Shown: positions 1-64,000 of the stretch, in pieces | Layout: each line of letters opens with the position of its first letter | How positions within the stretch are numbered: position 1 is the first letter of the stretch | Assembly: GCA_013426185.1 (NCBI GenBank) | Contig: CP058602.1 | Location: forward strand, 335,123 to 399,122 | Source: Candidatus Woesebacteria bacterium | GTDB taxonomy: Bacteria; Patescibacteriota; Microgenomatia; UBA8517 | Length of the DNA stretch: 64,000 bases | Reading direction: 5' to 3' | Made by a program: the position numbers and the translations under genes | Notes under the pieces: model-generated | Databases searched by the model: none | What the model saw: the letters and a program-made list of their open reading frames with translations, nothing else | What the model was told of the DNA's origin: nothing

Positions 1-60
1 AACAAGAGGTATATTTTTTTCCTCGTTTAGAGTGTTAATAACAACCGAAATCTTTTTCAT
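1..60 (-). CDS. Glycosyltransferase family 2, N-terminal fragment (runs off window)
   Basis: Minus-strand ATG at 60 reads MKKISVVINTLNEEKNIPLV, a typical GT2 N-terminal strand plus the NEE motif. Confidence 0.75.
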   Translation of the reverse strand, partial: MKKISVVINTLNEEKNIPLV

Positions 61-107
61 AAAAAGAGATAGCTATATTTTATCAGTTTTGGAGTAAATA
101 AGCACAA

Positions 108-1847
108 TCAATTGACTTGATAGATAGAAACCTTAGAATTCGAAAAAATAAGCTTAAGGCCAAGGGCATCTTGAGAAAAAGGAAGTTTTTGATAATCTAC
201 CAGATAAATATACTTTATCTTATAATTTTTCAGAAGACTTATTGAGGAATCAAAAGCCTTTCCAATAAACCAATTCTCAACCTCACTTCTTCTGTCTTTC
301 CAGTTATAACCCATTATTTCCATATTATTTTCGTCTTCAAGAAAGGTTGTCTTGTTCGAAAAAGCAGAAACATAAGCAGTTGAATCATAGAGGTACAAAG
401 GTTTAGGACCCTCAAAACCACTTTTGTTCAAAGGATAAAATGGATAAGTCAACGTCACACCTTCTGGCAATTTCTTAAGAAAATTCAAGGCTTCTACCTC
501 TTCTTTGGGAAGAAAAGCAGGTGGCTGAGGAGTAAGGTATATATCCTTTAAAGAAATAATAGTTGTAGGGATAATCAGGATAATCAAAAAGGAAACAGAA
601 ACAAGCCTAAGAAATATACTCAAATGATGTTTTTCCACAATACCACCCACCCAGACCCCGGCAAGAATGCCCATAAAAAACAACGAATAATAGAAAAACT
701 GTATGGTATTCCAAGCTGTACCCTTCTGTAGAAACAAAGTTGGTAAAATTATTCCAGATAAAATAATACTAAAAGCAAAAACAACCCAAGGATCAAAAGA
801 CCCCCTTGACTTCAGCAGTTGTTTAATCTCTAAAAATCCAATTATTCTTGTACCAAGGTTGCCAATCAAAAAAACAAGAAAAGAAAAAGAATAGATCAAA
901 ATATATTTAAAAATAATCCCTCTAGTCTTGTAAGAAATCATTGCCTCAGCTAGCTTTGGTGAATAAAATCTATCACTTGCAGCAAACATAGATTCCAAAA
1001 ACCAAAATGGCTGAAAAACAAACATCCCAAAAGAAGGCTTACCTAACAACAAGAAATAAACCAAAATGTATAAGAAACTTGAGGCAAGAAAAACCTTGAA
1101 AAATAAGAAATCTCTCCTTTTTAAAATATTCCAAACAGCAAATAAAAGCAAACCAAAAAGAGAAAGTACCCCACCATAAGCCTTTACCCCAGACAAAAGG
1201 CCAAAAACAAATACACAAACCCAAAAGCGAGATGTGTTATATTCTTCATAAAGCTTGACCAGATTTAAAAGCCCAAAAAGGAGCAAAATTAAAGATAGAG
1301 CATAGGGGGGATTTATTAAGGTAGAAACAGCCTGCTGTGCCCAAAAAGCAGATTCTCCCTTACCAAACAAGTATCCAAACGACCCCCCAAAGTAAGTAAA
1401 AAACACTGCAAAAAAAGATTTAACAGAGGACTGGGTTACATAAAAGATAAGCTTATAAACTAAAAGACCTATTAACAAAGACATAACAGGGGGAAGAAGC
1501 TGAAAATATAATCTCAAGACAGAGATACCTGTAATTTTGTGTAAAATAGCAACCAAGAAGTCAAAACCTGGATGGTAATTCTGCAAAGAAAAACCTGCCA
1601 GAGTAGGCACAGAAAAGGATCCTCTTGCCAAAGAAGATGCCAACGCCAGATGCCAAATGCCATCGTGACCATTTGCACCCCAAAAGCCTATTCCCAAAGA
1701 ACAATCACGAGGAAAACACAAGCCACTTCGAACCATAGTCAAAGACCAAGTAACTGATCCAAGAACTATCAGAGACAAGATAAGCTTATTTTCCCCTACC
1801 AAAAAATACTTTAAAACTTTTTTTAACATCTTCTTTAAAAACTTCAC
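108..1847 (-). CDS. Multi-pass membrane protein, putative GT-C fold glycosyltransferase
   Basis: 579 aa with many TM segments, HDxxWH after TM1 and a soluble C-terminal domain; lies in a glycosylation cluster. Start may be the ATG at 1829. Confidence 0.6.
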   Translation of the reverse strand: MKFLKKMLKKVLKYFLVGENKLILSLIVLGSVTWSLTMVRSGLCFPRDCSLGIGFWGANGHDGIWHLALASSLARGSFSVPTLAGFSLQNYHPGFDFLVAILHKITGISVLRLYFQLLPPVMSLLIGLLVYKLIFYVTQSSVKSFFAVFFTYFGGSFGYLFGKGESAFWAQQAVSTLINPPYALSLILLLFGLLNLVKLYEEYNTSRFWVCVFVFGLLSGVKAYGGVLSLFGLLLFAVWNILKRRDFLFFKVFLASSFLYILVYFLLLGKPSFGMFVFQPFWFLESMFAASDRFYSPKLAEAMISYKTRGIIFKYILIYSFSFLVFLIGNLGTRIIGFLEIKQLLKSRGSFDPWVVFAFSIILSGIILPTLFLQKGTAWNTIQFFYYSLFFMGILAGVWVGGIVEKHHLSIFLRLVSVSFLIILIIPTTIISLKDIYLTPQPPAFLPKEEVEALNFLKKLPEGVTLTYPFYPLNKSGFEGPKPLYLYDSTAYVSAFSNKTTFLEDENNMEIMGYNWKDRRSEVENWFIGKAFDSSISLLKNYKIKYIYLVDYQKLPFSQDALGLKLIFSNSKVSIYQVN

Positions 1848-3276
1848 CCACCAAAAGATAAATCAAGACAAGATAAGAAAAGGCACCTACTAAAATTAAA
1901 AGTATTAAGGATTTTACATTCAAAGGCAAATTAATCCTTAAGAAGACAACAAGAAAAAACATAACAAGCGAAGAAAGAAGGGGTTTTAAAAAAGAGCGAG
2001 AGAAGGAAAAAGGCAAGAATCTTCTAACTATAATTATAGCAACAACAGAGCTTGCTCCCAAAAGTAAATAACCAAAAGCAGCACCATTAACTCCAAATCT
2101 ATAAGCCAAAAAAGGAATCAAGAGCCAAGATAAGATAGTCCACATCACCATTAATTTAAAGGTTGTTTTGATTCTACCTGTCGCGTTTAAAAGATTCGTC
2201 AATTGCGTACTTACCGCTGCAAAGACCGTATTACCACCTATTAAATAAAGCGGTATTAAAGCCGGCTGCCACTTGATGTATTTAGGAATAATTTCAACCA
2301 GAAGCGGAGCAAGAGCAAGTAGCCCAAAAAGAGAAGGAAAAACCAAAAGAGAAATGAAAAATAAAGATCTTTCAAGCGATGAGCGCAACTGGTCTTTTTC
2401 ATACTGCATCCGGGAAAAAGCAGGAAAAGTAACTTTAATTACCTGGTCCATAAAAAATCTCAAAGGCGCTTGTCCCCATTTTTGTGCCCATCCCAAAAAG
2501 CCAAGCCCCGCCCCTCCCAAAATTCCTCCTAAAACCGCGGTCAAGCCATCATCTTTAACCGTCGCAAGCAAGGTGTTAACCTGATAAGGTAAGCCAAATT
2601 TAATCAAATGAGAAAAAGAAGACCTGGCAAAAAGAATCTTGGGTTTCCAAGGCCGAAGTAGGTACATAGCAACAAGGCCTACCAATCCCCTTGCCAAAAC
2701 ACTATAAGTGAAACTTCTTAAACCAAATCCACGCCAGGCAAGAAATACGGCTAAGATGTTGTAGGTCAAATTTTCCAAGATCTGTGGAAGGACCAGTTTT
2801 CCAAATTCAAGCTCACGCTCGAGCAAGACTGAAGGAATCGTCTTTAAAGAGGACAAAAAAAGGCTTATACCAAGAGAGTAAAGCAAAAGTTTACCCTCAA
2901 AATCAAGATTATAGATTTTGACAAAAATTGGCGTGGCAAAAAAAAGCACAATAAGAATGACAAAAACCAAAAGCTCTTGAACCAAAAATGTGGTAGACAA
3001 ATCTTCTTCTATAACCTTCTCTTTTTTCTGAATCAGAGCTGCAGCAAGACCAATATCGCTAAAATAAGCTAAAAAATTAACTACAGCTGAAACCATCCAA
3101 AATATTCCAAATTGAGAAGGATCAAGAAAGACAGTTAAAAGCCCTGTTGCCAAAAAAGATAAAATACTCAAAAAAAATGTCCTCCCTGTCAAAACAACCA
3201 CGCCTTTAACCGCTCTTTTTTTGACAACTTCAAGATCAATTTCCGGACTGGTGTTTAAATTCTCATCAATTGACAC
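1786..3276 (-). CDS. Wzx-type oligosaccharide flippase (MOP family)
   Basis: KRAVKGV...FSDIGLAAALIQKK...LERELEFGKL...FPAFSRMQ pattern with 12-14 TM segments; GTG start. Confidence 0.85.
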   Translation of the reverse strand: MSIDENLNTSPEIDLEVVKKRAVKGVVVLTGRTFFLSILSFLATGLLTVFLDPSQFGIFWMVSAVVNFLAYFSDIGLAAALIQKKEKVIEEDLSTTFLVQELLVFVILIVLFFATPIFVKIYNLDFEGKLLLYSLGISLFLSSLKTIPSVLLERELEFGKLVLPQILENLTYNILAVFLAWRGFGLRSFTYSVLARGLVGLVAMYLLRPWKPKILFARSSFSHLIKFGLPYQVNTLLATVKDDGLTAVLGGILGGAGLGFLGWAQKWGQAPLRFFMDQVIKVTFPAFSRMQYEKDQLRSSLERSLFFISLLVFPSLFGLLALAPLLVEIIPKYIKWQPALIPLYLIGGNTVFAAVSTQLTNLLNATGRIKTTFKLMVMWTILSWLLIPFLAYRFGVNGAAFGYLLLGASSVVAIIIVRRFLPFSFSRSFLKPLLSSLVMFFLVVFLRINLPLNVKSLILLILVGAFSYLVLIYLLVGEVFKEDVKKSFKVFFGRGK

Positions 3277-3307
3277 ACTTTGATTTTAGCAGAAAATAAT
3301 CTAAAGG

Positions 3308-4831
3308 CTAATCCACCTTATAGAAAAGAAGCTTTTCAAAACTCCCATCTTTTTTCTTTGCCTTCGGATATTCGGCCAATCTTTGAAGATGCGAAAAATC
3401 ACTTATTTTGCTTCTTGAACTATTAACCACAAAAAATGTCAAAACACCGTTCTTTGAAGACTCTATTAACCCTGAAGGCACCTCTTTGAAATCAAGCCCC
3501 ATACCGGCTACTTTGATATTTGGATAAGAATTAAGATAAATCTGTAAACCATCAGGAAGTGTGCCAAAATAACCTTCAGTTCCAACCAAAATCTCCTGCC
3601 CATTCTTTTCTTTTGACAGTGTCACTAAATAATTAGCAACTTCTTTTATTCCATATCCCGCAGTCCACTCTTCAAGATATCCAGAACGCTCATTTTTAGG
3701 CAAAAAAGCCGATTCTTTCCTAAACGCAAAGCTTACATTTTGAAAAATAGAAAAGGTAACAAAACCTAATAAAAACAACCAAGTCAAAACTTTTAATTTT
3801 CTTGAGAAGAAAGAAAGAGAAGAGATAAGAACAAAATAAGGCAAGATAAAAAGAATGTATCTGGCAGTAAAGACCTTCGCGTACTCAGCTTGGATTAAAA
3901 GTGGAAGCAAAAAGAGTATAAGTAAGAACAAGGTTTGCTTTTTAAAATAAATAAATCCTTGCCAAACACCAATAACAAAGAGAATGATTAAAAATAATGA
4001 ATTAAAATAAAAGAACCATAGGAAAATATCTTTCAAATGACCAAAAAATGGATTAAAAGGATCTTCTAAAATATGCGAGAGGGAAAAGACATAATCATAG
4101 TTACGGGAAGATAAAAGATGGAAATTAGGGCCAAGACGAAGGATGTTATAAATTCCGTAGGCGATAATATAAGTTAAAAAAAGCAAAAAAAACGAATTTA
4201 AAATTTGCTTTTTTACTTCTCTTTTCTGCCAATCTTGCAAAAGCAAGACCGAAGGTAAGAAAAGAACAAAAAACAATGCCGGCGATTTGGTAATTAAGGC
4301 TGCGCCAAGAGAAAATCCCGAAAAAACAGCAAGATCTGTTCTTTTATATTTAAGCGACAAGAAAGAAAGCAAAAAAGCCCAAAGACCAAACATAGAAAGC
4401 ATACTGTCAACCAAAGCCATCCTCTCAAAGAAAACTGCAAAAGGAGAAAAAGCATATAAGAAAAGAGAGAAAATAGTTATTCTTTTATCCTTGAAAAGAA
4501 AAAGAGAAAAAATCATAATTCCAAACATTGTTAAAAGTCCGCAAAGAAGGGATAAAAACCTTCCAGCAAAAAGAGGGTCTGTAAATAATTTCAAAAATGG
4601 AATCATTACCCACATAAAAAGAGGTTGTTTTCCATCTGAAAGAGGCAAAAAACGAAGAGTTTCCTCCGCTCTCATCACCTGAGCCCACCGAATATAAATT
4701 GCCTCATCAGCAAAAATTGGCCATGAAGTAAGGTTAACAATTCTAAAAACAAAACCGACAAGAAATAAAATAAAGGACAAAAAAAGAAAATTCTTGTCCT
4801 TTATGACTTCTCTTTGCAAAAAGGATCTCAT
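3308..4831 (-). CDS. ArnT/PMT-like (GT39/GT83) membrane glycosyltransferase
   Basis: FADEAIY loop after TM1, DGKQPLF, RMALVDSML; paralog of 45687..47156. Confidence 0.8.
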   Translation of the reverse strand: MRSFLQREVIKDKNFLFLSFILFLVGFVFRIVNLTSWPIFADEAIYIRWAQVMRAEETLRFLPLSDGKQPLFMWVMIPFLKLFTDPLFAGRFLSLLCGLLTMFGIMIFSLFLFKDKRITIFSLFLYAFSPFAVFFERMALVDSMLSMFGLWAFLLSFLSLKYKRTDLAVFSGFSLGAALITKSPALFFVLFLPSVLLLQDWQKREVKKQILNSFFLLFLTYIIAYGIYNILRLGPNFHLLSSRNYDYVFSLSHILEDPFNPFFGHLKDIFLWFFYFNSLFLIILFVIGVWQGFIYFKKQTLFLLILFLLPLLIQAEYAKVFTARYILFILPYFVLISSLSFFSRKLKVLTWLFLLGFVTFSIFQNVSFAFRKESAFLPKNERSGYLEEWTAGYGIKEVANYLVTLSKEKNGQEILVGTEGYFGTLPDGLQIYLNSYPNIKVAGMGLDFKEVPSGLIESSKNGVLTFFVVNSSRSKISDFSHLQRLAEYPKAKKKDGSFEKLLFYKVD

Positions 4832-4834
4832 AAA

Positions 4835-5599
4835 CTAGTCATACAGTCCTTTTAAATCATTAAGCTTAACTCTCAAGATCTGAAACAACATTTCCTTTGA
4901 TTCTTTAAAATACTTGGCTAAAGGCGATCCTTTGGTCTTACTTTTATCCCTATCATTCCATAAAACAGGAACTTCAACTATGCGACCACCAGCTTTTTTA
5001 ATAAGATGGAGAAGTTCAACATCATAAGAAGTAACAATCCAACCCTTTTTACTCTTCTTGTCTTTGAAAAACTCAAGTTTGGGGAAAACTTTTTTCAAAA
5101 GAGAGCTTTCAAAGAGTTTGAAACCACATTGAGTATCTACTATTTCAGGCAAAATAAGCATTCTCCTAAAAGCCATAAAAATAAAGGCTCCGATCTTCCG
5201 ATAAATTGGAAAATCTTTTCTAACCACCCCTCTTGAACCAATTATTGCTTCAACTTTGTCTTTTGTATAAGGCAAGAGCTTTTTCAGCTCAGCAATGGGA
5301 GTCGACTGATCCATGTCAGTAAAAAGTATGTATTCTCCCTTTGCTTTTTTAATCCCTCCAAGAAGAGCATGCGGTTTCCCTCCGTGAGAATTTTCTACTA
5401 AGATAAAATTCTTAAACTTTTTTATCTTTTCCTTTATTAGCTCCCTGCTATTATCAGAGCTGCCGTCATCTGAAACTAGAACTTCCCAGCTAAATCCCTG
5501 CCTCTTTAAAAAATCATAAACCTCTTCAAGCACACCTCTTTTTATATTTTCAGCTTCGTTATAACAAGGAATTATTACTGAAAGAAATACTCTTTCCAT
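4835..5599 (-). CDS. GT2 polyprenol-phosphate glycosyltransferase (DPM/DPG synthase-like)
   Basis: SVIIPCYNE, DDGSSD, FTDMDQS, DTQCGFK motifs. Confidence 0.9.
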   Translation of the reverse strand: MERVFLSVIIPCYNEAENIKRGVLEEVYDFLKRQGFSWEVLVSDDGSSDNSRELIKEKIKKFKNFILVENSHGGKPHALLGGIKKAKGEYILFTDMDQSTPIAELKKLLPYTKDKVEAIIGSRGVVRKDFPIYRKIGAFIFMAFRRMLILPEIVDTQCGFKLFESSLLKKVFPKLEFFKDKKSKKGWIVTSYDVELLHLIKKAGGRIVEVPVLWNDRDKSKTKGSPLAKYFKESKEMLFQILRVKLNDLKGLYD

Positions 5600-5629
5600 T
5601 TCCTCTATATTACCAAATTAAGCCCCAAA

Positions 5630-8600
5630 CTACCAACCAAAATCAAGAGGATTAAAACAAAGAGAATAAGCCTTTATATTGATCGGGCAATTCTGCCTTG
5701 AAGGACTGACAATCTGAATTAAAGGGGAGCCATCCTTCTTGTTGTAACCAATATTATTAAAACTAAGAAGATAATAAAAACCAGCGTCTTTTCCTTCAGC
5801 TATATCAAGGGAGATATCGTAATTTCTATTTTCAAAAACAGCTTTAAGAGAAGAGATAACTTTCTCTTTATAAAAAATACTCTCATTATCGGAATTGTAA
5901 AGAGGAAGACTAAATTTTAAAAGCAAGATTAAAATAGCCAAAAAGACAGGTATTATTCTTAATTTAAAAGTAGAGAAAAATCTATCAAACCAAAAAGAAA
6001 AAAGCAAAACAAAAATAGGCAAAGAAAAATTAAAATAATATTCCGAGGGCCTAAAATGATAAACAAACAAAAAGACGAAAAGAGATAAAACCAAAATTGA
6101 AAAAAGAATAAAAAGAATGTCCTTCTTAAGATTATCTTTCTCATAAAAATAAAACTTAAAAGAAACAAAAAGAACCAAAAGATAAAAAACAAAAGAAACA
6201 GTTTTCGAAAAGCCAAAACCAAAAACTATAGAAAGAAAATTTTGCCAGACTTCAATCAAGCCACCCTCCTGAATAGCAGAATTGCCAAAATTAAGGATTA
6301 AATTGAGGTTCAAAAAGTTATGCCTTACATCAAAAATAAAAATCGGAGAGAAAACAAGAATAAAAGAGAGAAAAAGCAAAAGCATTTTTTTAGACAAACA
6401 ATTTTTACCACCTCTAAATAAAGCTAAAACTATAAAGGGCAAATAAAAAGTTGACTCTATATGAAAAGAAATTCCCAAAAAATATATTAAGGACAAAAAG
6501 AAAAAAATAATTAGTTTTCTTGTCTTGAAATAAAGGTGATAAAGAAAAAGAAGAAGGAAAAAAATTAAAGGAACAAGAAGCGGGTTCCAAGGAACACGGT
6601 CAATTGCTATTGCGCCCGGCAAGAACGACCAAACCAAAATAAACCAAAAAGGAACTTTATTGTCAAAAATTTTTGATAAAGAAATCATGGAAATCACAAA
6701 AAATAAAACCCAGTAGAAAAACAAAAAGGCAACTAAAGAAGGAAGTGAATTAAGCTTAAATAAAAAATAAAAAGGAGAAAGAAGATAGAAAAAATAAGGA
6801 GGTAGGAAAAAACCATCTCGCCCCACAACACGAGGACCTATTAAAGTTAATTTGCCTCCTATGATATCTCGAACAAAAAAAGCATCACGCTCCTGATCCC
6901 AACCAAAAAGAAGGCGGGTATCTAGATTGTAAGATCTCAAAAACAGAAAAACTAATAAAAAGAGAGAAATAAAAACAATCTTCTTGTTCGTGTAAGAAGC
7001 AAGTATGATAAAAAACCAAAGAACAAAAAACGACAAACTTAGAAGATTAAAAAACTTTTGAATAGGAGTTTGAACTATTCGCCAAGAAATCAGATTATAG
7101 TCACGAAATTCGCTTGCATCAATACAAACACGACCGTTACAATTTTTATAAGGCACTTTATCTTTCCCGTTAATATTAAATTCGTAAGCTAAAGGAAAAT
7201 ATTCCAGAGCAAAAATAACATCATCTTTCATATTCTTATTAAGAGTTAATTTAACCGTCCCGGAAGTAGAGTTCCGGCTGACCAAATCAAAATTAGAGAA
7301 TGATCCACTTACAAACTTCTCACCTAAATTACAGAGTGATTTTGACCCGTTACTCGAGATTTCGTCAGCGATAGTCGTGGTACCTACAAAGTTAGGATAC
7401 GAAAAATCCTCAAACCACAATTTCCTATCTTGATTAATATTCAACACTCGTAAATGATTGCGATTACCAACAACGCCAAGAAAAACTAGTAAAAATGCAA
7501 GAAGTAAGTAAACTCTCTTCTTCTCTCTTAAGCTAGACAAAGTATAAACAGATAAACTTGAAACAAGAAAAACAGAGACACCCAAAATTCTCCATGGATA
7601 TTGAACTTCTTGCAAAACTTTAATTTCTTCCCAAACAAAACCTGAATAAGGAAGAAGTAGGAATAAAGATAGAATCGATAAAGAAAAATAAAAAAATAAC
7701 CAAAAGTGGTTATACCAAAAAGAAGAATATCTCTTATTCCGCTTTTTGAAAAGATAAAAAATTAAAAAAAGAGAAGCAAAAAGAACAAGCCATTGGGAAT
7801 AACCCAACATAAAGGACATTCCGTCGTTATTACCTTTCACCGAGAAAAAATATCCCCAAGGCGAACGAAAGATTTGAAATAAACTTGGAAAATGATCCCT
7901 ATAATCAACAATATTTGAAACCCCTAGCCTAACATAAGACCTTTCTAGTAAAGCTGGACCAACAAAAAAAGAGGATAAACCAAGCATGCTCAAAAAGGAA
8001 AAGCTTAAGGCAACAAAGTCTTTTTTACCAGAATTCCTCACTTTCAGAAGAGATGCGAAAGAAACCAGAACAAGAAGAGGAAAAACAAGCATTACCACAA
8101 TATTGTGAGACAGGATAAATAAGGAACCAAAAATAGTAAAAGCAAATAAATATAACAACTTTTTCTTAGATGATTTTTCCTTCAGAAAACAAGAGAGAAA
8201 AAAAAGAACAACAGGAAAAATAGCGTAGGACAAAAATTCAAGGGATCCTCTGACAAAAACCAAAAGAAAACGATAAGGAGCAAAAAGATAAAGAAAAGAA
8301 CCAACAAAAGAAGACAATTTATCTTGCGTTACATTTTTTGCCCAAAGATAAAAAAACCAAGAACCCGAAAAAAGAGAGAAAAAGATCAAAATCTTCCAGC
8401 TTAAAAAAATGTCATCCAAAAGAAAATATAAAAGAGCAAGTAGATAATAACCAAGAGGGTAAAAAAAATTAAAAATAGGTACGCCGCAACCATTATTTAA
8501 ACCAGAAGCCCATCTTAAGGGAAAATGACCAGATTTAAGCATCTGAAAAGCTTCAAGTCCGCGAGCGAGATTGTAGTCAAGATCATGCGCATAAAAGTAA

Positions 8601-8707
8601 TTTGAGGCAAAAAGAAAACGGCAGGTAAAAAGAGTCAAGAAAAACAAAACAAGAAACACCCAAAAATCCTTATTTTTCCTTAAAAACAAAGAAAGATTAT
8701 TCAGCAT
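5630..8707 (-). CDS. Fused membrane protein: PTPS-related/YfhO-like GT-C domain plus ArnT/PMT-like GT-C domain
   Basis: N-half HDLDYNLAR...PLRW...GVPIFNFFYP...QYPWR; C-half LRSYNL...GWDQERD...LIGP...PWNP resembles the next two genes. Confidence 0.7.
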   Translation of the reverse strand: MLNNLSLFLRKNKDFWVFLVLFFLTLFTCRFLFASNYFYAHDLDYNLARGLEAFQMLKSGHFPLRWASGLNNGCGVPIFNFFYPLGYYLLALLYFLLDDIFLSWKILIFFSLFSGSWFFYLWAKNVTQDKLSSFVGSFLYLFAPYRFLLVFVRGSLEFLSYAIFPVVLFFLSCFLKEKSSKKKLLYLFAFTIFGSLFILSHNIVVMLVFPLLVLVSFASLLKVRNSGKKDFVALSFSFLSMLGLSSFFVGPALLERSYVRLGVSNIVDYRDHFPSLFQIFRSPWGYFFSVKGNNDGMSFMLGYSQWLVLFASLFLIFYLFKKRNKRYSSFWYNHFWLFFYFSLSILSLFLLLPYSGFVWEEIKVLQEVQYPWRILGVSVFLVSSLSVYTLSSLREKKRVYLLLAFLLVFLGVVGNRNHLRVLNINQDRKLWFEDFSYPNFVGTTTIADEISSNGSKSLCNLGEKFVSGSFSNFDLVSRNSTSGTVKLTLNKNMKDDVIFALEYFPLAYEFNINGKDKVPYKNCNGRVCIDASEFRDYNLISWRIVQTPIQKFFNLLSLSFFVLWFFIILASYTNKKIVFISLFLLVFLFLRSYNLDTRLLFGWDQERDAFFVRDIIGGKLTLIGPRVVGRDGFFLPPYFFYLLSPFYFLFKLNSLPSLVAFLFFYWVLFFVISMISLSKIFDNKVPFWFILVWSFLPGAIAIDRVPWNPLLVPLIFFLLLFLYHLYFKTRKLIIFFFLSLIYFLGISFHIESTFYLPFIVLALFRGGKNCLSKKMLLLFLSFILVFSPIFIFDVRHNFLNLNLILNFGNSAIQEGGLIEVWQNFLSIVFGFGFSKTVSFVFYLLVLFVSFKFYFYEKDNLKKDILFILFSILVLSLFVFLFVYHFRPSEYYFNFSLPIFVLLFSFWFDRFFSTFKLRIIPVFLAILILLLKFSLPLYNSDNESIFYKEKVISSLKAVFENRNYDISLDIAEGKDAGFYYLLSFNNIGYNKKDGSPLIQIVSPSRQNCPINIKAYSLCFNPLDFGW

Positions 8708-10226
8708 ACGAAATACGCAGTCTCCTTTCTACTTTAATATCAAAAACACAAAACTCTTTTTCAATTCTTCCTATTTTATCTTGCCGCGCCATCCATTTTT
8801 CCAACCGTTCAGGATGAGCGCTATCCTTTTCGCTTAAAGTGTAAAGTAAATTAACCTGACTTTCTTTAGGTAAATAACCATATTTTTGAAAACCGTACCA
8901 TTTAAAAAGGTAGTCATAAGCATAAGAAATAACAGGAGGTACATAAACATCAACATTAAAGTCTCTACCTTTTGCATCTTGATACACCCAATCAATCGCC
9001 TTTAACTGATCCTCAAGAGTAATCGGATTATATTTTCTGAAGTCGTAAATAAAATATCTTGAAAGTAAATAAAAATTGCGACCCAGAAAAATTAAAATAA
9101 ATAAGACTATAATCAAATAACCTCTTTTAAATTTCGAAAGTTGCAACAATAAAAAAGAGAAAAAGATGACAAAATATAAATAAAAGCCGGTAAAATAATA
9201 GCCATAAATTACACCTTTATCACCTCGAAGAAACAACATCCCCAAAAGAGGAACAACTATTGACATTAAAACTGTCAGAAAATATTTATTTTTCTTTATT
9301 TCTTTAAACTCAAAGAGAGCAAAAAGCAAAAGAAGAACAAAAAACAAAATAAACAAAAGGCTTTTTTCTCCCCAAACAACCTCTGAAAAAGTATCAAGAT
9401 AAAGGTAAACACGAGATTTCAAAACTACCCAGAAAGATAAGTCAAAAGAACGACTAGAACTTAAAAATTGCATCAAGCCTTTTCTTATTACTCCATTATG
9501 ACGCATATCAAAAATAATCTGAGGCAAAAATGTAAAGACATAAAAAGAGGAAAAAAATAATATATTTTTAAAATTAAGAATCTTTCTTGACCAAATAAAA
9601 GCAATCAAAAAGGCAATAAGAGGATAAAACATATCAGCCGCTCCACCAAAATGCATAGATATACCGGACAAAAACCCAGAAAGCCAAAAATATTTTTCTT
9701 TCTTTTCAATAATTCCAAAAAGAGACCATAAGAACAAAACGCTTGATAAATACATCAAAGTTGGATTTGAAAGCCAATGAGAAGAAAGTATCAAAGAAAA
9801 GGAAAAACCTGAAATTATAAGAGACAAAAAAGCCAAATATTTTCCACCGATTTTAAGACAGAGGAAATACAAGATTAAGATTGCGCTAACTACCGAAAAA
9901 GATAAAAACCAAGCCGGAAAAACAGGATTCCCCTTCCCTAACCAATAAAAAGGAATCAAAAGCCAAAGGTACCAAGGGCCACGAGGGACATCACCTACCC
10001 CCATAGTCGGGCCTATTGTTGGACCTATCAAAAAAAATTTTCCATCTTTTAGAAAATTCCAAATAATTAGAGCGTCTCTTCCCTGATCAAAATAAAAACC
10101 CAAAAAACGATGGAGATTTAAAACTCGAACTAAAAATGCAAGAGAAATTGCTACCAGAAGAAAGTACTTTGATCCAATAAAGTTCAAAAAGAAATCCACA
10201 AAAGTAATTCTTTTCTTTGTGCTCAT
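8697..10226 (-). CDS. ArnT/PMT-like membrane glycosyltransferase
   Basis: FYFDQGRDA loop, LIGP, WLSNP, FDMRH; multi-TM. Confidence 0.8.
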   Translation of the reverse strand: MSTKKRITFVDFFLNFIGSKYFLLVAISLAFLVRVLNLHRFLGFYFDQGRDALIIWNFLKDGKFFLIGPTIGPTMGVGDVPRGPWYLWLLIPFYWLGKGNPVFPAWFLSFSVVSAILILYFLCLKIGGKYLAFLSLIISGFSFSLILSSHWLSNPTLMYLSSVLFLWSLFGIIEKKEKYFWLSGFLSGISMHFGGAADMFYPLIAFLIAFIWSRKILNFKNILFFSSFYVFTFLPQIIFDMRHNGVIRKGLMQFLSSSRSFDLSFWVVLKSRVYLYLDTFSEVVWGEKSLLFILFFVLLLLFALFEFKEIKKNKYFLTVLMSIVVPLLGMLFLRGDKGVIYGYYFTGFYLYFVIFFSFLLLQLSKFKRGYLIIVLFILIFLGRNFYLLSRYFIYDFRKYNPITLEDQLKAIDWVYQDAKGRDFNVDVYVPPVISYAYDYLFKWYGFQKYGYLPKESQVNLLYTLSEKDSAHPERLEKWMARQDKIGRIEKEFCVFDIKVERRLRISYAE

Positions 10227-10229
10227 AAT

Positions 10230-11795
10230 TTATTCAGGCTTTCCTGAAGGATTATGAACCAATCTAAAAACCATCAGACCATCAACATTAAAGCTTTCGT
10301 CTATTTTGCTCCAACCAAAGTTAGCTACTTCGGCTTTAGGATTTGAAACAGGCTGACATTTAGTTTTGTCTTCATACTCGCAAACCACAAAGAGTTGATC
10401 AGTTATGGTTTCACTTGCTCTTTGAGGATCAATAATCACCACCGGCTCTTTCCAAAGTTCAAGAAAATAAAGATAAGCACCTTCATAGTTTCTTTCCGCA
10501 ATAACGGCAAGATTAAATCTTTGCCCTCTTGCCTCTTCAGCTATTTTCTTTGAGACATCGATTGTCCTTTGAAGTTGTCTTGAGGGGTTGTCACGAAGTG
10601 GAGAATTAACAAAAGAAAAAAATAAAAACAAAAAAATTAGAGGGACAAATAAAAACTTGCCATACCTTTTAAAAGTCACGAGCTCTTCTAGAAAAAATGA
10701 GAGAAGTAAAAACGGAGCTGGAAACAAAAAGCCAAAATAATGATCATAAATTTGTTCCTTATAGACACTAAGAACAAAAACAGAAACTAAAATCCAAGAT
10801 AAAACAAAGAAAAAAGCAACTACTTTCTTTGAATAAATTCTTCTTTTTAAATAAAAAACCACCTGTAAAAAGGAAAGCGAAAATAACAAAAAAGCAACAA
10901 TTTTACCAAACAAAATATTCTTACTCGCAAGAAGACGGGTAAAAACCAGATTCCATATCGTAAAAAAATGCAGGAAGGGAGACATAAAAGAATTTGAAAT
11001 AAAATCACTTCTTTCAAAAAAGAAATCCTTCATCGCCGTAAAATTTCGCCAGTTATATTTGGCATCAAAAACAACAAGAGGAGACATCAATAAAAGAAAG
11101 ATAACAACAGAAATCAGAAAATTCTTTAAAAGCTCTTTTTGCTTTCCTACTTTCTTTGATTTAATGAAAGAAAGTAGCAAAAAGATGCCAACGAAAGGCA
11201 AAAGCACTAGAGCAAGATAGTGTGACTGAAGACAAATAGCAAAGGATAAAGAAGCTAAAACTATATAAGAATATTTTTCTTCATACCAAAACTTAAAAGT
11301 GGAATAGATAACAAGAAGAGAAAAAAAGGGCATAATATTTGGATTCCAAGAATGCCTTGAAAAGATAATAACAACAGGAGAAAAAGCGTAAAGTAAAGCT
11401 GCTGTGAGCCCCGCCCGCCTGCCAAACCACTTATAGGCAAGATACCAAACAAAAAAAATAGTCAAGACACCAAGAAGTGCAACACCAACAGCAGGTCCTG
11501 TTGGATCAAAACGAAATAAAAACAAAAATGGGGCCATAAAATAATAATAAAAAGGCCCAAGATACATATTGCCAACCGATGTGCCAGGGCCAACAAAGAC
11601 TAAATCATGATCAAGCAATAGTCTCTTAACCACCAAGGCGTCCCTACCCTCATCACCCAAGAAAGTCATATATTCTGAGATCTTGTACAAACGGAAAAAA
11701 GCCCCAACTATCAAAATCAAAATAAGAATTAGAGAATACACCTTATTCTTTTTTATAAAATTAAGAGATCTAAAAATAAAGGAGTTAATCTTCAT
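10230..11795 (-). CDS. ArnT/PMT-like membrane glycosyltransferase
   Basis: FLGDEGRDA, GPFYYY, SWNPN. Start placed at ATG 11795, which overlaps the upstream TGA (ATGA). Confidence 0.8.
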   Translation of the reverse strand: MKINSFIFRSLNFIKKNKVYSLILILILIVGAFFRLYKISEYMTFLGDEGRDALVVKRLLLDHDLVFVGPGTSVGNMYLGPFYYYFMAPFLFLFRFDPTGPAVGVALLGVLTIFFVWYLAYKWFGRRAGLTAALLYAFSPVVIIFSRHSWNPNIMPFFSLLVIYSTFKFWYEEKYSYIVLASLSFAICLQSHYLALVLLPFVGIFLLLSFIKSKKVGKQKELLKNFLISVVIFLLLMSPLVVFDAKYNWRNFTAMKDFFFERSDFISNSFMSPFLHFFTIWNLVFTRLLASKNILFGKIVAFLLFSLSFLQVVFYLKRRIYSKKVVAFFFVLSWILVSVFVLSVYKEQIYDHYFGFLFPAPFLLLSFFLEELVTFKRYGKFLFVPLIFLFLFFSFVNSPLRDNPSRQLQRTIDVSKKIAEEARGQRFNLAVIAERNYEGAYLYFLELWKEPVVIIDPQRASETITDQLFVVCEYEDKTKCQPVSNPKAEVANFGWSKIDESFNVDGLMVFRLVHNPSGKPE

Positions 11796-12499
11796 ATTAG
11801 TTTCCACCAAAGTTTGAACAAGTCAGAAAAGCTTTTAACTATTACCTTAATACTTCTTCCTGTCGCTTTGCCCGCTTTTCTCGGGTAATGACTAACTGGT
11901 ATTTCTACAATTTTAAATCCTGCTCTTTTTGCTTTAATAAGAAGCTCACTGGAGATAAAAGCACCTCTTTCTGATTCAAGAGGTGGTATTTTTTCAATTA
12001 CTTTTCTTGAAATAAGTTTAAAACCACAATCGATATCTTTAACTTTAAGGCCAAATAGAACAAAAACCAAAGCTTCCCAAATTTTGCTGGTTAAAATTTT
12101 AAACAAAGTCTCTTGCCTCTTTCTGTAAAAACCAATAACCAAATCAGCATTGGTCTTCTCCTCCGTCTCAATAAAATTAGTTATCTCAGAAAAATCAAAT
12201 TGTCCGTCAGAATCGGTAAAGGCAATCCACTCGAAACTAGAATTATAAAGTCCACTTTTAAGCGAAGCACCATAACCTCTATTAATCTCATGATTAATAA
12301 TTTTTATACGAGGGTCACTTTTTGACAAACTTTGTGCCACTTTTAAGGTGTTATCCTTTGAACCATCATTTATAATCAAGATCTCCCAATCTTTAAGTCT
12401 TAACTTATCAAGAACCTCTTTAGCCTTAAGAACAGTATTTTTGATGTTAGCCTCTTCGTTATAAGCAGGAAAGAAAACAGACAAACGACTAATTTCCAT
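11792..12499 (-). CDS. GT2 polyprenol-phosphate glycosyltransferase
   Basis: SVFFPAYNEE, NDGSKD, NRGYG, FTDSDGQF, DIDCGFK. Confidence 0.9.
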   Translation of the reverse strand: MEISRLSVFFPAYNEEANIKNTVLKAKEVLDKLRLKDWEILIINDGSKDNTLKVAQSLSKSDPRIKIINHEINRGYGASLKSGLYNSSFEWIAFTDSDGQFDFSEITNFIETEEKTNADLVIGFYRKRQETLFKILTSKIWEALVFVLFGLKVKDIDCGFKLISRKVIEKIPPLESERGAFISSELLIKAKRAGFKIVEIPVSHYPRKAGKATGRSIKVIVKSFSDLFKLWWKLI

Positions 12500-12601
12500 T
12501 AATCATAGTCTAGCAAAAAGCTAAAACTTTATAAACTACCCTACAAAGACCAGAACTTATATAACTTGTGAAATTAAGCCTAAAATAGTATCATCTAATT
12601 A

Positions 12602-13762
12602 ATGAAAAAGAAGATAAGGGATTTTATCTTTATCAGCCTGATAACTATTATCCCTACTTTACTCATTTGGCTACCATTTTTTGCAAAAATTGAAAATTTC
12701 TGGACCATCCCGCTTGGTAAAGAGGGGATGGCAACTGTGGTTGCCAACTATGACGGACCTCTTTATATTGTGGTGGCTAAATCTCTCTATAATACAGAAG
12801 TCATCAAACAGATCACTTCTTTTCCGCTGCCAGTCGAATATTATGCCGCACATTTCCCCTTATATCCGCTACTAATTAGAACACTAGCAACATTTTTAGG
12901 CTTTCCCTACTCAATGCTTCTCTCAACCGTTCTCTCGTCAATCTTTTGCGTATATTACTTCTACAAACTTGCCAAAATAGAACTTGATGACAACAAAGCT
13001 AAGTGGTTAACCTTCATTTTTTCCATCTTTCCCGCAAGATGGTTAATAACAAGATCCGTAGGCTCTCCAGAACCACTTTTACTAGGCGCAATACTTGCTT
13101 CAACCTACTACTTTCTAAGGAAAGAGTATCTTAAATCAGCCTTAATGGGAGCTCTTGCCCAGCTAACAAAATCCGTCGGAATACTCCTTTTTATCGCCTA
13201 TTCAATTACAATATTTATTGAAAATTTAGCAAGAATATCAAGTATCAAAAAAAGCAAAAAGCTTGCCTTTTCTGATATTTCAAAATATCTTCCTCTTGTT
13301 TTTATCCCCTCATCATTACTTATAGTTTTTGCAATCTATCAAGTAAAATTCAACGATTTCCTTGCCTATTTTCATTCGGGAGACAACATCCACCTTTTCT
13401 TTCCACCTTTTCAAGTTTTCAACTATTCAGCGCCGTGGGTAGGAACATTTTGGCTGGAAGAAATAATATTTATTTACTTGGTTAGCACATGGGGGATTAT
13501 CAAGTTGGCAAAAGACAAAAAAACAGTTTTTGCTTCAATTGCAGGAGTTTTTTTACTCTCAATCTTCTTTGTCTCCCACCGCGATATTCTCAGATATCTT
13601 TTACCAGCCACTCCATTTCTGCTTTTTGCTTATAAAGACATTCTTCTAAAAAAAGAATTTAGACCAATTATTTTATTAATTATTATCCCAATATATCTCT
13701 TTTCTCTTGCATTTATCTCCCAAAACAAAATGCCCATTGCCGATTGGGCACCGCTCCTTTAG
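12602..13762 (+). CDS. Membrane mannosyltransferase-like GT-C protein (PIG-V/GT76-like)
   Basis: NYDGPLYIVVA, AHFPLYPLLIR, SPEPL motifs; multi-TM. Confidence 0.65.
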   Translation: MKKKIRDFIFISLITIIPTLLIWLPFFAKIENFWTIPLGKEGMATVVANYDGPLYIVVAKSLYNTEVIKQITSFPLPVEYYAAHFPLYPLLIRTLATFLGFPYSMLLSTVLSSIFCVYYFYKLAKIELDDNKAKWLTFIFSIFPARWLITRSVGSPEPLLLGAILASTYYFLRKEYLKSALMGALAQLTKSVGILLFIAYSITIFIENLARISSIKKSKKLAFSDISKYLPLVFIPSSLLIVFAIYQVKFNDFLAYFHSGDNIHLFFPPFQVFNYSAPWVGTFWLEEIIFIYLVSTWGIIKLAKDKKTVFASIAGVFLLSIFFVSHRDILRYLLPATPFLLFAYKDILLKKEFRPIILLIIIPIYLFSLAFISQNKMPIADWAPLL

Positions 13763-13911
13763 AAAAAACACATAAAGCCATCAAAGTTCCATCGTTCAAT
13801 CAATTGCTATAACACACCCTAAACGAAAGTCCCCCATCTATCCATACTGCCTAGCTCAATGTATTAAAGTTGAGAGAGTTTGAGAATAAAAGAAACTTAA
13901 AATACTTTTGT

Positions 13912-14106
13912 ATGAGTGAAGTTCCACGTTATTGGCGTCTAAGAGAACAACTTCTAAGACTAGAGGGTTCAAACTGCCAAAGTTGTAAAATAGTTCATTT
14001 CCCTCCAAGAGAAGTCTGCCCTGATTGCGGATTTAAAGCCAATGGAAATAATAAAAAAGACGTCTTTGAAAAACCCAAGAAAGCTATACCTCAAGATCAA
14101 CAGTAA
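13912..14106 (+). CDS. DUF35_N-type zinc-ribbon protein, lacking the OB-fold domain
   Basis: MSEVPRYWR...LEGSNCQSC...FPPREVCPDC; ATG at 13912 lies 8 nt after TAAAAT. Confidence 0.65.
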   Translation: MSEVPRYWRLREQLLRLEGSNCQSCKIVHFPPREVCPDCGFKANGNNKKDVFEKPKKAIPQDQQ

Positions 14107-14956
14107 AAGTTGCTAATTCTTTATTAATCAAAGAAGAGTCCTGCAAAGGATTAATAACCAAATTTCGTTTAACAAGATTCAAGTACTTCAAATAACCAAA
14201 AATAGCCTCTTTTACACCGAGACGCAAACGAGCATTATCCCTCAAAATCTCATAAGCATCATAAAACTTATAATCCTTCAGTTTGAAACTCGAGAACTTA
14301 GACAAAGAACACATCTCTTTTGGCAAGACCAAGTTGTAAACTGCAACCCTAACATCAGCAATATCAAGATACATAAAAGGCTCAAGATAAGAAGGAACAA
14401 CACCGAAAGGAAAATTGCCCTTAATCACAAGTTCAGTAAAAACCTCTTGTTGTAAAATGCGGATAACTCCAGTTTTTCTACTATCTCTTTTCCTTGAGTA
14501 GCCCATTGGTAAAGACAAAAGACCGTATTCTTTTCCAAGTTCAAAATAAGGTGTACTAATATCTTTTGCCAGTAAAACTTTATATGGATTGTTAAAAGGA
14601 GAAATAACCAAAGCTACACCGACTCTTCTAGTTAGCCCCTGCTTCATATATGAATAAATCCTGTAAATTGTCTTAAGCGAAGTTTGGAAAGACAAAGGCA
14701 TTTTTTTGTAAATACTCTCAATATCAGCGGTATCTTTAACAAGATGCTCAAAAAAAAGAATTGTTTCTGATATGCGACTATTCGGACCAGCAGTCTTGAC
14801 AACACCATATTTATCAAGAACCCTCTGATAAGTAGCAGGAGATACAGGCAAAGCAAAACGATAGTGCCTTAAAACCCGATCAACAGATCCAAATCTAAAA
14901 TATTCGCGTACCAAAAATTGGCTAAAATCTGGCTCTTTTTGAGGGAATGAGGACAT
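14084..14956 (-). CDS. Hypothetical protein with a degenerate Nudix-like C-terminal domain
   Basis: GVALVI...KVLL...SLPMGYSRKRDSRKTGVIRILQQEV resembles a Nudix box. Start placed at ATG 14956, just after the upstream stop. Confidence 0.55.
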   Translation of the reverse strand: MSSFPQKEPDFSQFLVREYFRFGSVDRVLRHYRFALPVSPATYQRVLDKYGVVKTAGPNSRISETILFFEHLVKDTADIESIYKKMPLSFQTSLKTIYRIYSYMKQGLTRRVGVALVISPFNNPYKVLLAKDISTPYFELGKEYGLLSLPMGYSRKRDSRKTGVIRILQQEVFTELVIKGNFPFGVVPSYLEPFMYLDIADVRVAVYNLVLPKEMCSLSKFSSFKLKDYKFYDAYEILRDNARLRLGVKEAIFGYLKYLNLVKRNLVINPLQDSSLINKELATFTVDLEV

Positions 14957-14957
14957 C

Positions 14958-16097
14958 TTACTTTCTCTGCCAAGGCAGCTTCCAAGTTTTCCAAATAACA
15001 GCGTTGTACATAAAATAATTATAAGGCAGGACCAAGAAGACAATGATAAATGGTAGCATTAATTGCCTCGCTCCGATTCCAAAAATAAGATCGCCGATAT
15101 TGCCAGCAACAGTTTGAATAATTAAAGCTCCCATGCTAGTCAAATTAAACTGCAAGAATTTATAAATTATATTCTTGATACCCTTTATTTTTTCTTGCTT
15201 GAAAGTCCAAAGATTATTAAGTGTAAAATTACTGATAATTGCAAGTTCAACAGGCAAACTCCAAGCGAAAAGACCGGGAACTCCAACAGAAGTCATAATC
15301 TTAAGAGATATGGCATTCACAAGATAACCAATAAAACCAACAGTTCCGAATTTGATAAATCTTTGCTTATCCTTGATACCCAAGATGATAGCTACTTTAA
15401 ATGTAGTTGTCATTTCTTTGGGATTAAATTTTGATTTTTCTTTTAGGCGAGGTTTAAACTCAAGAGGAACTTCCTTAACTTTCTTAGCATTTTTAATGCT
15501 TTGATAAAGCAAATCAACTTTATAAGCAAACCTCTCTTTAGCCATCAAATTATCAAGATCAATTTTGTTTAAGACTCCATCAACTTTAGTCAACCTAAAG
15601 CCGGTGGTCATATCATGGATATTAAATTTAAGCCAAACAAGACGAATAAAAAGATTCCCCAAATAACTAACCACTTTTCTTGAAAAAGCCCATTCTTTGG
15701 GAACAGAGCCGCCGGGTATATAACGGCTGCCAATAACATAATCAGCTCCATCAAGATAAGCGTCAACCATTCTTTTGACATTGTCAGGCGGATGCTGGCC
15801 ATCAGCATCCATCTCCATCACTGCATCAGCTTTAAGTTCATTCATAGCATACTTAAAACCAGCCACATAATCTGCACCTAAACCTTCTTTTTCCTTTTTC
15901 AAAAGATGGAGATTCGCAAACTTTTTCATCTTTTCCTCAACAATTTTTGCAGTACCATCAGGAGAGTTAGCATCAACAACCAAAAGATGCATATCTGCTT
16001 TTATTTTTGGGAATTCCTTAACCAAAAGCTCATCAATCATCCAACCTATATTCTCCGCCTCGTTAAAAGTAGGCATCACAATGACAACTCTTTGCAT
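14958..16097 (-). CDS. GT2 dolichol-phosphate mannosyltransferase-like protein with C-terminal GtrA domain
   Basis: PTFNEAENI, SPDGT, MDADGQH, IGSRY, DMTTGFR; C-terminal RFIKFGTVG...NFTLNNLWTF (GtrA). Confidence 0.9.
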   Translation of the reverse strand: MQRVVIVMPTFNEAENIGWMIDELLVKEFPKIKADMHLLVVDANSPDGTAKIVEEKMKKFANLHLLKKEKEGLGADYVAGFKYAMNELKADAVMEMDADGQHPPDNVKRMVDAYLDGADYVIGSRYIPGGSVPKEWAFSRKVVSYLGNLFIRLVWLKFNIHDMTTGFRLTKVDGVLNKIDLDNLMAKERFAYKVDLLYQSIKNAKKVKEVPLEFKPRLKEKSKFNPKEMTTTFKVAIILGIKDKQRFIKFGTVGFIGYLVNAISLKIMTSVGVPGLFAWSLPVELAIISNFTLNNLWTFKQEKIKGIKNIIYKFLQFNLTSMGALIIQTVAGNIGDLIFGIGARQLMLPFIIVFLVLPYNYFMYNAVIWKTWKLPWQRK

Positions 16098-16168
16098 ATT
16101 TTTATCTTACAACAGCAAGATAATTGAGTAAAGAAGAAAAAATAACAAAGGCTCCAGACAAGGTTAGG

Positions 16169-16246
16169 ACAAGGTCCGACCCTGTACAACAAAACTAAAT
16201 TTTGAAGCTAAAAAATGGTGGCTTTTGACAAGGACGGACCTTGTCA
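16169..16246. repeat. Two REP-like palindromes of the GACAAGG(T/A)C(C/G)G(T/A)CCTTGTC family
   Basis: Degenerate copy at 16169-16185 and full copy TGACAAGGACGGACCTTGTCA at 16226-16246; others at 57212-57234 and 60236-60260. Confidence 0.7.
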
Positions 16247-16478
16247 TTGGATACCAGATGAGTATCTGGCCATCCTTGTCTTCTTGCAGCCTGTTTTTGA
16301 GCCGCAACGCAAGGAGAAGAACCTGTAATAGACGAGTAAATTGAAACTAAAGATAACAGAGCATACCACTCGAGGAAAAATAGAAAGATACTTAAAACCA
16401 CATTCTCCCTAACTCAACAGTTTTCTCAAGAGTCCTTTTAACTTTAGTCAAATATGTTAGAAAGAAAAACAAAGAGTT

Positions 16479-16772
16479 CTAAAAGCTGGAGAAATCGCTA
16501 TCCAATTGCTTGAGGCCTGAATCAATATCAACCGTTGTCGAATCAAGTTCCTTTGACAAATTATCAAGGTCGGAAGCGTCTTTAATTTCTGAAACAGAGC
16601 CGGGAATAGGATTTGACCCCTGATAATACTTTTCAACGCTTGGCGGCAAACTAGTTTTACTCTCTTCTTGCGTCTCTTTCATCTTTTTGCTATTCCAAAG
16701 CAAAAAGCCAGCTACCAAAAGAAGAACAGCTGCCGAAACTCCCAAAATAATAATTGTTTTTTTGTCTTTCAT
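16479..16772 (-). CDS. Small single-pass membrane protein
   Basis: N-terminal TM, acidic C-terminal helix; 2 nt downstream of the previous gene. Confidence 0.7.
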   Translation of the reverse strand: MKDKKTIIILGVSAAVLLLVAGFLLWNSKKMKETQEESKTSLPPSVEKYYQGSNPIPGSVSEIKDASDLDNLSKELDSTTVDIDSGLKQLDSDFSSF

Positions 16773-16774
16773 AA

Positions 16775-17440
16775 TTATTCAGCTTCAGGACTTGCAACAG
16801 GTGTTGGTTTAGCCACTTCACCTGCCACCTTTCTCATCGCGACTAAGAGATTTTTAATTGCTTTTCTATATTCAAAGAGCTTAGTTTTTGTCTCCTGCAT
16901 TGCTAGTCTAAATTCCTTATAAACCTCCTTTGGGTTATCTCCATCGCAACTAAATTCATCAACAATTTTTGAAGCCTTATCTAAAGAAGCAACAGCCTCA
17001 GCTCTAGTTCTTTCAATCTCGGCCAAAAGATCATTGTAATTGGAAACAGTCTTACCATTAGGAACCATCTTTTCTTCGTAAAACTTCTTTAAATTTTCCA
17101 CCCAACCATCCATCCTCTTAAGAGCTTCCGTTGCCAGTCTCAAAAGAGATTTCTTCCTATTCTTTATAGCTTCTTCTCTTGCCCTACAGGCTTTAAGTTT
17201 TTTGCCTTCAAGCATATCTTTTACTCTTTCTCTTACTTCTTCTCTGTTTTGAACTCTGACAGGAGATGAAGAAGGAGAAGAGAGATTAACTCCCATATTT
17301 TCTCTTAGATTCAATCTCACTGATTCATCCTCTGCAAAAGCCAAGGAAAAAGAAAAAACAAGAAGAGCTAAAGAAGCTAAAAACCCTGCAAATACTTTTC
17401 TCATCATCATCAATCTAAAATAAGAGAGAAAAAAAGTCAA
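16775..17440 (-). CDS. Exported helical/coiled-coil hypothetical protein
   Basis: Signal peptide MMRKVFAG...LAFA then a long charged helical region; true start probably near 17410. Confidence 0.7.
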   Translation of the reverse strand: MTFFLSYFRLMMMRKVFAGFLASLALLVFSFSLAFAEDESVRLNLRENMGVNLSSPSSSPVRVQNREEVRERVKDMLEGKKLKACRAREEAIKNRKKSLLRLATEALKRMDGWVENLKKFYEEKMVPNGKTVSNYNDLLAEIERTRAEAVASLDKASKIVDEFSCDGDNPKEVYKEFRLAMQETKTKLFEYRKAIKNLLVAMRKVAGEVAKPTPVASPEAE

Positions 17441-18672
17441 GACACAACTTCTATCTTCTTCTTACCAAAATAAGGCCTCAAAACACTAGGGACAACAACC
17501 GACCCATCTTTTTCCTGGAAGTTCTCATAAATTGCAACCATCGCTCTGCCTAAAGCCAAAACCGTTCCGTTAAGAGTATGCAAATATTCGCTTTTATCTC
17601 CCCTTTTTACTTTTATTCCCAGCCTTCTTGCCTGAAAATCTGTGGTATTGCTGGTTGATGTAACCTCACGATATTTATTTTGAGACGGCATCCAAGCCTC
17701 AATGTCATATTTTCTTGAAGCAGCATTGCCCAAATCACCTGTTGCCATTTTTACTACATGATAAGGAATCCCCAAATCCTGCCATATTTCCTCCTCAATC
17801 GACAAAAGCTTTTTATGCCAATCGTCAGACTCCTCAGGAAGACAAAAAACGACCATCTCCACTTTTCTAAACTCATGAACTCTTATTATTCCTCTTACAT
17901 CCTTGCCATAGCTTCCTGCCTCAGTACGATAGCAGGAAGAAAAACCTACATATTTTTTAGGCAAATCTTTGGCATTTAAAATTTCATCTGTGTGCATGCC
18001 AACAAGAGTAATCTCAGCAGTCCCAATTAAATCCAAATCCTCGCCTTCAATATGATATATCTGTCTTTCCTTCTCACTTCTTGCCTGAAAACCGCAACCA
18101 ACAACATTCCTTTCTTTGGCTACATTTGGAGTAATAACAGGCAAAAAGCCATGTTTTATTAACTTATCAAAAGCAAAACGTACCAAAGAAAGTTCAAGCA
18201 AAGCTCCATCACCTTTCAAATAATAAAAACCAGACTGAGCGACTTTGGTTCCCCTATTTAGATCAATTGTTTGAGTCAAATCACCAATTTCAACATGATC
18301 CCGTACACGAAAATCAAACTTACGAGGCTCGCCAAATTTCTTAATAACCTCATTTTCCTCGGGGCTTCCAACTTTTACATCAGGAGCTGAAGGATTGGGA
18401 ACTTTAAGAAGCAATTCTTTATACTCTTCTTCAATATTCTTAAGTTCTTCTTCTTTTGTCTTAAGCTCAGCTTTAATCTTCCTACCCTCTTCCTGACCTT
18501 CCCTACCCAATTTATTCTTTCTTGCGCGCAGAGATTCAACCTCAACTATCAATTCCCTTCGCTTCTTGTCTTTTTCAAGTAATAAATCTATAACACTTGA
18601 GTCAAAACCCTTAGCTTTAGTCGCTTCTTTAAAAAAATTGGGGTTATCGCGCAAAAGATTAATATCTATCAT
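17437..18672 (-). CDS. serS: Seryl-tRNA synthetase
   Basis: MIDINLLR start, GTAE, CYRTEAGSYGKDVRGIIRVHEF, KYDIEAW, TDFQARRL, HTLNGT. Confidence 0.98.
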   Translation of the reverse strand: MIDINLLRDNPNFFKEATKAKGFDSSVIDLLLEKDKKRRELIVEVESLRARKNKLGREGQEEGRKIKAELKTKEEELKNIEEEYKELLLKVPNPSAPDVKVGSPEENEVIKKFGEPRKFDFRVRDHVEIGDLTQTIDLNRGTKVAQSGFYYLKGDGALLELSLVRFAFDKLIKHGFLPVITPNVAKERNVVGCGFQARSEKERQIYHIEGEDLDLIGTAEITLVGMHTDEILNAKDLPKKYVGFSSCYRTEAGSYGKDVRGIIRVHEFRKVEMVVFCLPEESDDWHKKLLSIEEEIWQDLGIPYHVVKMATGDLGNAASRKYDIEAWMPSQNKYREVTSTSNTTDFQARRLGIKVKRGDKSEYLHTLNGTVLALGRAMVAIYENFQEKDGSVVVPSVLRPYFGKKKIEVVS

Positions 18673-18684
18673 TGGCTCATTATA

Positions 18685-19323
18685 CTACAAACCAATCTCG
18701 TCTGAGATAGATTGAAGAGCTTCAAGTCCAATTTGTAAAAATTCATCAAGAGTAATACCCAAAAGCTCGGCCTCCTTGATAATTTCGCGGTTGCAGCCGC
18801 GAGCAAAACCAGAGCTTCTAAATTTTTTCTTCAAAGAATCAAGAGAAACGCTCTTTAATTTTTTATCGGGCTGAACCAAAGCTGAAGCAACAATCAATCC
18901 GGTTAAAGTTTCAGAAGCAGCAAGAGCATGTTGAAGCTTGGTCTTTCTTTCATAAGCGGCAAAAGCAGGCACTCCACCCTTTCCCCAAGCGTGAGATTGA
19001 ATAGTCTCAATCAAAAAGGGTGTGGCACCTGCCTCTTTCAAAATGCTCTCGGCAAAAAGACAATGCTTCTCGGGATTCTCTTTTGTTAAATCCCAATCTA
19101 TATCATGAAGAAGACCAATTAATCCCCAAGCTTCTGATGTCTCATCACGGGTCATTTGAGCTTTATCTTCCTCGTCTAAAAGCCCTTTGTCATAAAGATA
19201 AGAAGCCAGACTAGACATTATAGCCTCTGACTCAAGCAGGTGATATTTGGTTATCTGATTTTTGATATTTTTCTCAATCAACTCTTGAGCTTTTTTTCTG
19301 TCAATTCCCAACCTATCCATCAT
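18685..19323 (-). CDS. HD-superfamily (HDIG-type) phosphohydrolase
   Basis: H...GLLHDIDW...H...SH motifs; ATG 19323 overlaps the lysS TGA. Confidence 0.85.
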   Translation of the reverse strand: MMDRLGIDRKKAQELIEKNIKNQITKYHLLESEAIMSSLASYLYDKGLLDEEDKAQMTRDETSEAWGLIGLLHDIDWDLTKENPEKHCLFAESILKEAGATPFLIETIQSHAWGKGGVPAFAAYERKTKLQHALAASETLTGLIVASALVQPDKKLKSVSLDSLKKKFRSSGFARGCNREIIKEAELLGITLDEFLQIGLEALQSISDEIGL

Positions 19324-20786
19324 TTTTTCTTTTTCAAAAGTGGCCTCATTGTGGGGAAAAGAATCACCTCTTTTATACTCCAAGTATTGGTAAAAAACAT
19401 TGTTAAGCGATCAATGCCAATGCCAATGCCTCCAATAGGAGGCATTCCATATTCCATCGCCTCCAAGAAATCCTCGTCAACCTGTTGCGCTTCCTCTCTA
19501 TCTTTTCTTGCCGCTTTAACATCTGATTCAAATCTTTTTCGCTGAATCAAAGGATCGTTAAGCTCGCTCCAGCCGTCGCAAATTTCCTTGCCACCTACAT
19601 ATCCCTCAAATCTTTCAACCCAACCTGGCTCATCTGCTTTAGATTTAGAAAGAGGACTAACAGCTTCAGGATAGTCAATTATCCAAACAGGATCAATCAA
19701 AAGGTCTGTAACCTTATGCTCAAAAATGGTGTAAATCAATTGGCCCTTGTTTTCTCCACCCACAAGCTCGATTTCATTCTTGCGACAATAATCAGTCAAA
19801 AACGATTCAGAAGTTCCTAAAACATCAATTCCCAGCTTCTCGCGAATAATATCCACCATTTTAATTCGCGGCCACTTTTTGGAAATATCAATTTCCTGCT
19901 CCCCAACTTTTATTTTCATCTTGCCAAAAATAGATTTAGCCAGATGCTTAAAAAGCCCTTCTGTTACATCCATCACACGATGATAATCAGCATAGGCTTC
20001 GTAGTATTCAATCATTGTAAACTCTGGGTTGTGAGTTAAATCCATACCTTCATTTCTAAAATCCTTGCAAATCTCATAAACCTTCTCATAACCACCAACC
20101 AAAAGTCGCTTCAAATAAAGCTCGTCTGCAATTCTTAAATACATATCGCAATCCAAAGCGTTAAGATGGGTCTTAAAAGGCTTGGCATTAGCACCGCCAT
20201 AAAGAGGCTGCAGGGTTGGAGTTTCAACTTCCTGATAACCCAGACTATCAAGATAATTTCTAATCTCACGAACCAATTTAGTTCTTGTCAAAAACCTTTG
20301 CTTTACTTCAGGATTTAAAAGTAAATCAAGATAACGCTTGCGATAACGTTCCTCAATATCCTTTAGGCCATACCAAGAGGAAGGTAGTGGCCGAATAGCC
20401 TTTGACAAAAACTGAAAATCAGAAACACGAACAGTTATCTCCCCTGCCTGGGTCTTAATCACCTCGCCTGAGACAGCCAAAAAATCACCAGTATCAAAAA
20501 GAGAGATTAAAGAATAGCTCTCACCCAAAACATTTTTCTGAAAAAGAAGCTGAATAGAAGCTGTAAAATCTTCCAGATCAAGGAAAGAGGCGCCTCCATG
20601 AATTCTTATAGCTCTGATTCTACCTGCAACCAAAACGTTTTTACCCAAAGACTCACGAGCGTGAGAAATAGCCACCCTTTCCCCTTTTAAAGAAATAGAC
20701 GAAGGATAAGGATTAACGCCAAGTTTTAAGAGTTCCTCTTTTTTCTTCAACCTGTCGCTTCTAATTTTAGTTATCCTCTGGGCCAT
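19320..20786 (-). CDS. lysS: Lysyl-tRNA synthetase (class II)
   Basis: RYRKRYLDL, EVETPTL, YLRIADELYLKRL, FRNEG, HNPEFTMIE, GIGIDRL. Confidence 0.98.
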   Translation of the reverse strand: MAQRITKIRSDRLKKKEELLKLGVNPYPSSISLKGERVAISHARESLGKNVLVAGRIRAIRIHGGASFLDLEDFTASIQLLFQKNVLGESYSLISLFDTGDFLAVSGEVIKTQAGEITVRVSDFQFLSKAIRPLPSSWYGLKDIEERYRKRYLDLLLNPEVKQRFLTRTKLVREIRNYLDSLGYQEVETPTLQPLYGGANAKPFKTHLNALDCDMYLRIADELYLKRLLVGGYEKVYEICKDFRNEGMDLTHNPEFTMIEYYEAYADYHRVMDVTEGLFKHLAKSIFGKMKIKVGEQEIDISKKWPRIKMVDIIREKLGIDVLGTSESFLTDYCRKNEIELVGGENKGQLIYTIFEHKVTDLLIDPVWIIDYPEAVSPLSKSKADEPGWVERFEGYVGGKEICDGWSELNDPLIQRKRFESDVKAARKDREEAQQVDEDFLEAMEYGMPPIGGIGIGIDRLTMFFTNTWSIKEVILFPTMRPLLKKKK

Positions 20787-20829
20787 AATAAGCCTAGTAT
20801 AAATTGAAGAGGCCCTTTTTACAAGAAGA

Positions 20830-21294
20830 CTATTCTATATCGACAATTTCGTAAACCATTGTTCCGGCCGGCGCTTCAACAGAGACCTTGTCGCCCTTGG
20901 TTCTACCAACCAAAGCCTGTCCCAAAGGAGAAGAAAGAGAAATCTTCTTCTCAGCTGGATTTGCTTCCCACTCACCAACTATACGAAAGATATTTTCCTG
21001 ACCGTTAATTTTGACTCGCACTGAGTTACCAACATCAACTGTCCTATTGTCAGTACTTACCTCCACAATCTTAGCATTCTTAATTATCTCCTCTAGCTCA
21101 GAAATCCTGCCATCCAAGAAATCAAGTTCCTCACGAGCATTTTGATAATCACTGTTTTCCGAGAGATCTCCATGAGATCTGGCGTTGGCAAGCCTCTCAA
21201 CAAGCTTAGGCCGCTTTTCTTCCACTAAAACCCTAAGCTCTTTTTGCAGAGCCTCAAAACCTTCCTTGGTAAATTTAGCTTTTGTATCAACCAT
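20830..21294 (-). CDS. greA: Transcription elongation factor GreA
   Basis: ARSHGDLSENSDY and ISLSSPLGQALVG; start at ATG 21294. Confidence 0.95.
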   Translation of the reverse strand: MVDTKAKFTKEGFEALQKELRVLVEEKRPKLVERLANARSHGDLSENSDYQNAREELDFLDGRISELEEIIKNAKIVEVSTDNRTVDVGNSVRVKINGQENIFRIVGEWEANPAEKKISLSSPLGQALVGRTKGDKVSVEAPAGTMVYEIVDIE

Positions 21295-21298
21295 GTTT

Positions 21299-21329
21299 AA
21301 AAGAAAAAAGGCCGTTTCAAATAAACGGC
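21299..21329 (-). terminator. Intrinsic terminator inside the greA 5' leader (attenuator)
   Basis: Minus strand GCCGTTT-ATTTG-AAACGGC then CTTTTTTCTTTT, between the promoter and the greA ATG. Confidence 0.7.
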
Positions 21330-21351
21330 TCAACGAATTAATTACAAAGGG

Positions 21352-21380
21352 ATTTTAGGCTTAAGCTAAACTCTTGTCAA
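21352..21380 (-). promoter_or_regulatory. sigma70 promoter of greA
   Basis: TTGACA (21375-21380), 17 bp, TAAAAT (21352-21357). Confidence 0.8.
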
Positions 21381-21464
21381 TACTTCAAAAAATATCAAAA
21401 GCAGACAACAAAATTAGAGATCAAGCTCAACTATAATAGGATATTATATCAAAATATGTCAAAA

Positions 21465-21731
21465 ATAACAATTAACAAATTAACAGTTAACAAATTAACT
21501 TAAAAATAGAACAAAGGGAAAATTACAAATTACAAATTCCAATATACAAACAATATACAAGTACCAATAAACAAATTACAAACAGATTATAGAATCTAGA
21601 TTTAGGATTTAAGATTTAAGAATTCCTGCTTCCTAATTACTACTTTCTACTTGCGTTTCTTTTACCTTTTACCTCTTGCCTTTTACCCTCTAGGAATTTT
21701 GCTTTCTACTTCCTGCATTCTACTTTCTACT
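21465..21731. repeat. Heptamer-repeat mosaic array A
   Basis: Runs of AAATTAC, GATTTAA, CTTTCTA and CTTTTAC; modules shared with arrays B-F. Confidence 0.85.
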
Positions 21732-21757
21732 GATTTTTGTGCTAAAATAACTTACTC

Positions 21758-21830
21758 GGCGCTATCGTCTAGAGGCCCAGGACGGCAGGTTCTCATCCTG
21801 CAAACCCCGGTTCGAATCCGGGTAGCGTCA
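21758..21830 (+). tRNA. tRNA-Glu (anticodon CTC)
   Basis: Acceptor GGCGCTA/TAGCGTC, anticodon arm GCAGG-TTCTCAT-CCTGC, T-loop GTTCGAATC; CCA not encoded. Confidence 0.95.
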
Positions 21831-21837
21831 CACAATA

Positions 21838-22181
21838 ACTTAAAACTTAAAACTTAAAAATCAAAAGTCAAAAAAAGTGGATTACAGATTACAGAATACA
21901 GATTAGAGAATAAAATTACAAATCCTAATATCTAAATTCCAAATTCTAATTTCTAAATCCTAAATTCTAAACAATTCTACAATGATCCAATTCCTCAAAT
22001 CACAAACAAATAAATCCCAACTTTGAACTTTTAATTTTGAACTTTGAACTCCTGAGGATAGATTTTGGATTATAGATTATAGATTATAGAATTTTGCTTT
22101 CTACTTTCTACTTACTACTTTCTACTTGCGTTTCTTTTACCTTTTACCTCTTGCCTTTTACCTATTATCATACTTGATACT
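21838..22181. repeat. Heptamer-repeat mosaic array B
   Basis: AAAACTT, GATTACA, AAATTCT, ACTTTGA, GATTATA, CTTTCTA and CTTTTAC modules. Confidence 0.85.
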
Positions 22182-22225
22182 AATCTCGGCCAGATTCGGC
22201 TAATTCCGACAGCTATATCTAGTCA

Positions 22226-24634
22226 TCAAGCCACAAGAACACTAGGAGAAAGATCGCGATTTTTCCCTGCAGCAATCTCTTTAAACGGATCTTTGATCAA
22301 AGCTAACTTTAGAACTTCGCGCATATCTTCTACAAAAACAAATTTTATGCTCTTTTTTACCTCGCTTGGCACATCATCCATATCCTTCTTATTACCCTTA
22401 GGCAAAATAATGGTCTTTAAGCCAGCTCGATACCCTGCAATAACTTTCTCTTTTACTCCGCCTATTTCCATCACTTTTCCACGAAGTGTAATTTCTCCTG
22501 TCATCCCAACTTCCTTCTTAACTGGAATACCAGTTAATGCCGATATCAAAGCTGTAGTTAAGGCAATACCAGCTGAAGGACCATCTTTAGGAACTGCTCC
22601 TTCGGGAACATGGATATGAATATCAGTTTTACTACCAAAATCAGGTTTCAAACCAAACTCTCGCCAATGAGATCTTGCCCAGCTGAAAGCGGCTTTAGCC
22701 GATTCTTTCATCACCTCACCAAGCTGCCCTGTCAGATAAAGCTTTCCTTTCCCGGGCATTAGAGCTACTTCAACAAAAAGAATTTCACCACCTGCTGCAG
22801 TTACAGCAAGACCAGTAACCACCCCAACCTCGTCTTTTTTCTCTGCCAACGCCGACGAAAACTTCCTTGGACCCAAAAACTTCCTTACCTCTCTAAGGCC
22901 GATCTTCTTGGGACATGGCTTTTTCTCAGCCACGCTTCTTGCAATTTTGCGACAAATAGTTGCAAGCATACGTTCAAGCTCACGAACTCCAGCTTCTTTG
23001 GTATATCTTTCTATAATTTCATCCAATGCCTCTTTGGTTAATTTAATCTTTTTGTCTTCAAGACCATGAAGTTTTAATTGCTTTGGCCACAAGAATTCTT
23101 CTGCAATCTTTTGCTTTTCGTTTTGGGTATAGCCTGGAAAGCGGATTATTTCCATTCTATCGCGTAATGGATCAATAATATTTTCTGCCACATTGCCAGT
23201 TGCGATAAACATTACTTTGGAAAGATCAAAAGGCACCTCAAGATAATGGTCAGAAAACTCCTTATTTTGCTCAGGATCCAAGGCCTCAAGAAGAGCAGAC
23301 GAAGGATCACCTCTAAAATCAACGCCCAATTTATCTATTTCATCAAGCATAAAAACTGGGTTTTTGGTCTTGGCATTCTTAATCCCCTGAATTATCCTGC
23401 CAGGCAGAGCACCGACATAAGTTCGCCTATGGCCTCTGATTTCTGCTTCATCACGAATGCCACCAAGAGAAACTCTGACAAAACTCCTACCCAAAGCCTT
23501 AGCTATTGAGCGGCCAATTGAAGTTTTACCCACTCCAGGCGGTCCAACAAAACAAAAAATGGTGGGTTGCGCATCTTGAGACTTTTTACCCTTCTTGATC
23601 TTCATAACCGCTAGATATTCAAGGATTCTTTCCTTTACCTTTTCAAGCCCGTAGTGGTCTTTTTTCAAAATAGAAGCCGCTTTTTTAATAGAGATATTAT
23701 TTGGAGACTCTTTGCTCCAAGGCATATCACAAAGCCAGTCAAGATAATTCCTAATATAGCCGCTTTCAGGATTTTGGATAGGCATCTGCATTAAACGCTT
23801 AAGCTCTTTCTGAGCTTTTTCTTCAACATCTTTGGGCATTTTTGCCTCTTTAATTTTCTTTTTATACATTTTTACCTCGTCCGAATCTAGCTCCGATTCT
23901 TCTTCTCCCAGCTCCTCCTCAATAGCACGTTTTTTCTCCCTTAACATTGCCCTCCTTACTTGATCCTCAAATTTCTTCTGGGTCTTTGAGCTTATACTTC
24001 TTTCAATTTCAAGAACATTAACCTCGCGCAAAAGAGCTTCAAAAACCGACCTCAACCTTTTAAGGAGCGAGGTTTCTTCTAAAAGTTTTATCCTTTCCTC
24101 GGTCGAGACCTCAAGCAAAGAAGCAACCTGATCGGCAAGCTCAACTGGGGTTGACTGTCCAGAGACAACCTTCATCACAGTAACTATTTCAGCCTGCTTA
24201 CCCAACTTAATTGCTCTTTTGAAAAGATCTACTATTCTTTTTGCCAAAGCATCTACTTCTGGAGAATCTTCTTTTTGTTCTTCAATTTCAATAACATCAG
24301 CTATCAAAAAAGGTTCTGTTTTGACCAAATTTTGGATTTTAATTCTTGCCTGACCGCGAACCAAGGCATGGACATCCTCTTCAGAAGACATCATCTGGGC
24401 AATCGTAGCAATAGTACCCACTTCGTAAAGATCTTTAAGTTTAGGATCCAACAGCTCGGGGTCTTTTTGAGTAAAAATAGCCACTACCCTCTGAGACTGA
24501 AAAGCATTATTAATAGCCAAAACCGACTTAGGCCTACCAAAAGAAAGAATATTATCGGTATGCGGAAAAACTACCGAATCTCGAATAGCAATTACTGGAA
24601 TTTGTCTTAAAACTTTAACTAATTTCTCGCTCAT
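22226..24634 (-). CDS. lon: ATP-dependent protease La
   Basis: LON N-domain, GPPGVGKTS Walker A, DEIDK, PKDGPSAG catalytic Ser; start ATG 24634. Confidence 0.97.
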   Translation of the reverse strand: MSEKLVKVLRQIPVIAIRDSVVFPHTDNILSFGRPKSVLAINNAFQSQRVVAIFTQKDPELLDPKLKDLYEVGTIATIAQMMSSEEDVHALVRGQARIKIQNLVKTEPFLIADVIEIEEQKEDSPEVDALAKRIVDLFKRAIKLGKQAEIVTVMKVVSGQSTPVELADQVASLLEVSTEERIKLLEETSLLKRLRSVFEALLREVNVLEIERSISSKTQKKFEDQVRRAMLREKKRAIEEELGEEESELDSDEVKMYKKKIKEAKMPKDVEEKAQKELKRLMQMPIQNPESGYIRNYLDWLCDMPWSKESPNNISIKKAASILKKDHYGLEKVKERILEYLAVMKIKKGKKSQDAQPTIFCFVGPPGVGKTSIGRSIAKALGRSFVRVSLGGIRDEAEIRGHRRTYVGALPGRIIQGIKNAKTKNPVFMLDEIDKLGVDFRGDPSSALLEALDPEQNKEFSDHYLEVPFDLSKVMFIATGNVAENIIDPLRDRMEIIRFPGYTQNEKQKIAEEFLWPKQLKLHGLEDKKIKLTKEALDEIIERYTKEAGVRELERMLATICRKIARSVAEKKPCPKKIGLREVRKFLGPRKFSSALAEKKDEVGVVTGLAVTAAGGEILFVEVALMPGKGKLYLTGQLGEVMKESAKAAFSWARSHWREFGLKPDFGSKTDIHIHVPEGAVPKDGPSAGIALTTALISALTGIPVKKEVGMTGEITLRGKVMEIGGVKEKVIAGYRAGLKTIILPKGNKKDMDDVPSEVKKSIKFVFVEDMREVLKLALIKDPFKEIAAGKNRDLSPSVLVA

Positions 24635-24645
24635 ATTTGTTGGTT

Positions 24646-24679
24646 TTAGCAGTCTAAAACATTGTCTGCTAAAAGTCAA
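24646..24679 (-). promoter_or_regulatory. lon promoter with overlapping CIRCE-like (HrcA) operator
   Basis: TTAGCAGTC-N9-GTCTGCTAA at 24646-24672 versus consensus TTAGCACTC-N9-GAGTGCTAA; TTGACT (24674-24679), 17 bp, TAGACT (24651-24656). Confidence 0.75.
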
Positions 24680-24685
24680 GAGGTA

Positions 24686-25384
24686 TTATTTTCTTTTTAA
24701 ACCCTTATCCTTCAAAAACAAGGTCTCAAGCAACAAAGCAGTAAAAATACCTAAAGTTGCACCACCAAGAACATCAACTGGAAAATGGACTCTGCTTAAA
24801 ATTCTGCCAATTCCCACCAAACTGGCAAGAAAAAAATAAAATATTCCCAATTTTTTATCAATCAGAAAAATTGCAGTTGCCAAACCAAAAGCAGAGGCTG
24901 TATGACCAGAAGGAAAAGAATTATCAAGCGGTGTTGTCAAGGTCAAAGGATTTACTCCATTAAGCAAAAACGGGCGGACGGTAGGTAAAAGATCTTTGAA
25001 CATTTGTGACAAAACCCAAGCCATGAGACTTGAAACTAAAACAAAAAACAAATTTCGTTTTGGTATCTTGCCCAAGTAAAACCAAAAAAATAGACCCAGA
25101 TACATAAACCAAATTAAGAAACTGGCCAAGAAAGTAACCCAATTATTAGCACCTGAAAATAATAGCCTAAAATCGACAAGATTTTCATCTTGCCTAATTT
25201 GACTTATACCAAGGACCTTATTGCTCTCCCCTACCGGACGACTATTGCCAAAAAACAAAAAATTCGAGTAACTTTTACAACACTCAGATTTATGCCTAAG
25301 CCCAGTGTTTTGCCAAAGAGCAATAAGTGCAAAGGCAAAAAACAAAAGGGGTAAAAACAAAAGCAAAAATCTCTTTGAATTCAT
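24686..25384 (-). CDS. PAP2-family (undecaprenyl-diphosphate) phosphatase
   Basis: K...RP, SFPSGH, GRILSRVHFPVDVLGG. Confidence 0.9.
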   Translation of the reverse strand: MNSKRFLLLFLPLLFFAFALIALWQNTGLRHKSECCKSYSNFLFFGNSRPVGESNKVLGISQIRQDENLVDFRLLFSGANNWVTFLASFLIWFMYLGLFFWFYLGKIPKRNLFFVLVSSLMAWVLSQMFKDLLPTVRPFLLNGVNPLTLTTPLDNSFPSGHTASAFGLATAIFLIDKKLGIFYFFLASLVGIGRILSRVHFPVDVLGGATLGIFTALLLETLFLKDKGLKRK

Positions 25385-25412
25385 ATCTAATTAATGATAA
25401 CATCTTAGAGGA

Positions 25413-25778
25413 ATGAGTAAAACCCATTCAACATCAAAAAGTTTTGTATATGCTTCGGAAGGTTTGACAAAAGCTCTAAAAGATGAGCCTAATCTTAAAA
25501 TACATTTTGTCTTCGCCATTTTGGCAATTACTCTTGCCGTCATTTTAAAGCTGTCAAATATAGAATTTGCCATTCTGACGCTCAGTATTGGAATGGTCAT
25601 CACTCTTGAATTAATAAACACAATGCTTGAAGCCTTAGTAGATTTAGTCAGTCCTGAAATTAAACCTCAAGCAAAAGTTGCTAAAGACGTTTCAGCAGCT
25701 GCTGTGTTGATGTCCGCTATTGTCTCTTTAGTCATTGGAGCACTCCTCTTTCTGCCTAAGATTTTAGAACTTTTTTAA
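25413..25778 (+). CDS. dgkA: Diacylglycerol/undecaprenol kinase
   Basis: SFVYASEGL, EPNLKIH, ELINTMLEALVD, AKDVSAAAV. Confidence 0.9.
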   Translation: MSKTHSTSKSFVYASEGLTKALKDEPNLKIHFVFAILAITLAVILKLSNIEFAILTLSIGMVITLELINTMLEALVDLVSPEIKPQAKVAKDVSAAAVLMSAIVSLVIGALLFLPKILELF

Positions 25779-26512
25779 ACCACAAAACAAATAACAGCCA
25801 AAATCAGGCAGTAAAAAGCAAAAACTTTAAAATTGCGTGAGAGTAAAAATTTCAAAGCCAAGCTTATCGCCAAAAATCCAGACACAAAGCTTGCCAAAAA
25901 ACCTAAAGAATAAACACCAAAATTAATTTGAGAATCAAAGCCATACTTTAAAATCTGCAAGACGTTTGCTCCCAAAACAGCAGGAACAGAAAGTAAAAAG
26001 GAAAATCGAGCTGCTTCCTTTCTATCAAGACCTGAAACTATACCTGCAAAAATGGTAGAACCCGAACGGGAAACACCGGGGGTAATGGCCAAAGCTTGAA
26101 AAACTCCAATAATAAAGGAATTTTTATTATCTAATAAAGAGGAAGCTTTTTGTTTTCTGTCGGATATAAAATTGAAAATAGCGCTTAAAATCAAAGCTGC
26201 ACCAACCAGTCTAATGTTCTTAAAAAGAAGCTCTATCTGATCTGAAAATAAAAATCCCACAGCAACCGCAGGAATAGTTGCTATGACAATAAATTTCAAA
26301 TAAGAAAAGGAAAGCTTAAAAAAATCTTTTCTAAAATAAAAAAGAATAGCGAATAAAGTCCCAAGATGAAGTATGACATCAAAAAGAACTCCGGGTTGGT
26401 AGAATGAAGGAAACAAAGACTGGATTAAAACAAGATGAGCCGATGAGGAAACAGGCAAAAATTCTGTCAATCCCTGAACAACACCTAATACTAAAGCTTG
26501 AAAATAATTCAT
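25775..26512 (-). CDS. uppP: Undecaprenyl-diphosphatase BacA/UppP
   Basis: GVVQGLTEFLPVSSSAHL, PGVSRSGSTI, AARFSFLL. Confidence 0.95.
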   Translation of the reverse strand: MNYFQALVLGVVQGLTEFLPVSSSAHLVLIQSLFPSFYQPGVLFDVILHLGTLFAILFYFRKDFFKLSFSYLKFIVIATIPAVAVGFLFSDQIELLFKNIRLVGAALILSAIFNFISDRKQKASSLLDNKNSFIIGVFQALAITPGVSRSGSTIFAGIVSGLDRKEAARFSFLLSVPAVLGANVLQILKYGFDSQINFGVYSLGFLASFVSGFLAISLALKFLLSRNFKVFAFYCLILAVICFVV

Positions 26513-26524
26513 AAAACTAATATA

Positions 26525-27196
26525 TCATAAGTCTAAAGCAAAGTTTTGCCAATTATCGGAATTTAATTTCTCAAGTGAAACTGAATTTTCTACTTTAAGA
26601 TCGCCTATTAAGAGGCGTCTTAATGAAGAAAGAAAAGCACCTGTCTCAAGTTTTCTGCCAATATCACGCGCAAGAGCGCGAATATAAGTGCCAGATGAGA
26701 CTTTACAAATTATTTTTATTTTTGGATAAGAATAATCAGCTACTTTAATTGAATAAACCGTTATTTTTCTTGGCTTGAGTCTTAAAAAATTCCCTTTTCT
26801 TGCCATCTCGTAGGATTTTTTGCCCTTAATTTTGACGGCAGAAAAGAATGGAGGCGTTTGCTCCTTTTCCCCCTCAAAACTTTTGATAGCTTCCAGAATT
26901 TCTTCTCTAGAAGGCACTCTATCACTTCTTAATCCATCTTGCCTTGTTTCTCCTGTTATATCATCTGTTGTTCTTTCTTCACCTAAAGTAATTTCCGCCT
27001 CATATTCTTTATCAAGACCTAAAAAATAAGAAAGCCTTGAAGTAGAATCTCTTCCAACCCCTAAAATCAAAAGGCCACTTGCAAAAGGATCAAGAGTACC
27101 AGCGTGGCCGACTCGTCTTTCCCCTGTAATCTTCCTTACCCTATCGACAACATCATGAGAAGTTATTCCGCAAGGCTTATCAATAAGTAAAAACAT
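26525..27196 (-). CDS. truB: tRNA pseudouridine(55) synthase
   Basis: DKPCGITSHDVV, GHAGTLDPFASG, SSGTYIRALARDIG. Confidence 0.95.
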   Translation of the reverse strand: MFLLIDKPCGITSHDVVDRVRKITGERRVGHAGTLDPFASGLLILGVGRDSTSRLSYFLGLDKEYEAEITLGEERTTDDITGETRQDGLRSDRVPSREEILEAIKSFEGEKEQTPPFFSAVKIKGKKSYEMARKGNFLRLKPRKITVYSIKVADYSYPKIKIICKVSSGTYIRALARDIGRKLETGAFLSSLRRLLIGDLKVENSVSLEKLNSDNWQNFALDL

Positions 27197-27234
27197 AAGC
27201 TTAATCTATCTCAAAAAAAGCTCTAAATCAACAC

Positions 27235-27265
27235 TACACCCCGGGTGTGTACTGAAGCGAAACCT
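27235..27265. repeat. 31-bp REP-like direct repeat, copy 1
   Basis: TACACCCCGGGTGTGTACTGAAGCGAAACCT; 27/31 identical to 27862-27892. Confidence 0.75.
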
Positions 27266-27395
27266 CCGTTTTTAGCAGCTACTTAAATCCACAAAAAAAC
27301 TTAATCTACTAAATAAAGATATTGCACTAAAATCAAAAAAGAGTTAAAATCATCCTCACTTGCACATTCAAATCTTTTTTCTAAGGAGAGTAAAG

Positions 27396-27776
27396 ATGTT
27401 AGTCAGACAAAGGATGATTTCCAAAACTATCCTGCTAGAATGGATCCGGAATATGGATCCCAAACATCAGCAAAAATTGGAGAATATTACACTATCATCA
27501 GGAGCAGAATTACTGACCATTGAAGAAGAAGCAAAAATTAAAGCTTACTTGGGTGTTTTTTTTGGAGAATATGAGATAAAATTACTAAACAAGCTAAGAG
27601 CAGACTGTAATGGCTTAAGAGGGGAAAAACCTTGCGACGGATGCCCAAGTAAAATTCTCATCTCCTTTGGATTAGCAAGATTTGACAACGGCAGAGGGGA
27701 AAAACTCCTCAAGGCAACCAAGTTTGCCTTCTACGAAGAGGTTCTATACCTCTTAGGAGTAATCAGAAGATTTTAG
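27396..27776 (+). CDS. Orphan hypothetical protein with a C-x8-CxxC motif
   Basis: Promoter TTGCAC-17-TAAAAT (27322-27350), SD AAGGAG, ATG 27396; followed by a long hairpin. Confidence 0.7.
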   Translation: MLVRQRMISKTILLEWIRNMDPKHQQKLENITLSSGAELLTIEEEAKIKAYLGVFFGEYEIKLLNKLRADCNGLRGEKPCDGCPSKILISFGLARFDNGRGEKLLKATKFAFYEEVLYLLGVIRRF

Positions 27777-27786
27777 ATTTTACCAC

Positions 27787-27839
27787 CCAAGTGGGTATTG
27801 ATTGACAAATCAACGCTGTCAAACTCAATACCCACTTGG
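27787..27839 (+). terminator. Long stem-loop downstream of the orphan gene
   Basis: CCAAGTGGGTATTGA (27787-27801) pairs perfectly with TCAATACCCACTTGG (27825-27839); inner TTGACA/TGTCAA; followed by CCTTATTTTTT. Confidence 0.7.
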
Positions 27840-27861
27840 CCTTATTTTTTACCTCAAAATG

Positions 27862-27892
27862 TACACCCCATGGGTGTACTGAAGCGACACCT
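27862..27892. repeat. 31-bp REP-like direct repeat, copy 2
   Basis: TACACCCCATGGGTGTACTGAAGCGACACCT. Confidence 0.75.
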
Positions 27893-27956
27893 GGGTAGAA
27901 TAAAACTAAAACACCTGCCTTTATTTTTACATCAAAAAAGATTAAAATATCCTCTT

Positions 27957-29021
27957 ATGGATAAAAAATTAAGTTTATTTTCAAAGATCAAGAAAAGCGC
28001 CTCAAAAATTTCAAGAAGAAGAATAACTAAAATTGCCATCTTTTTGGCGATTATTATTTTTGGCTTTGTTACTATTTCAAATCTAGTTCAACAAAAGAAA
28101 AAGGAAGCGGAGGCAGAAAAATTTACAGTTAAAAGAGGAACTGTATCCGAAGATTTAATTCTTTCAGGAAAAATAAAAGCCGAAGAAGACGCCCAGCTTT
28201 TCTTCCCCACTTCAGGAAAACTTGTTTGGGTGGGTGTTAAAGAAGGCGATTTTGTTAAAAAGGGACAAGCTTTAGCCTCGCTTGATAAAACCCCACTTAA
28301 CGCAGCCTACCAGCAGGCTCTAAATAACATCAGAATGTATGAAGCTAATGTTGAGGCAACTTATGACTCACTTAAGGGAAAAGATACTAGCGAAACATTT
28401 GCTCAAAAAGCAACCCGAACCACAAGTGAGGTGACAAAAGACAACGCCTATGACGCTCTTAAAATTGCCGAGTACAACCTCAAAAATGCAACTTTAATCG
28501 CGCCTTTTTCAGGATTTGTGACTTACCTTGCTAACCCTTTCTCAGGAGTTAATGTTTCCGCTGCCCAAATGCAAATTGAAATTGTTAACCCCCAAACAAT
28601 TTATTTTGAAGTTACAGCTAGCCAAGATGAGGTTACTAAACTTAAAGAAGGCCAAGAAGTGAAGATAATTCTTGACTCATTTCCTGAAAAAGAAATCAAA
28701 GGAAAAATTAGCTTTATCAGCCTTACTCCTATCAATATCCAAGAAGGCTCTGATTACAAAGTAAAAATATCCTTTACAAACCTCAAGGAAGAAGACTTGA
28801 AAAGCTTAAAAATCGGAATGACAGGAGATGCAAGATTCTCTCTTGAAAAAAGAGACGACGTTCTTTATGCCCCATCACAATTTATTAAAGCTGACAGAAA
28901 GGGGAAATATGTTAATCTCGGCTCGATCAAAAACAAGGTCTATATTAAAACCGGTCTTGAAGGCGAAGAATACACAGAAATAAAAGAAGGAGTCAAAGAA
29001 GGCGATATTTTGTATGATTAA
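27957..29021 (+). CDS. MacA/HlyD-family membrane fusion (adaptor) protein
   Basis: N-terminal TM, VKEGDFVKKGQALA lipoyl half-motif, APFSGFV, GMTGDA; start ATG 27957. Confidence 0.9.
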   Translation: MDKKLSLFSKIKKSASKISRRRITKIAIFLAIIIFGFVTISNLVQQKKKEAEAEKFTVKRGTVSEDLILSGKIKAEEDAQLFFPTSGKLVWVGVKEGDFVKKGQALASLDKTPLNAAYQQALNNIRMYEANVEATYDSLKGKDTSETFAQKATRTTSEVTKDNAYDALKIAEYNLKNATLIAPFSGFVTYLANPFSGVNVSAAQMQIEIVNPQTIYFEVTASQDEVTKLKEGQEVKIILDSFPEKEIKGKISFISLTPINIQEGSDYKVKISFTNLKEEDLKSLKIGMTGDARFSLEKRDDVLYAPSQFIKADRKGKYVNLGSIKNKVYIKTGLEGEEYTEIKEGVKEGDILYD

Positions 29022-29691
29022 ACTAGTTGATGTCTGCAAGACTTATTACCTTGGAGACGAAGAGGTAAAAGCAGTTTGTGATGTAGATCTTGAAATAAAA
29101 GACGGAGAATTCACAGGCATCCTGGGTTCTTCAGGTTCTGGCAAATCCACATTAATGTATATGATTGGACTCTTGGAGAAGCCGACAAGAGGCAAAATAA
29201 TTATTGATGGTCAAGATGTATCTAAACTTTCAGACGAAGAATTGTCTCATCTAAGAAACAGATATATCGGCTTTGTTTTCCAATCCTTCAATCTAATAAA
29301 TCGCTACACAGTTAAAGAAAATATCCTCCTGCCTGTTAAATATGCAAAAACAAAAATAGACTTTGATCCTGAAAAAAGAGCTGAAGATTTAATGAAAAGG
29401 TTTAATATTTACCAAAGACAAGATTTTTTCCCTAACAAAATCTCAGGCGGACAACAACAAAGAGTGGCAATTGCAAGAGCATTGATTCTTAAACCCAAAC
29501 TGATTCTTGCCGACGAACCAACAGGCAACCTTGATTCAAAAACGGGAGAGGAAATTTTAGATCTCTTGGCGGAGTTAAATAAAGACCTTGGTGTAACTGT
29601 GGTAATTGTAACCCACGAAAAAACAGTTGCTGATAGAACAAAAAGAAAGATTTTTATCAAGGATGGCAAAATAGTCAAAAAATATCTCTAA
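29014..29691 (+). CDS. ABC transporter ATP-binding protein (MacB/LolD type)
   Basis: GSSGSGKST, ISGGQQQRVAIARAL, ADEPTGNLD. Confidence 0.95.
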   Translation: MIKLVDVCKTYYLGDEEVKAVCDVDLEIKDGEFTGILGSSGSGKSTLMYMIGLLEKPTRGKIIIDGQDVSKLSDEELSHLRNRYIGFVFQSFNLINRYTVKENILLPVKYAKTKIDFDPEKRAEDLMKRFNIYQRQDFFPNKISGGQQQRVAIARALILKPKLILADEPTGNLDSKTGEEILDLLAELNKDLGVTVVIVTHEKTVADRTKRKIFIKDGKIVKKYL

Positions 29692-29692
29692 T

Positions 29693-30898
29693 ATGGCAGC
29701 ATTAAACGGATATAAAGACATTATTCAAGCAGCAATTTCTGACTTTAAGCGCAATAAGGTAAGGACCTTTCTTACCTCACTTGGTATTACCATTGGAGTC
29801 CTGGCGGTTGTGATGCTCATCGCCCTTGGTCTTGGTATTAAAAATTACATCAGAGAACAATTTGAAAGCTTGGGGTCAAACTTAATTACAGTTCTTCCAG
29901 GAAGCGGCTTTAGTGGCGGAGGTGGCTTTGGAGCAGGACTAGTAGGAGGAGGAGCCAAATTTGATGAGAAAGATATAAGAGAACTTGAAAGGATACCTGA
30001 GTTAAAATATGTTGTTCCCGTTTTTTTTAAAACATCAAGAGTTGAGGCCAATGGCAAAAAAGAGTTTGCCTATATAAGAGGAGTCAATGAAGACTTCTTC
30101 AAATTAAGAAATGTAAAAGTTATACGAGGCCGACAGTTTAATGCCTCCGAAAATCAGTCTAAAGCTAAAGTGGCTGTTCTTGGCTATACAATAGCAGAAA
30201 AACTGTTTGATAATCCAGATAACGCAGTTGGTAAAACAGTTAGGTTTGACAAACAAAGGTTTGAAGTAATAGGAATTATCGAAAAGAGTGGCAACAACGA
30301 ACAAGATTTAGGTGTTGTACTGCCTTATAAATCAACCTACGGAGGAATAAATCCCGACAAGACCTTCTGGGGAATAAATTTAGGCGTTGAATCCGAAAAA
30401 GATGTAGAAATAGCCAAGAAAAAGGTAAAAGAAGTTCTTCTTAAAAGATATAAGGAGGATGATTTTTCAGTTGCCGAGCAGACCGAGATACTTTCAACTA
30501 TCAATCAGATTTTTAATATCTTGAATTCTGTCCTTGTTGCTATCGGCTCAATATCGCTTCTTGTTGGTGGAGTTGGCATTATGAACATAATGTATGCTTC
30601 TGTCACCGAACGCACCAAAGAGGTAGGCATAAGGCGAGCAATTGGAGCAACAGAAAAAGATATCTTGCTTCAATTTATGGCAGAAGCAGTTTTACTTTCA
30701 GCTCTAGGAGGATTTTTAGGTCTTCTTATTGCAAATATAATCGTAATTTTGGTAAGACCATTCTTCCCTTTATCTATTAATCTCCTTTCGGTTGTTATCA
30801 CTCTAAGTGTTTCATCAGCGATCGGAATTTTCTTTGGTGTTTTCCCCGCCCGCCGCGCAGCAAAACTACCACCGATTGAAGCAATAAGATATGAATAA
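29693..30898 (+). CDS. MacB-family ABC permease
   Basis: RTFLTSLGITIG, GVGIMNIM, ERTKEVGIRRAIGA, PARRAAKLPPIEAIRYE. Confidence 0.95.
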   Translation: MAALNGYKDIIQAAISDFKRNKVRTFLTSLGITIGVLAVVMLIALGLGIKNYIREQFESLGSNLITVLPGSGFSGGGGFGAGLVGGGAKFDEKDIRELERIPELKYVVPVFFKTSRVEANGKKEFAYIRGVNEDFFKLRNVKVIRGRQFNASENQSKAKVAVLGYTIAEKLFDNPDNAVGKTVRFDKQRFEVIGIIEKSGNNEQDLGVVLPYKSTYGGINPDKTFWGINLGVESEKDVEIAKKKVKEVLLKRYKEDDFSVAEQTEILSTINQIFNILNSVLVAIGSISLLVGGVGIMNIMYASVTERTKEVGIRRAIGATEKDILLQFMAEAVLLSALGGFLGLLIANIIVILVRPFFPLSINLLSVVITLSVSSAIGIFFGVFPARRAAKLPPIEAIRYE

Positions 30899-32150
30899 AA
30901 ACTATAGAAATATCAAAAAATGCAGAAGTTGTGGATCAAAAAGACTTACAAAAGTAATATCTATAGGTCCTACAATAATTCCTAATTATTCCAAAAAAGA
31001 GAAAGATATAAAAATACCATTAGATCTTGTCCTTTGCAAAAACTGCAAACTACTACAACTCAAACAAACAACCAATCCATGCCTTCTCTGGAACGACAAC
31101 TACGGTTATCAATCTGGGATGAACAAATCTATGACCGAAGAAATAAAAGATATAGTGAAAGAAATAGAAAGAATCGTAAAACTAAAAAGTGGAGATGTTG
31201 TCTTGGATATCGGCTGTAATGACGGAACGCTGCTTAATTTTTACAAAAACAAAAACATCCACAGATTTGGGTTTGATCCGTCGGGAAATGTTCTTGAGAT
31301 AGCCAAAGAGAAGCTAAAAAAATACGGTACTAAAAACATAACTCTAATAAAAGATTTTTTTGCAAAAGAAATTTTCTTTAAAAGATCAAAACAAAAAGCT
31401 AAAGTCATAACTGCAATAGCAATGTTTTATGATCTAGATAATCCCAACAAGTTTGTTAAAGATGTTTATGATTGCCTGGATGAAAATGGAATACTAGTAA
31501 TACAGCAAAATTATCTTCTCAAGATGATAGAAAACAACGCCATTGACAACATTGTTCATGAGCACCTAACATATTACTCTTTTACCACACTAAAAAAAAT
31601 ACTTGATAGGCACAATCTTGAAACATTTGATATACAATTCAACAATGTAAACGGCGGGAGTTTCAGAACTTTTATCAGAAAAAAGTGTAGTAATATAGGT
31701 AACAACAGATACAAAATCAAGAATTTAGAAAATATACTTAAAAAAGAAGAAAAAATAACAAAAACAAGTTCTTATAAAAAATTTGTTGAAAGAACAACTA
31801 AAAATCTAAATAAGCTTAGAGAATTTCTTGAGAGGGAAACAAAAAAAGGTAAGAAAATATATATATATGGAGCTTCAACACGTGGACACACAATAACAAG
31901 CTTTCTAAAATTGGATAACACTTTAATTGGCGCAGCTGTTGACAAAAATCCTTTCAAGTGGGGTAAAAAGATAAGCAATACCAATATCCCAATTATCTCT
32001 GAAAAACAAGCAAGAAAAGAAAAACCTGATTACTTTCTAGCTTTGCCATGGTACTTCAAGAATGAATTTATAGAAAGAGAGAAAGATTTTATCAAAAGAG
32101 GTGGAAAATTTATATTCCCGTTGCCAAAAATGGAAATATTTCCAAACTAA
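30891..32150 (+). CDS. NDP-hexose C-methyltransferase-like SAM-dependent methyltransferase
   Basis: CRSC and CKNC Zn site, DIGCNDG, HEHLTYYS, GGSFR, YGASTRG. Confidence 0.85.
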   Translation: MNKNYRNIKKCRSCGSKRLTKVISIGPTIIPNYSKKEKDIKIPLDLVLCKNCKLLQLKQTTNPCLLWNDNYGYQSGMNKSMTEEIKDIVKEIERIVKLKSGDVVLDIGCNDGTLLNFYKNKNIHRFGFDPSGNVLEIAKEKLKKYGTKNITLIKDFFAKEIFFKRSKQKAKVITAIAMFYDLDNPNKFVKDVYDCLDENGILVIQQNYLLKMIENNAIDNIVHEHLTYYSFTTLKKILDRHNLETFDIQFNNVNGGSFRTFIRKKCSNIGNNRYKIKNLENILKKEEKITKTSSYKKFVERTTKNLNKLREFLERETKKGKKIYIYGASTRGHTITSFLKLDNTLIGAAVDKNPFKWGKKISNTNIPIISEKQARKEKPDYFLALPWYFKNEFIEREKDFIKRGGKFIFPLPKMEIFPN

Positions 32151-32821
32151 CTTTTCTTACCTACAATCACACAATAAGTAAAAAAATCTCTAATTCCAAA
32201 ATAGAATTCTAAAAGTTTAAATCCGGAAAGCCTCAAAATTTTCTCAATATGTTCTTTCGATCTTATTCTAGTTAATTCTGTGGGGTGGAAGTTAACCTTT
32301 CTTTTGGGAAGAATCAAAGAAACAAATCGATGAAGAATCTTAAAAAATAAGACACTTGATCCAAATTCCGGAGGCCAAAAAATAATTATCTTACCATCTT
32401 TTTTTAAGACCCTTCTAAATTCCTTTAATATCTTTAATATATCATCTTCAGAATAATGTTCTAAGACTCCAAGATTATAAACACCATCAAAATAATTGCT
32501 ACTAAAAGAAAGCTTTTTAGTGATGTCGGCTAACACGAGCTCTCTTGCATTTGGGTTTACCTTTCGATAACTTACAAGAGCTTTCCTAGAAAAATCAACA
32601 GCAGTAATATCAAAATAATCTCTCACAAGCCGATCTGTCTCCCCACCACCACAACCCGCATGTAAAAGGAAAGCCCCTTTTGAAAAATATTTTTTGAGGA
32701 AATATGCTTCAAGTTTTGAAATTAGAAATCTCCTGTAGAACCAAGCAACAGCATCGTAAAAAAAACGCCTTTTTGTGTGGCTCCAATAAATCTCCCATTC
32801 TCTCTGGTAATTTCTTTTCAT
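32147..32821 (-). CDS. Class I SAM-dependent methyltransferase
   Basis: LHAGCGGG, VDFS, GVLEH, EFRRVLKKDG. Confidence 0.85.
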   Translation of the reverse strand: MKRNYQREWEIYWSHTKRRFFYDAVAWFYRRFLISKLEAYFLKKYFSKGAFLLHAGCGGGETDRLVRDYFDITAVDFSRKALVSYRKVNPNARELVLADITKKLSFSSNYFDGVYNLGVLEHYSEDDILKILKEFRRVLKKDGKIIIFWPPEFGSSVLFFKILHRFVSLILPKRKVNFHPTELTRIRSKEHIEKILRLSGFKLLEFYFGIRDFFTYCVIVGKKS

Positions 32822-33552
32822 CTAACAAGCAAACTATCTCTAAAAAAATAAGTCTTGAAAATGAGTCTTGCCATAACTAAAAAATGCCTAAAAAAATCAG
32901 ATGCTCTTAGTTTGCTACTCCCTTTTCTCCTTTCAATCATAACAACTGGCACCTCTCCTATAATTACCCCATTCATCTCTAAAATTTTAAGGCTCTCAAA
33001 GAAAAATGAATAACTATTAGATGAAATAGGTTCAAAAAGCCTCTTTGAGATTCTATCAAGACGATATATCCGAAAAGAATTAGAGGTGTCAACCTTTAGA
33101 CCGAGAGCCAGTCTAACCAAAAGATGATTCAGAAAAGTAATAACTTTCCTTTTCAGACTCCACCCAATCATACTATTTTTCAAAAGATGACGCGAGGCAA
33201 CAACTAAATCATATTTTTCTGAAGCCTTAATCAAATCCTTAAAATAAGAAGGAGAGTGTGTCAAATCAGCATCCATAGTAATAAGTCTGTTGTATCCTTT
33301 CTGATAAGCCCAATTTATGCCATCAAGATGTGCACTCCCTATTCCTTTCTTGCCCCCCCTTTCAAGGACAAAAATGTTATCGTAAGACAAGCAAAGTCTT
33401 TTAAGAGCATCTATTGTGCCATCATAAGAACCATCATCCACCACCAAAATGTCTAAATCAGGGATTCTAAGTCTTTCTATTTCCCGAATAAGAGTTCCTA
33501 TATTTTCAAACTCATTATAAGTAGGAATTAGAACCAAAATTTTATTCTTCAT
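32818..33552 (-). CDS. GT2 polyprenol-phosphate mannosyltransferase-like
   Basis: IPTYNEFENI, VDDGSYDGT, MDADLTHSP. Confidence 0.9.
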   Translation of the reverse strand: MKNKILVLIPTYNEFENIGTLIREIERLRIPDLDILVVDDGSYDGTIDALKRLCLSYDNIFVLERGGKKGIGSAHLDGINWAYQKGYNRLITMDADLTHSPSYFKDLIKASEKYDLVVASRHLLKNSMIGWSLKRKVITFLNHLLVRLALGLKVDTSNSFRIYRLDRISKRLFEPISSNSYSFFFESLKILEMNGVIIGEVPVVMIERRKGSSKLRASDFFRHFLVMARLIFKTYFFRDSLLVR

Positions 33553-35186
33553 ATCCTGCGGACAAAAAGAGTTAGTTTTTCAGAATCATTACTTGGTTCA
33601 ATTGGCTTATAAAGGTGTTTTAATTTTAATGTATTCTCGGGGATATTATTTACAGGATAATCATAGACATCTAGCACCACCTTCTCATAATTAGCTTTTG
33701 ACAAGTAACTTTCAAGCTCTTTTACAAAATTTGGCCTGTTTTTCCTGATTACAACTACATCAGGAGTCTCTTTTAAATCGCTCTCTAAGTTATTCCCTAC
33801 ATAACCAACTACAACTTTTGCATTCAAATAATACATCAAAACGTACTCTTCATAATTCGTAGCTATTACAAGCTTTGAAGGATCGGGGTATCTTCTTGAT
33901 ATATAAGAGACAAGATTGTCCATCGCACCTTGAAAAGGATGGAAAAGCTCATAAATGTGGCCCTTAATATGGTCTATTTTAAAAACAGAATTAAAGATAA
34001 GAAAGGTAAATATCAAATATAAAAATCCCCATCTAACATACGATGATCTAAATTTACCTAAAAAGTCAAAGATGAGAAAGATAGACAAAACAAGAAAAAT
34101 AATAAAAAATGGCTGAAGAAAAATATAATACCTCTCAAAAAAATAAGGAATTTTTGAGACTACAAATGACGATATCAAGATATACAGAAAAATGAATAAA
34201 ATACCCAAGACTAAATTGTTTGTCAAAGAAATCTTCTTTTTAATAATCATAAAAAATAATAAAATTAACAAGGAAAAACTAACGGGAAGATATTCCGACT
34301 TCGCAAAAAAAAGAGCCACCATCTTTAAATTTAATATGAACTGGCCAAAATTATAAGAAAAATTATTTGAGACGGCAGATGAAATTTTAAAAAATTCAAA
34401 AAAGGATAGATAAAAAACCAAAGGAACCAAAATAGAAAACAGGTATAAATTCTTTAAAAGGATATTACGAAAATTCTTACCCCTAACAATGTCCAAAATA
34501 AAAATCAAAAAGAGAAAAATATAAGAAGATAGAAAAGCAGGAAGATAAACATTCATCAAAATCAAAATTAAAAAAAACATGCTGATTTGAAAAAATAGGT
34601 TATTAAAATCTTTAGCCACCAATTTTTTAACATTTAACAAAAACATCAAAGAGATTAAAAAGATTGTAAGAGAATAATGCCTCATCTCACGCAGGTGCAA
34701 AACAAGTGGTATTGATAAAATCTCAAAAAAAAGAAAAATGTCAACAAACAAAATCTTCTTTTCTTTTTCTTTGAAAAACAGACTGCTAGCAAAAGCAAAA
34801 ATTAATATTCCAATATACCCCAAAAAAGCAAAGGGAAAACGTAAAATAAAAGTTTTAACATAGGGATCAGAAAACCTATCTGCCAAAAAAACAAAAGGTG
34901 CTGCAAAATAATAAGCACCCCAAGATGAGATATAAATCCAAGCATCGCTTCCTTTCTTTATCCCAATAGATAAATCCTTTGTTTCTGAAACATTCAAAAC
35001 ATTTTTTCCGAAATGGACCTTTGGATAACCATAAGCTATTATGCTTTTTCCATACATTGCCGTCTCTGCTTCGTCATTCCAAAGAATTCCGTATTGCAGG
35101 TTCTTAAAAATACTAAAAGCTAAAATTAAACTCAAAAAAAAGAGAGAAAATAGCAAAAAATAAAAATAATTATTTCTAGTTTTCAT
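33549..35186 (-). CDS. Membrane GT-C fold glycosyltransferase
   Basis: LWNDEAETA loop after TM1, REMRHYSL; multi-TM. Confidence 0.7.
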   Translation of the reverse strand: MKTRNNYFYFLLFSLFFLSLILAFSIFKNLQYGILWNDEAETAMYGKSIIAYGYPKVHFGKNVLNVSETKDLSIGIKKGSDAWIYISSWGAYYFAAPFVFLADRFSDPYVKTFILRFPFAFLGYIGILIFAFASSLFFKEKEKKILFVDIFLFFEILSIPLVLHLREMRHYSLTIFLISLMFLLNVKKLVAKDFNNLFFQISMFFLILILMNVYLPAFLSSYIFLFLIFILDIVRGKNFRNILLKNLYLFSILVPLVFYLSFFEFFKISSAVSNNFSYNFGQFILNLKMVALFFAKSEYLPVSFSLLILLFFMIIKKKISLTNNLVLGILFIFLYILISSFVVSKIPYFFERYYIFLQPFFIIFLVLSIFLIFDFLGKFRSSYVRWGFLYLIFTFLIFNSVFKIDHIKGHIYELFHPFQGAMDNLVSYISRRYPDPSKLVIATNYEEYVLMYYLNAKVVVGYVGNNLESDLKETPDVVVIRKNRPNFVKELESYLSKANYEKVVLDVYDYPVNNIPENTLKLKHLYKPIEPSNDSEKLTLFVRRI

Positions 35187-35190
35187 CTAG

Positions 35191-36843
35191 TCAAAATTCA
35201 GCCCCTCTAAGTTTCGCTTGATAAAGATAATAGTCAGCTTTTTCCCGATCGCCAATCTCGCCATAATAAACAGCTAAACCCTTAAGTGCGTCTTTGTGAT
35301 CAGGGTTAATCAAAACAGTCTTAAGCCACATCTCAGCTGCTTTTTGCTTTTCATTTTGACCCCAATACAAAAGGCCTAAATTAAAAAGAGCGTTATCATA
35401 ATTGGGATTAATTTTAAGCTCAAGCTCAAACTCTTCTTTAGCTTTATCAAAATTGTTCTCTCTCATATAGATTAAGCCCAGATTGTTGTGAATCATAGGC
35501 TCTTCAAAATTAATTTCAACCGCCTTAAGGAATTCTTGCTTCGCTTTGTCGTACTCATGATCAAGATAATACATTGCCCCAAGATTCTTATGAGCCAAAG
35601 GATGAGAAGGAGAAGTTTTAACTGCTGAAGTCCAGAAAGAAATCTTGTCTTTAAATTTGTTGCTATGCCAGATATTTAGAATTGAAAAGATAACAATAAT
35701 CAAAACAAAGATGAAGTTCACTAACGGCTTACTAAAATCAATCTTTTCAAAAAATGAAAGACTGGAGAAAATCACAAAAATACCAACTAAGGGCAAATAA
35801 ATTCTATGCTCCAAAAAATCAGGCACATAACCGGAAGGTCTAATAAAAGAAGGTAAAAGAAAAATCAAAAACCACAATAAGCCAAAAGTAATTAAAGAGT
35901 AATTTTTCTTCTTTGAGAAAATAAATAAAACCAAGATTAAAACAAGAGAAATAAAACCATAAACCAGAGTTGAATCTTGCAAAGTGGGCAAAACAGAAAG
36001 ATTGAAGGGCAAAATAACTTTCCCAATATAAAGAATTACAGCTTCAAGATTGTCAAAAATGCTCTTGATAGAACCCAAAATTGAGTAAGGAACAGGACTT
36101 GATAAAAGAGCTATGCTTCTTAAATAAAACCAGACACTAAATATAACTATCCACCCCAAAAACAAAACAGGCAAAATATTAACAAAAAGATTCCTCTTAT
36201 CAGAAAGTAATAAACCATAAAACAAAACCAAAACCGGGATAAATATAGATGACTCTTTTGTAAATAAAGCCAAAGCAAAAAATAGAAGATAAAGCCATAG
36301 ATAGTAACTTTTTCTTTTTTCAAAAAAACTAATCAAGAAAATAAAGGACGGTAAAACAAAAAAAGCCAAAAGAGAATCGTTTCTACCAGGAAGCCAAGCA
36401 ACCGCCTGAACCAAGACGGGGTGAATAGCAAAAACAACAGCCCATAAAAAAGAAAGCTCCCTTTTAATTTTTAATTTATTAAGAAAGATAAAAACAAAAA
36501 TGGAGGTTGAAAGATGAATTAATACATTTGTCAGATGATAAAAAAAAGGATTATTCCCTGAAATTAAAGCGTCAAACATATAAGAAATGGTCAAAAGTGG
36601 GCGATAATAAGCAGCTGATGAATGCAGTACATGGAAGACCTCAATTGTAAAAGCTTTGAAAAAGTTATTTATATCTTTCAAGAAAAAGAGATTATCAAGA
36701 ATCAGGACATTATCGTCAAAATAGGTAAAACCGAAAGAAAGACTTCTTACATAAACGAAAAAACCAAATCCTAAGATCCAAAGATAAGGTCTTTTACCCT
36801 CAAGGAAAATTTTAGAAAATTCAAAGTTTTTAAATTTATTCAT
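35191..36843 (-). CDS. TMTC-like protein O-mannosyltransferase with C-terminal TPR repeats
   Basis: FDD, YYRPL, HPVLVQAVAWLPGRND, KE, EHRIYLP, then TPRs (AHKNLG, IHNNLG, ALFNLG). Confidence 0.8.
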   Translation of the reverse strand: MNKFKNFEFSKIFLEGKRPYLWILGFGFFVYVRSLSFGFTYFDDNVLILDNLFFLKDINNFFKAFTIEVFHVLHSSAAYYRPLLTISYMFDALISGNNPFFYHLTNVLIHLSTSIFVFIFLNKLKIKRELSFLWAVVFAIHPVLVQAVAWLPGRNDSLLAFFVLPSFIFLISFFEKRKSYYLWLYLLFFALALFTKESSIFIPVLVLFYGLLLSDKRNLFVNILPVLFLGWIVIFSVWFYLRSIALLSSPVPYSILGSIKSIFDNLEAVILYIGKVILPFNLSVLPTLQDSTLVYGFISLVLILVLFIFSKKKNYSLITFGLLWFLIFLLPSFIRPSGYVPDFLEHRIYLPLVGIFVIFSSLSFFEKIDFSKPLVNFIFVLIIVIFSILNIWHSNKFKDKISFWTSAVKTSPSHPLAHKNLGAMYYLDHEYDKAKQEFLKAVEINFEEPMIHNNLGLIYMRENNFDKAKEEFELELKINPNYDNALFNLGLLYWGQNEKQKAAEMWLKTVLINPDHKDALKGLAVYYGEIGDREKADYYLYQAKLRGAEF

Positions 36844-38392
36844 CTTTCAATCTATATAATAACAGACTAGCTTGTTTTAGTTGATCTTCTGCTACTTTAT
36901 CAACCCATACAGGACCACTGTTCCCCCAAAACACAGCTCCTAAAAGATAATAATCTTTACTAATTAGATCTTTTATGTAATCCAAAAATATTTTTGGCGA
37001 ATCCTTTTCCCAAAGCCCACTTGTATCTTTATTTGAGTAAACTATGATCCTAGGTTTATTTCTACTTAGTTCTTTAACCACTTCAGTCTGATAAATTTCT
37101 CTTTTAGGCGAATAAATGTTTAAAGGATAGGTAATAATAAACCTAGTTGGTGATAATCTTTGAGAATAAAAATAAATCTGGGGTTCACTACCGGCTACAA
37201 AAATTTTATCGGAATAATTGGAATTCTCAACAACTTTTTGAGCCACAAGCTTTGATTCATTAAAGGGATTTTCCAGGCCATAAATCCAAATTCCTAATTC
37301 ATCTGGTGTTAGACCAAATTGCATCCTCAACGGATAAATTAAAAAAAACAAAAGTGCTAAAAAAATATACCAAAAAGACAACTTAATGCTTCTTCTAATC
37401 AATAAATAAAAATCCCAAAGAGCAAAAGAAACTGCTAAAGACAAAAAAGGCATCAAGACAAGATAATAATGTCCGATTGTCGTTCTTAATGTTGCCACTA
37501 AAGAAAATAATAAGAGTCCAAAAATTAGTCTTTTGTCCTTATTTTTCGAGAATAGAAAAAGTAAAAGAAAAACAAATAGAATCCACCAAACACGCACTAA
37601 CTTTTCCATCTGAAGATAAAACCCAGAAAGGCCATAAGAATTCCAAACTTGAGAATAGTAAAGGTTAAACTGCCAAACGCTTTCAAGAAGATAGATGATT
37701 TTGCCAGATATCAAAAACGGCAAAAGTACAAAAAAAGACAAAACCAAAAATCCCAATAAAAAGCCAAAAAACATCCTGAAAACAACTTTCAGACCAGCCT
37801 TACTCTTAAAAATTTCATAAGCCCAAAAAAGATGCAAAAAGAAAAGTGGAAAAAAGGCAATTGGCTTATAAAGAATAGATAAAGAAGAAAACATACCAGA
37901 AAAAAACCATACCACAAAAGAAGCTTCACTCCTATAGTAAAAATAAAGTCCAAACGAAGCCACTAAAAATAGAATCATAAAAATTTCAGTATTAGCAGCA
38001 AGAGCGGTAAAATGAGGAAAACTTAAAGTCAAAACGGAAAGAAAAGAAACCATCCAACCCAAATTAGAATTATACTTCTTGGAAACCACAAAACCCAAAA
38101 TTAAAGCCGTCAAAAAAACAGAAATAAAAGCAAGCAAACGAGGCGCCCAAAGAGAATTTACACCCACTAATTGAGCCAAAAAATAGGTATAAATAATCAT
38201 CGGCGGTTTTTGCAAAAAAGAATTTTCATAAGGCATTATTCCACGCCTTAAAATCCAAGCTGAATAAGCATATTCACCTTCATCTCTTTCAAAAGGCATT
38301 TCAAAAGAATTCCAACGAAGTAAAAGCAAAAATAAGAAAAGAACGGTCAAAAAAATAATATTCTTCAGGGTAAATGCTTTTTTTAGATCCAT
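36836..38392 (-). CDS. ArnT/PMT-like membrane glycosyltransferase
   Basis: ERDEGEYAY, QKPP, ANTEIF; multi-TM. Confidence 0.8.
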   Translation of the reverse strand: MDLKKAFTLKNIIFLTVLFLFLLLLRWNSFEMPFERDEGEYAYSAWILRRGIMPYENSFLQKPPMIIYTYFLAQLVGVNSLWAPRLLAFISVFLTALILGFVVSKKYNSNLGWMVSFLSVLTLSFPHFTALAANTEIFMILFLVASFGLYFYYRSEASFVVWFFSGMFSSLSILYKPIAFFPLFFLHLFWAYEIFKSKAGLKVVFRMFFGFLLGFLVLSFFVLLPFLISGKIIYLLESVWQFNLYYSQVWNSYGLSGFYLQMEKLVRVWWILFVFLLLFLFSKNKDKRLIFGLLLFSLVATLRTTIGHYYLVLMPFLSLAVSFALWDFYLLIRRSIKLSFWYIFLALLFFLIYPLRMQFGLTPDELGIWIYGLENPFNESKLVAQKVVENSNYSDKIFVAGSEPQIYFYSQRLSPTRFIITYPLNIYSPKREIYQTEVVKELSRNKPRIIVYSNKDTSGLWEKDSPKIFLDYIKDLISKDYYLLGAVFWGNSGPVWVDKVAEDQLKQASLLLYRLKDE

Positions 38393-38430
38393 AAATAGCT
38401 TTTAGATACGAAAAAGTTTAAAATAAGGCT

Positions 38431-39105
38431 ATGATAATTGACATTTTAACACTATTTCCTGAAATGTTTGAGGGACCTTTTGATTATTCTATTCTCAAAC
38501 ATGCCAAAGAAAAGGGGGCTGTCAAAATTAACATTCACTATTTAAGAAATTGGGCAAAAGATAAACATAAGACAACAGATGACAGACCTTTTGGCGGCGG
38601 AGCTGGGATGATACTTAAAGTTGAACCTATTGATAAAGCTATAAAAGATTTAATTAAAAAAGATAAAAAGGGCACCAAAAGAAAAATAATCTTGCTTAGT
38701 CCTCAAGGCAAAGTCTTAACCCAAGAAAAAGTTAAAGAACTCTCAGGTCTTGATCACTTGATTCTAATCGCCGGACATTATGAGGGAGTTGATCAAAGAG
38801 TGATTGACCACTTAATTGACGAGGAACTATCAATTGGAGATTATGTTTTAACAGGAGGCGAGATACCAGCAATGGTAGTTGTAGATAGCGTAGTTAGACT
38901 ATTGCCTAATGTTCTAGAAAAAGAGGTAATAGAAAATGAATCTTTTTCAAAAGGAGATACTCTTGATTATCCTCAATACACTCAACCTAGAAATTATAAA
39001 GGTTGGAAAGTGCCTGAAGTTTTGCTTTCTGGAAATCACAAAGAAATTGAAAAATGGCGAAAGGAAAAAGCGCTTGAGAAAACAGAAGCAAGAAAACAAA
39101 GTTAA
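38431..39105 (+). CDS. trmD: tRNA (guanine37-N1)-methyltransferase
   Basis: [48 protein letters not shown]. Confidence 0.98.
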
Positions 39106-39109
39106 ATAA

Positions 39110-39528
39110 GATTATAGAATAGAGATTATAGAGGAAAATTACAAATCACCCGCCTGCAAAAGCTATCGCCTTAGCGATTGCGGGCAGGTAAATCCCAAAC
39201 AGACAAATTCCAAATCACGAATTACAATATACAAATTCCAATTTCTAAATTCTAAATTCTAAACAATTTTACAATTATCCAATTTTCCAAATTACAAATT
39301 AAATTAAAACTTAAAAGTCAAAAGTCAAAACTTAAAATTAGTAGAAAGTAGTAAGCAGAAAGTAGAAAGGATAATACACAACTTTTAACTTTGAACCTTT
39401 AACTATATTGAATTATGAATTTTTGCTTTCTACTTACTACATTCTACTTTCTGCTTGTGTCTCTTTTACCTTTTACCCCTTCTTTTAACTATTAATCATA
39501 CTTGATTCTTGATTCGTGATACTTGATA
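39110..39528. repeat. Heptamer-repeat mosaic array C with an embedded 40-bp GC-rich hairpin (39149-39188)
   Basis: GATTATA, AAATTCT, AAAAGTC, AGTAGAA, ACTTTTA, CTTTCTA, CTTTTAC and CTTGATT modules, between convergent trmD and rmlD. Confidence 0.85.
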
Positions 39529-40470
39529 CTACTGCGCCCCAATCCCTGAACTTACTAGCTTATCAACTATCTCTTTCCAAGAACTAAACTTGATTCCCAA
39601 TTCATTTTCCGTCTTTTCAACCTTTAACCCACCATAAATTGGATATCTTACCTCAACAAAAGGATTATCAGGATTCGCTTCCTTTTGCTTCTTAATAAAT
39701 TCGTAAATAGAACTTGGAATCACCGCCCCTTTCACCCCCCTCGCTTTTTCTAAAAGATATGAAACCAACTCATACGGAGTAGAGGTATCACAACTTGAAG
39801 CATGAAACACTCCTCTTGCCCCTTTTTTTAAAATAATATTAATCGCTTCCGATACTTCGTCTATAAAAGCTATAGAAACCTGTTGATCATTAAACATGGG
39901 ATAAAGTTTGCCTTCATCAAAAAGTTTCAGTGGCTTTCTTAGATAATCAAGCTTACCCTCAAACTTCGCCCTCACAGGATAAATTATTCTAAGTATTGCT
40001 GCATCTTTCCCCAAAATACTCTCAATTACTCTTTCAGCCTCAGCCTTAGTGAAACCGTACCATGTCAACCTTTCACTATCCGACTCAGGAACACTATCTT
40101 CAGAATAAGGACCGGGGTAATCTTTTGATCCAGGGAAGACCATATCAGTTGAAATGTGAATCAAAAATCTTTTGTACTTTTTACAAAGCTTGGCTAAATT
40201 TTCAACGCCTACAACATTAACTTTAAAACAATTTCCCTCTTTATTATCTCTTTCATTTTCAGCTGCCGAGACATCGGTAAAAGCAGCAAAATTAACAACA
40301 GCAGAAAATTTATTTTCTTCAAAAAACTTCTCAAGAGAAGTGTAATCCGAAATATTCACTTCAGAAGAGCTAGGCGTCAAAAGACTATACTTTGAAGAAT
40401 AAAGCTCAATAAATCGAGAACCAACCAGACCAGAAGCACCAGTAACATATATTCTATTGTTTTTTCTCAT
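39529..40470 (-). CDS. rmlD: dTDP-4-dehydrorhamnose reductase
   Basis: TGASGLVG, AAFTDV, HISTDMVF, YGFTK. Confidence 0.85.
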   Translation of the reverse strand: MRKNNRIYVTGASGLVGSRFIELYSSKYSLLTPSSSEVNISDYTSLEKFFEENKFSAVVNFAAFTDVSAAENERDNKEGNCFKVNVVGVENLAKLCKKYKRFLIHISTDMVFPGSKDYPGPYSEDSVPESDSERLTWYGFTKAEAERVIESILGKDAAILRIIYPVRAKFEGKLDYLRKPLKLFDEGKLYPMFNDQQVSIAFIDEVSEAINIILKKGARGVFHASSCDTSTPYELVSYLLEKARGVKGAVIPSSIYEFIKKQKEANPDNPFVEVRYPIYGGLKVEKTENELGIKFSSWKEIVDKLVSSGIGAQ

Positions 40471-41032
40471 ATTTTTCAGGAAACAAATCTCGCATTCGAG
40501 GGTTACTCCTATCCCTATCTGAAATTATAGGATTGCTAATTGGCCACCTTATGTTAAGATCAGGATCATCCCAAGCAATACCCTTTGCTTTGCTGCTATC
40601 CCAATATTCATCAACAAGGTACATATAATTAACATCTGTGTTGCCAAAAGCGCAGATTGAATTACCCAAACCCTTTGAAATAAACAAAGCAAAACGAGGT
40701 GAATTGTCTTTTGTATTATCAAAAATAAACTCTTCGTAAGCACCAAAGGTGTCACTATCAGGACGGGCGTCAACTATAGCAGCATACATCTTTCCTGTCA
40801 CAGGATAAACCAACTTGTTCCAGTACTCAGTATGTATTGCTCGAATAACGCGAGGCTTGGAAAGAGAATGATTCCATTGACAAGGTTTAAAATCAATTCC
40901 TGTAGCTTTTTTTAATTCATCTAAACGGAAGACTTCGTGGAAAAAACCACGATTATCTTTAAAAATTGGCATCTCTATCTTATAAAGACCTTTAATTTCT
41001 GCTTCGTAAATATGTTCGGTAATTTGCCTCAT
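40454..41032 (-). CDS. rmlC: dTDP-4-dehydrorhamnose 3,5-epimerase
   Basis: DNRGFFHE, QWNHS, VIRAIH, WDDPDLNIRWP. Confidence 0.9.
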   Translation of the reverse strand: MRQITEHIYEAEIKGLYKIEMPIFKDNRGFFHEVFRLDELKKATGIDFKPCQWNHSLSKPRVIRAIHTEYWNKLVYPVTGKMYAAIVDARPDSDTFGAYEEFIFDNTKDNSPRFALFISKGLGNSICAFGNTDVNYMYLVDEYWDSSKAKGIAWDDPDLNIRWPISNPIISDRDRSNPRMRDLFPEKYEKKQ

Positions 41033-42042
41033 TTTCGTTTATTATTTGATTTTTGATAAAACTTTTCCGCCTTTCTTTTTAATGGCTGCCACCACCACTT
41101 ATTTTCTTGATACCAATTAACAGTCCTTAAAAGCCATTCATCAAAATCAAACTCAGGTTTAAAACCAAGTTCCTTTCTAATCTTGCTCCAATCAACAGCA
41201 TAACGCCTATCATGTCCAGGTCTATCTTTAATAAACTGAATGTAAGAAGAGTCTTTCTTGAAAATCTTCAAAAGTTTCTTGGCTACCTCTAGATTGTTAA
41301 TATCCTTGGTCAACCCTCCTATCAAATAAGTTTCACCTACTTTTCCTTTCTTGATGACCATCGAAATAGCGCGGCAGTGATCTAAAACATAAAGCCAATC
41401 ACGAACATACTTTCCATCGCCATAAATTAATATCGGTTTATCCTCTATTAGATTAGTAATCGCTCTAGGCAAAAATTTCTCAGGATCCTGATATGGCCCA
41501 AAATTATTGGAACAATTAGTAATGATAACAGGCAAATTGTAAGTAGCATAATAAGCACGAACCAAGTGATCCGAAGCTGCTTTACTAGCAGAATAAGGAG
41601 AACGTGGATTATACGGAGTTTTTTCATTAAATTTGATCTTGCTTCCAAGAGGGAGGGAACCAAAAACCTCGTCGGTTGAGACATGACAAAAAAGCTTTAT
41701 TTTATTTTCTAAAGCAGCATCAAGAAGAGTTTGAGTACCTAAGACATTTGTTTTAACAAAAGTAGCAGGGCCAAAAATAGAGCGGTCGACATGGCTTTCG
41801 GCTGCAAAATGAACAACAACATCAACCCCCTTCATTACCTCGCCCACCAACTTAGAATTGCAAATATCACCTTTTACAAATTTATAATTTTTATTTTTGG
41901 CAAAGTCTAAAGTAGAAGAAATATGGCCAGCATAGGTTAACTTATCAAGATTTATTATTTTGTCTTTTGGATTTTCTTTTAAATAGTAGCGTATAAAATT
42001 AGAACCTATAAAACCGCAACCGCCAGTAACCAAAATTTTCAT
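41029..42042 (-). CDS. rmlB: dTDP-glucose 4,6-dehydratase
   Basis: TGGCGFIGSNF, AAESHVDRSI, STDEV, YSASKA, DRPGHDRRYA. Confidence 0.95.
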   Translation of the reverse strand: MKILVTGGCGFIGSNFIRYYLKENPKDKIINLDKLTYAGHISSTLDFAKNKNYKFVKGDICNSKLVGEVMKGVDVVVHFAAESHVDRSIFGPATFVKTNVLGTQTLLDAALENKIKLFCHVSTDEVFGSLPLGSKIKFNEKTPYNPRSPYSASKAASDHLVRAYYATYNLPVIITNCSNNFGPYQDPEKFLPRAITNLIEDKPILIYGDGKYVRDWLYVLDHCRAISMVIKKGKVGETYLIGGLTKDINNLEVAKKLLKIFKKDSSYIQFIKDRPGHDRRYAVDWSKIRKELGFKPEFDFDEWLLRTVNWYQENKWWWQPLKRKAEKFYQKSNNKRK

Positions 42043-42758
42043 CTTTCTTTAGATTTTTTAGCCCAATACTTATTTGCTTCAAATAAAGTTTCAAAAGTTC
42101 CAGCATCACGCCAATAACCTCTTAAAATAGACCATGTCAATTTTTTCTCTTGCAAATAAAGATTATTAACATCTGTTATTTCAAGTTCTCCTCTTCCCGA
42201 GGGTTTTATTTTCTTAATCTTGGAAAAAACACTGAAATCGTAAAGATAAAGACCTGTTACAGCATAATTTGATTTAGGTTTCTTGGGTTTTTCCTCAATT
42301 CTAATTATTTCTCTATTTTTACCAAAAACAGGAACACCAAAACGCTCAGGATCAGGAATTTCTCTTAAAAACAAATGGGCTCCTTCCTTAAACCTTTTAA
42401 CATCAGCTGATATGTCAGCATCCGTGCAGTTGTCTCCTAAAATCACACAAATAGAATCCCCATCTGCAAAATCTTCGGCTAAAGAAAGCGCAGCTGCAAT
42501 ACCGCCCTCACCTTCCTGATAGGCATACTCAAGATGCTTCACTCCCAATTCTTTGCCGTTTTTTAAAACTCTCACAAAATGTCCTGCATAAGGACCGCCT
42601 GTGACTACTAAGACCTCTTTAATTCCAGCCTTAACCAAAGTAGAAATGGGGTAAAAAACCATAGGCTTATCATAAACCGGAAGAAGATGTTTATTTGTAG
42701 CGTAAGTCAGAGGATAAAGCCTTGTCCCTAAACCTCCAGCCAGAACTACCCCTTTCAT
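42039..42758 (-). CDS. rmlA: Glucose-1-phosphate thymidylyltransferase (short form)
   Basis: LAGGLGTRLYPLT, KHLLPVYDKPM, EEKP, RGELEITD. Confidence 0.92.
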   Translation of the reverse strand: MKGVVLAGGLGTRLYPLTYATNKHLLPVYDKPMVFYPISTLVKAGIKEVLVVTGGPYAGHFVRVLKNGKELGVKHLEYAYQEGEGGIAAALSLAEDFADGDSICVILGDNCTDADISADVKRFKEGAHLFLREIPDPERFGVPVFGKNREIIRIEEKPKKPKSNYAVTGLYLYDFSVFSKIKKIKPSGRGELEITDVNNLYLQEKKLTWSILRGYWRDAGTFETLFEANKYWAKKSKER

Positions 42759-42784
42759 AACTTTCTAATTATAGCAGACCTTTC

Positions 42785-43562
42785 AATTCCAAGCCGGGTT
42801 TGGAATTCTATTGACAACGCGGGAAATTTCAATGAAGATATAAGTAAAACATGCCAATTCGAAAGATTCCCTTAAGGACCGGCTATATCTACCATATATT
42901 TAATCGAGGTATAAATCATGCTCCTATTTTCTACAGCAAAAGAGATTACCAAAGATTTACAAATCTTATAAGTTATTATCGCTGGGGTGATAATCCAGTA
43001 AAATATTCTCGTTTTCAGACTCTTTCAGATGAAATTAAAAATGAAATAAGACAAAACTCTAAAGAGAAATTGGTAAGTTTTATTTCCAACTGCCTAATAC
43101 CCAATCACTTTCACTTTGTCCTGCGTCAAGAGAAGGAAAACGGTATCAGCTATTTTGTTAACCGTTTCTTAGCAGCATACACAAAATTCTTCAACACCAA
43201 ATACAAAAGAAGTGGTCCGTTGTTTGAAAACAGATTCAAAGCTGTGCTAGTTGAAACTGACGAACAATTAATACACCTTGTAAGATATATCCACTTGAAT
43301 CCTTATTCTTCGGGAGTGGTCAAAAGCTTAAGAGGCTTATTGAGCTATCCATGGTCTTCGTTACAAGAGTATCTAGATCCTCAAGTCATAGGTATTTGTG
43401 ATGAAAAAGAAATGGTCTTAAAGCTTTTTAAAGATGACAGGGAAACTTTTAAAAAATTTACTTTAGACCAAGCAGAATACCAGAAAAGATTAGACAAGAT
43501 AAAGCATCTTATACAAGAATAAATCCCGCGTTGGCGTAGCTTTTCCAAACCCGGCTTGGAAA
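42785..43562 (+). mobile_element. RAYT locus bounded by inverted REP hairpins
   Basis: Left TTCCAAGCCGGGTTTGGAA-N9-CAACGCGGGA (42787-42824); right TCCCGCGTTG-N9-TTCCAAACCCGGCTTGGAA (43524-43561), conserved blocks are exact reverse complements. Confidence 0.85.
42851..43522 (+). CDS. REP-associated tyrosine (Y1 HUH) transposase, RAYT
   Basis: YHIFNRG, PNHFH (HUH), GPLFENRFK, YIHLNP (catalytic Tyr), YPWSS. Confidence 0.9.
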   Translation: MPIRKIPLRTGYIYHIFNRGINHAPIFYSKRDYQRFTNLISYYRWGDNPVKYSRFQTLSDEIKNEIRQNSKEKLVSFISNCLIPNHFHFVLRQEKENGISYFVNRFLAAYTKFFNTKYKRSGPLFENRFKAVLVETDEQLIHLVRYIHLNPYSSGVVKSLRGLLSYPWSSLQEYLDPQVIGICDEKEMVLKLFKDDRETFKKFTLDQAEYQKRLDKIKHLIQE

Positions 43563-43570
43563 TTTCAAGA

Positions 43571-44077
43571 TCAAGTATGTTTATCAGCAACTGAAGAAGC
43601 ACCCCAGCTTTCGGGCTTAGTTTTAGCTACAAAGCCATTACCTGAAACCATCCCCACAACCTCTTTAATCATTTCGCGAGTTGACCCCAAAGCCCCGACA
43701 TCAATATGTATCTCAAGATCATATTTTGCTGCTGTAATCACTTTTCTTATCTCAGGCACTATCTTTTGAGCTAGTTCCAAAGACATCAAGGTCTCAGTAT
43801 AAATTCTGTCCCGCAAGACGGGTTTTTTAACAAAGACCTTGTTTTTCCGCCAAAAATATTTGGCACCACGACCCTGACGATGAACAACAACAGCTGTCAC
43901 AAAATCAACTTCCGACTTACCATTAATTCTATGGACCTGTGAATCGGTACCAATAACAAGACGATAAAAAGAGAGAGGCTCCTCCTCAACAAATCGAGTC
44001 ATGTCATAAACCATCTCTTGAATACTCATCTTTCCCTTTGTAGGACTTATAAAAACTATTTCTTCATTTTTTCCCAT
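43571..44077 (-). CDS. YkuK-family RNase H-like protein (DUF458)
   Basis: IGTDSQ, TAVVVHRQGRG, RIYTETLMSL, EIHIDVG, KPESWGASSVADKH. Confidence 0.85.
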   Translation of the reverse strand: MGKNEEIVFISPTKGKMSIQEMVYDMTRFVEEEPLSFYRLVIGTDSQVHRINGKSEVDFVTAVVVHRQGRGAKYFWRKNKVFVKKPVLRDRIYTETLMSLELAQKIVPEIRKVITAAKYDLEIHIDVGALGSTREMIKEVVGMVSGNGFVAKTKPESWGASSVADKHT

Positions 44078-44115
44078 AACCTAGATTATACTACCCGAAA
44101 CTAATCCGAAGCAAA

Positions 44116-44373
44116 TTAAGAAAAAAGTAGAGAAAAGACAACAACAAGCCCTAGTAAAGCAACAGCAACATACTCAATTACGACTTGAAGGTAAAGATCA
44201 TTGTGAATTTTGTGATGAATAACCCCCCAGACGATGTAAGACAAAGCTGCAGAAACAAAAACAGCCGCCTGAAAAAGCCTATCATAAGAAAAAAACCAAA
44301 AACCCAAAACTGTCAAAAAGAGTATCCCCAAAAGCCCCAAATAATGAGGTAAGTGTTTTAGTTTTTGTTTCAT
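44116..44373 (-). CDS. Small 3-TM membrane protein
   Basis: YIVWGVIHH...IEY; ATGA-type coupling to the upstream CAP gene. Confidence 0.75.
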   Translation of the reverse strand: MKQKLKHLPHYLGLLGILFLTVLGFWFFSYDRLFQAAVFVSAALSYIVWGVIHHKIHNDLYLQVVIEYVAVALLGLVVVFSLLFS

Positions 44374-45356
44374 AGAATTTTACCTGCTTTCAAAATGAAA
44401 GCGATTGCCAAAATCATACCAATAAAAGAAATATGAGCAAAAGAACGCCCTGAAACTCGGGTAATATTTTTCCTTGAGACAATGATAGCATCAACCAGAA
44501 AAACGATAAACAAGATAATCAAAAAGAAAAAGGACAAATCGCGAACCAAATTAAAAGGCGAGATCAAAAAAGCCCTTGGCGGAGGTGTTCTTGAAACATT
44601 TTCCCCCAAAGCAGAACCTGATTTAATAACCAAGCCGTTTTGACTCGGAACAAAAGCAAGAGGAGTAGGTTCAGAAAGAGGAGCTTGTGTGGGCAGTGGC
44701 AGCGCTTTTTCTTCCTGGACTTTTACACTTACAACTGACGGCTTTTGTTCCTCCTTCTTGGCAACAGGCGAAACCTGACTAGTTCCTGCCATCCTAGTTC
44801 CAAAAAACTGAACAATAAGAGTTGTATCAACTCCTGCCAAATCCCCTTCAACAACCGCTATTCCTATCTCCTCGTATTTGGGAGAAAGCATATTCTCACG
44901 GTGTGAAGGAGAAGTCATCCAAGCATCAACAGCAGAAGCAGCGTTCGAAAAATCGCGTGCCAGATTTTCCCCTGCATAGCGGTATTTATATCCTGCGTCA
45001 AGAAAAAATTTCCAAGGCTCAACACCATCAGGCGAAACATGGGCCCAATAATCCTTGGCAAGCATATCCTCACCTTTATTTTTAGCAGCTTGACTTAAAA
45101 CAGGGTCAAGTTTAAGCGGCGGAAGACCAGCCTCCTGCCTTTTCTGGTTTGTCAAACGGAAAACCTCATCAACTGAAATATTGGCAGCATAACCCAAGAC
45201 ACGAACGTTAGCTCTGGGAAGAAAATGCAAAAAAATCTGAAGAAAAGACAAAAGGAAAGCAATAATTACTAAAGTCGAAGGATGAAGCAACTTAGGCTTT
45301 TGATTATTTGAATGATGAGGAATAAAAAGATGAATTAAAAAATTGCGAATAGACAT
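44370..45356 (-). CDS. CAP (SCP-like) domain membrane-anchored protein
   Basis: TNQKR, AGENLA, WMTSPSHRENML, VQFFG; N-terminal TM, P/T linker, C-terminal TMs. Confidence 0.9.
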   Translation of the reverse strand: MSIRNFLIHLFIPHHSNNQKPKLLHPSTLVIIAFLLSFLQIFLHFLPRANVRVLGYAANISVDEVFRLTNQKRQEAGLPPLKLDPVLSQAAKNKGEDMLAKDYWAHVSPDGVEPWKFFLDAGYKYRYAGENLARDFSNAASAVDAWMTSPSHRENMLSPKYEEIGIAVVEGDLAGVDTTLIVQFFGTRMAGTSQVSPVAKKEEQKPSVVSVKVQEEKALPLPTQAPLSEPTPLAFVPSQNGLVIKSGSALGENVSRTPPPRAFLISPFNLVRDLSFFFLIILFIVFLVDAIIVSRKNITRVSGRSFAHISFIGMILAIAFILKAGKIL

Positions 45357-45427
45357 TATCTAAATATTAAACTTAAAATGAGGTTAATTCAAGCAGACAA
45401 ATGAGGGTAATGGTATAATAAAAAAGC

Positions 45428-45498
45428 GGGCTTATAGTTTAATGGTAAAACGCACCCTTCGCATGGGTGAGATCCGAGTTCGATTCTCGGTAAGTCCA
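45428..45498 (+). tRNA. tRNA-Ala (anticodon CGC)
   Basis: Acceptor GGGCTTA/TAAGTCC with G3:U70, anticodon arm CACCC-TTCGCAT-GGGTG, GTTCGATTC; upstream TGGTATAAT; CCA not encoded. Confidence 0.95.
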
Positions 45499-45505
45499 CA
45501 AAAAC

Positions 45506-45534
45506 TTGACAAAACAAATAAAATACCCTATAAT
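45506..45534 (+). promoter_or_regulatory. Perfect consensus sigma70 promoter
   Basis: TTGACA (45506-45511), 17 bp, TATAAT (45529-45534). Confidence 0.85.
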
Positions 45535-45540
45535 ATAGTT

Positions 45541-45633
45541 ATCAGATGATTGCTAGAATCATCTGTTTCCAAAGCTTGGGGGAGAGAAAATTTTTAATAA
45601 ATTTTATCTGTCCCTCCTCCCCCAAGCTTTTTT
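45541..45633 (+). ncRNA. Candidate ~93-nt small RNA or structured leader
   Basis: 9-bp hairpin CAGATGATT/AATCATCTG; 14-bp stem AAAGCTTGGGGGAG/CTCCCCCAAGCTTT ending in a T-tract; no ORF. Confidence 0.55.
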
Positions 45634-45686
45634 ATTTTCCTCAAAGACAATACCCTCAGACAAAAGTGTTATTATAAATAAGTCAA

Positions 45687-47156
45687 ATGAATAACCAGAA
45701 AAAGTTTCTTATCTACCCAACTCTAATAATTATCATCTTCTTTCTAATCCGCCTAACAAATTTGACATTACAACCTATTTTTTGTGATGAAGCTATCTAT
45801 ATAAACTGGGCTCAAAAAATAGGAAGTAATCCCAAACTAAATGCTTTCTTGCCTTTAGTAGACGGCAAGACTCCTCTTTTTATGTGGATAACTTCATTAA
45901 GTCTTAAAATTTTCAAGGACCCGCTTTTTTCAGGAAGAATAATCTCAGTTCTTGCCGGTTTTTCTTCTCTTGCTGCCGCTTTTTTTCTTGGAAAAGAAAT
46001 TTTCAAAACAAAAACAGGAATTATCTTTGCCATTCTAATCACTTTTTTGCCCTTTACCCTGTTTTTCGACAGAATGGCTTTAGTTGATTCAATGCTTGCT
46101 TCATTTTATCTTTGGTCCCTCGTGCTTGCCTTAAAAATATCTCAAAAGCCCAAGGTCAAAACAGCCGTTCTCTTAGGCTTAAGCCTGGGAGGAGGAATAT
46201 TAACCAAAACACCGGGAATTTTTGCTTTTATCTCTTTACCCTTCATACTCATTACCACCAACTTAAAAAATTTTAAAAAGGTAGCACTTAATCTTAGCCT
46301 TTCCACTTTTATTGGCCTTTTAATTTTTAACCTGCTTAGAATTAGCCCCTATTTTGAAAACTTATCAAAAAGAGACAATGATTACTACTTTCCCATAAAA
46401 CATATCCTAGAAAACCCCACAAATCCTCTAATTGGCAATACAAAATATCTAGTTGAAGCTCTTAGTAAATTTTTGACTCTGCCTATATTTTTAATCACCT
46501 TATTCTCTATCCTTTTGGTTTTTTATAAAAAAGACAGAAAACTCTTAACGATACTTCTTTGGAGTCTTATTCCAATTGTTCCAATGTTATTTTTGCTTAA
46601 AACTTTTACTTCGCGATACATACTTTTTTCCACAATGCCGCTTATTATAATCTTAAGCTGGGGAATAACTATCTTGATAGAAAAATACCAGAAAGTCGGC
46701 AAAATAATATTTGGAGCATCTTTAATTCCTGCTTTAATTTTTGATTATTATCTTTTATTTAATCCGACCAAAGCACCTCTTCCTAAAGACGACAGAAAAG
46801 GTTATTTTGAAGACTGGACCGCTGGCTATGGAATTAAAGAAATTGCTAGTTTTTTGAAAGAAAAAGCTAAAAAAGGCAATGTCTTAATTGTAACCGAAGG
46901 AGCATTTGGTACTCTTCCTGATGGAATCGCAATCTATACTAAAGGTAATTCTAATATTGAAATTTGGCACGCCAGTTCAATAATTGAGCCTTATATTTAC
47001 GATGAAGCAAAAACAAGAGAAGTCTATTTTGCTGTCAACAAATCAAGATTTGTAAATAATCCTAACTTAGAGCTGATTAAAGAATACCCCAAAGCCAAAA
47101 GTTTAGATGAGAAAAAAGGACAAGACGCCTTGCTTCTATTCAAGATTAATCCCTAA
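45687..47156 (+). CDS. ArnT/PMT-like membrane glycosyltransferase (paralog of 3308..4831)
   Basis: FCDEAIYINWAQ, DGKTPLFMW, RMALVDSML, WTAGYGIKE, FGTLPDG. Confidence 0.8.
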   Translation: MNNQKKFLIYPTLIIIIFFLIRLTNLTLQPIFCDEAIYINWAQKIGSNPKLNAFLPLVDGKTPLFMWITSLSLKIFKDPLFSGRIISVLAGFSSLAAAFFLGKEIFKTKTGIIFAILITFLPFTLFFDRMALVDSMLASFYLWSLVLALKISQKPKVKTAVLLGLSLGGGILTKTPGIFAFISLPFILITTNLKNFKKVALNLSLSTFIGLLIFNLLRISPYFENLSKRDNDYYFPIKHILENPTNPLIGNTKYLVEALSKFLTLPIFLITLFSILLVFYKKDRKLLTILLWSLIPIVPMLFLLKTFTSRYILFSTMPLIIILSWGITILIEKYQKVGKIIFGASLIPALIFDYYLLFNPTKAPLPKDDRKGYFEDWTAGYGIKEIASFLKEKAKKGNVLIVTEGAFGTLPDGIAIYTKGNSNIEIWHASSIIEPYIYDEAKTREVYFAVNKSRFVNNPNLELIKEYPKAKSLDEKKGQDALLLFKINP

Positions 47157-47158
47157 GT

Positions 47159-47209
47159 AGGAGGTGCGAAGCTATTCCACCTGGAAGGTGGGACAGGTTC
47201 GCACCTCCT
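47159..47209. repeat. Nested palindrome (REP-like or bidirectional terminator)
   Basis: AGGAGGTGCGAA (47159-47170) pairs with TTCGCACCTCCT (47198-47209), enclosing CCACC-TGGAA-GGTGG; between convergent genes. Confidence 0.65.
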
Positions 47210-47306
47210 CTTATTACTCTTCTCTAACAATTAATTTGAATATAAAAGATATCTGAAGCCAAGAAAAACCCCTCCTTAAGTCAAAAAGAGGTCTAAGACT
47301 TAGATC

Positions 47307-50300
47307 CTATTTCTTTCCCCCGGAGCGAAACTTCCTTAAACCAAGGTAACCTGCAAAAAGTAAAACAGCGATTATTCCAACTGTCAATTTAGTTCTGTCT
47401 TTGGCAAATTTAACAGCCTGTCCCAAAACCCCTCCTTTTTCTTCCTCGGGAGCTTGAGTTGGTGAAGGAGTTGCCTCTTCTGTCTTCTCTTCTCCCAACA
47501 CCTCGCCAGTCGCCTTTTCTTTAGGCAAAATTTTAACTACTTCAGGAGTAGAAGTTGCAGAAACTGATGCTCCCAAAACTGATCCCGCCGAGACTTGAGT
47601 TTCAGGATCTGAAACGACAGATGAAGCATTGCCCGCCTTATCAATTGCTCTTATGGCAAAATAATATTCTTTTCCAGGAGCGGCAGCATTTTCTGAAGTC
47701 ATCTCGGTATCTTTTGATCCCCAGATGGTTGCTACCTCAGTTGAAGAATCAGCCGTGAAATTGGTACTATCCGAACGATAGATTATTACCTTGTCAAAAT
47801 CTTCATTGTCAGGGTTTCGCCAATAAAGCTTGTAGTGTCCATCCCCCAACTTTTCCTTCCTGTAATCGCGAACTGCATCGGGCGCTTGCCTGTCAACTAT
47901 AGTTGAAGTCTCGTCCTCGGCTGTTCCGCCATTAATTACAACCTTGAAGAAATATTTGCCATCTCCATTATAAAAATCACCGCCTGAAACCTGAACATAT
48001 CCTGACGCGCCAGTCAAAGCAGAACCCAAAGTTCTCCAAGACGAATCGCCATCTTTCTTTACATAAAACTGAGCTGAAATTGGATTTTCAGACAAAGCGG
48101 CGTATGAAATCTTAAAGTCTTCTTTATTGATATAGCTTGAAAGCTTGGTTATTGATACATAATCCGAGAAAGCCTTAGCAAAAGGAGCAAAAAGAGAAAA
48201 TACAAGAAGAAAAAGTATTGAGGCAAAAATATTCTTTAATCCTTTCTTGAAACGGCGATAATCAATCCAGTTTTTATTAAGAGCAAAACTGCCAAATTTA
48301 AGGAACAGACCAAAAATTAAAGCGGCAATAGCAAAGACAAAGAAGCGTGTATCAGAACCAGCAGCCGGCAAAACTTGACCCGCTTCAGTTGATGCCCCCA
48401 AGACCTGGCCTACCACTCCAACTCCTGTTGAGTAAGCTAGAACTTGCTTTAACTCAACTTGGGAGTTAACAGGCATGCCAGCATTACTTTCCACCCTCTC
48501 GCCACTCTCTGTATTCTCTGACACTGCCAAAACTTCAACTGGTTCAAAAATTCCTACTACCTCTTCGTTCCCTTCATGCTCATAAGGAATATAAACCCCC
48601 GTCGCAATAGCTATATTTGGATAGACTCCCGAAGTAAGGCTAGGATCAGACTTCATCTTATAAGTTAGAGTCTTTGTATCGCCTTTTTTTCCGGAAGCTT
48701 CAAGCGTGTCAATATACCATTCAAGATAACCAGAAAGCGCAGTTGGCGTGATTGGATTGCCTTCAAGCAGACCAGAACCATTAACATAGCTAAATCCACC
48801 AGCAGGAGCGTCCTTGATAGTTACACCTGTTAAGCGCTGATTGCCTGTATTTTTAATAACAAGAGTATAAATTACCTCGCTTCCTGAAGACAAAGGGCTC
48901 ACAGCGCTATTTGATTTAGTCAAAGAAAGGCCCAAAACAACCTTTAAATTACCAAAGTTGGCCTGAACATCTTTACCTGGATCTACTGTTACATTCTTAC
49001 AATTTCCTTCTGTTGGGTCTGTTGCTATCCACCCTTCGCTTAAAACCTCGCAAACTTGATAGTCGCCCGGAATAACATTGGCAAAAGAATAAGCACCATC
49101 CCCCCCCGTGGTCGTACTATCAATTTCGGTATCGCCCTGTTTTAACACTATTGTCCAACCAGGAAGTAAATTATTCTCATTTTCATCTCGAGATCCGTTG
49201 CCATTGATATCCTCATATTTATAACCAGAGATTGAACCTCTTTTGGTATTAGTAAAGGTACAAGTGACAGTTTCACCTGGTTCAACATTAAATGTGGCTG
49301 TTCGTGTAGAGGTGTTACCAATACTGTTTTCATCATCGCATGTTAAACTTGTCAAATCCCAACCTGTTTTTGCTGATTCAGTTGATGTATATTGATGACC
49401 TGGTAAGACTTCTGCTTTGAAAAGTGTGCCGTTATTTGAATTTATTGTTCCTGAGACATCACCAGTAAAGTCAAAACTGTCTGTACCGCCAACCATTATT
49501 TTTTTAACAATTATCTCTCCGTAATGAGAATTTATGAAAGTAAATGAATTTTTGCTTCCGCTTAACACCGTACCAAAATCATAAGTTGTTGGAGTAAGAT
49601 TTGTCCAACCTGTTTGTACTTCTTCGCTGACTGCATAACTTCCTGGACCAAGATTACTCCACGTATAACATCCGTCTTCACCGGTTGTTTTTGTATCTTT
49701 ATTATTAGTATCTCCATTTTTTATTAAACTTACGCTCCATCCTGAAATCGGCGTTTGGTCATTTGTTGTTTGTGTATCAGCATCAGCATCCTCTAATTTA
49801 CAAGCTTTAATTGAAACATTTTGAAAATTCCCAAAGTTGGAAATTGTTTGCTCACCCGCTACCACAGTAATTGAATTACATACAGGTGAAGTTAGACCAA
49901 CCCCGGGATCTGTATTAGACCAATCTGTTTGATTTATTTCACAGACTTTGTAGTTTCCTGGAACAATATTCATAAATGAATAATTGCCGTTTACATCAGT
50001 TGTTGTTGAAGCAAGCTCGGTAGTACCAGCTTCATCCATTAATTTCACTGTCCATCCGCTAAGGCCATTTTCTCCGTCATTTTTGACGCCATTTCCATTT
50101 ATATCGTTATATTTTATTCCAGCCACGGAACCTCTTTTGGTATTAGTAAAGGTACAAGTAACGTTCTCACCAGCAGCTAATTTTATGGTTGCTGATGGAG
50201 AGGTAGGTAAATTACTAGAAGAATCTTCGGTTGGATCATTGCAAGTTATATTAGTTAAATCCCAACCAGTTGTTGAATTTTCAGTTACAGTATAAGTTCC

Positions 50301-52517
50301 GGCAACCACATTGAAATTTTTTGAGTTTGGTAAAGTTTGATCATCGTCGTCATCTAAAGAAAAATTCCCTAAGTCTCCGGTAAATGAAAAGTCTTGAGGA
50401 TCGTTTGGTTGGGCATCTTTGACAATAGTAATTGTTCCTTGGTTGAGAGTGTTGGTGAAAGTACAAACTACAGAGTCCTCTGTATTACCACTTTTTCCTA
50501 TTTGAATTCCTGAAGCGCTTGTTCCGGTGCCGCTAAGATAGGAGGAACCGTTTTTAGTACAAGACCACTGGGTAGTATAGTTATTAAGATTAGTATTATT
50601 ACCCGCTGTTTCTGTGATTGTGTATGTCCCTAAGTCTACTGAATTAATTCCAGTTGATCCACTGCCAGAGACCGATAGATTAAGATTGGTTGGTCCGCTC
50701 ACAGCAAAATTCCAATTGGTGGAAGAATCATTTGGAACAACATCTTTAATTATTGTCAAACTTCCCTTGTCAGTACGAATAATGACACAGTCTGAAGGGT
50801 CAGAATTAGGTTGAGTTGAGGGATAAGAACAAACATCAAGTAAACTAGCAGAGCTCCCATTACCAATGTCAGCAAGATCTATAGAACAGGAAGCTTTAGT
50901 ATCATTCGGGGAGGAAGCACCAGCAGGAAAAGGATCATCGGCAGAATTTGTCACAGTGCAGCTACTCCGAGAAGGTGAGCCAATTAAAGTACTTCCGGCG
51001 CAACGGTCGGAACGAGTATCATTACAACTATACAAAGTGGGACTACCTGGGACCTGACTTTGACCATTGTTCCATGTAACACAAATTGCATAATTAGCTA
51101 ACCCATCATTATCTGTATCAAATAAAGCGCAAGCGTCAGCGGTATTTGAACCAGGCATAGAAGTTTCATCCCAGTTCCATGTGATTTCCAACGGATTATT
51201 TTGCGTTAAATTACGACAGAGCTTTGTTAAATCTTTTTGACCTGGCTCATCATTAACTCCTGCTGTGTCATTCACACAAGAGAAAGTTGGCGTAGGCGTA
51301 GGAGTTGGGGTAGAAGTTGGAATGGGAGTTGGACTAGCTTCAGTATAATCAACAATTAAATATATTTGAGTCACTATTGCTGTTTTATTCGCACTATTTT
51401 CAACACCAAACTTTACAGACCAACTATTAACTTCAGCTAATGTCCAAGCGGCTCCCGTAAACGGATTAGTTGGCATAACACGACTATACGTGGCATAACT
51501 CCCAGTAAGATTATTATCACTTCCAACACTTCTATCACCATCTGAAGGACCTTTTTCAACTAAAAGTTTTAACTTAGCGCCACCCTGACCTTCTTTGGCA
51601 ACAACATTTAGAGTCACAGAATTGATCGTTGCTCCGGCAGGAACACCCGCATTTGAAAAAGTAAACGATTGTCTTTGTCCATTACCACTATTCGTTATAT
51701 ATGTGGTGTCTCCATCATTTGTTGAAACTGCTGTAACTTTATCTCCGACATTTGCCGTCCATTGATCATAGTTAGCAATTGCTGTAGCTACAAGAGATGA
51801 ACTCAATGTATCCGTAAAACTCACTGAAGCAACAACTGTTCCTGAAGTATCTTTTACCTCAACCAAATAATTCGGCCTGTAGGTGCCGTCAAGTTGATAG
51901 GTGTAAAAAAGGCTACCTGACTCATCTGTGGTAACCCTGTCTGAAAACCTGAAATTACCAGTTTCAGAAGTAATTACCAATTCATACTCTGTATTTGGCA
52001 AAAAGCCACTTCCTGTTATTACAACCGCATCTGTCGGAGCATAATCAAACTTGTCAGTTTTCAAGGTTGCGCTGGTCGTCTCAATATAACTAAGATCAGG
52101 CTCTTCTATTTCTTCTGCATTGGTGTTGCCAAGAATAAAAGCGTTTAATTTAGCATTACTTTCCTCTTCTACTTTAGGGCTACTTTCAAGTTGAGGTGTG
52201 GAAGATTTCCCCAAGACATTTTCTTGGGGTTGATCTTTTACAGTTGCAGATGGAGAAGGTTTAAAAGTTGGTTCTAAAGTTGGAGTGAGAGTTGCTTCTG
52301 GTATCGGCGTATTATAGTTTGTTTGAGCATCTGATGTCGGCTCTACTGTTGGTTCAGCGGTTGGTTCTACTGTTGGCTCTGGCGTCATTTCAACAACTGG
52401 AGTTGGTTCTGGAGTTTCTTGGGCTAAGACAAGCAAAGGAGACCAAAAGGATATGGAGTTAACTAAAATAGAAAAGACAGATATTAAGGCAATTAACCTT
52501 CTTTTACTTTTATTCAT
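47307..52517 (-). CDS. Large surface protein: signal peptide, P/T linkers, Cys-rich domain, SpaA/SdrD-B (Cna-B-like) Ig repeats, DUF11-like domain, internal LPAAG sorting signal, second signal peptide, FN3-like domain, C-terminal TM
   Basis: Repeated CTFTN junctions and GxKYxDxNGNG...L.GWT motifs; LPAAG at 48357-48371; adjacent sortase gene. Confidence 0.85.
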   Translation of the reverse strand: MNKSKRRLIALISVFSILVNSISFWSPLLVLAQETPEPTPVVEMTPEPTVEPTAEPTVEPTSDAQTNYNTPIPEATLTPTLEPTFKPSPSATVKDQPQENVLGKSSTPQLESSPKVEEESNAKLNAFILGNTNAEEIEEPDLSYIETTSATLKTDKFDYAPTDAVVITGSGFLPNTEYELVITSETGNFRFSDRVTTDESGSLFYTYQLDGTYRPNYLVEVKDTSGTVVASVSFTDTLSSSLVATAIANYDQWTANVGDKVTAVSTNDGDTTYITNSGNGQRQSFTFSNAGVPAGATINSVTLNVVAKEGQGGAKLKLLVEKGPSDGDRSVGSDNNLTGSYATYSRVMPTNPFTGAAWTLAEVNSWSVKFGVENSANKTAIVTQIYLIVDYTEASPTPIPTSTPTPTPTPTFSCVNDTAGVNDEPGQKDLTKLCRNLTQNNPLEITWNWDETSMPGSNTADACALFDTDNDGLANYAICVTWNNGQSQVPGSPTLYSCNDTRSDRCAGSTLIGSPSRSSCTVTNSADDPFPAGASSPNDTKASCSIDLADIGNGSSASLLDVCSYPSTQPNSDPSDCVIIRTDKGSLTIIKDVVPNDSSTNWNFAVSGPTNLNLSVSGSGSTGINSVDLGTYTITETAGNNTNLNNYTTQWSCTKNGSSYLSGTGTSASGIQIGKSGNTEDSVVCTFTNTLNQGTITIVKDAQPNDPQDFSFTGDLGNFSLDDDDDQTLPNSKNFNVVAGTYTVTENSTTGWDLTNITCNDPTEDSSSNLPTSPSATIKLAAGENVTCTFTNTKRGSVAGIKYNDINGNGVKNDGENGLSGWTVKLMDEAGTTELASTTTDVNGNYSFMNIVPGNYKVCEINQTDWSNTDPGVGLTSPVCNSITVVAGEQTISNFGNFQNVSIKACKLEDADADTQTTNDQTPISGWSVSLIKNGDTNNKDTKTTGEDGCYTWSNLGPGSYAVSEEVQTGWTNLTPTTYDFGTVLSGSKNSFTFINSHYGEIIVKKIMVGGTDSFDFTGDVSGTINSNNGTLFKAEVLPGHQYTSTESAKTGWDLTSLTCDDENSIGNTSTRTATFNVEPGETVTCTFTNTKRGSISGYKYEDINGNGSRDENENNLLPGWTIVLKQGDTEIDSTTTGGDGAYSFANVIPGDYQVCEVLSEGWIATDPTEGNCKNVTVDPGKDVQANFGNLKVVLGLSLTKSNSAVSPLSSGSEVIYTLVIKNTGNQRLTGVTIKDAPAGGFSYVNGSGLLEGNPITPTALSGYLEWYIDTLEASGKKGDTKTLTYKMKSDPSLTSGVYPNIAIATGVYIPYEHEGNEEVVGIFEPVEVLAVSENTESGERVESNAGMPVNSQVELKQVLAYSTGVGVVGQVLGASTEAGQVLPAAGSDTRFFVFAIAALIFGLFLKFGSFALNKNWIDYRRFKKGLKNIFASILFLLVFSLFAPFAKAFSDYVSITKLSSYINKEDFKISYAALSENPISAQFYVKKDGDSSWRTLGSALTGASGYVQVSGGDFYNGDGKYFFKVVINGGTAEDETSTIVDRQAPDAVRDYRKEKLGDGHYKLYWRNPDNEDFDKVIIYRSDSTNFTADSSTEVATIWGSKDTEMTSENAAAPGKEYYFAIRAIDKAGNASSVVSDPETQVSAGSVLGASVSATSTPEVVKILPKEKATGEVLGEEKTEEATPSPTQAPEEEKGGVLGQAVKFAKDRTKLTVGIIAVLLFAGYLGLRKFRSGGKK

Positions 52518-52539
52518 TAAGAATGGGCTAACTAGCTCG

Positions 52540-52567
52540 ATTATAACACTGCTATAGGAGTTGTCAA
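52540..52567 (-). promoter_or_regulatory. Promoter of the large surface-protein gene
   Basis: TTGACA (52562-52567), 16 bp, extended TGtTATAAT (-10 at 52540-52545). Confidence 0.7.
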
Positions 52568-52602
52568 TAATGTCAAGATAACCCTATTACAATTACTATA
52601 TC

Positions 52603-53244
52603 CTATTTTAATTCAACCCCACCATCTTGATGTGCAATAACAACCAGCCTCCTCAAGGTTGTTCCCGGCGGGTAGCAGGTTTGAAGGGTCAATGTATTCC
52701 ATTTTCCTGAATTGCCAAGATAAAAAACATCCTTCGCATCTACAACCTTTTTATCAGATACCTTATAAACAAACTTCTTTTCCTTATAATAAATATCTAT
52801 CTCGTCTCCTCTTTCAAGTTTTCCAAGAAGATAGAAAACGGCATTGTAACGGCCGACATTGTAAAAAGCGTCAGTTGAATGGGCAAAAAGATAGGTATTG
52901 CCAAAACTGCCAGGCAAAGCGGAATATTTTGCATGAGCCACTCCCTTTTTCAAAACTGGCAAATACTCAGAAGCATTAAAAGGATCAACATTGGCAAAAA
53001 CAGGAGCCGAAGCGCCAATTTTGGGAATAACAATTGAAAATTCAGTATTTGGCGGTTCTATTTCTTTAACTAATTTAGAATCAGATTTAACCAATGCCTG
53101 CCTTGCCTGATAGACAATTTCCTCCTTTGTCGCAGGGCCGTATATAAAAAACAAAGTCAAAAGCGAAAGAAAAATGAAAACTTCACCAGCCAAGTTGAGA
53201 TAATAAGAGACCTTCTTTTTCTCGCTTTCTATCTTGCCTGCCAT
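52603..53244 (-). CDS. Sortase
   Basis: N-terminal TM, IVIPKIG, GVAH, LFAHS (His), LTLQTC (Cys), RLVV (Arg). Confidence 0.92.
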   Translation of the reverse strand: MAGKIESEKKKVSYYLNLAGEVFIFLSLLTLFFIYGPATKEEIVYQARQALVKSDSKLVKEIEPPNTEFSIVIPKIGASAPVFANVDPFNASEYLPVLKKGVAHAKYSALPGSFGNTYLFAHSTDAFYNVGRYNAVFYLLGKLERGDEIDIYYKEKKFVYKVSDKKVVDAKDVFYLGNSGKWNTLTLQTCYPPGTTLRRLVVIAHQDGGVELK

Positions 53245-53263
53245 TAATCAATAATAACACAAA

Positions 53264-53692
53264 TCAAGAAGAGTCAAAGCCTAAGAACTTCTTTAACAAA
53301 GGCGGAAATTTGTTTTGATATTTATTTATAAGATAGACTACAAAAGAAGCGCCAAGAGTGTCTATTACTACGTCTCTAATTCTTGGCTCGCGGCCAGGAA
53401 CAAAAGATTGATGATATTCATCAGACAGGGCGTAGAAAAAAGAAATTAAGATTGACAAAAAAGCAGATTTTTTGAACGAAAACTTGCTACCCCAAAAAGC
53501 ACGAAAATAAAAAAAAGAAAGAATGGTATATTCTACAAAATGAGCTGTTTTTTTAAGCAAAAAATCCTGCCAGTAGAATTTGCTTGTCTTGATAGTCGGA
53601 AGGGAGCTAAAAAAGAAAATAAGCGCCATCCATAAAAGTGGCGGCAACCATAAATTAAAAATCTTCCTGATCTTCGCTGTCTTTGTTTTCAT
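53264..53692 (-). CDS. VanZ-family membrane protein
   Basis: WMALIFFFSS, KTAHFVEY, DEYHQSFVPGR, DVVIDTLG; start placed at ATG 53692. Confidence 0.9.
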   Translation of the reverse strand: MKTKTAKIRKIFNLWLPPLLWMALIFFFSSLPTIKTSKFYWQDFLLKKTAHFVEYTILSFFYFRAFWGSKFSFKKSAFLSILISFFYALSDEYHQSFVPGREPRIRDVVIDTLGASFVVYLINKYQNKFPPLLKKFLGFDSS

Positions 53693-54824
53693 TTTGTTTT
53701 TCTTCTTTCTTCTTTTTAGACTTAAAATAAGCATAACTTGCCGCTGACAAAAAAGAAAGACCCGCTATTATAAAAAAGACAGCCGCCAAATTAAAGTAAG
53801 AATCAGAGCCACTAGCTTCTTTATCCTCCTTTATCTTTGCTGATTCAAGACCCAAGACTCTTGGCTCAGACGAGGAATTTAGAGTTAACCCAGATTCACT
53901 GGCTTGGATAGTGTTTTCTGCCTCAAGAGAAGGGGTTGGCGAGGCCTTTGGAGTTGCTGAAGGCTTTGGAGTTGAGGTTGGAGTTGGAGTTGAAATAGTA
54001 AGAATAGGGGTTTCTTCATAATTATTACCCGCTGAAACATCAATCGTCTTGGTCCAACTCTTATAACCAGTTTTTTCAACTTTTATGGTATGGCTGCCAA
54101 AACCACAGGAGACTTTGTTTGAACCGCATTTGCAATCATCGCAAAAAGTATAAGTTTCAGGGGCATAATTGCCGGTATAATTTCCATCAATATAAATCTG
54201 TGTCGCGCCACTTACAACATTATCATTCTGATCTCTCGCGTCATTGATCTTCAAATTAGCCTTGGGTTTTTCAGGACTCTGTGCTGGCGTTGGTAAAGGC
54301 GTGGGAGAAGGAGTTGGAATGGGTAATGCAACATTTATCTTAAAAGCCTCTGCCTCACTAGAACCACTATAACTACCGCAGCTAGATGTAAAACGAAAAG
54401 CTTTGATTACATACTCTCCATTGGGCAAATCATTATTGTCTCCTATTTTAATATTCAAAACATATTCACCATCTGAAGTTATCTTAAAATATTTGTTACA
54501 TTGATTATTACTCTTGTCAGAAGATAAAGAATCAATCTTGACCCAATCCCCATCATTATCCTTCATATAACCAATATAAGAATTGCTGTTTTTAATACCT
54601 ACCTTGAAAAAAGAATCTCCCAAAGGTAGGGAATCGACCACAATCCTTACATCTATTACATCTTCTTTGGAATAAACCTGTACTGGTTCTACCTCTGAAA
54701 TATAAAAGTTAAAAGCAGACTGAACGGATTTTGTAAAGACAAAAAGAAAAAAAACAAGATTGATAGTCAATATTGTCAAAAATAAACTAGAGGATAATTT
54801 TGTTCTACCAGTAATAGCTATCAT
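53655..54824 (-). CDS. Exported, C-terminally anchored protein with PEGA-like domain and P/T linkers
   Basis: Signal sequence, IYIDGNYTG...GSHTIKVEKTGY (PEGA-like), C-terminal TM with basic tail. Confidence 0.75.
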   Translation of the reverse strand: MIAITGRTKLSSSLFLTILTINLVFFLFVFTKSVQSAFNFYISEVEPVQVYSKEDVIDVRIVVDSLPLGDSFFKVGIKNSNSYIGYMKDNDGDWVKIDSLSSDKSNNQCNKYFKITSDGEYVLNIKIGDNNDLPNGEYVIKAFRFTSSCGSYSGSSEAEAFKINVALPIPTPSPTPLPTPAQSPEKPKANLKINDARDQNDNVVSGATQIYIDGNYTGNYAPETYTFCDDCKCGSNKVSCGFGSHTIKVEKTGYKSWTKTIDVSAGNNYEETPILTISTPTPTSTPKPSATPKASPTPSLEAENTIQASESGLTLNSSSEPRVLGLESAKIKEDKEASGSDSYFNLAAVFFIIAGLSFLSAASYAYFKSKKKKEEKQNENKDSEDQEDF

Positions 54825-54919
54825 AGATTCTCAATCTCAGATTTCCTAAGGAAAAATCTATTTAAATATCCTTCCCAAAAAAACAAAAAATCAAAAATTT
54901 AGCCTCGTTTGTATCAGCA

Positions 54920-55247
54920 CACTAAAATAAGTATCAAGTATCACGAATCAAGAATCAAGTATTAAGAATAGTTAAAAGTTAAAAGTTCAAAGTTGGAATT
55001 TATTTGTTTGGAATTTGTGATTTGTAATTTGGAATTTGCCTGCCCGCAATCGCTAAAGTGATAGCTTTTGCAGGCGGGGAATTTGGAATTTTGATTTTTT
55101 CCCTTTGTTCTCTGTTCTTTGTTCTAATCTAGTAGGTAAAAGGCAAGAGGTAAAAGGTAAAAGAAATTCAAATAGAAGGCAAAGGATTTCAGATATCAGC
55201 TATCGGATATCAGATATCGACTGTCAACCTTTGGCTATCAGATATAA
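54920..55247. repeat. Heptamer-repeat mosaic array D with an embedded 40-bp hairpin (55039-55078)
   Basis: GAATCAA, AAAAGTT, GGAATTT, TTGTTCT, GGTAAAA and GATATCA modules; largely reverse complements of modules in A-C. Confidence 0.85.
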
Positions 55248-55331
55248 GTGCTACAAAATTCACAATTTATAGATTACAAAAAATCTCACACCCAAATCTA
55301 ATTCTATCGTAAAATGCTAATTTTTATAAGT

Positions 55332-56408
55332 TTAATAAAAAAGAGTAATTTTTGAACTCCTTGCTATTCTATGGTTCCACCAGTTATAGATCTCTTTCAA
55401 ACTAGCCTTTTTTACCAATGCAATTTTCTCACTCATTGAGAGAATATTAGTAGTTTCCCATTCTAGTTTCTGAATAATTTTGTCTTCTAGCTTTATTATT
55501 ATGTTTTTATTTTTTTCTTCCAACTCTTGTATAAGCTTTTGCCTTGTAGCCTCAAAGACGTATCTATTGCGAGGAGGATTCTTTGCTACTTTTTCAACAA
55601 CATCTAGAAATGACTGGCAATCCTTCGAGTCAACCAGAGAAAAAAAGGTCGAAAAAATTTGAGGTGTAAAATCTTTGTTCATTTCTAGTTGGCAACTATA
55701 GGAAATCCCTTCCTGTCTTATTTTTTTTTCTACTTCTTCTTTAATAATTCTCGAAATGAAAACTAGCTTATAAGCATCTATGACTGAATGAATCGGAACC
55801 TTGATAGAATAGGCGGGATAAATAAGTTTCTCCCTAGGATAAGAATAAATATCATCAATCATTGTGTCCTTGTTTTCAATCTTCCCTTTACCAAACCTAT
55901 TAGCTACAGTATAGATTAGCATCTTAAGTTCTTTAGCAAGAGATGTGGGTGCATATATAATGGAATGTGTTAACTTGATATTTTTTAAAATCTCATCCTT
56001 TTTAGAAAAAGACAGGTTTCTTTCTATTAGCTTTAAGTGTCTTAGAAGAGAACTTTTGTTTTTTTGTTGATATTGAATTAGATTGTGAATCAGCCATCGG
56101 TGCCCTCCTATAGACGATAGTGCTTCTAAAACTATTCTTTTTTTCTCTGCCACTATATCTTCAACTGAGATTCTTCTTAGAAGAAGAACATCCGAAAGAA
56201 ATTCTGGCTCTACTTTATTTCCCACAGCTACCTTAAGTATGCCCGACCCCACCTTTCCATTTTTCTTGCATTTGTCATCCAGAGAACGAAAAAATAGATG
56301 TTCATAAAGATGAGCATATAGGTAGTTAGCCTGTTGATAGTTGAAAAACAGACTTAAAACAAAGTCTCTACTTAAACCTTTTTGGGGTATAATCTTGATA
56401 TCCGGCAT
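55332..56408 (-). CDS. Divergent M16 (insulinase-like) metallopeptidase
   Basis: HLYEH matches the inverted zincin HxxEH; C-terminal IRQEGISYS resembles the M16 R/Y motif. Confidence 0.65.
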   Translation of the reverse strand: MPDIKIIPQKGLSRDFVLSLFFNYQQANYLYAHLYEHLFFRSLDDKCKKNGKVGSGILKVAVGNKVEPEFLSDVLLLRRISVEDIVAEKKRIVLEALSSIGGHRWLIHNLIQYQQKNKSSLLRHLKLIERNLSFSKKDEILKNIKLTHSIIYAPTSLAKELKMLIYTVANRFGKGKIENKDTMIDDIYSYPREKLIYPAYSIKVPIHSVIDAYKLVFISRIIKEEVEKKIRQEGISYSCQLEMNKDFTPQIFSTFFSLVDSKDCQSFLDVVEKVAKNPPRNRYVFEATRQKLIQELEEKNKNIIIKLEDKIIQKLEWETTNILSMSEKIALVKKASLKEIYNWWNHRIARSSKITLFY

Positions 56409-56447
56409 TTTTTAAAACCCTTGAATATTGTCTAACATCAAAGAAAG

Positions 56448-56518
56448 AGAGCGCCTTACCCATCTAGGGAAACACTCGCCTCTTGCGAGTTGTTTTCTGT
56501 TTTACAGATCGGCGCTCT
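56448..56518 (-). terminator. Long bulged stem-loop between the peptide gene and the peptidase gene
   Basis: AGAGCGCC/GGCGCTCT outer stem with ATCT/AGAT, AAACA/TGTTT and CTCGC/GCGAG inner stems; followed by CTTTCTTT on the minus strand. Confidence 0.65.
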
Positions 56519-56539
56519 TGCGTAACCTATTCAGTTTTG

Positions 56540-56746
56540 TCAGTTTGCCCCCTCAGAAGCTGCATCAGACCAAGCCTGGTCTACTTCAGCTCTGCTCGAA
56601 CCAGTGTCCCTGGCGGCATCATCTTTCGAATAGCCATCCCTTACCGCACCGGCGTAGTTATCCCAAACGCTCCCGCTGATATCCCTGTCTTTATCTTTAT
56701 CCCTGTCTTTATCTTTATTCCTATCACCAGGCCCATAAGTATTCAT
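56540..56746 (-). CDS. 68-aa acidic small protein, possible peptide precursor
   Basis: SD GAGGTG before the ATG, upstream promoter TTGACT-17-TAAAAG (56893-56921), downstream stem-loop; DKDR repeats. Confidence 0.7.
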   Translation of the reverse strand: MNTYGPGDRNKDKDRDKDKDRDISGSVWDNYAGAVRDGYSKDDAARDTGSSRAEVDQAWSDAASEGAN

Positions 56747-57109
56747 CTCACACCTCGCTTCTTGCTTGAATATGTTTGTCTGGTAACCAACTTGAGCTTT
56801 CCAAGCTCCAAACCGAAAGATTTACACCTCCAAAACCGAATTTTAAAATGTGCTCGGATTTCCCTTCGCCCTCGAAGTGAATCCTGATTTCCCTTTTACC
56901 AAAAAAAGGCGCGAAAGTCAAGGGTATGTACGCGCTCGATACATTTTCGACATTCCTCCTTTCTTGATAAGATAATCCACTGGTGTATTATGGTTTAGAG
57001 ACTCGTAGACCTCTTCTGTAGAATATCAAATTTCAAATTTGCCTCCGCAACACCGAGTGTTACCTATGTTCAAACAATGGGTTATGACTGCTTGTCGGAT
57101 ACTAGCTGT

Positions 57110-57420
57110 CACTAAAACAGACATCAAGTATCACGAATCAAGAATCAAGTATTAAGGATAGTTAAAAGTTCAAAATTAACTTGGAATTTGTAATTTTAAC
57201 TGTTGTAATCCGTGATAAGGACGGACCTTGTCACCCCCCTTTAAAGGACAGTCCTTTAAAGGGTCCAACTCTAAACTCAGTATTTATTATCTTGTATTAT
57301 GTATTATGCAGGGAATACAAGTAGAAAGTAGAAGGTAGTAAGTAGAAAGCAAAATTCTTAAATCCTAAATCATAAATCAAGATTCTATAATCAAGGTTTT
57401 GACTTTTAAGTTTTAAGTTT
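57110..57420. repeat. Heptamer-repeat mosaic array E with two embedded palindromes (57212-57234, 57237-57263)
   Basis: GAATCAA, GTATTAT, AGTAGAA, AAATCCT and TTTTAAG modules. Confidence 0.85.
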
Positions 57421-57426
57421 CTAATG

Positions 57427-58596
57427 CTATTTGAAGCTTACCAACCTCAAGCTGGTAATATCTGAGACCTTGTATTTTTCGCTTAACTTGCGATTTCCGC
57501 CATCAGGCATAAATGGATCATGCATTATGTAATCGCTGCCCTCCTTCTTTAAAATAACTATAAAATGGTCAGGGCCTGAATAAAGGCCGGCAATCACAGG
57601 ACCGCTTGAAAGCAGGCTATCAAGTTGTGAAGCAGAGGCTGTACTAATTGAAAAAGGCATCCCCTCTGCTGAATGATAAATATAGCCTGTCCCGGGAACA
57701 AAATAATTAGGATTAATAGCAATATCACCAGGCGTCAACTTTTTACCATAATGAGTTGAAATCATTGCTATTGAAGAAATAAGACAGCCATATTCAGCAA
57801 CGGAATATGAAGAACCACCAATACCAATTGTTCCCCACTGACTGTCGCGCTGATTATAATAACAACCCCAAGAATCACATTTTGTCTGGTTTGACAAAAT
57901 TGTCGCTCCACCCTGGCTTGTAACGAAGCGCCTTAAAGCTGCAAGCTGGCTTTTTGCTTGAGCCAAAAGCCTCTGATAATATCTTTCGTCGTTTTTAGTT
58001 ACTGCAAGCAAGTTTGCTTTGGCCGCTTTCTGAGCATCAAGATTGGCTTTCTGCTTCTCAAGCTGTTTTTGCAAATCCTCTTTATCACTCTTTTGGCCTT
58101 GATAAGTCGTTTGCGTTGACTGAAGCTTGACCAATAAATCCTGATCATAGCGCTGAATTAATTTAAGATAGTGAAAACGCGAAACCGCAGTTGAAAGATT
58201 GGGAGACGAGATCAAAAAAAGAAGCGGGTCTCCAAGCTTCACCATCTTATAAGTTTCAGCAGCACGAGATGAAAAAGCACGACTCAAAGCATCAAGAGAA
58301 GTCTCAAGCTGATCAATTCTTCCTTCAAGAAGTTCAATTTCCCTTTGAGTCTCTTCAATCTGAAGACTGGCAAGTTTAATCTGGGCATCATACTGAGCAA
58401 TTTGGTTACTTAAAGTAGCAGACTGTGAGCGAAGGCGGCCAAGCTCTTCTTCATACTGTTTTATCTGATCTTGAAGCTCTTTCAGTTTTTGGTCTTGGGT
58501 ATTTTCTTGAGCCTTGACTTGAAATATAAAAGCAAAAACAACAAGAAAAGAAAAAGCCACAAAGATTAAAGAAAATCTTTTTAGGAAAGAGTGCAT
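57427..58596 (-). CDS. Exported PcsB/CwlO/EnvC-like coiled-coil protein with a C39-like cysteine peptidase domain
   Basis: Signal peptide, long coiled coil, YNQRD...YGCLISSIAM...HFIVI...HDP; directly downstream of ftsEX. Confidence 0.8.
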   Translation of the reverse strand: MHSFLKRFSLIFVAFSFLVVFAFIFQVKAQENTQDQKLKELQDQIKQYEEELGRLRSQSATLSNQIAQYDAQIKLASLQIEETQREIELLEGRIDQLETSLDALSRAFSSRAAETYKMVKLGDPLLFLISSPNLSTAVSRFHYLKLIQRYDQDLLVKLQSTQTTYQGQKSDKEDLQKQLEKQKANLDAQKAAKANLLAVTKNDERYYQRLLAQAKSQLAALRRFVTSQGGATILSNQTKCDSWGCYYNQRDSQWGTIGIGGSSYSVAEYGCLISSIAMISTHYGKKLTPGDIAINPNYFVPGTGYIYHSAEGMPFSISTASASQLDSLLSSGPVIAGLYSGPDHFIVILKKEGSDYIMHDPFMPDGGNRKLSEKYKVSDITSLRLVSFK

Positions 58597-58605
58597 TTTA
58601 GAATA

Positions 58606-59523
58606 CTAAACTTTTTTCTTTGACAGACGCGATATGGCAAGGAAGCTGCCTACAAATGCCAGGACTAAGCCAAGAAACCACTCAACCACCAAAACCAAAG
58701 CTGACATCTTAAAAAGAACAAAAGTATCTTTAGGCAAAATCTCTATCTCCCCAAAATAAGAAATTAAAGAAGGCGCAAAATATAAAACCAAAACAAAAGC
58801 CAAAAGCCAGCCAATAAAAACACCCACTAAAACATAAATAAATGCTTCCAAAATAACAGGGCTTGCAACAAAAAACGGAGTTGCGCCTATCAAATTTAAA
58901 ATATCAACCTCCTGTTTTCGCGACATCAAACGCATACTGATAACAACCAAAAGAACAAGAAGCGAAGTTGTCGCCAAAACCACAGTAAAGATTCCGCCTC
59001 CAAGCCTTAAGTAGTTAACAATAGATTTAAGTCTATTAATAGTATTATTTAATGTCGCCTCGCCCCCAAGATTAGCAGTAAAACCAACCTGATCCACCAA
59101 TTTATTTTGTTTCAACTCGCTTACTAATTCCTGGGCATAATCAAGTTTGACCAAAGAAAGCTCAAGACTTGCAGGAAAAGCTGTTGGGCTTACAAGTTCT
59201 GCCAAAAGGGGTGTTTCTGAAGTCGCATCTTTATAAATTTTAAGCGCGTCCTCTTTTGAGACATAACGTACTTCTTTAATCCGCGAATCAGAAGATAATT
59301 TCTGCTGAAGGTTATAGATATCACCAGGAGAAGCATCAGTTTTAAGAAAAGCAATCACCTGAGGCCTGGTTTCAAAATAATGCAGAATTTGCCCTGAAGA
59401 ATAAAGGAGAGCAGATAATATACTAACAACAAAAAAGGTAATAGCAAGAACAAAAACAGCGGCAAAAGCCTGAAAAGGAGAGCGAATTATATTTCTAATG
59501 GCTGTTTTAAAGTGAATTCCCAT
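58606..59523 (-). CDS. ftsX: Cell division permease FtsX
   Basis: YVSKEDAL, RKQEVDILNLIGAT, PVILEA; 4 TM; follows ftsE. Confidence 0.9.
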   Translation of the reverse strand: MGIHFKTAIRNIIRSPFQAFAAVFVLAITFFVVSILSALLYSSGQILHYFETRPQVIAFLKTDASPGDIYNLQQKLSSDSRIKEVRYVSKEDALKIYKDATSETPLLAELVSPTAFPASLELSLVKLDYAQELVSELKQNKLVDQVGFTANLGGEATLNNTINRLKSIVNYLRLGGGIFTVVLATTSLLVLLVVISMRLMSRKQEVDILNLIGATPFFVASPVILEAFIYVLVGVFIGWLLAFVLVLYFAPSLISYFGEIEILPKDTFVLFKMSALVLVVEWFLGLVLAFVGSFLAISRLSKKKV

Positions 59524-59525
59524 AC

Positions 59526-60185
59526 TTATGAAAGGCTAATAACTTTAGTTTTAATTTTACTTCCTTTTTCAACTTTAGTATATTTCTCAACCAAATTTAA
59601 ATGATGAGTTGCCATTATGACCAGCTTCCCTGATTCTGCAACCTTTTTAAACACCCCCATAATCCCTTCCGAAGTTTCCCAATCAAGGTTGCCTGTTGGC
59701 TCATCAGCCAAAAGCATTTCAGGGTTAACAACCAAGGCTCGCGCCAAAGACACTCTTTGAAGTTCTCCTCCTGAAAGCTGAAGTGGAAAAAGTTCGCTCC
59801 TTTTTTCAAGCCCTACCATCTTTAAGACGTCGTCAACACGACTGTCCCACTCAGATGAAGGAACGCCAACAATAGCAAGAGCAATTTCAACATTTTCTCT
59901 TACCGTCTTTTCCATCAAAACTTTAAAATCCTGAAAAACAACACCAACTTTTTGCCGATATGAAGATATCTGGCTGCCCTTAAAAGAAAAGATATCCTCA
60001 CCCTTAAATAAAATCCTACCTGTGTCAGGAATTATTTCTCTTAAGATTAATTTAAGAAGAGTGGTTTTGCCAGACCCAGAGCGGCCGGTGATAAAGACCA
60101 ACTCACCGGAACTGGCTTCGAAAGAAACTTTATTCAAGGCGACTATATCGCCATAAGTTTTGCTAACATCAATTACCTCAAGCAT
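59526..60185 (-). CDS. ftsE: Cell division ATP-binding protein FtsE
   Basis: GRSGSGKTTLLKLI, GVVFQDFK, LSGGELQRV, ADEPTGNLD, MATH. Confidence 0.9.
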   Translation of the reverse strand: MLEVIDVSKTYGDIVALNKVSFEASSGELVFITGRSGSGKTTLLKLILREIIPDTGRILFKGEDIFSFKGSQISSYRQKVGVVFQDFKVLMEKTVRENVEIALAIVGVPSSEWDSRVDDVLKMVGLEKRSELFPLQLSGGELQRVSLARALVVNPEMLLADEPTGNLDWETSEGIMGVFKKVAESGKLVIMATHHLNLVEKYTKVEKGSKIKTKVISLS

Positions 60186-60235
60186 TATCTTTCAGATTAC
60201 TAAATTTTTGAAGTCTTAACAAGAAGTAAAACTAA

Positions 60236-60260
60236 ATTGACAAGGTCCGTCCTTGTCAAT
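60236..60260. repeat. REP-like palindrome ATTGACAAGGTCCGTCCTTGTCAAT
   Basis: Reverse complement of the 16226-16246 copy. Confidence 0.75.
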
Positions 60261-60267
60261 CCTATAA

Positions 60268-60756
60268 TTAATCAAGCACTTTGACTTTACCCACATCCAT
60301 CAGCCAACCAGCCTTGGCGCCTTTAATAGTCTCGCCCCAAACCTGCACATTTTTACCCACAAAAGAATCAAGATCAATAACAGACGAGGTTAAGTAAACA
60401 TACTGGGAAGGCCCTCCATCCCGCTCCAAGTGGTGCGTCCCTTCTCCGTTAATGCCCCCCTCTTTCATAAGTCCTTGAGCCGTATCCCTGAAAGTTTTTT
60501 CATCAGAAATTCCGGCTTCTTTTTTAGTTTGAGTTACATTAGTTCCTGTAACTTTTTCTTGTGTTTTCCCATTTTGCGCTCCTGAAAGCAGCCACCCAGT
60601 CAAGACTCCAAACCCCACAACAACTACAGCAACAATCACCATTACCAAATTTTTAGAACCCGAGGTATTAAATTTGCCCACAAGAGGTTTTTTCTCAACT
60701 TCAGAAGTCGTATTTTCAATAGGCAGTTGATTATCTACCCTATTTTCCTCTTCCAT
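60268..60756 (-). CDS. Single-pass membrane hypothetical protein
   Basis: TM followed by a small beta-rich domain (GEGTHHLER...YLTSS...GWLMDV). Confidence 0.75.
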   Translation of the reverse strand: MEEENRVDNQLPIENTTSEVEKKPLVGKFNTSGSKNLVMVIVAVVVVGFGVLTGWLLSGAQNGKTQEKVTGTNVTQTKKEAGISDEKTFRDTAQGLMKEGGINGEGTHHLERDGGPSQYVYLTSSVIDLDSFVGKNVQVWGETIKGAKAGWLMDVGKVKVLD

Positions 60757-60790
60757 AATAATGACACTTTAGCCTACCTAAAAATAAAAT

Positions 60791-61873
60791 TCAAGTAGCA
60801 AGAGACAATATTTCAGCTTCAATAAATTCATCTATTTCTCCATTTAAAACTGCCTCTGTATTTGAGGTTTCAACATCCGTCCTTAAATCCTTAACCATTT
60901 TATAAGGATGCAGAACATAACTTCTAATCTGATTACCCCATGAAGCAGGCCTATATTCACCCTTAATTTCCTTGACCTCTTTACTTTTTCTTTCCTCCTC
61001 AAGAGCCCAGACCTTGGCGCGCAAAAGCTCAAGAGCTATCTTCCTATTCTGCTCCTGGAATCTTTGAGTCTGACAAGAGACCACTATCCCTGTTGGGATG
61101 TGTTTGACACGAACTGCTGTTGAAACCTTTTGGACATTTTGCCCACCTTGGCTTGACGAGCGGAAAAACTGCCATTCAAGATCTTCATCTTTGAGGTTGA
61201 TATAAGACTCATCTACATCGCCAATCTCAGGCAAAACTCCAACCAAGGCAAAAGAAGTCTGACGCAGGCGGTCTGCATTAAAAGGAGATTGCCTCACCAA
61301 GCGATGCGTACCGCTTTCACCCTTTAAATAACCATAAGCATAAGACCCAACCACCTTGAAAGTAACACTTTTTATTCCAGCCTCTTCCCCCTCGGTCAAA
61401 TCCAAAGTCTCCACCTTGAAGTTCTTCCTTTCAGCATATCTTAAATACATCCTGTAAAGCATACTGGCCCAGTCCATTGCTTCTGTCCCACCTTGGCCTG
61501 CATGTATCGAAACAATGGCATTGCCACTATCATATTTTCCAGAAAGAAATGAGGCCAATTTCAGCTCTTTTAGTCTCTCCTCAAGAGAAGAGATATCTTT
61601 TTCAAAGATCTCATCATCTTTACTTTCTTTGACCAAATCAAGAAGAATCAAAACCTCATTCTCAAAAGACTCAAGTTTATCTATTAAATCACGAAGACTG
61701 CCAATTTTTTGCATTACTGACCTTGCTTTTTCCTGATCATTCCAAAAATCAGGGTCCAAAGACTGAGCTTCAAGCTCCTTAAGTTCTATTTTCTTCTTCT
61801 TGATATCAAGAGATTTTTTAATCTCCTCCAAAGAATCTTTTATAATCTCGGCTCTTTGCTTAATTTCAGGCAT
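60791..61873 (-). CDS. prfB: Peptide chain release factor 2
   Basis: SPF tripeptide, GGQ motif, WGNQIRSYVLHPY; continuous ORF. Confidence 0.97.
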   Translation of the reverse strand: MPEIKQRAEIIKDSLEEIKKSLDIKKKKIELKELEAQSLDPDFWNDQEKARSVMQKIGSLRDLIDKLESFENEVLILLDLVKESKDDEIFEKDISSLEERLKELKLASFLSGKYDSGNAIVSIHAGQGGTEAMDWASMLYRMYLRYAERKNFKVETLDLTEGEEAGIKSVTFKVVGSYAYGYLKGESGTHRLVRQSPFNADRLRQTSFALVGVLPEIGDVDESYINLKDEDLEWQFFRSSSQGGQNVQKVSTAVRVKHIPTGIVVSCQTQRFQEQNRKIALELLRAKVWALEEERKSKEVKEIKGEYRPASWGNQIRSYVLHPYKMVKDLRTDVETSNTEAVLNGEIDEFIEAEILSLAT

Positions 61874-61876
61874 AAT

Positions 61877-62347
61877 TTAGGGTTTACAAATTTCAGCTTT
61901 TACTTTTTCTTTATCGCTTTTACTTAGACTAAAAAAGAGCTTAATTAAAGTCTCGGAAGCTGATTCCTTCGCTTCTGAAGTCTTAATTTCTACGCTTTCA
62001 CCCAAAACTTGAGCTAATCTATTTCTTCCAATATCAAGAAATGTTGAAATGGGCTTTGGCGGATTTTTCCAACCTAAAAGCTCAGTAAACATAGTGCGAC
62101 CAGCAAGAATAAAAAATCCCTCTACAATCAAGGCTACAATAAACCCCCAAACAAAAATAGCAATCGAATTCTTGCCCAAGCTCCAGCTAACAAACATATG
62201 CCGCACTCGAGCCAAAGACAAAAGCAAAAGAAATATCAAAAAAAGTATCAAACCTGCCTGAAAATAAGAAGCACTAAAGTCAATTTTACCAATGCGATAG
62301 GTAAAATCATTCCTGTAAAAAAGCGAGCTTAAACCCGAAAAGTTCAT
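61877..62347 (-). CDS. Membrane hypothetical protein
   Basis: Two TM segments, then a VLGES linker and short C-terminal helix. Confidence 0.7.
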   Translation of the reverse strand: MNFSGLSSLFYRNDFTYRIGKIDFSASYFQAGLILFLIFLLLLSLARVRHMFVSWSLGKNSIAIFVWGFIVALIVEGFFILAGRTMFTELLGWKNPPKPISTFLDIGRNRLAQVLGESVEIKTSEAKESASETLIKLFFSLSKSDKEKVKAEICKP

Positions 62348-62374
62348 AATCTCATATTATCACAAAATATAAGT

Positions 62375-63022
62375 TTAAAGAGAAGTGGTAGGAGTTGGAG
62401 AAGAGGTTGGTTTAGCAGTTGAAGTAGGTTTTGGTGTTGCTGAAACCTTGGGAGTCTGACCTGACCTTAAGCCAGTAATTATTTCTACATCATAGCTGGT
62501 CGACGAGCTTTTCTTTGTTTCTACTTTCTGATAGATTTTTTCTAACTCTTTTGTTATTTCACTTACCGCGCTAGACGAAAGGCTTGAAGAAAAAGTTACC
62601 TGAGTTGATTCATAATCTTGCTTTGCCGCATTACCAACTTTGACAGAAGTATAGCCAAGACTATTTAATCTATCCTGAAGATAAGCTGCCTCGCCTACTA
62701 TCCCCGTACCATTTAAGACTTGTATTGACACTGATTTTTTATCCACTACTTCAGCTGGAGTGGGCGTGGGAGTAGAAGTAGAAACACTCTCTTCTTCTAT
62801 AATCATAGGCGCTTCTGTTCTAGTAGGGCTCTCTGTTCTACTTTCCTGCTTATTTCTCAAGGAAAGAAAATAAAAAACTCCCCCTCCAACCAAGACCAAA
62901 GCAATTAAAAGTAAAATTAAACCAACTGTTTTCTTGTCCCTTTTTGAAGATGGCCGAGACATTTGTCCTGAACTCAAAGGAGAGGAAACTGGTTGTTGTT
63001 CTTCAAGCTGATTTGGACCCAT
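62375..63022 (-). CDS. LytR C-terminal domain protein with P/T linkers
   Basis: TM, then IQVLNGTGIVGEAA...LGY...VGNA...DVEIITG. Confidence 0.85.
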   Translation of the reverse strand: MGPNQLEEQQPVSSPLSSGQMSRPSSKRDKKTVGLILLLIALVLVGGGVFYFLSLRNKQESRTESPTRTEAPMIIEEESVSTSTPTPTPAEVVDKKSVSIQVLNGTGIVGEAAYLQDRLNSLGYTSVKVGNAAKQDYESTQVTFSSSLSSSAVSEITKELEKIYQKVETKKSSSTSYDVEIITGLRSGQTPKVSATPKPTSTAKPTSSPTPTTSL

Positions 63023-63085
63023 GGTAAACGAAATATATAAAGAAAAAAGCGTTTTGTCAAATTTTGTCCCAAAGAATGCCTTACG

Positions 63086-63322
63086 AAATTATAAATTCGA
63101 AATCCTAAATTTTCTAAATTACAAATTACAAGCTCCAAATTACAAATTACAAATTCCAATATACAAACAATATACAAGTAATAAACAAATTACAAACAAA
63201 TTAGGAACACTGAACTTAGTATTATGAATTATGTATTATGCAGAAAAATACATTGTTCCCATAATACATAATACAAGATACTAGATACAATCTTGCAATA
63301 TGGTTCCAAACCCGGCTTGGAA
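63086..63322. repeat. Heptamer-repeat mosaic array F ending in a RAYT-type REP (63304-63322)
   Basis: 44-bp block identical to array A (63137-63180 = 21520-21563), GTATTAT modules, TTCCAAACCCGGCTTGGAA. Confidence 0.85.
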
Positions 63323-63328
63323 TTGTTG

Positions 63329-63871
63329 TCATTCAACAGAAAGAAGCTCGACTTCAAAAATTAAAGTGGAATTGGGAGGAATATTACCCACAGCTTGGTT
63401 TCCATAGCCAAAACTTGGAGGAATAACAAGTTTTCTTTTTCCACCCACCTTCATTCCGACTAGTCCCTGATCCCAACCGGCAATTACCTGCCCTGAGCCC
63501 AAAACAAAAGAAAATGGCTGACCCCTGTCATAAGAGCTGTCAAATTTTGTTCCATCAACTAAAGTGCCAAGATAATTAACTGTTATCTTTTTACCACTCT
63601 GGGCCTCATCACCTGTCCCAGGTCTTAGATCTTCCACTTTTAGTTCTTTTACTTCTTCTGTCTGGCCCATTGTTTCAGCTTTTGGATTTTGATTATTTGC
63701 TTCTTTCTGGCCAAGATTAATCTTAAGCTCTGCTTGAGGCGTAGGAGTAGGAGAAACACTTGATGATTTACTATCAAAACCCACCAAGGCCGCAAATCCC
63801 GCCGCAAGCACTAAAAAAATAAAAAAGAGAACCCCAAAGTTGACTTTCAACTCATCCGGTTTTTCTTCCAC
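63329..63871 (-). CDS. FKBP-type peptidyl-prolyl cis-trans isomerase, membrane anchored
   Basis: [47 protein letters not shown]. Confidence 0.95.
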
Positions 63872-63937
63872 ATCAAAATACTCTCACAAAAGAAAAAAAT
63901 CTGCAAGATGCGAGTATTATAGACCTAGCCTTTAAGA

Positions 63938-64000
63938 CTAAAGATTCAAAGCGTAAACTGATAGATTGAGAATTGTTGCAAAGGAAACCCAAAAAATATA
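63938..64000 (-). CDS. TspO/MBR family protein, C-terminal fragment
   Basis: Minus frame reads YIFWVSFATILNLSVYALNL-stop, matching the TspO C-terminal YxxWVSFAxxLN motif. Confidence 0.75.
   Translation of the reverse strand, partial: YIFWVSFATILNLSVYALNL

What the first reader, a model, noticed from the sequence alone, without database searches (positions are those of the whole stretch)
21465..63322. Six intergenic mosaics assembled from a shared library of heptamer-repeat modules
Seen: arrays A 21465-21731, B 21838-22181, C 39110-39528, D 54920-55247, E 57110-57420 and F 63086-63322. Each is a concatenation of 20-60 bp modules of 2-6 degenerate 7-mers, reused in different order and orientation. 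Examples: AAATTAC block (21520-21563 = 63137-63180, 44 bp identical); CTTTTAC block (A, B, partial in C, inverted at 55135-55163); CTTTCTA block (A, B, C, inverted at 57319-57356); ATCAAGTATCACGAATCAAGAATCAAGTAT (D, E, inverted at the end of C); AAAACTT/AAAAGTC (B, C, inverted in E); GTATTAT (E, F). Copies keep the same internal degeneracies, so they were copied as units rather than made by local slippage. REP hairpins sit inside C, D, E and F. Inference: an undescribed combinatorial repeat system, either accreted footprints or landing pads of mobile cassettes, or protein-binding arrays. From recollection, similar 7-mer runs flank four-helix-bundle (IVS-protein-like) genes in CPR genomes, but no such gene is in this window.
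Basis: partly seen in the sequence, partly recalled or inferred. Interest (0 to 1): 0.82.

Follow-up and report, generated by a model that had tools for sequence, protein, structure and literature searches.

The report
Polar heptamer mosaics as recombination hubs
The six repeat patchworks are real and belong to about 75 such arrays in this tiny-genome bacterium; they are built in one fixed direction from the 7-base-repeat arms that flank a small four-helix-bundle gene, they sit at gene-order breakpoints, and they are likely reshuffled by ordinary recombination with one another rather than by a dedicated enzyme.

Summary
Confirmed, with one correction. The six arrays belong to a family of 74 merged arrays (23.9 kb) in this complete 819-kb CPR genome. 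Modules are not freely inverted: 157 of 157 shared 18-mers in the window, and 97.6% of shared-15-mer pairs genome-wide, fit whole-array flips. Order follows a narrow grammar (58 of 240 junction types; 165 when shuffled). Most modules match the inverted arms of four-helix-bundle (PF05635) gene cassettes elsewhere in the genome; upstream arms lie 5', downstream arms 3'. Nearby inverted arrays share long exact blocks, also in a congener. Arrays mark synteny breaks (19/65 vs 30/482), including one gene inversion and two block swaps. A 96-97% identical strain keeps D but has E rebuilt around another gene. Best reading: cassette-arm debris, spread and shuffled by RecA-type recombination, working like Neisseria NIME arrays. 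Against a four-helix-bundle driver: mosaics occur without the gene, and sampled gene-rich relatives lack them. A RAYT-like gene in the window has its hairpin at the end of array F. No reads were available. Earlier notes of this scan found the family, the arm link and the inversion, in this genome and others; nine paper searches found no description.

The parts
21465..21731 (-). Mosaic array A (canonical direction on the - strand), between greA and tRNA-Glu
   Evidence: 78% tiled by exact blocks of 20 bp or more from 7 other arrays; the congener G001 has a different array here
21758..21831 (+). tRNA-Glu(CTC), a resident gene bracketed by arrays A and B
   Evidence: also in G001 and G002 at this junction
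21838..22181 (-). Mosaic array B, between tRNA-Glu and lon
   Evidence: 69% tiled, 6 donors; folds no better than shuffles, z -0.15
39110..39528 (-). Mosaic array C between convergent trmD and an rmlD-like gene; abuts the rmlD stop codon
   Evidence: 70% tiled, 7 donors; gap 423 bp here, 3 bp in G001
39149..39188 (.). G+C-rich hairpin inserted in a module of C; same family at 55039-55078 in D; 6 of 6 genome copies lie at arrays
42787..42805 (.). REP-like hairpin upstream of the RAYT-like gene
42851..43522 (+). RAYT-like Y1 (HUH) nuclease gene, 223 aa; one of three in the genome; vertically kept in G001 (64%)
   Evidence: PF01797 over cut-off; NF047646 47.6 bits, below its cut-off of 80
43543..43561 (.). 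REP-like hairpin downstream of the RAYT-like gene; identical (19/19) to 63304-63322 at the end of array F
   Evidence: both further genome copies lie at arrays
54920..55247 (+). Mosaic array D
   Evidence: 70% tiled, 9 donors; nearly unchanged in strain L283 (one more heptamer)
55332..56408 (-). 358-aa accessory ORF between the same-direction arrays D and E; no Pfam or NCBIfam family; not found in G001 or in the joined 400 kb of G002
   Evidence: other cargo at this site in G002
57110..57420 (+). Mosaic array E; shares its first 82 bp with D at 88%; replaced in strain L283 by a different mosaic enclosing a 127-aa ORF
57212..57263 (.). Two hairpins inside E; the first is a one-mismatch copy of the REP that flanks another RAYT-like gene (G000 C1:1121-1825)
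63086..63322 (-). Mosaic array F between a LytR_C-domain gene and an FKBP gene; G001 holds about 2.6 kb of other DNA between REP-like hairpins at this junction
63217..63284 (.). Upstream arm + short spacer + downstream arm of one four-helix-bundle cassette type: inferred collapsed (gene-less) cassette
   Evidence: arms match those of the gene at G000 C1:740491-740865 (20 and 19 bp exact); this junction occurs 23 times among 516

Best explanation
The arrays are polar patchworks of the heptamer-repeat arms of four-helix-bundle (PF05635) gene cassettes plus inserted REP-type hairpins, and they are likely spread and reshuffled by RecA-type recombination and gene conversion between arrays, which would also move and flip the genes between them. 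Step 1 (shown as a match, inferred as history): cassettes made of upstream arm, gene and inverted downstream arm recur at the same junctions with different arms, leaving stacked arms; loss of the gene would join an upstream-arm stack to a downstream-arm stack. Step 2 (inferred): any shared module is a crossover or conversion point, and only same-direction homology can pair, so polarity and a few ancestral junctions are kept while paths are reshuffled. Step 3 (inferred): short chance or leftover heptamer seeds are converted and grown from donor arrays, mostly near ones. Step 4 (shown as association): crossovers between arrays give inversions, block swaps and cargo exchange. No function of the arrays for the cell is required.
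For: Arms: 6 of 7 own cassettes have flanks made of array modules (background 38 of 2791 windows), exact matches up to 30-32 bp; 50 of 89 relatives' cassettes have inverted arms, 4 direct. Five cassettes sit at the same junctions in G000 and G001 with proteins 43-56% identical against 59-88% for neighbours; four of the five have clearly different arms. Polarity 97.6%, 93% in G001. Grammar: 58 of 240 junction types, 165+/-4 in 1000 shuffles, yet 66 of 68 arrays are distinct paths. Five upstream-arm modules lie at mean position 0.14-0.30, eight downstream-arm modules at 0.51-0.93 (perfect separation, 1/1287). Window arrays are 68-78% tiled from 5-9 donors. Best partner within 15 kb for 24 of 74 arrays (3.9 expected), 20 of them inverted, p=2e-4; repeated in G001, p=0.003. 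Breakpoints: 19 of 65 array junctions vs 30 of 482 others (20/54 vs 34/455); a gene between inverted arrays sharing 168 bp is flipped against G001, and all six breakpoints of two block swaps are arrays. An in-frame tract inside a gene has a 50-bp exact match to an array 245 kb away, where G001 has a short seed. Strain L283: E rebuilt, 13 of 14 junctions already in the G000 grammar. recA found and mutS not found in 5 of 5 genomes.
Against: No reads, so no crossover was seen in action. Leading-strand bias in G000 (51 of 74) is not predicted and did not repeat in G001 (15 of 31). Crowding on one replichore (52 of 74; 28 of 31 in G001) is unexplained beyond local copying. Upstream and downstream arms in arrays mostly come from different families, which simple gene deletion does not give. 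Arm side rests on 18 of 89 relatives' loci plus the own cassettes, with one contrary locus each for two modules; one 5' module could not be assigned. Module hits across the class lay beside a PF05635 gene in only 1 of 49 loci, many being short tracts inside genes, so modules could also arise without cassettes. Breakpoint excess may partly reflect tolerance at operon borders (only partly controlled). An order-10 Markov null comes close to the observed block length (50-57.5 vs 63). recA/mutS status does not separate array-rich from array-poor relatives.
Confidence: 0.68

Rival explanations
1. An enzyme assembles or moves the modules: the RAYT-like Y1 nucleases cut at REP hairpins and carry neighbouring heptamer DNA along (BIME/REPIN-like), or the four-helix-bundle protein itself promotes copying of its arms.
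For: Three RAYT-like genes, each with its own hairpin; both further copies of the window RAYT's hairpin and 6 of 19 copies of another lie at arrays, which with margins cover 5% of the genome. The cargo gene of strain L283 follows a REP hairpin inside the array, as does its G001 homolog. Leading-strand bias in G000. The protein family has a weak match to the retroelement accessory protein Avd.
Against: Most arrays hold no RAYT-cognate hairpin (8 of 74). G002 has mosaics but no PF05635 match, while 200-kb samples of three relatives with 5-11 matches show none. No reverse transcriptase in the genome. Strand bias absent in G001. One filled/empty pair showed no clear target duplication.
Confidence: 0.18
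2. The arrays are selected protein-binding or RNA-processing elements (terminators, stabilisers, RNase III sites, nucleoid-protein pads) at operon borders.
For: Positions are partly shared with G001 (13 of 36 syntenic array sites vs 1 of 97 non-array gaps of 60 bp or more). Array ends often abut stop codons (35 of 68 within 15 bp). C folds better than shuffles (z -2.75).
Against: Sequence is not conserved in the congener (81 of 5705 20-mers); 23 of 36 orthologous sites are empty there and 15 of 16 in G002; E is wholly rebuilt in a 96-97% strain; B does not fold; modules also sit in frame inside genes.
Confidence: 0.1
3. Independent local slippage from A+T-rich seeds, with convergence on favoured heptamers.
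For: Single-unit gains occur (D in L283). The same heptamer families appear as solo tracts across the class (100 of 251 genomes).
Against: Shared 18-mers 157 vs at most 82 under unit resampling; exact blocks up to 172 bp spanning several modules; fixed polarity and junctions.
Confidence: 0.04

Closest known systems
Neisserial intergenic mosaic elements (NIME arrays; PMC1797815, passages read)
   Same: Intergenic arrays of many reused modules, positions roughly shared between genomes but content dynamic, foci of inversion and proposed recombination substrates, with opportunistic insertion of other repeats.
   Different: NIME units are spacers bracketed by one conserved 20-bp inverted repeat (dRS3) that a phage recombinase can target; here the modules are tandem heptamer tracts joined directly, in one direction, and traceable to the arms of a gene cassette.
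BIME / REP with RAYT (PMC2817692, passages read)
   Same: Modular intergenic mosaics; RAYT-like genes flanked by inverted hairpins that recur inside the mosaics, including hybrids from two RAYTs.
   Different: BIMEs are built of regularly alternating REPs; here hairpins are minority inserts and the bulk is heptamer tracts.
S23p / PF05635-encoding intervening sequences (Coxiella IVS, PMC4990558, passages; CPR rRNA insertions, PMC11270868, passages; structure 2GSC)
   Same: Same protein family; heptamer repeats upstream of the ORF in Coxiella; one cassette of this genome lies in the 16S rRNA gene.
   Different: The six arrays carry no ORF and their two halves do not pair; the passages read describe no gene-less mosaics.
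Bacterial heptamer tandem repeats (Xanthomonas and Nostoc, PMC4692102, passages; Beggiatoaceae, PMC4679880, abstract and term search; STRR of cyanobacteria, name recalled)
   Same: Period 7, intergenic, often in inverted pairs, origin unexplained.
   Different: One or a few unit families each, not 16 families concatenated under a grammar.

Membership tests
NIME arrays | One conserved short inverted repeat bracketing every spacer | tested here: not met
   De novo clustering gives directly joined tandem modules with no universal bracket
NIME arrays | Syntenic positions with variable content | tested here: met
   13 of 36 vs 1 of 97 sites in G001, different sequence; E rebuilt in L283
NIME arrays | Foci of rearrangement | tested here: met
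   19 of 65 vs 30 of 482 junctions
NIME arrays | Raised divergence of flanking genes | not tested
   Only ortholog presence was compared: 15 of 69 vs 199 of 654 lack one, no excess
BIME / REPIN-RAYT | Regularly alternating REP pairs as the building unit | tested here: not met
   RAYT-cognate hairpins at 8 of 74 arrays, not regularly alternating
BIME / REPIN-RAYT | Cognate RAYT gene flanked by the same hairpin | tested here: met
   the protein scores below the NF047646 cut-off, so RAYT-like only
BIME / REPIN-RAYT | RAYT cleaves next to the hairpin | not testable with these tools
   Needs an in vitro assay
PF05635 (S23p) intervening-sequence cassette | Four-helix-bundle ORF between the arms | tested here: not met
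   No PF05635 match in the window
PF05635 (S23p) intervening-sequence cassette | Arms of cassette type | tested here: met
   6 of 7 own cassettes map to modules, up to 30-32 bp exact
PF05635 (S23p) intervening-sequence cassette | Ends pair into one long stem | tested here: not met
   B z -0.15; C folds through internal hairpins; A, D, E, F not folded
PF05635 (S23p) intervening-sequence cassette | RNase III excision from RNA | not testable with these tools
   No RNA reads were available
MITE | Fixed length, terminal inverted repeats, target-site duplication | tested here: inconclusive
   66 of 68 arrays are distinct paths with varied ends; target duplication looked at by eye only; the sub-element at 63217-63284 is MITE-like
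Heptamer simple-sequence repeats / STRR | Tandem 7-base units in excess | tested here: met
Heptamer simple-sequence repeats / STRR | Explained by local unit expansion alone | tested here: not met

The most novel reading that the evidence does not exclude
The arrays are a recombinase-free, integron-like gene-exchange system: polar heptamer mosaics, seeded by four-helix-bundle cassettes, are kept because they let the population capture, swap, flip and reorder genes at dozens of sites, with RAYT nicks at embedded hairpins starting the exchange. The same cassette arms would be the source of the unexplained heptamer repeats of many bacteria.
Probability: 0.2. Interest if true: 0.82.

Novelty: new variant of a known kind. 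Interest (0 to 1): 0.52.

Why it matters
About 3% of a streamlined CPR genome is a polar repeat scaffold that marks 19 of 49 gene-order breaks against a congener. It ties the unexplained excess of bacterial heptamer repeats to a named, uncharacterised gene cassette, and it gives a testable route by which tiny genomes without detected mismatch repair reorder and exchange genes. It works like NIME/BIME mosaics, so the principle is known; the make-up, polarity and origin were not found in nine paper searches (open-access library only, supplements not examined).

Tried and rejected
Free module inversion: rejected. Pure slippage: rejected. Whole array as an RNase III-type stem: not supported for B. 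Known RNA family: only tRNAs in the window. Retroelement (Avd/RT) route: no PF00078 match in the complete genome. Replication-strand rule: seen in G000, not in G001. Four-helix-bundle gene as present-day driver: neither needed nor sufficient in samples (200 kb each of G010, G012, G019, G026, G033, 600 of 803 kb of G002). Modules as markers of PF05635 genes across the class: 1 of 49 (own-genome and G001 hits and one G002 locus overlapping another were dropped before the count). Loss of mutS as the cause of expansion: not found in any of 5 genomes, rich or poor. Arrays preferentially flanking orphan genes: no (5 of 25 short inter-array segments hold a gene without a G001 ortholog). The cargo ORFs have no family. 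Read-level variation and transcription could not be examined and stay open. No structure or complex prediction was run.

Full report
Setting. The window is G000:C1:335123-399122 of a single-contig 818,817-bp genome, 37% G+C, rated 100% complete. A homolog of one window protein is named from a Microgenomates-group bacterium. The label Woesebacteria comes from earlier notes of this scan and was not tested here.

The quoted identities are exact. The six share 157 18-mers; resampling 7-mer units within tracts gives 21 on average and at most 82 in 500 trials. They are not special to the window: a de novo scan finds 83 fragments covering 23,855 bp, 74 arrays after merging. The longest exact block shared with another array has a median of 63 bp, against 29 and 42 for order-6 and order-8 Markov nulls; the order-10 null, trained on the same arrays, reaches 50-57.5.

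Polarity and grammar. One orientation per array explains 97.6% of shared-15-mer pairs genome-wide and 157 of 157 shared 18-mers in the window: A, B, C and F read one way, D and E the other. Among 16 core modules, 516 junctions use 58 of 240 possible types (165+/-4, minimum 153, in 1000 order shuffles), yet 66 of 68 longer arrays are distinct paths. Each window array is 68-78% tiled by exact blocks of 20 bp or more from 5-9 other arrays.

Where the modules come from. Seven PF05635 genes pass the cut-off, none in the window, one inside the 16S rRNA gene. Each is flanked by inverted heptamer arms. Six of seven map to array modules (background 38 of 2791 windows), with exact matches up to 30-32 bp; the block at 55135-55163 is the downstream arm of the gene at C1:654633-655007. 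In relatives, 50 of 89 cassettes have inverted arms and 4 direct. Five cassettes occupy the same junctions in G000 and the congener G001 but are 43-56% identical, against 59-88% for neighbours, and four have clearly different arms: repeated replacement or fast turnover. Modules that are upstream arms lie at mean relative position 0.14-0.30 (five modules) and downstream arms at 0.51-0.93 (eight modules); perfect separation has chance 1/1287. The assignment rests on few loci (18 of 89 plus the own cassettes), two modules have one contrary locus each, one 5' module is unassigned, and two modules that are mirror copies of 5' modules were left out. So an array reads like a cassette without its gene, but with arms of different families on the two sides. 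One junction type (23 of 516; window 63217-63284) joins the two arms of a single family over a short spacer and looks like a collapsed cassette (inference).

Signs of recombination. The most similar partner lies within 15 kb for 24 of 74 arrays (3.9 expected), and 20 of these 24 are inverted; near inverted pairs share 0.065 of 30-mers against 0.015 by permutation (p=2e-4), and same-direction pairs under 3 kb share only 0.005. G001 repeats the inverted excess (0.082 vs 0.026, p=0.003). Against G001 (median protein identity 72%), 19 of 65 junctions with an array break collinearity, against 30 of 482 without (20/54 vs 34/455 by a looser rule). These include a transporter gene between inverted arrays sharing 168 exact bp that is flipped, and two block swaps whose six breakpoints all carry arrays. 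Direction of change is unknown without an outgroup, some breaks are paralog noise, and operon-border tolerance is only partly controlled (tandem junctions: 10 of 31 vs 19 of 368). A tract inside a gene (C1:285294-287033) is in frame, longer than the short seed in G001, and matches an array 245 kb away over 50 exact bp. recA was found and mutS was not in 5 of 5 genomes.

Turnover at the window's own sites. In G001, C is absent (gap 3 bp vs 423), A and B are replaced by other arrays, and F holds other DNA. Overall 13 of 36 syntenic array sites carry an array in G001, against 1 of 97 non-array gaps of 60 bp or more, but only 81 of 5705 G001 array 20-mers occur in G000 arrays, against 2720 within G001. 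A strain 96-97% identical (L283, the only close one among 3 loci) keeps D with one extra heptamer, while E is rebuilt in the same direction around a 127-aa gene; 13 of its 14 junctions are in the G000 grammar and its blocks match G000 arrays elsewhere by up to 69 bp.

Hairpins and RAYT. Three RAYT-like Y1 genes exist, one in the window (42851-43522), each between its own hairpins (below the NF047646 cut-off). The window gene's hairpin ends array F (19/19); both of its further copies, and 6 of 19 copies of another RAYT's hairpin, lie at arrays. Two other hairpin types occur only at arrays (14 of 14 and 6 of 6). Hairpins are therefore enriched but are a minority component.

Results against the reading. 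Module hits across 250 class genomes lay within 200 bp of a PF05635 gene in 1 of 49 loci; many look like short tracts inside genes. G002 has no PF05635 match yet 3 mosaics in 600 kb, and 200-kb samples of three relatives with 5-11 matches have none: the gene is neither needed nor sufficient today. The leading-strand bias of G000 (51 of 74) is absent in G001 (15 of 31), and both crowd arrays on the shorter replichore (52 of 74; 28 of 31) for reasons not settled. No reads were available, so activity and transcription are open.

Mechanism. Shown: identity of modules with cassette arms, polarity, grammar, local inverted sharing, association with breakpoints, remodelling between strains. Inferred: arm stacks left by cassette replacement founded the arrays; homologous crossovers and conversion at shared modules shuffle them, keep polarity, seed new sites and rearrange genes; near direct pairs are purged by deletion. 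Confidence 0.68. Rivals: enzyme-driven assembly by RAYT or the four-helix-bundle protein (0.18), selected regulatory arrays (0.10), slippage alone (0.04).

Comparison. It works like Neisseria NIME arrays (PMC1797815, passages) and partly like BIMEs with RAYT (PMC2817692, passages) but fails the defining unit of each. Heptamers upstream of an S23p ORF are noted for the Coxiella IVS (PMC4990558, passages), PF05635 ORFs in CPR rRNA insertions in PMC11270868 (passages), and unexplained intergenic heptamers in PMC4692102 (passages) and PMC4679880 (abstract; no hit for the four-helix terms searched). The protein matches structure 2GSC and weakly Avd. Nine searches showed no description of such mosaics; subscription papers are not covered and no supplements were opened. 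Earlier notes of this scan report the family, the arm link, fixed order, strain variation and the inversion for this genome, and the arm link for other genomes; I reached the arm link and the inversion before reading the notes on each, and the strain comparison was prompted by one. Verdict: real, new variant of a known kind, interest 0.52.

Noticed in passing
   Followed up: yes
window 55332-56408 (-): 358-aa orphan ORF with an HxxEH stretch near residue 33-37, recalled as the metal-binding motif of M16 peptidases; no Pfam/NCBIfam match; 6 homologs only.
   Followed up: partly
L283 3915-4298 (-); G000 C1:62456-62824: 127-aa cargo ORF without family; homologs in G000 (65%, apparently interrupted), G001 (48%, behind a mosaic and a REP hairpin) and G002.
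   Followed up: partly
G000 C1:774194-774556: PF05635 cassette inside the 16S rRNA gene, also in G001; G000 seems to hold a second, ORF-less insertion just downstream that G001 lacks.
   Followed up: no
G000 C1, ori about 644,000, ter about 179,000: Unequal replichores (354 vs 465 kb); arrays crowd the shorter one in both G000 and G001.
   Followed up: partly
L167-L222: Across the class the same heptamer families appear as short tracts apparently inside coding genes (read by eye).
   Followed up: partly
G002 C1 about 488,470-489,300: At the D/E junction G002 holds a different small gene (TrpR-like by recall, not tested) between two copies of a perfect palindrome; G001 has a RAYT-type hairpin there.
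   Followed up: no
G001 C1:6551-6709 region: Arms of this broken PF05635 gene have period 10 and resemble a 10-base module at the 5' side of many G000 arrays.
   Followed up: no
window 47307-52517 (-): 1736-aa ORF matching G001 only at its two ends; L283 also diverges sharply at window 54318-54879 next to array D.
   Followed up: no

Follow-up and report, generated by a model that had tools for sequence, protein, structure and literature searches.

Evidence that a fibrillar-adhesin-type gene and a conserved partner gene are naturally fused in frame, with an internal sorting signal and a predicted second signal peptide, in Candidatus Woesebacteria

Introduction

Sorting signals are assumed to be C-terminal, and polyproteins that are processed by housekeeping membrane enzymes are rare in bacteria. 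In Bradyrhizobium japonicum, cytochrome b and cytochrome c1 are made from one gene, and the product, FbcH, is split at an internal signal-peptide-like site; we know of no repeated switching between fused and split states for FbcH. Sortase-assembled pili with a basal pilin are encoded by an operon of a sortase, a Cna-B-type protein and a smaller partner, with YPK as the pilin motif of the major subunit. For the streptococcal IgA1/Zmp proteases, an LPXTG motif with two helices and then a second peptidase site behind it has already been proposed (PMC3518915). Sortases are near ubiquitous in Microgenomates (PMC6744442). No paper naming the substrates of Microgenomates sortases was found in the literature searched, nor any on the fused adhesin-partner family described here within a coverage that excludes supplements and most subscription journals.

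Results

Organization of the fused reading frame

Judged from its sequence and its relatives, the ORF at 47307-52517 in the 64,000-nucleotide stretch of DNA analysed here (the window) is a natural fusion, in which a fibrillar-adhesin-type gene and a conserved partner gene share one frame. The features of the locus are as follows.

52603..53244, minus strand: sortase of 213 aa with an N-terminal membrane anchor, a separate ORF in another frame (PF04203, E 8e-24)
52540..52567, minus strand: sigma-70-type promoter consensus TTGACA-16-TATAAT with TG, 12/12, 23 nt before the ORF start (consensus match only)
47307..52517, minus strand: fused ORF of 1736 aa, comprising adhesin (aa 1-1387), membrane hairpin (aa 1388-1449) and partner (aa 1450-1736)
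52422..52517, minus strand: N-terminal signal peptide, the first of the chain, covering about aa 1-32 with a hydrophobicity maximum at aa 8, cleavage site predicted from sequence
48942..50765, minus strand: adhesin stalk of SdrD_B and SpaA-type repeats, about aa 585-1192 (PF17210, PF24514, PF17802, PF19403, PF20674)
48588..48929, minus strand: DUF11 (CLIPPER) domain, aa 1197-1310 (PF01345)
48387..48410, minus strand: conserved G-x-V-L-G-A box directly before the sorting motif (V 50/51, L 51/51, G 49/51 fused rows)
48357..48371, minus strand: internal sorting motif LPAAG, which the sortase would cut between A1386 and G1387 by analogy to the T-G bond of LPXTG
48288..48344, minus strand: hairpin helix 1, the sorting-signal membrane span, about aa 1392-1410, by hydrophobicity
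48231..48287, minus strand: basic loop, predicted cytoplasmic, net +5, being both the charged tail of the sorting signal and the n-region of the second signal peptide
48171..48230, minus strand: h- and c-region of the second signal peptide ending in A-K-A, predicted signal peptidase I site at aa 1449/1450, by homology to the signal peptide with which split partners begin
47598..48170, minus strand: ectodomain of the partner (aa 1450-1640), a tandem pair of FN3-like beta-sandwich domains (AlphaFold2 model, pLDDT 92)
47337..47393, minus strand: partner C-terminal membrane helix with basic tail, no LPxTG ahead of the helix
47271..47291, minus strand: terminator-like hairpin with T-run, 16 nt past the ORF stop (consensus match only)

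Along the chain, LPAAG (aa 1383-1387, 48371-48357), from whose start 354 residues run in frame to the C-terminus, is followed by a helix, a basic loop in which RRFKKG begins at aa 1421 (48257), the second signal peptide with its predicted cleavage between AKA and FSD (aa 1449/1450, 48171/48170), two FN3 domains and a C-terminal helix. The first-pass annotation had described a complete sorting signal continuing in frame into a second signal peptide with an AxA site, and coordinates, frame and hydrophobicity peaks, which in the 1736-aa chain lie only at aa 8, 1392, 1429 and 1709, agree with this description. Its statement that neither a stop nor an in-frame ATG, GTG or TTG separates the two signals was borne out by a codon scan, with zero of each; the nearest such codon in frame upstream of the partner is the TTG coding for the L of LPAAG, so that none lies between the two signals.

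The chain has the fibrillar-adhesin layout of signal peptide, tandem stalk domains and sorting signal, and aa 33-585 gave no Pfam match. In the DUF11 domain, K1201, D1236 and N1301 stand in the order of an isopeptide triad (K 49/51, D 51/51, N/D 50/51 fused rows), with the triad spacing in DUF11/CLIPPER taken from PMC12617251. The alternative label of pilin is not supported, since what the chain carries are stalk repeats of the SdrD_B, SpaA-type and DUF11 families, YPK is absent from the 1736-aa chain and the neighbouring sortase scores under the class C cut-off. Features of canonical LPXTG substrates (LPxTG-like motif, hydrophobic helix and basic tail) are present, but the C-terminal placement of the signal is not found in the 1736-aa ORF. 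The motif here is LPAAG rather than LPxTG; of 51 fused junctions, 46 have Thr and 5 have Ala at its fourth position. Among 739 ORFs of the genome only two plausible sorting signals occur, one of which is the internal LPAAG signal.

The Ig/FN3-like region proposed downstream, with its own C-terminal transmembrane segment and basic tail, corresponds to the modelled FN3 tandem and to the hydrophobicity peak at aa 1709. FN3 tandems were the best fold matches of the partner model (Z 11.9, rmsd 6.1 over 174 residues). The top matches listed included neither a pilin nor a sortase-substrate fold, and a PDB sequence search gave weak FN3 matches only. An LPxTG-like word within the last 90 residues occurs in 2 of 101 partners. 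An LPKE stretch of the partner, which in 13 rows resembled the motif of a pilin, was discarded, as its Lys is kept in only 23/82.

Fused and split relatives

Whether homologues keep the fused layout or are split had been raised with the initial description, and both arrangements occur: among 82 usable related loci in the class, 32 are fused and 50 are split into two abutting genes, and in other classes of the phylum all 19 matches at E < 1e-50 are fused. Left out of these counts are G057, which ends at a contig edge, G481 and G258, whose junctions contain N-gaps, and two weak matches (G030 and a second match in G057), and six phylum matches at E > 1e-22, G816 among them, lie outside the family count, five of which were inspected and are without the junction. 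The counts come from whole-genome searches; a pattern scan of genome contigs had given 178 candidate stretches, none of them confirmed. At 32/82 loci, then, two proteins that are separate genes elsewhere share a frame and have a signal peptide between them, as in FbcH.

At split loci, the partner is a gene of its own with an N-terminal signal peptide whose cleavage site is at the same position, and its start lies no more than 25 nt from the adhesin stop in 46/47 cases, the two genes overlapping or abutting in 38. The adhesin C-terminal region was found in 67 of 401 genomes, all within the 70 that carry the partner, by a profile that was derived from partner-adjacent loci and is biased toward such agreement. 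On the partner tree the fused or split state changed at least 7-12 times, as read from quick trees without a true root, with fused rows within split clades (G131, G494) and split rows within fused clades (G034, G460). Since the same pair is encoded as overlapping genes or as one chain across these switches, the tail of a sorting signal and the n-region of a signal peptide can be a single stretch.

Conservation of the junction

In each of the 32 fused junctions of the class, a motif of LPxTG type or LGAATG precedes the partner by 51-68 residues, and two helices and a loop of net positive charge (mean +4.8, minimum +1) are present. The pattern [AVST]-x-A follows helix 2 in 28/32 fused and 49/50 split loci, as against 4/32 after helix 1 and 4/32 fused and 9/50 split after the last helix of the partner; the corresponding values in other classes are 14/19 versus 2/19 and 4/19. 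The strict rule thus fails at 4/32 class and 5/19 other-class fused junctions. When composition was shuffled, the observed A-x-A count of 29/32 was matched in 8 of 2000 shuffles, and the shuffle mean of 22.9 indicates that Ala-rich composition explains much of the match. In an alignment of 51 fused rows, which are related by descent and not independent, position -1 is Ala in 49 and position -3 is V/A/T/S in 48 while other helix-2 columns vary, although recent fusions would retain A-x-A without selection; the Gly of the sorting motif is invariant, and its L and T/A are near invariant. By homology to the split partners, the second helix is considered a real signal peptide.

Start-type codons within the loop are unevenly distributed. 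An in-frame ATG is present in 15/32 fused class loci and 6/19 in other classes, where internal initiation may also yield the partner, and any of ATG, GTG or TTG in 25/32; such codons are lacking in 7/32 class loci, including the ORF described here, and in 8/19 of other classes, some loops being 6-7 residues long.

Sortase and gene neighbourhood

The sortase gene noted immediately upstream on the same strand was confirmed at 52603-53244, separated from the ORF by 85 nt, and a same-strand sortase occurs at 72/82 related loci. As the 85-nt gap contains a 12/12 sigma-70 consensus, a common transcript for both genes is not required. As to an internal promoter for the partner, the best match is only 9/12 (48893-48864), and 23 sites compare with 21 expected by chance. 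The sortase has intact His (AHS) and Cys/Arg motifs (LTLQTC...R, TLxTC...R), and scores below the cut-offs of NCBIfam models for classes C, D, E and F (54.7 bits for NF033745, whose cut-off is 160, and a similar score for class D). That this sortase fits no NCBIfam class cut-off and that the motif is LPAAG are points counted against the processing proposed below.

The genome encodes two sortases, a signal peptidase I and MraY-, MurG-, transpeptidase- and FemAB-family proteins, and with these late peptidoglycan and FemAB-family genes the usual sortase acceptor would be supplied. The Mur ligase N-terminal model had no match in the genome and the Mur ligase middle domain was detected only twice, which may point to an incomplete wall-precursor pathway.

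Discussion

Proposed processing and alternatives

We consider it probable that signal peptidase I, acting at A-K-A, and the neighbouring sortase, acting between LPAA and G, cut the chain apart, so that the adhesin would become wall-linked and the two-FN3 partner would be a separate membrane-anchored protein, both in equal numbers. With the first signal peptide the 1350-aa adhesin would enter Sec export, helix 1 would act as a stop-transfer segment with the basic loop remaining inside, and helix 2 would resume export. Signal peptidase I would then release the N-terminus of the partner, which its C-terminal helix would hold in the membrane, while the sortase would cleave the adhesin and likely link it to the amine of the lipid II cross-bridge, a 63-residue hairpin remaining in the membrane after both cuts. 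Of the original proposal of two proteins from one chain, the single frame stands, and so, by homology, does helix 2 as a signal peptide; the topology, the two cuts, the acceptor, the 1:1 ratio and a function in adhesion are what we infer from these features. The putative role that we consider most likely for the partner is that of a non-covalent membrane-side scaffold or chaperone for the conserved C-terminal end of the adhesin.

It had also been suggested that the partner is the acceptor, so that the sortase would ligate the cut adhesin covalently to a membrane-anchored base replacing the cell wall. The near-perfect co-occurrence of adhesin and partner, their tight gene coupling, one Lys kept in 92/101 partners, the lack of an own sorting motif in 99/101 and the failure to find MurC/MurD-like genes with the models tried would suit such a role. 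Against it, that best-conserved Lys, K105, is replaced by Arg (3), Val (5) or Ile (1), and it varies together with D188 (K-D 89, R-D 3, K-E 3, V-E 3, V-Q 2, I-N 1) in a manner that resembles a salt bridge, a co-variation on which K105 was rejected as sortase acceptor; the obligatory acceptor Lys of pilus basal subunits was not found in any partner column. The mature N-terminal residue is variable as well (Ala in 22/51, Phe here), the best fold matches are FN3 tandems, and FemAB-family and late wall genes are present. The acceptor role is therefore not supported, and we regard it as unlikely.

Equally unlikely is that the sortase alone cuts, at LPAA-G, leaving the partner with the hairpin and membrane-held at both ends. 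Cutting at internal signals is a prediction only, and the fused junctions that miss strict A-x-A (4/32 and 5/19) would fit this; but the -1 Ala persists in 49/51 deeply diverged fused rows whose neighbouring columns vary, and split partners use the identical site, which favours the double cut.

A lower probability attaches to the fusion being only apparent, with the partner made mostly from an internal start codon in the long frame. The loop codons of many fused class loci (ATG in 15/32, any start-type codon in 25/32) and an in-frame ATT at 48266 speak for it, and the loops without such codons (7/32 class loci, this gene included, and 8/19 in other classes) speak against it, as does the consideration that ribosomes reading the adhesin would hit no stop even with internal starts. 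The ATT itself was rejected as an internal start, the aligned codon being GTA and ATC in two congeners.

Slightly less probable again is an uncut three-helix membrane protein with both signals as relics, for although processing is predicted from sequence alone, the invariant Gly and near-invariant L and T/A of the motif in 51 fused rows, and a sortase with intact motifs next to 72/82 loci, argue for signals in use.

A sequencing or assembly error that deleted a stop or frameshift has a negligible probability and was refuted for this locus, for while one indel would fuse split genes that overlap by a few bases in A-rich DNA, and lone fused rows within split clades (G131, G494) could be such errors, contigs from other studies cross the junction, where the first-pass annotation had asked for reads to be verified, without indels (runs X1, possibly the source run, X3 and X4, 0 gaps; X5, 47900-48600 in one piece with 0 differences; X9 and X12, no indel among listed differences; 18 X3/X4 variants translated within 48051-48396, of which 13 synonymous, 5 missense and 0 stop), two congeners (partner identity 73-78%) and 48 more genomes are fused, and the protein collection holds 31 long fused proteins.

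Significance

The locus names one predicted sortase substrate with a fixed partner and a candidate route of symbiont attachment to hosts. As sorting signals are assumed to be C-terminal, annotation tools overlook both products here. The fused/split family constitutes a natural experiment, and its junction can be tested in a Gram-positive laboratory host, with no need to culture the bacterium itself. More speculatively, and with rather little confidence on our part, Patescibacteria might possess a three-part surface machine of sortase, variable giant adhesin and conserved two-FN3 partner that flips freely between operon and virus-like polyprotein, the partner serving at the membrane as the base that carries the sortase-cut adhesin, by a covalent bond or otherwise, either in place of the cell wall or at a stage before it; if so, this would be the host-attachment organelle of many ultrasmall symbionts.

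Comparison with known systems

With canonical LPXTG signals the locus shares the motif, hydrophobic helix, basic residues and adjacent sortase, and its split relatives have the ordinary canonical layout; it differs in that the sorting signal, 354 residues from the C-terminus, has a basic tail that is at once the n-region of a second signal peptide, that a conserved G-x-V-L-G-A box precedes the motif and that LPAAG and LGAATG variants occur. Like sortase-assembled pili, it combines a sortase, a Cna-B-type protein and a smaller partner in an operon, but without YPK, with a sortase below the class C cut-off and with a partner that has FN3 domains, a plain membrane anchor and no invariant Lys. As in FbcH, two normally separate bacterial neighbours are fused around an internal signal-peptide-like site, whereas the FbcH products are respiratory membrane proteins and involve no sortase. 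The SdrD_B, SpaA and DUF11/CLIPPER stalk families are those of Sdr-type fibrillar adhesins (PMC12617251).

The streptococcal IgA1/Zmp M26 proteases likewise have a motif followed by two helices and a predicted second peptidase site. Their motif is near the N-terminus and their large product C-terminal, whereas here the motif lies at aa 1383 of 1736 behind a 1350-aa adhesin, a membrane anchor forms the C-terminal end of the downstream product and the two halves are separate genes in relatives; no M26 protease, G5 or any protease family was among the Pfam/NCBIfam matches of the whole chain. Sorting motif, two helices and second peptidase site are thus a cassette known already, of which the adhesin-partner layout is a variant.

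Fused reading frame and its layout

The window lies in a genome (G000) that consists of a single contig of 818,817 bases, and the fused ORF and its surroundings are composed as follows.

47307-52517, (-): fused ORF, 1736 aa
aa 585-1192 of the fused ORF: SdrD_B and SpaA-type repeats
aa 1197-1310 of the fused ORF: DUF11 domain
aa 1383-1387: sorting motif LPAAG, then helix 1, basic loop and helix 2
aa 1449/1450: A-K-A↓F site after helix 2
Sortase gene (PF04203): ends 85 nt upstream of the fused ORF
Sortase-ORF gap: promoter consensus, 12/12 match
3' of the fused ORF: terminator-like hairpin

Four hydrophobic peaks are observed in the fused ORF, at aa 8, 1392, 1429 and 1709. The last 287 aa constitute the partner, with two FN3-like domains according to a structure model (pLDDT 92; FN3 tandems as top structural matches, Z 11.9), a low-complexity stalk, a C-terminal helix and a basic tail. 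The fused reading frame is real: contigs from three sequencing runs (X3, X4 and X1, the last possibly the source) span the junction without gaps, an X5 contig covers 47900-48600 in one piece, no indels across the junction are listed for X9 or X12, and 18 translated strain variants at the junction include 13 synonymous changes and no stops, in a check that rests on contigs and not raw reads. This bears out the layout proposed in the first-pass annotation, with one frame running through both signals.

The adhesin region (48450-52500) is much more variable than the partner, since proteins with 98-99% partner identity range from 790 to 1924 aa and differ in domain content, and strain contigs break or diverge inside it at 48473-48784 and 49061-49265. 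A G-x-V-L-G box precedes the internal sorting motif (48410-48387), with three further copies in the partner stalk (47585-47420; at least one copy in 73 of 101 partners) and the same word ahead of the C-terminal helix of a 389-aa PEGA protein encoded upstream (53655-54824). A 223-aa ORF (42851-43522, +), a putative REP-associated tyrosine transposase judging by its motif, separates a cluster of sugar-nucleotide genes from the block of surface-protein genes and lies on the opposite strand to the latter; a similar-looking ORF is present in another fetched locus, L017.

Fused and split relatives

Partner matches were obtained in 15 of 61 relatives, two of them weak, and, at wider range, in 26 of the 139 genomes examined for the order and 70 of 401 for the class. 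Among 85 fetched loci, window included, three were dropped for a contig edge or N-gap, and the remaining 82 answer the question of whether homologues keep the fused layout or are split: both occur, the fused arrangement in 32 and the split one in 50. Where the genes are split, the adhesin terminates in a motif, a helix and a basic tail before its stop codon, and the separate partner opens with a signal peptide of its own. Of the 47 loci that could be measured, 46 have a partner start no more than 25 nt from the adhesin stop, and in 38 the two genes overlap or abut. In 42 of these 47 split loci (L020-L144) the partner start shares one relative frame, with an 8-nt overlap in 21, unlike the window's genome, where 4-nt gene overlaps dominate (60 vs 11); this common frame could reflect shared descent or a slippage-prone junction. 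In one locus (L122, genome G242) an LPLTG word is soon followed by the end of the adhesin frame, and the helix and tail are encoded in a different frame; this is a frameshift or assembly error within the sorting signal.

A phylum sample gave matches in 31 of 401 genomes, and all 19 strong matches outside the class are fused, with a junction identical in layout. Searching for long forms among proteins gave 32 entries, one an unrelated FN3 protein and 31 with the fused layout, of which 30 fit the motif pattern and one more reads FPATG. A same-strand sortase is found in 72 of the 82 loci (upstream in 32, downstream in 42); eight of the other ten end at contig edges, and in genome G010 no sortase occurs within 18 kb of the locus.

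In quick trees of 82 and 101 rows, the partner phylogeny requires 12 fused/split changes, of which starred branches make seven unavoidable, and the AU test rejects a topology that groups the split rows together on one side (p 2e-112). Both states occur within each of the genera g33, g94 and g117, and the nested rows of the unrooted tree suggest that both fusion and fission occurred.

Helix 2 as a probable cleavable signal

The counts below bear on the second signal, and their independence is overstated because the rows are kin. An [AVST]-x-A site stands behind helix 2 in 28 of the 32 fused loci and 49 of the 50 split ones; the control figures are 4/32 after helix 1 and, after the last helix, 4/32 fused and 9/50 split. 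When 51 fused rows are aligned (27% mean column identity), Ala occupies -1 in 49 and V, A, T or S occupies -3 in 48, unlike the remaining, variable helix-2 columns. Outside the class the [AVST]-x-A site follows helix 2 in 14/19, compared with 2/19 and 4/19 at control positions. Under a harder, composition-keeping shuffle control, the observed 29/32 stands against a mean of 22.9, and 8 of the 2000 shuffles reached it. Fusion does not go with lower hydrophobicity of helix 2 (2.99 in fused vs 2.80 in split rows), and the loop between the helices is net positive in every fused locus. This loop contains an in-frame ATG in 15 of 32 fused loci and any common start codon in 25, with none in seven, including the window's gene.

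Proposed processing and wall acceptor

Sec would export the adhesin until transfer halts at helix 1; the basic loop would remain inside, helix 2 would restart export, signal peptidase I would cleave behind A1449, the partner would be anchored by the last helix, and sortase would cut LPAA↓G. These export and cleavage steps, with a wall precursor as acceptor, are read from sequence and considered likely. The genome contains a signal peptidase I gene, and the sortase motifs (His and TLxTC...R) are intact. The first-pass annotation, which proposed a polyprotein cut by both enzymes, is supported in part, and its further idea that the partner accepts the adhesin is not borne out. Such a covalent link is improbable: the partner's best lysine, K105, is present in 92 of 101 rows, gives way to Arg, Val or Ile in the other nine, and co-varies with D188, which fits a salt bridge by sequence, and the mature partner N-terminus is variable.

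The wall precursor is the most likely acceptor. MraY-, MurG-, five transpeptidase- and FemAB-family matches are present, while the complete genome has only two matches to Mur ligase middle domains (L148, L149) and none to the N-terminal domain, and the first steps of precursor synthesis may be absent or have diverged.

A motif-plus-helix pattern is found in five of the genome's 739 ORFs, and two resemble sorting signals, the fused ORF and a 157-aa protein (G000:C1:32524-32997) with a C-terminal LPEAG and helix and no basic tail. This protein may be served by a second, unlinked sortase (G000:C1:545139-545531, L146). In nine fused loci (L131-L134, L136-L138, L140, L141) LPxTG is replaced by V-L-G-A-A-T-G, which repeats the VLGA box and ends on TG, with the sortase active-site motif unchanged; proteins P0019, P0030 and P0031 also belong to this set, in which two proteins read LGASTG. 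Sortase recognition may involve the VLG box as well.

The adhesin C-terminal region was detected in 67 class genomes, all among the 70 with the partner, using a profile built from these same loci. Because the pairing is fixed, the two products are suggested to act together.

Comparison with known systems

An LPXTG motif followed by two helices and a second peptidase site is not new, because such a cassette was proposed for streptococcal IgA1/Zmp proteases in passages of PMC3518915. Sortases have been noted in Microgenomates, with no substrates named in the relevant passages of PMC6744442 and PMC7143001. The pilus described in part of PMC13278184 is unrelated to the present family, and the DUF11 triad was taken from passages of PMC12617251. 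No paper on the fused adhesin-partner family was found in the literature searched, whose coverage excludes most subscription journals. The FbcH polyprotein is reportedly a second precedent. What is new here is that the products are two full proteins, the second with its own anchor, and that adhesin and partner have changed repeatedly between an operon and a polyprotein form.
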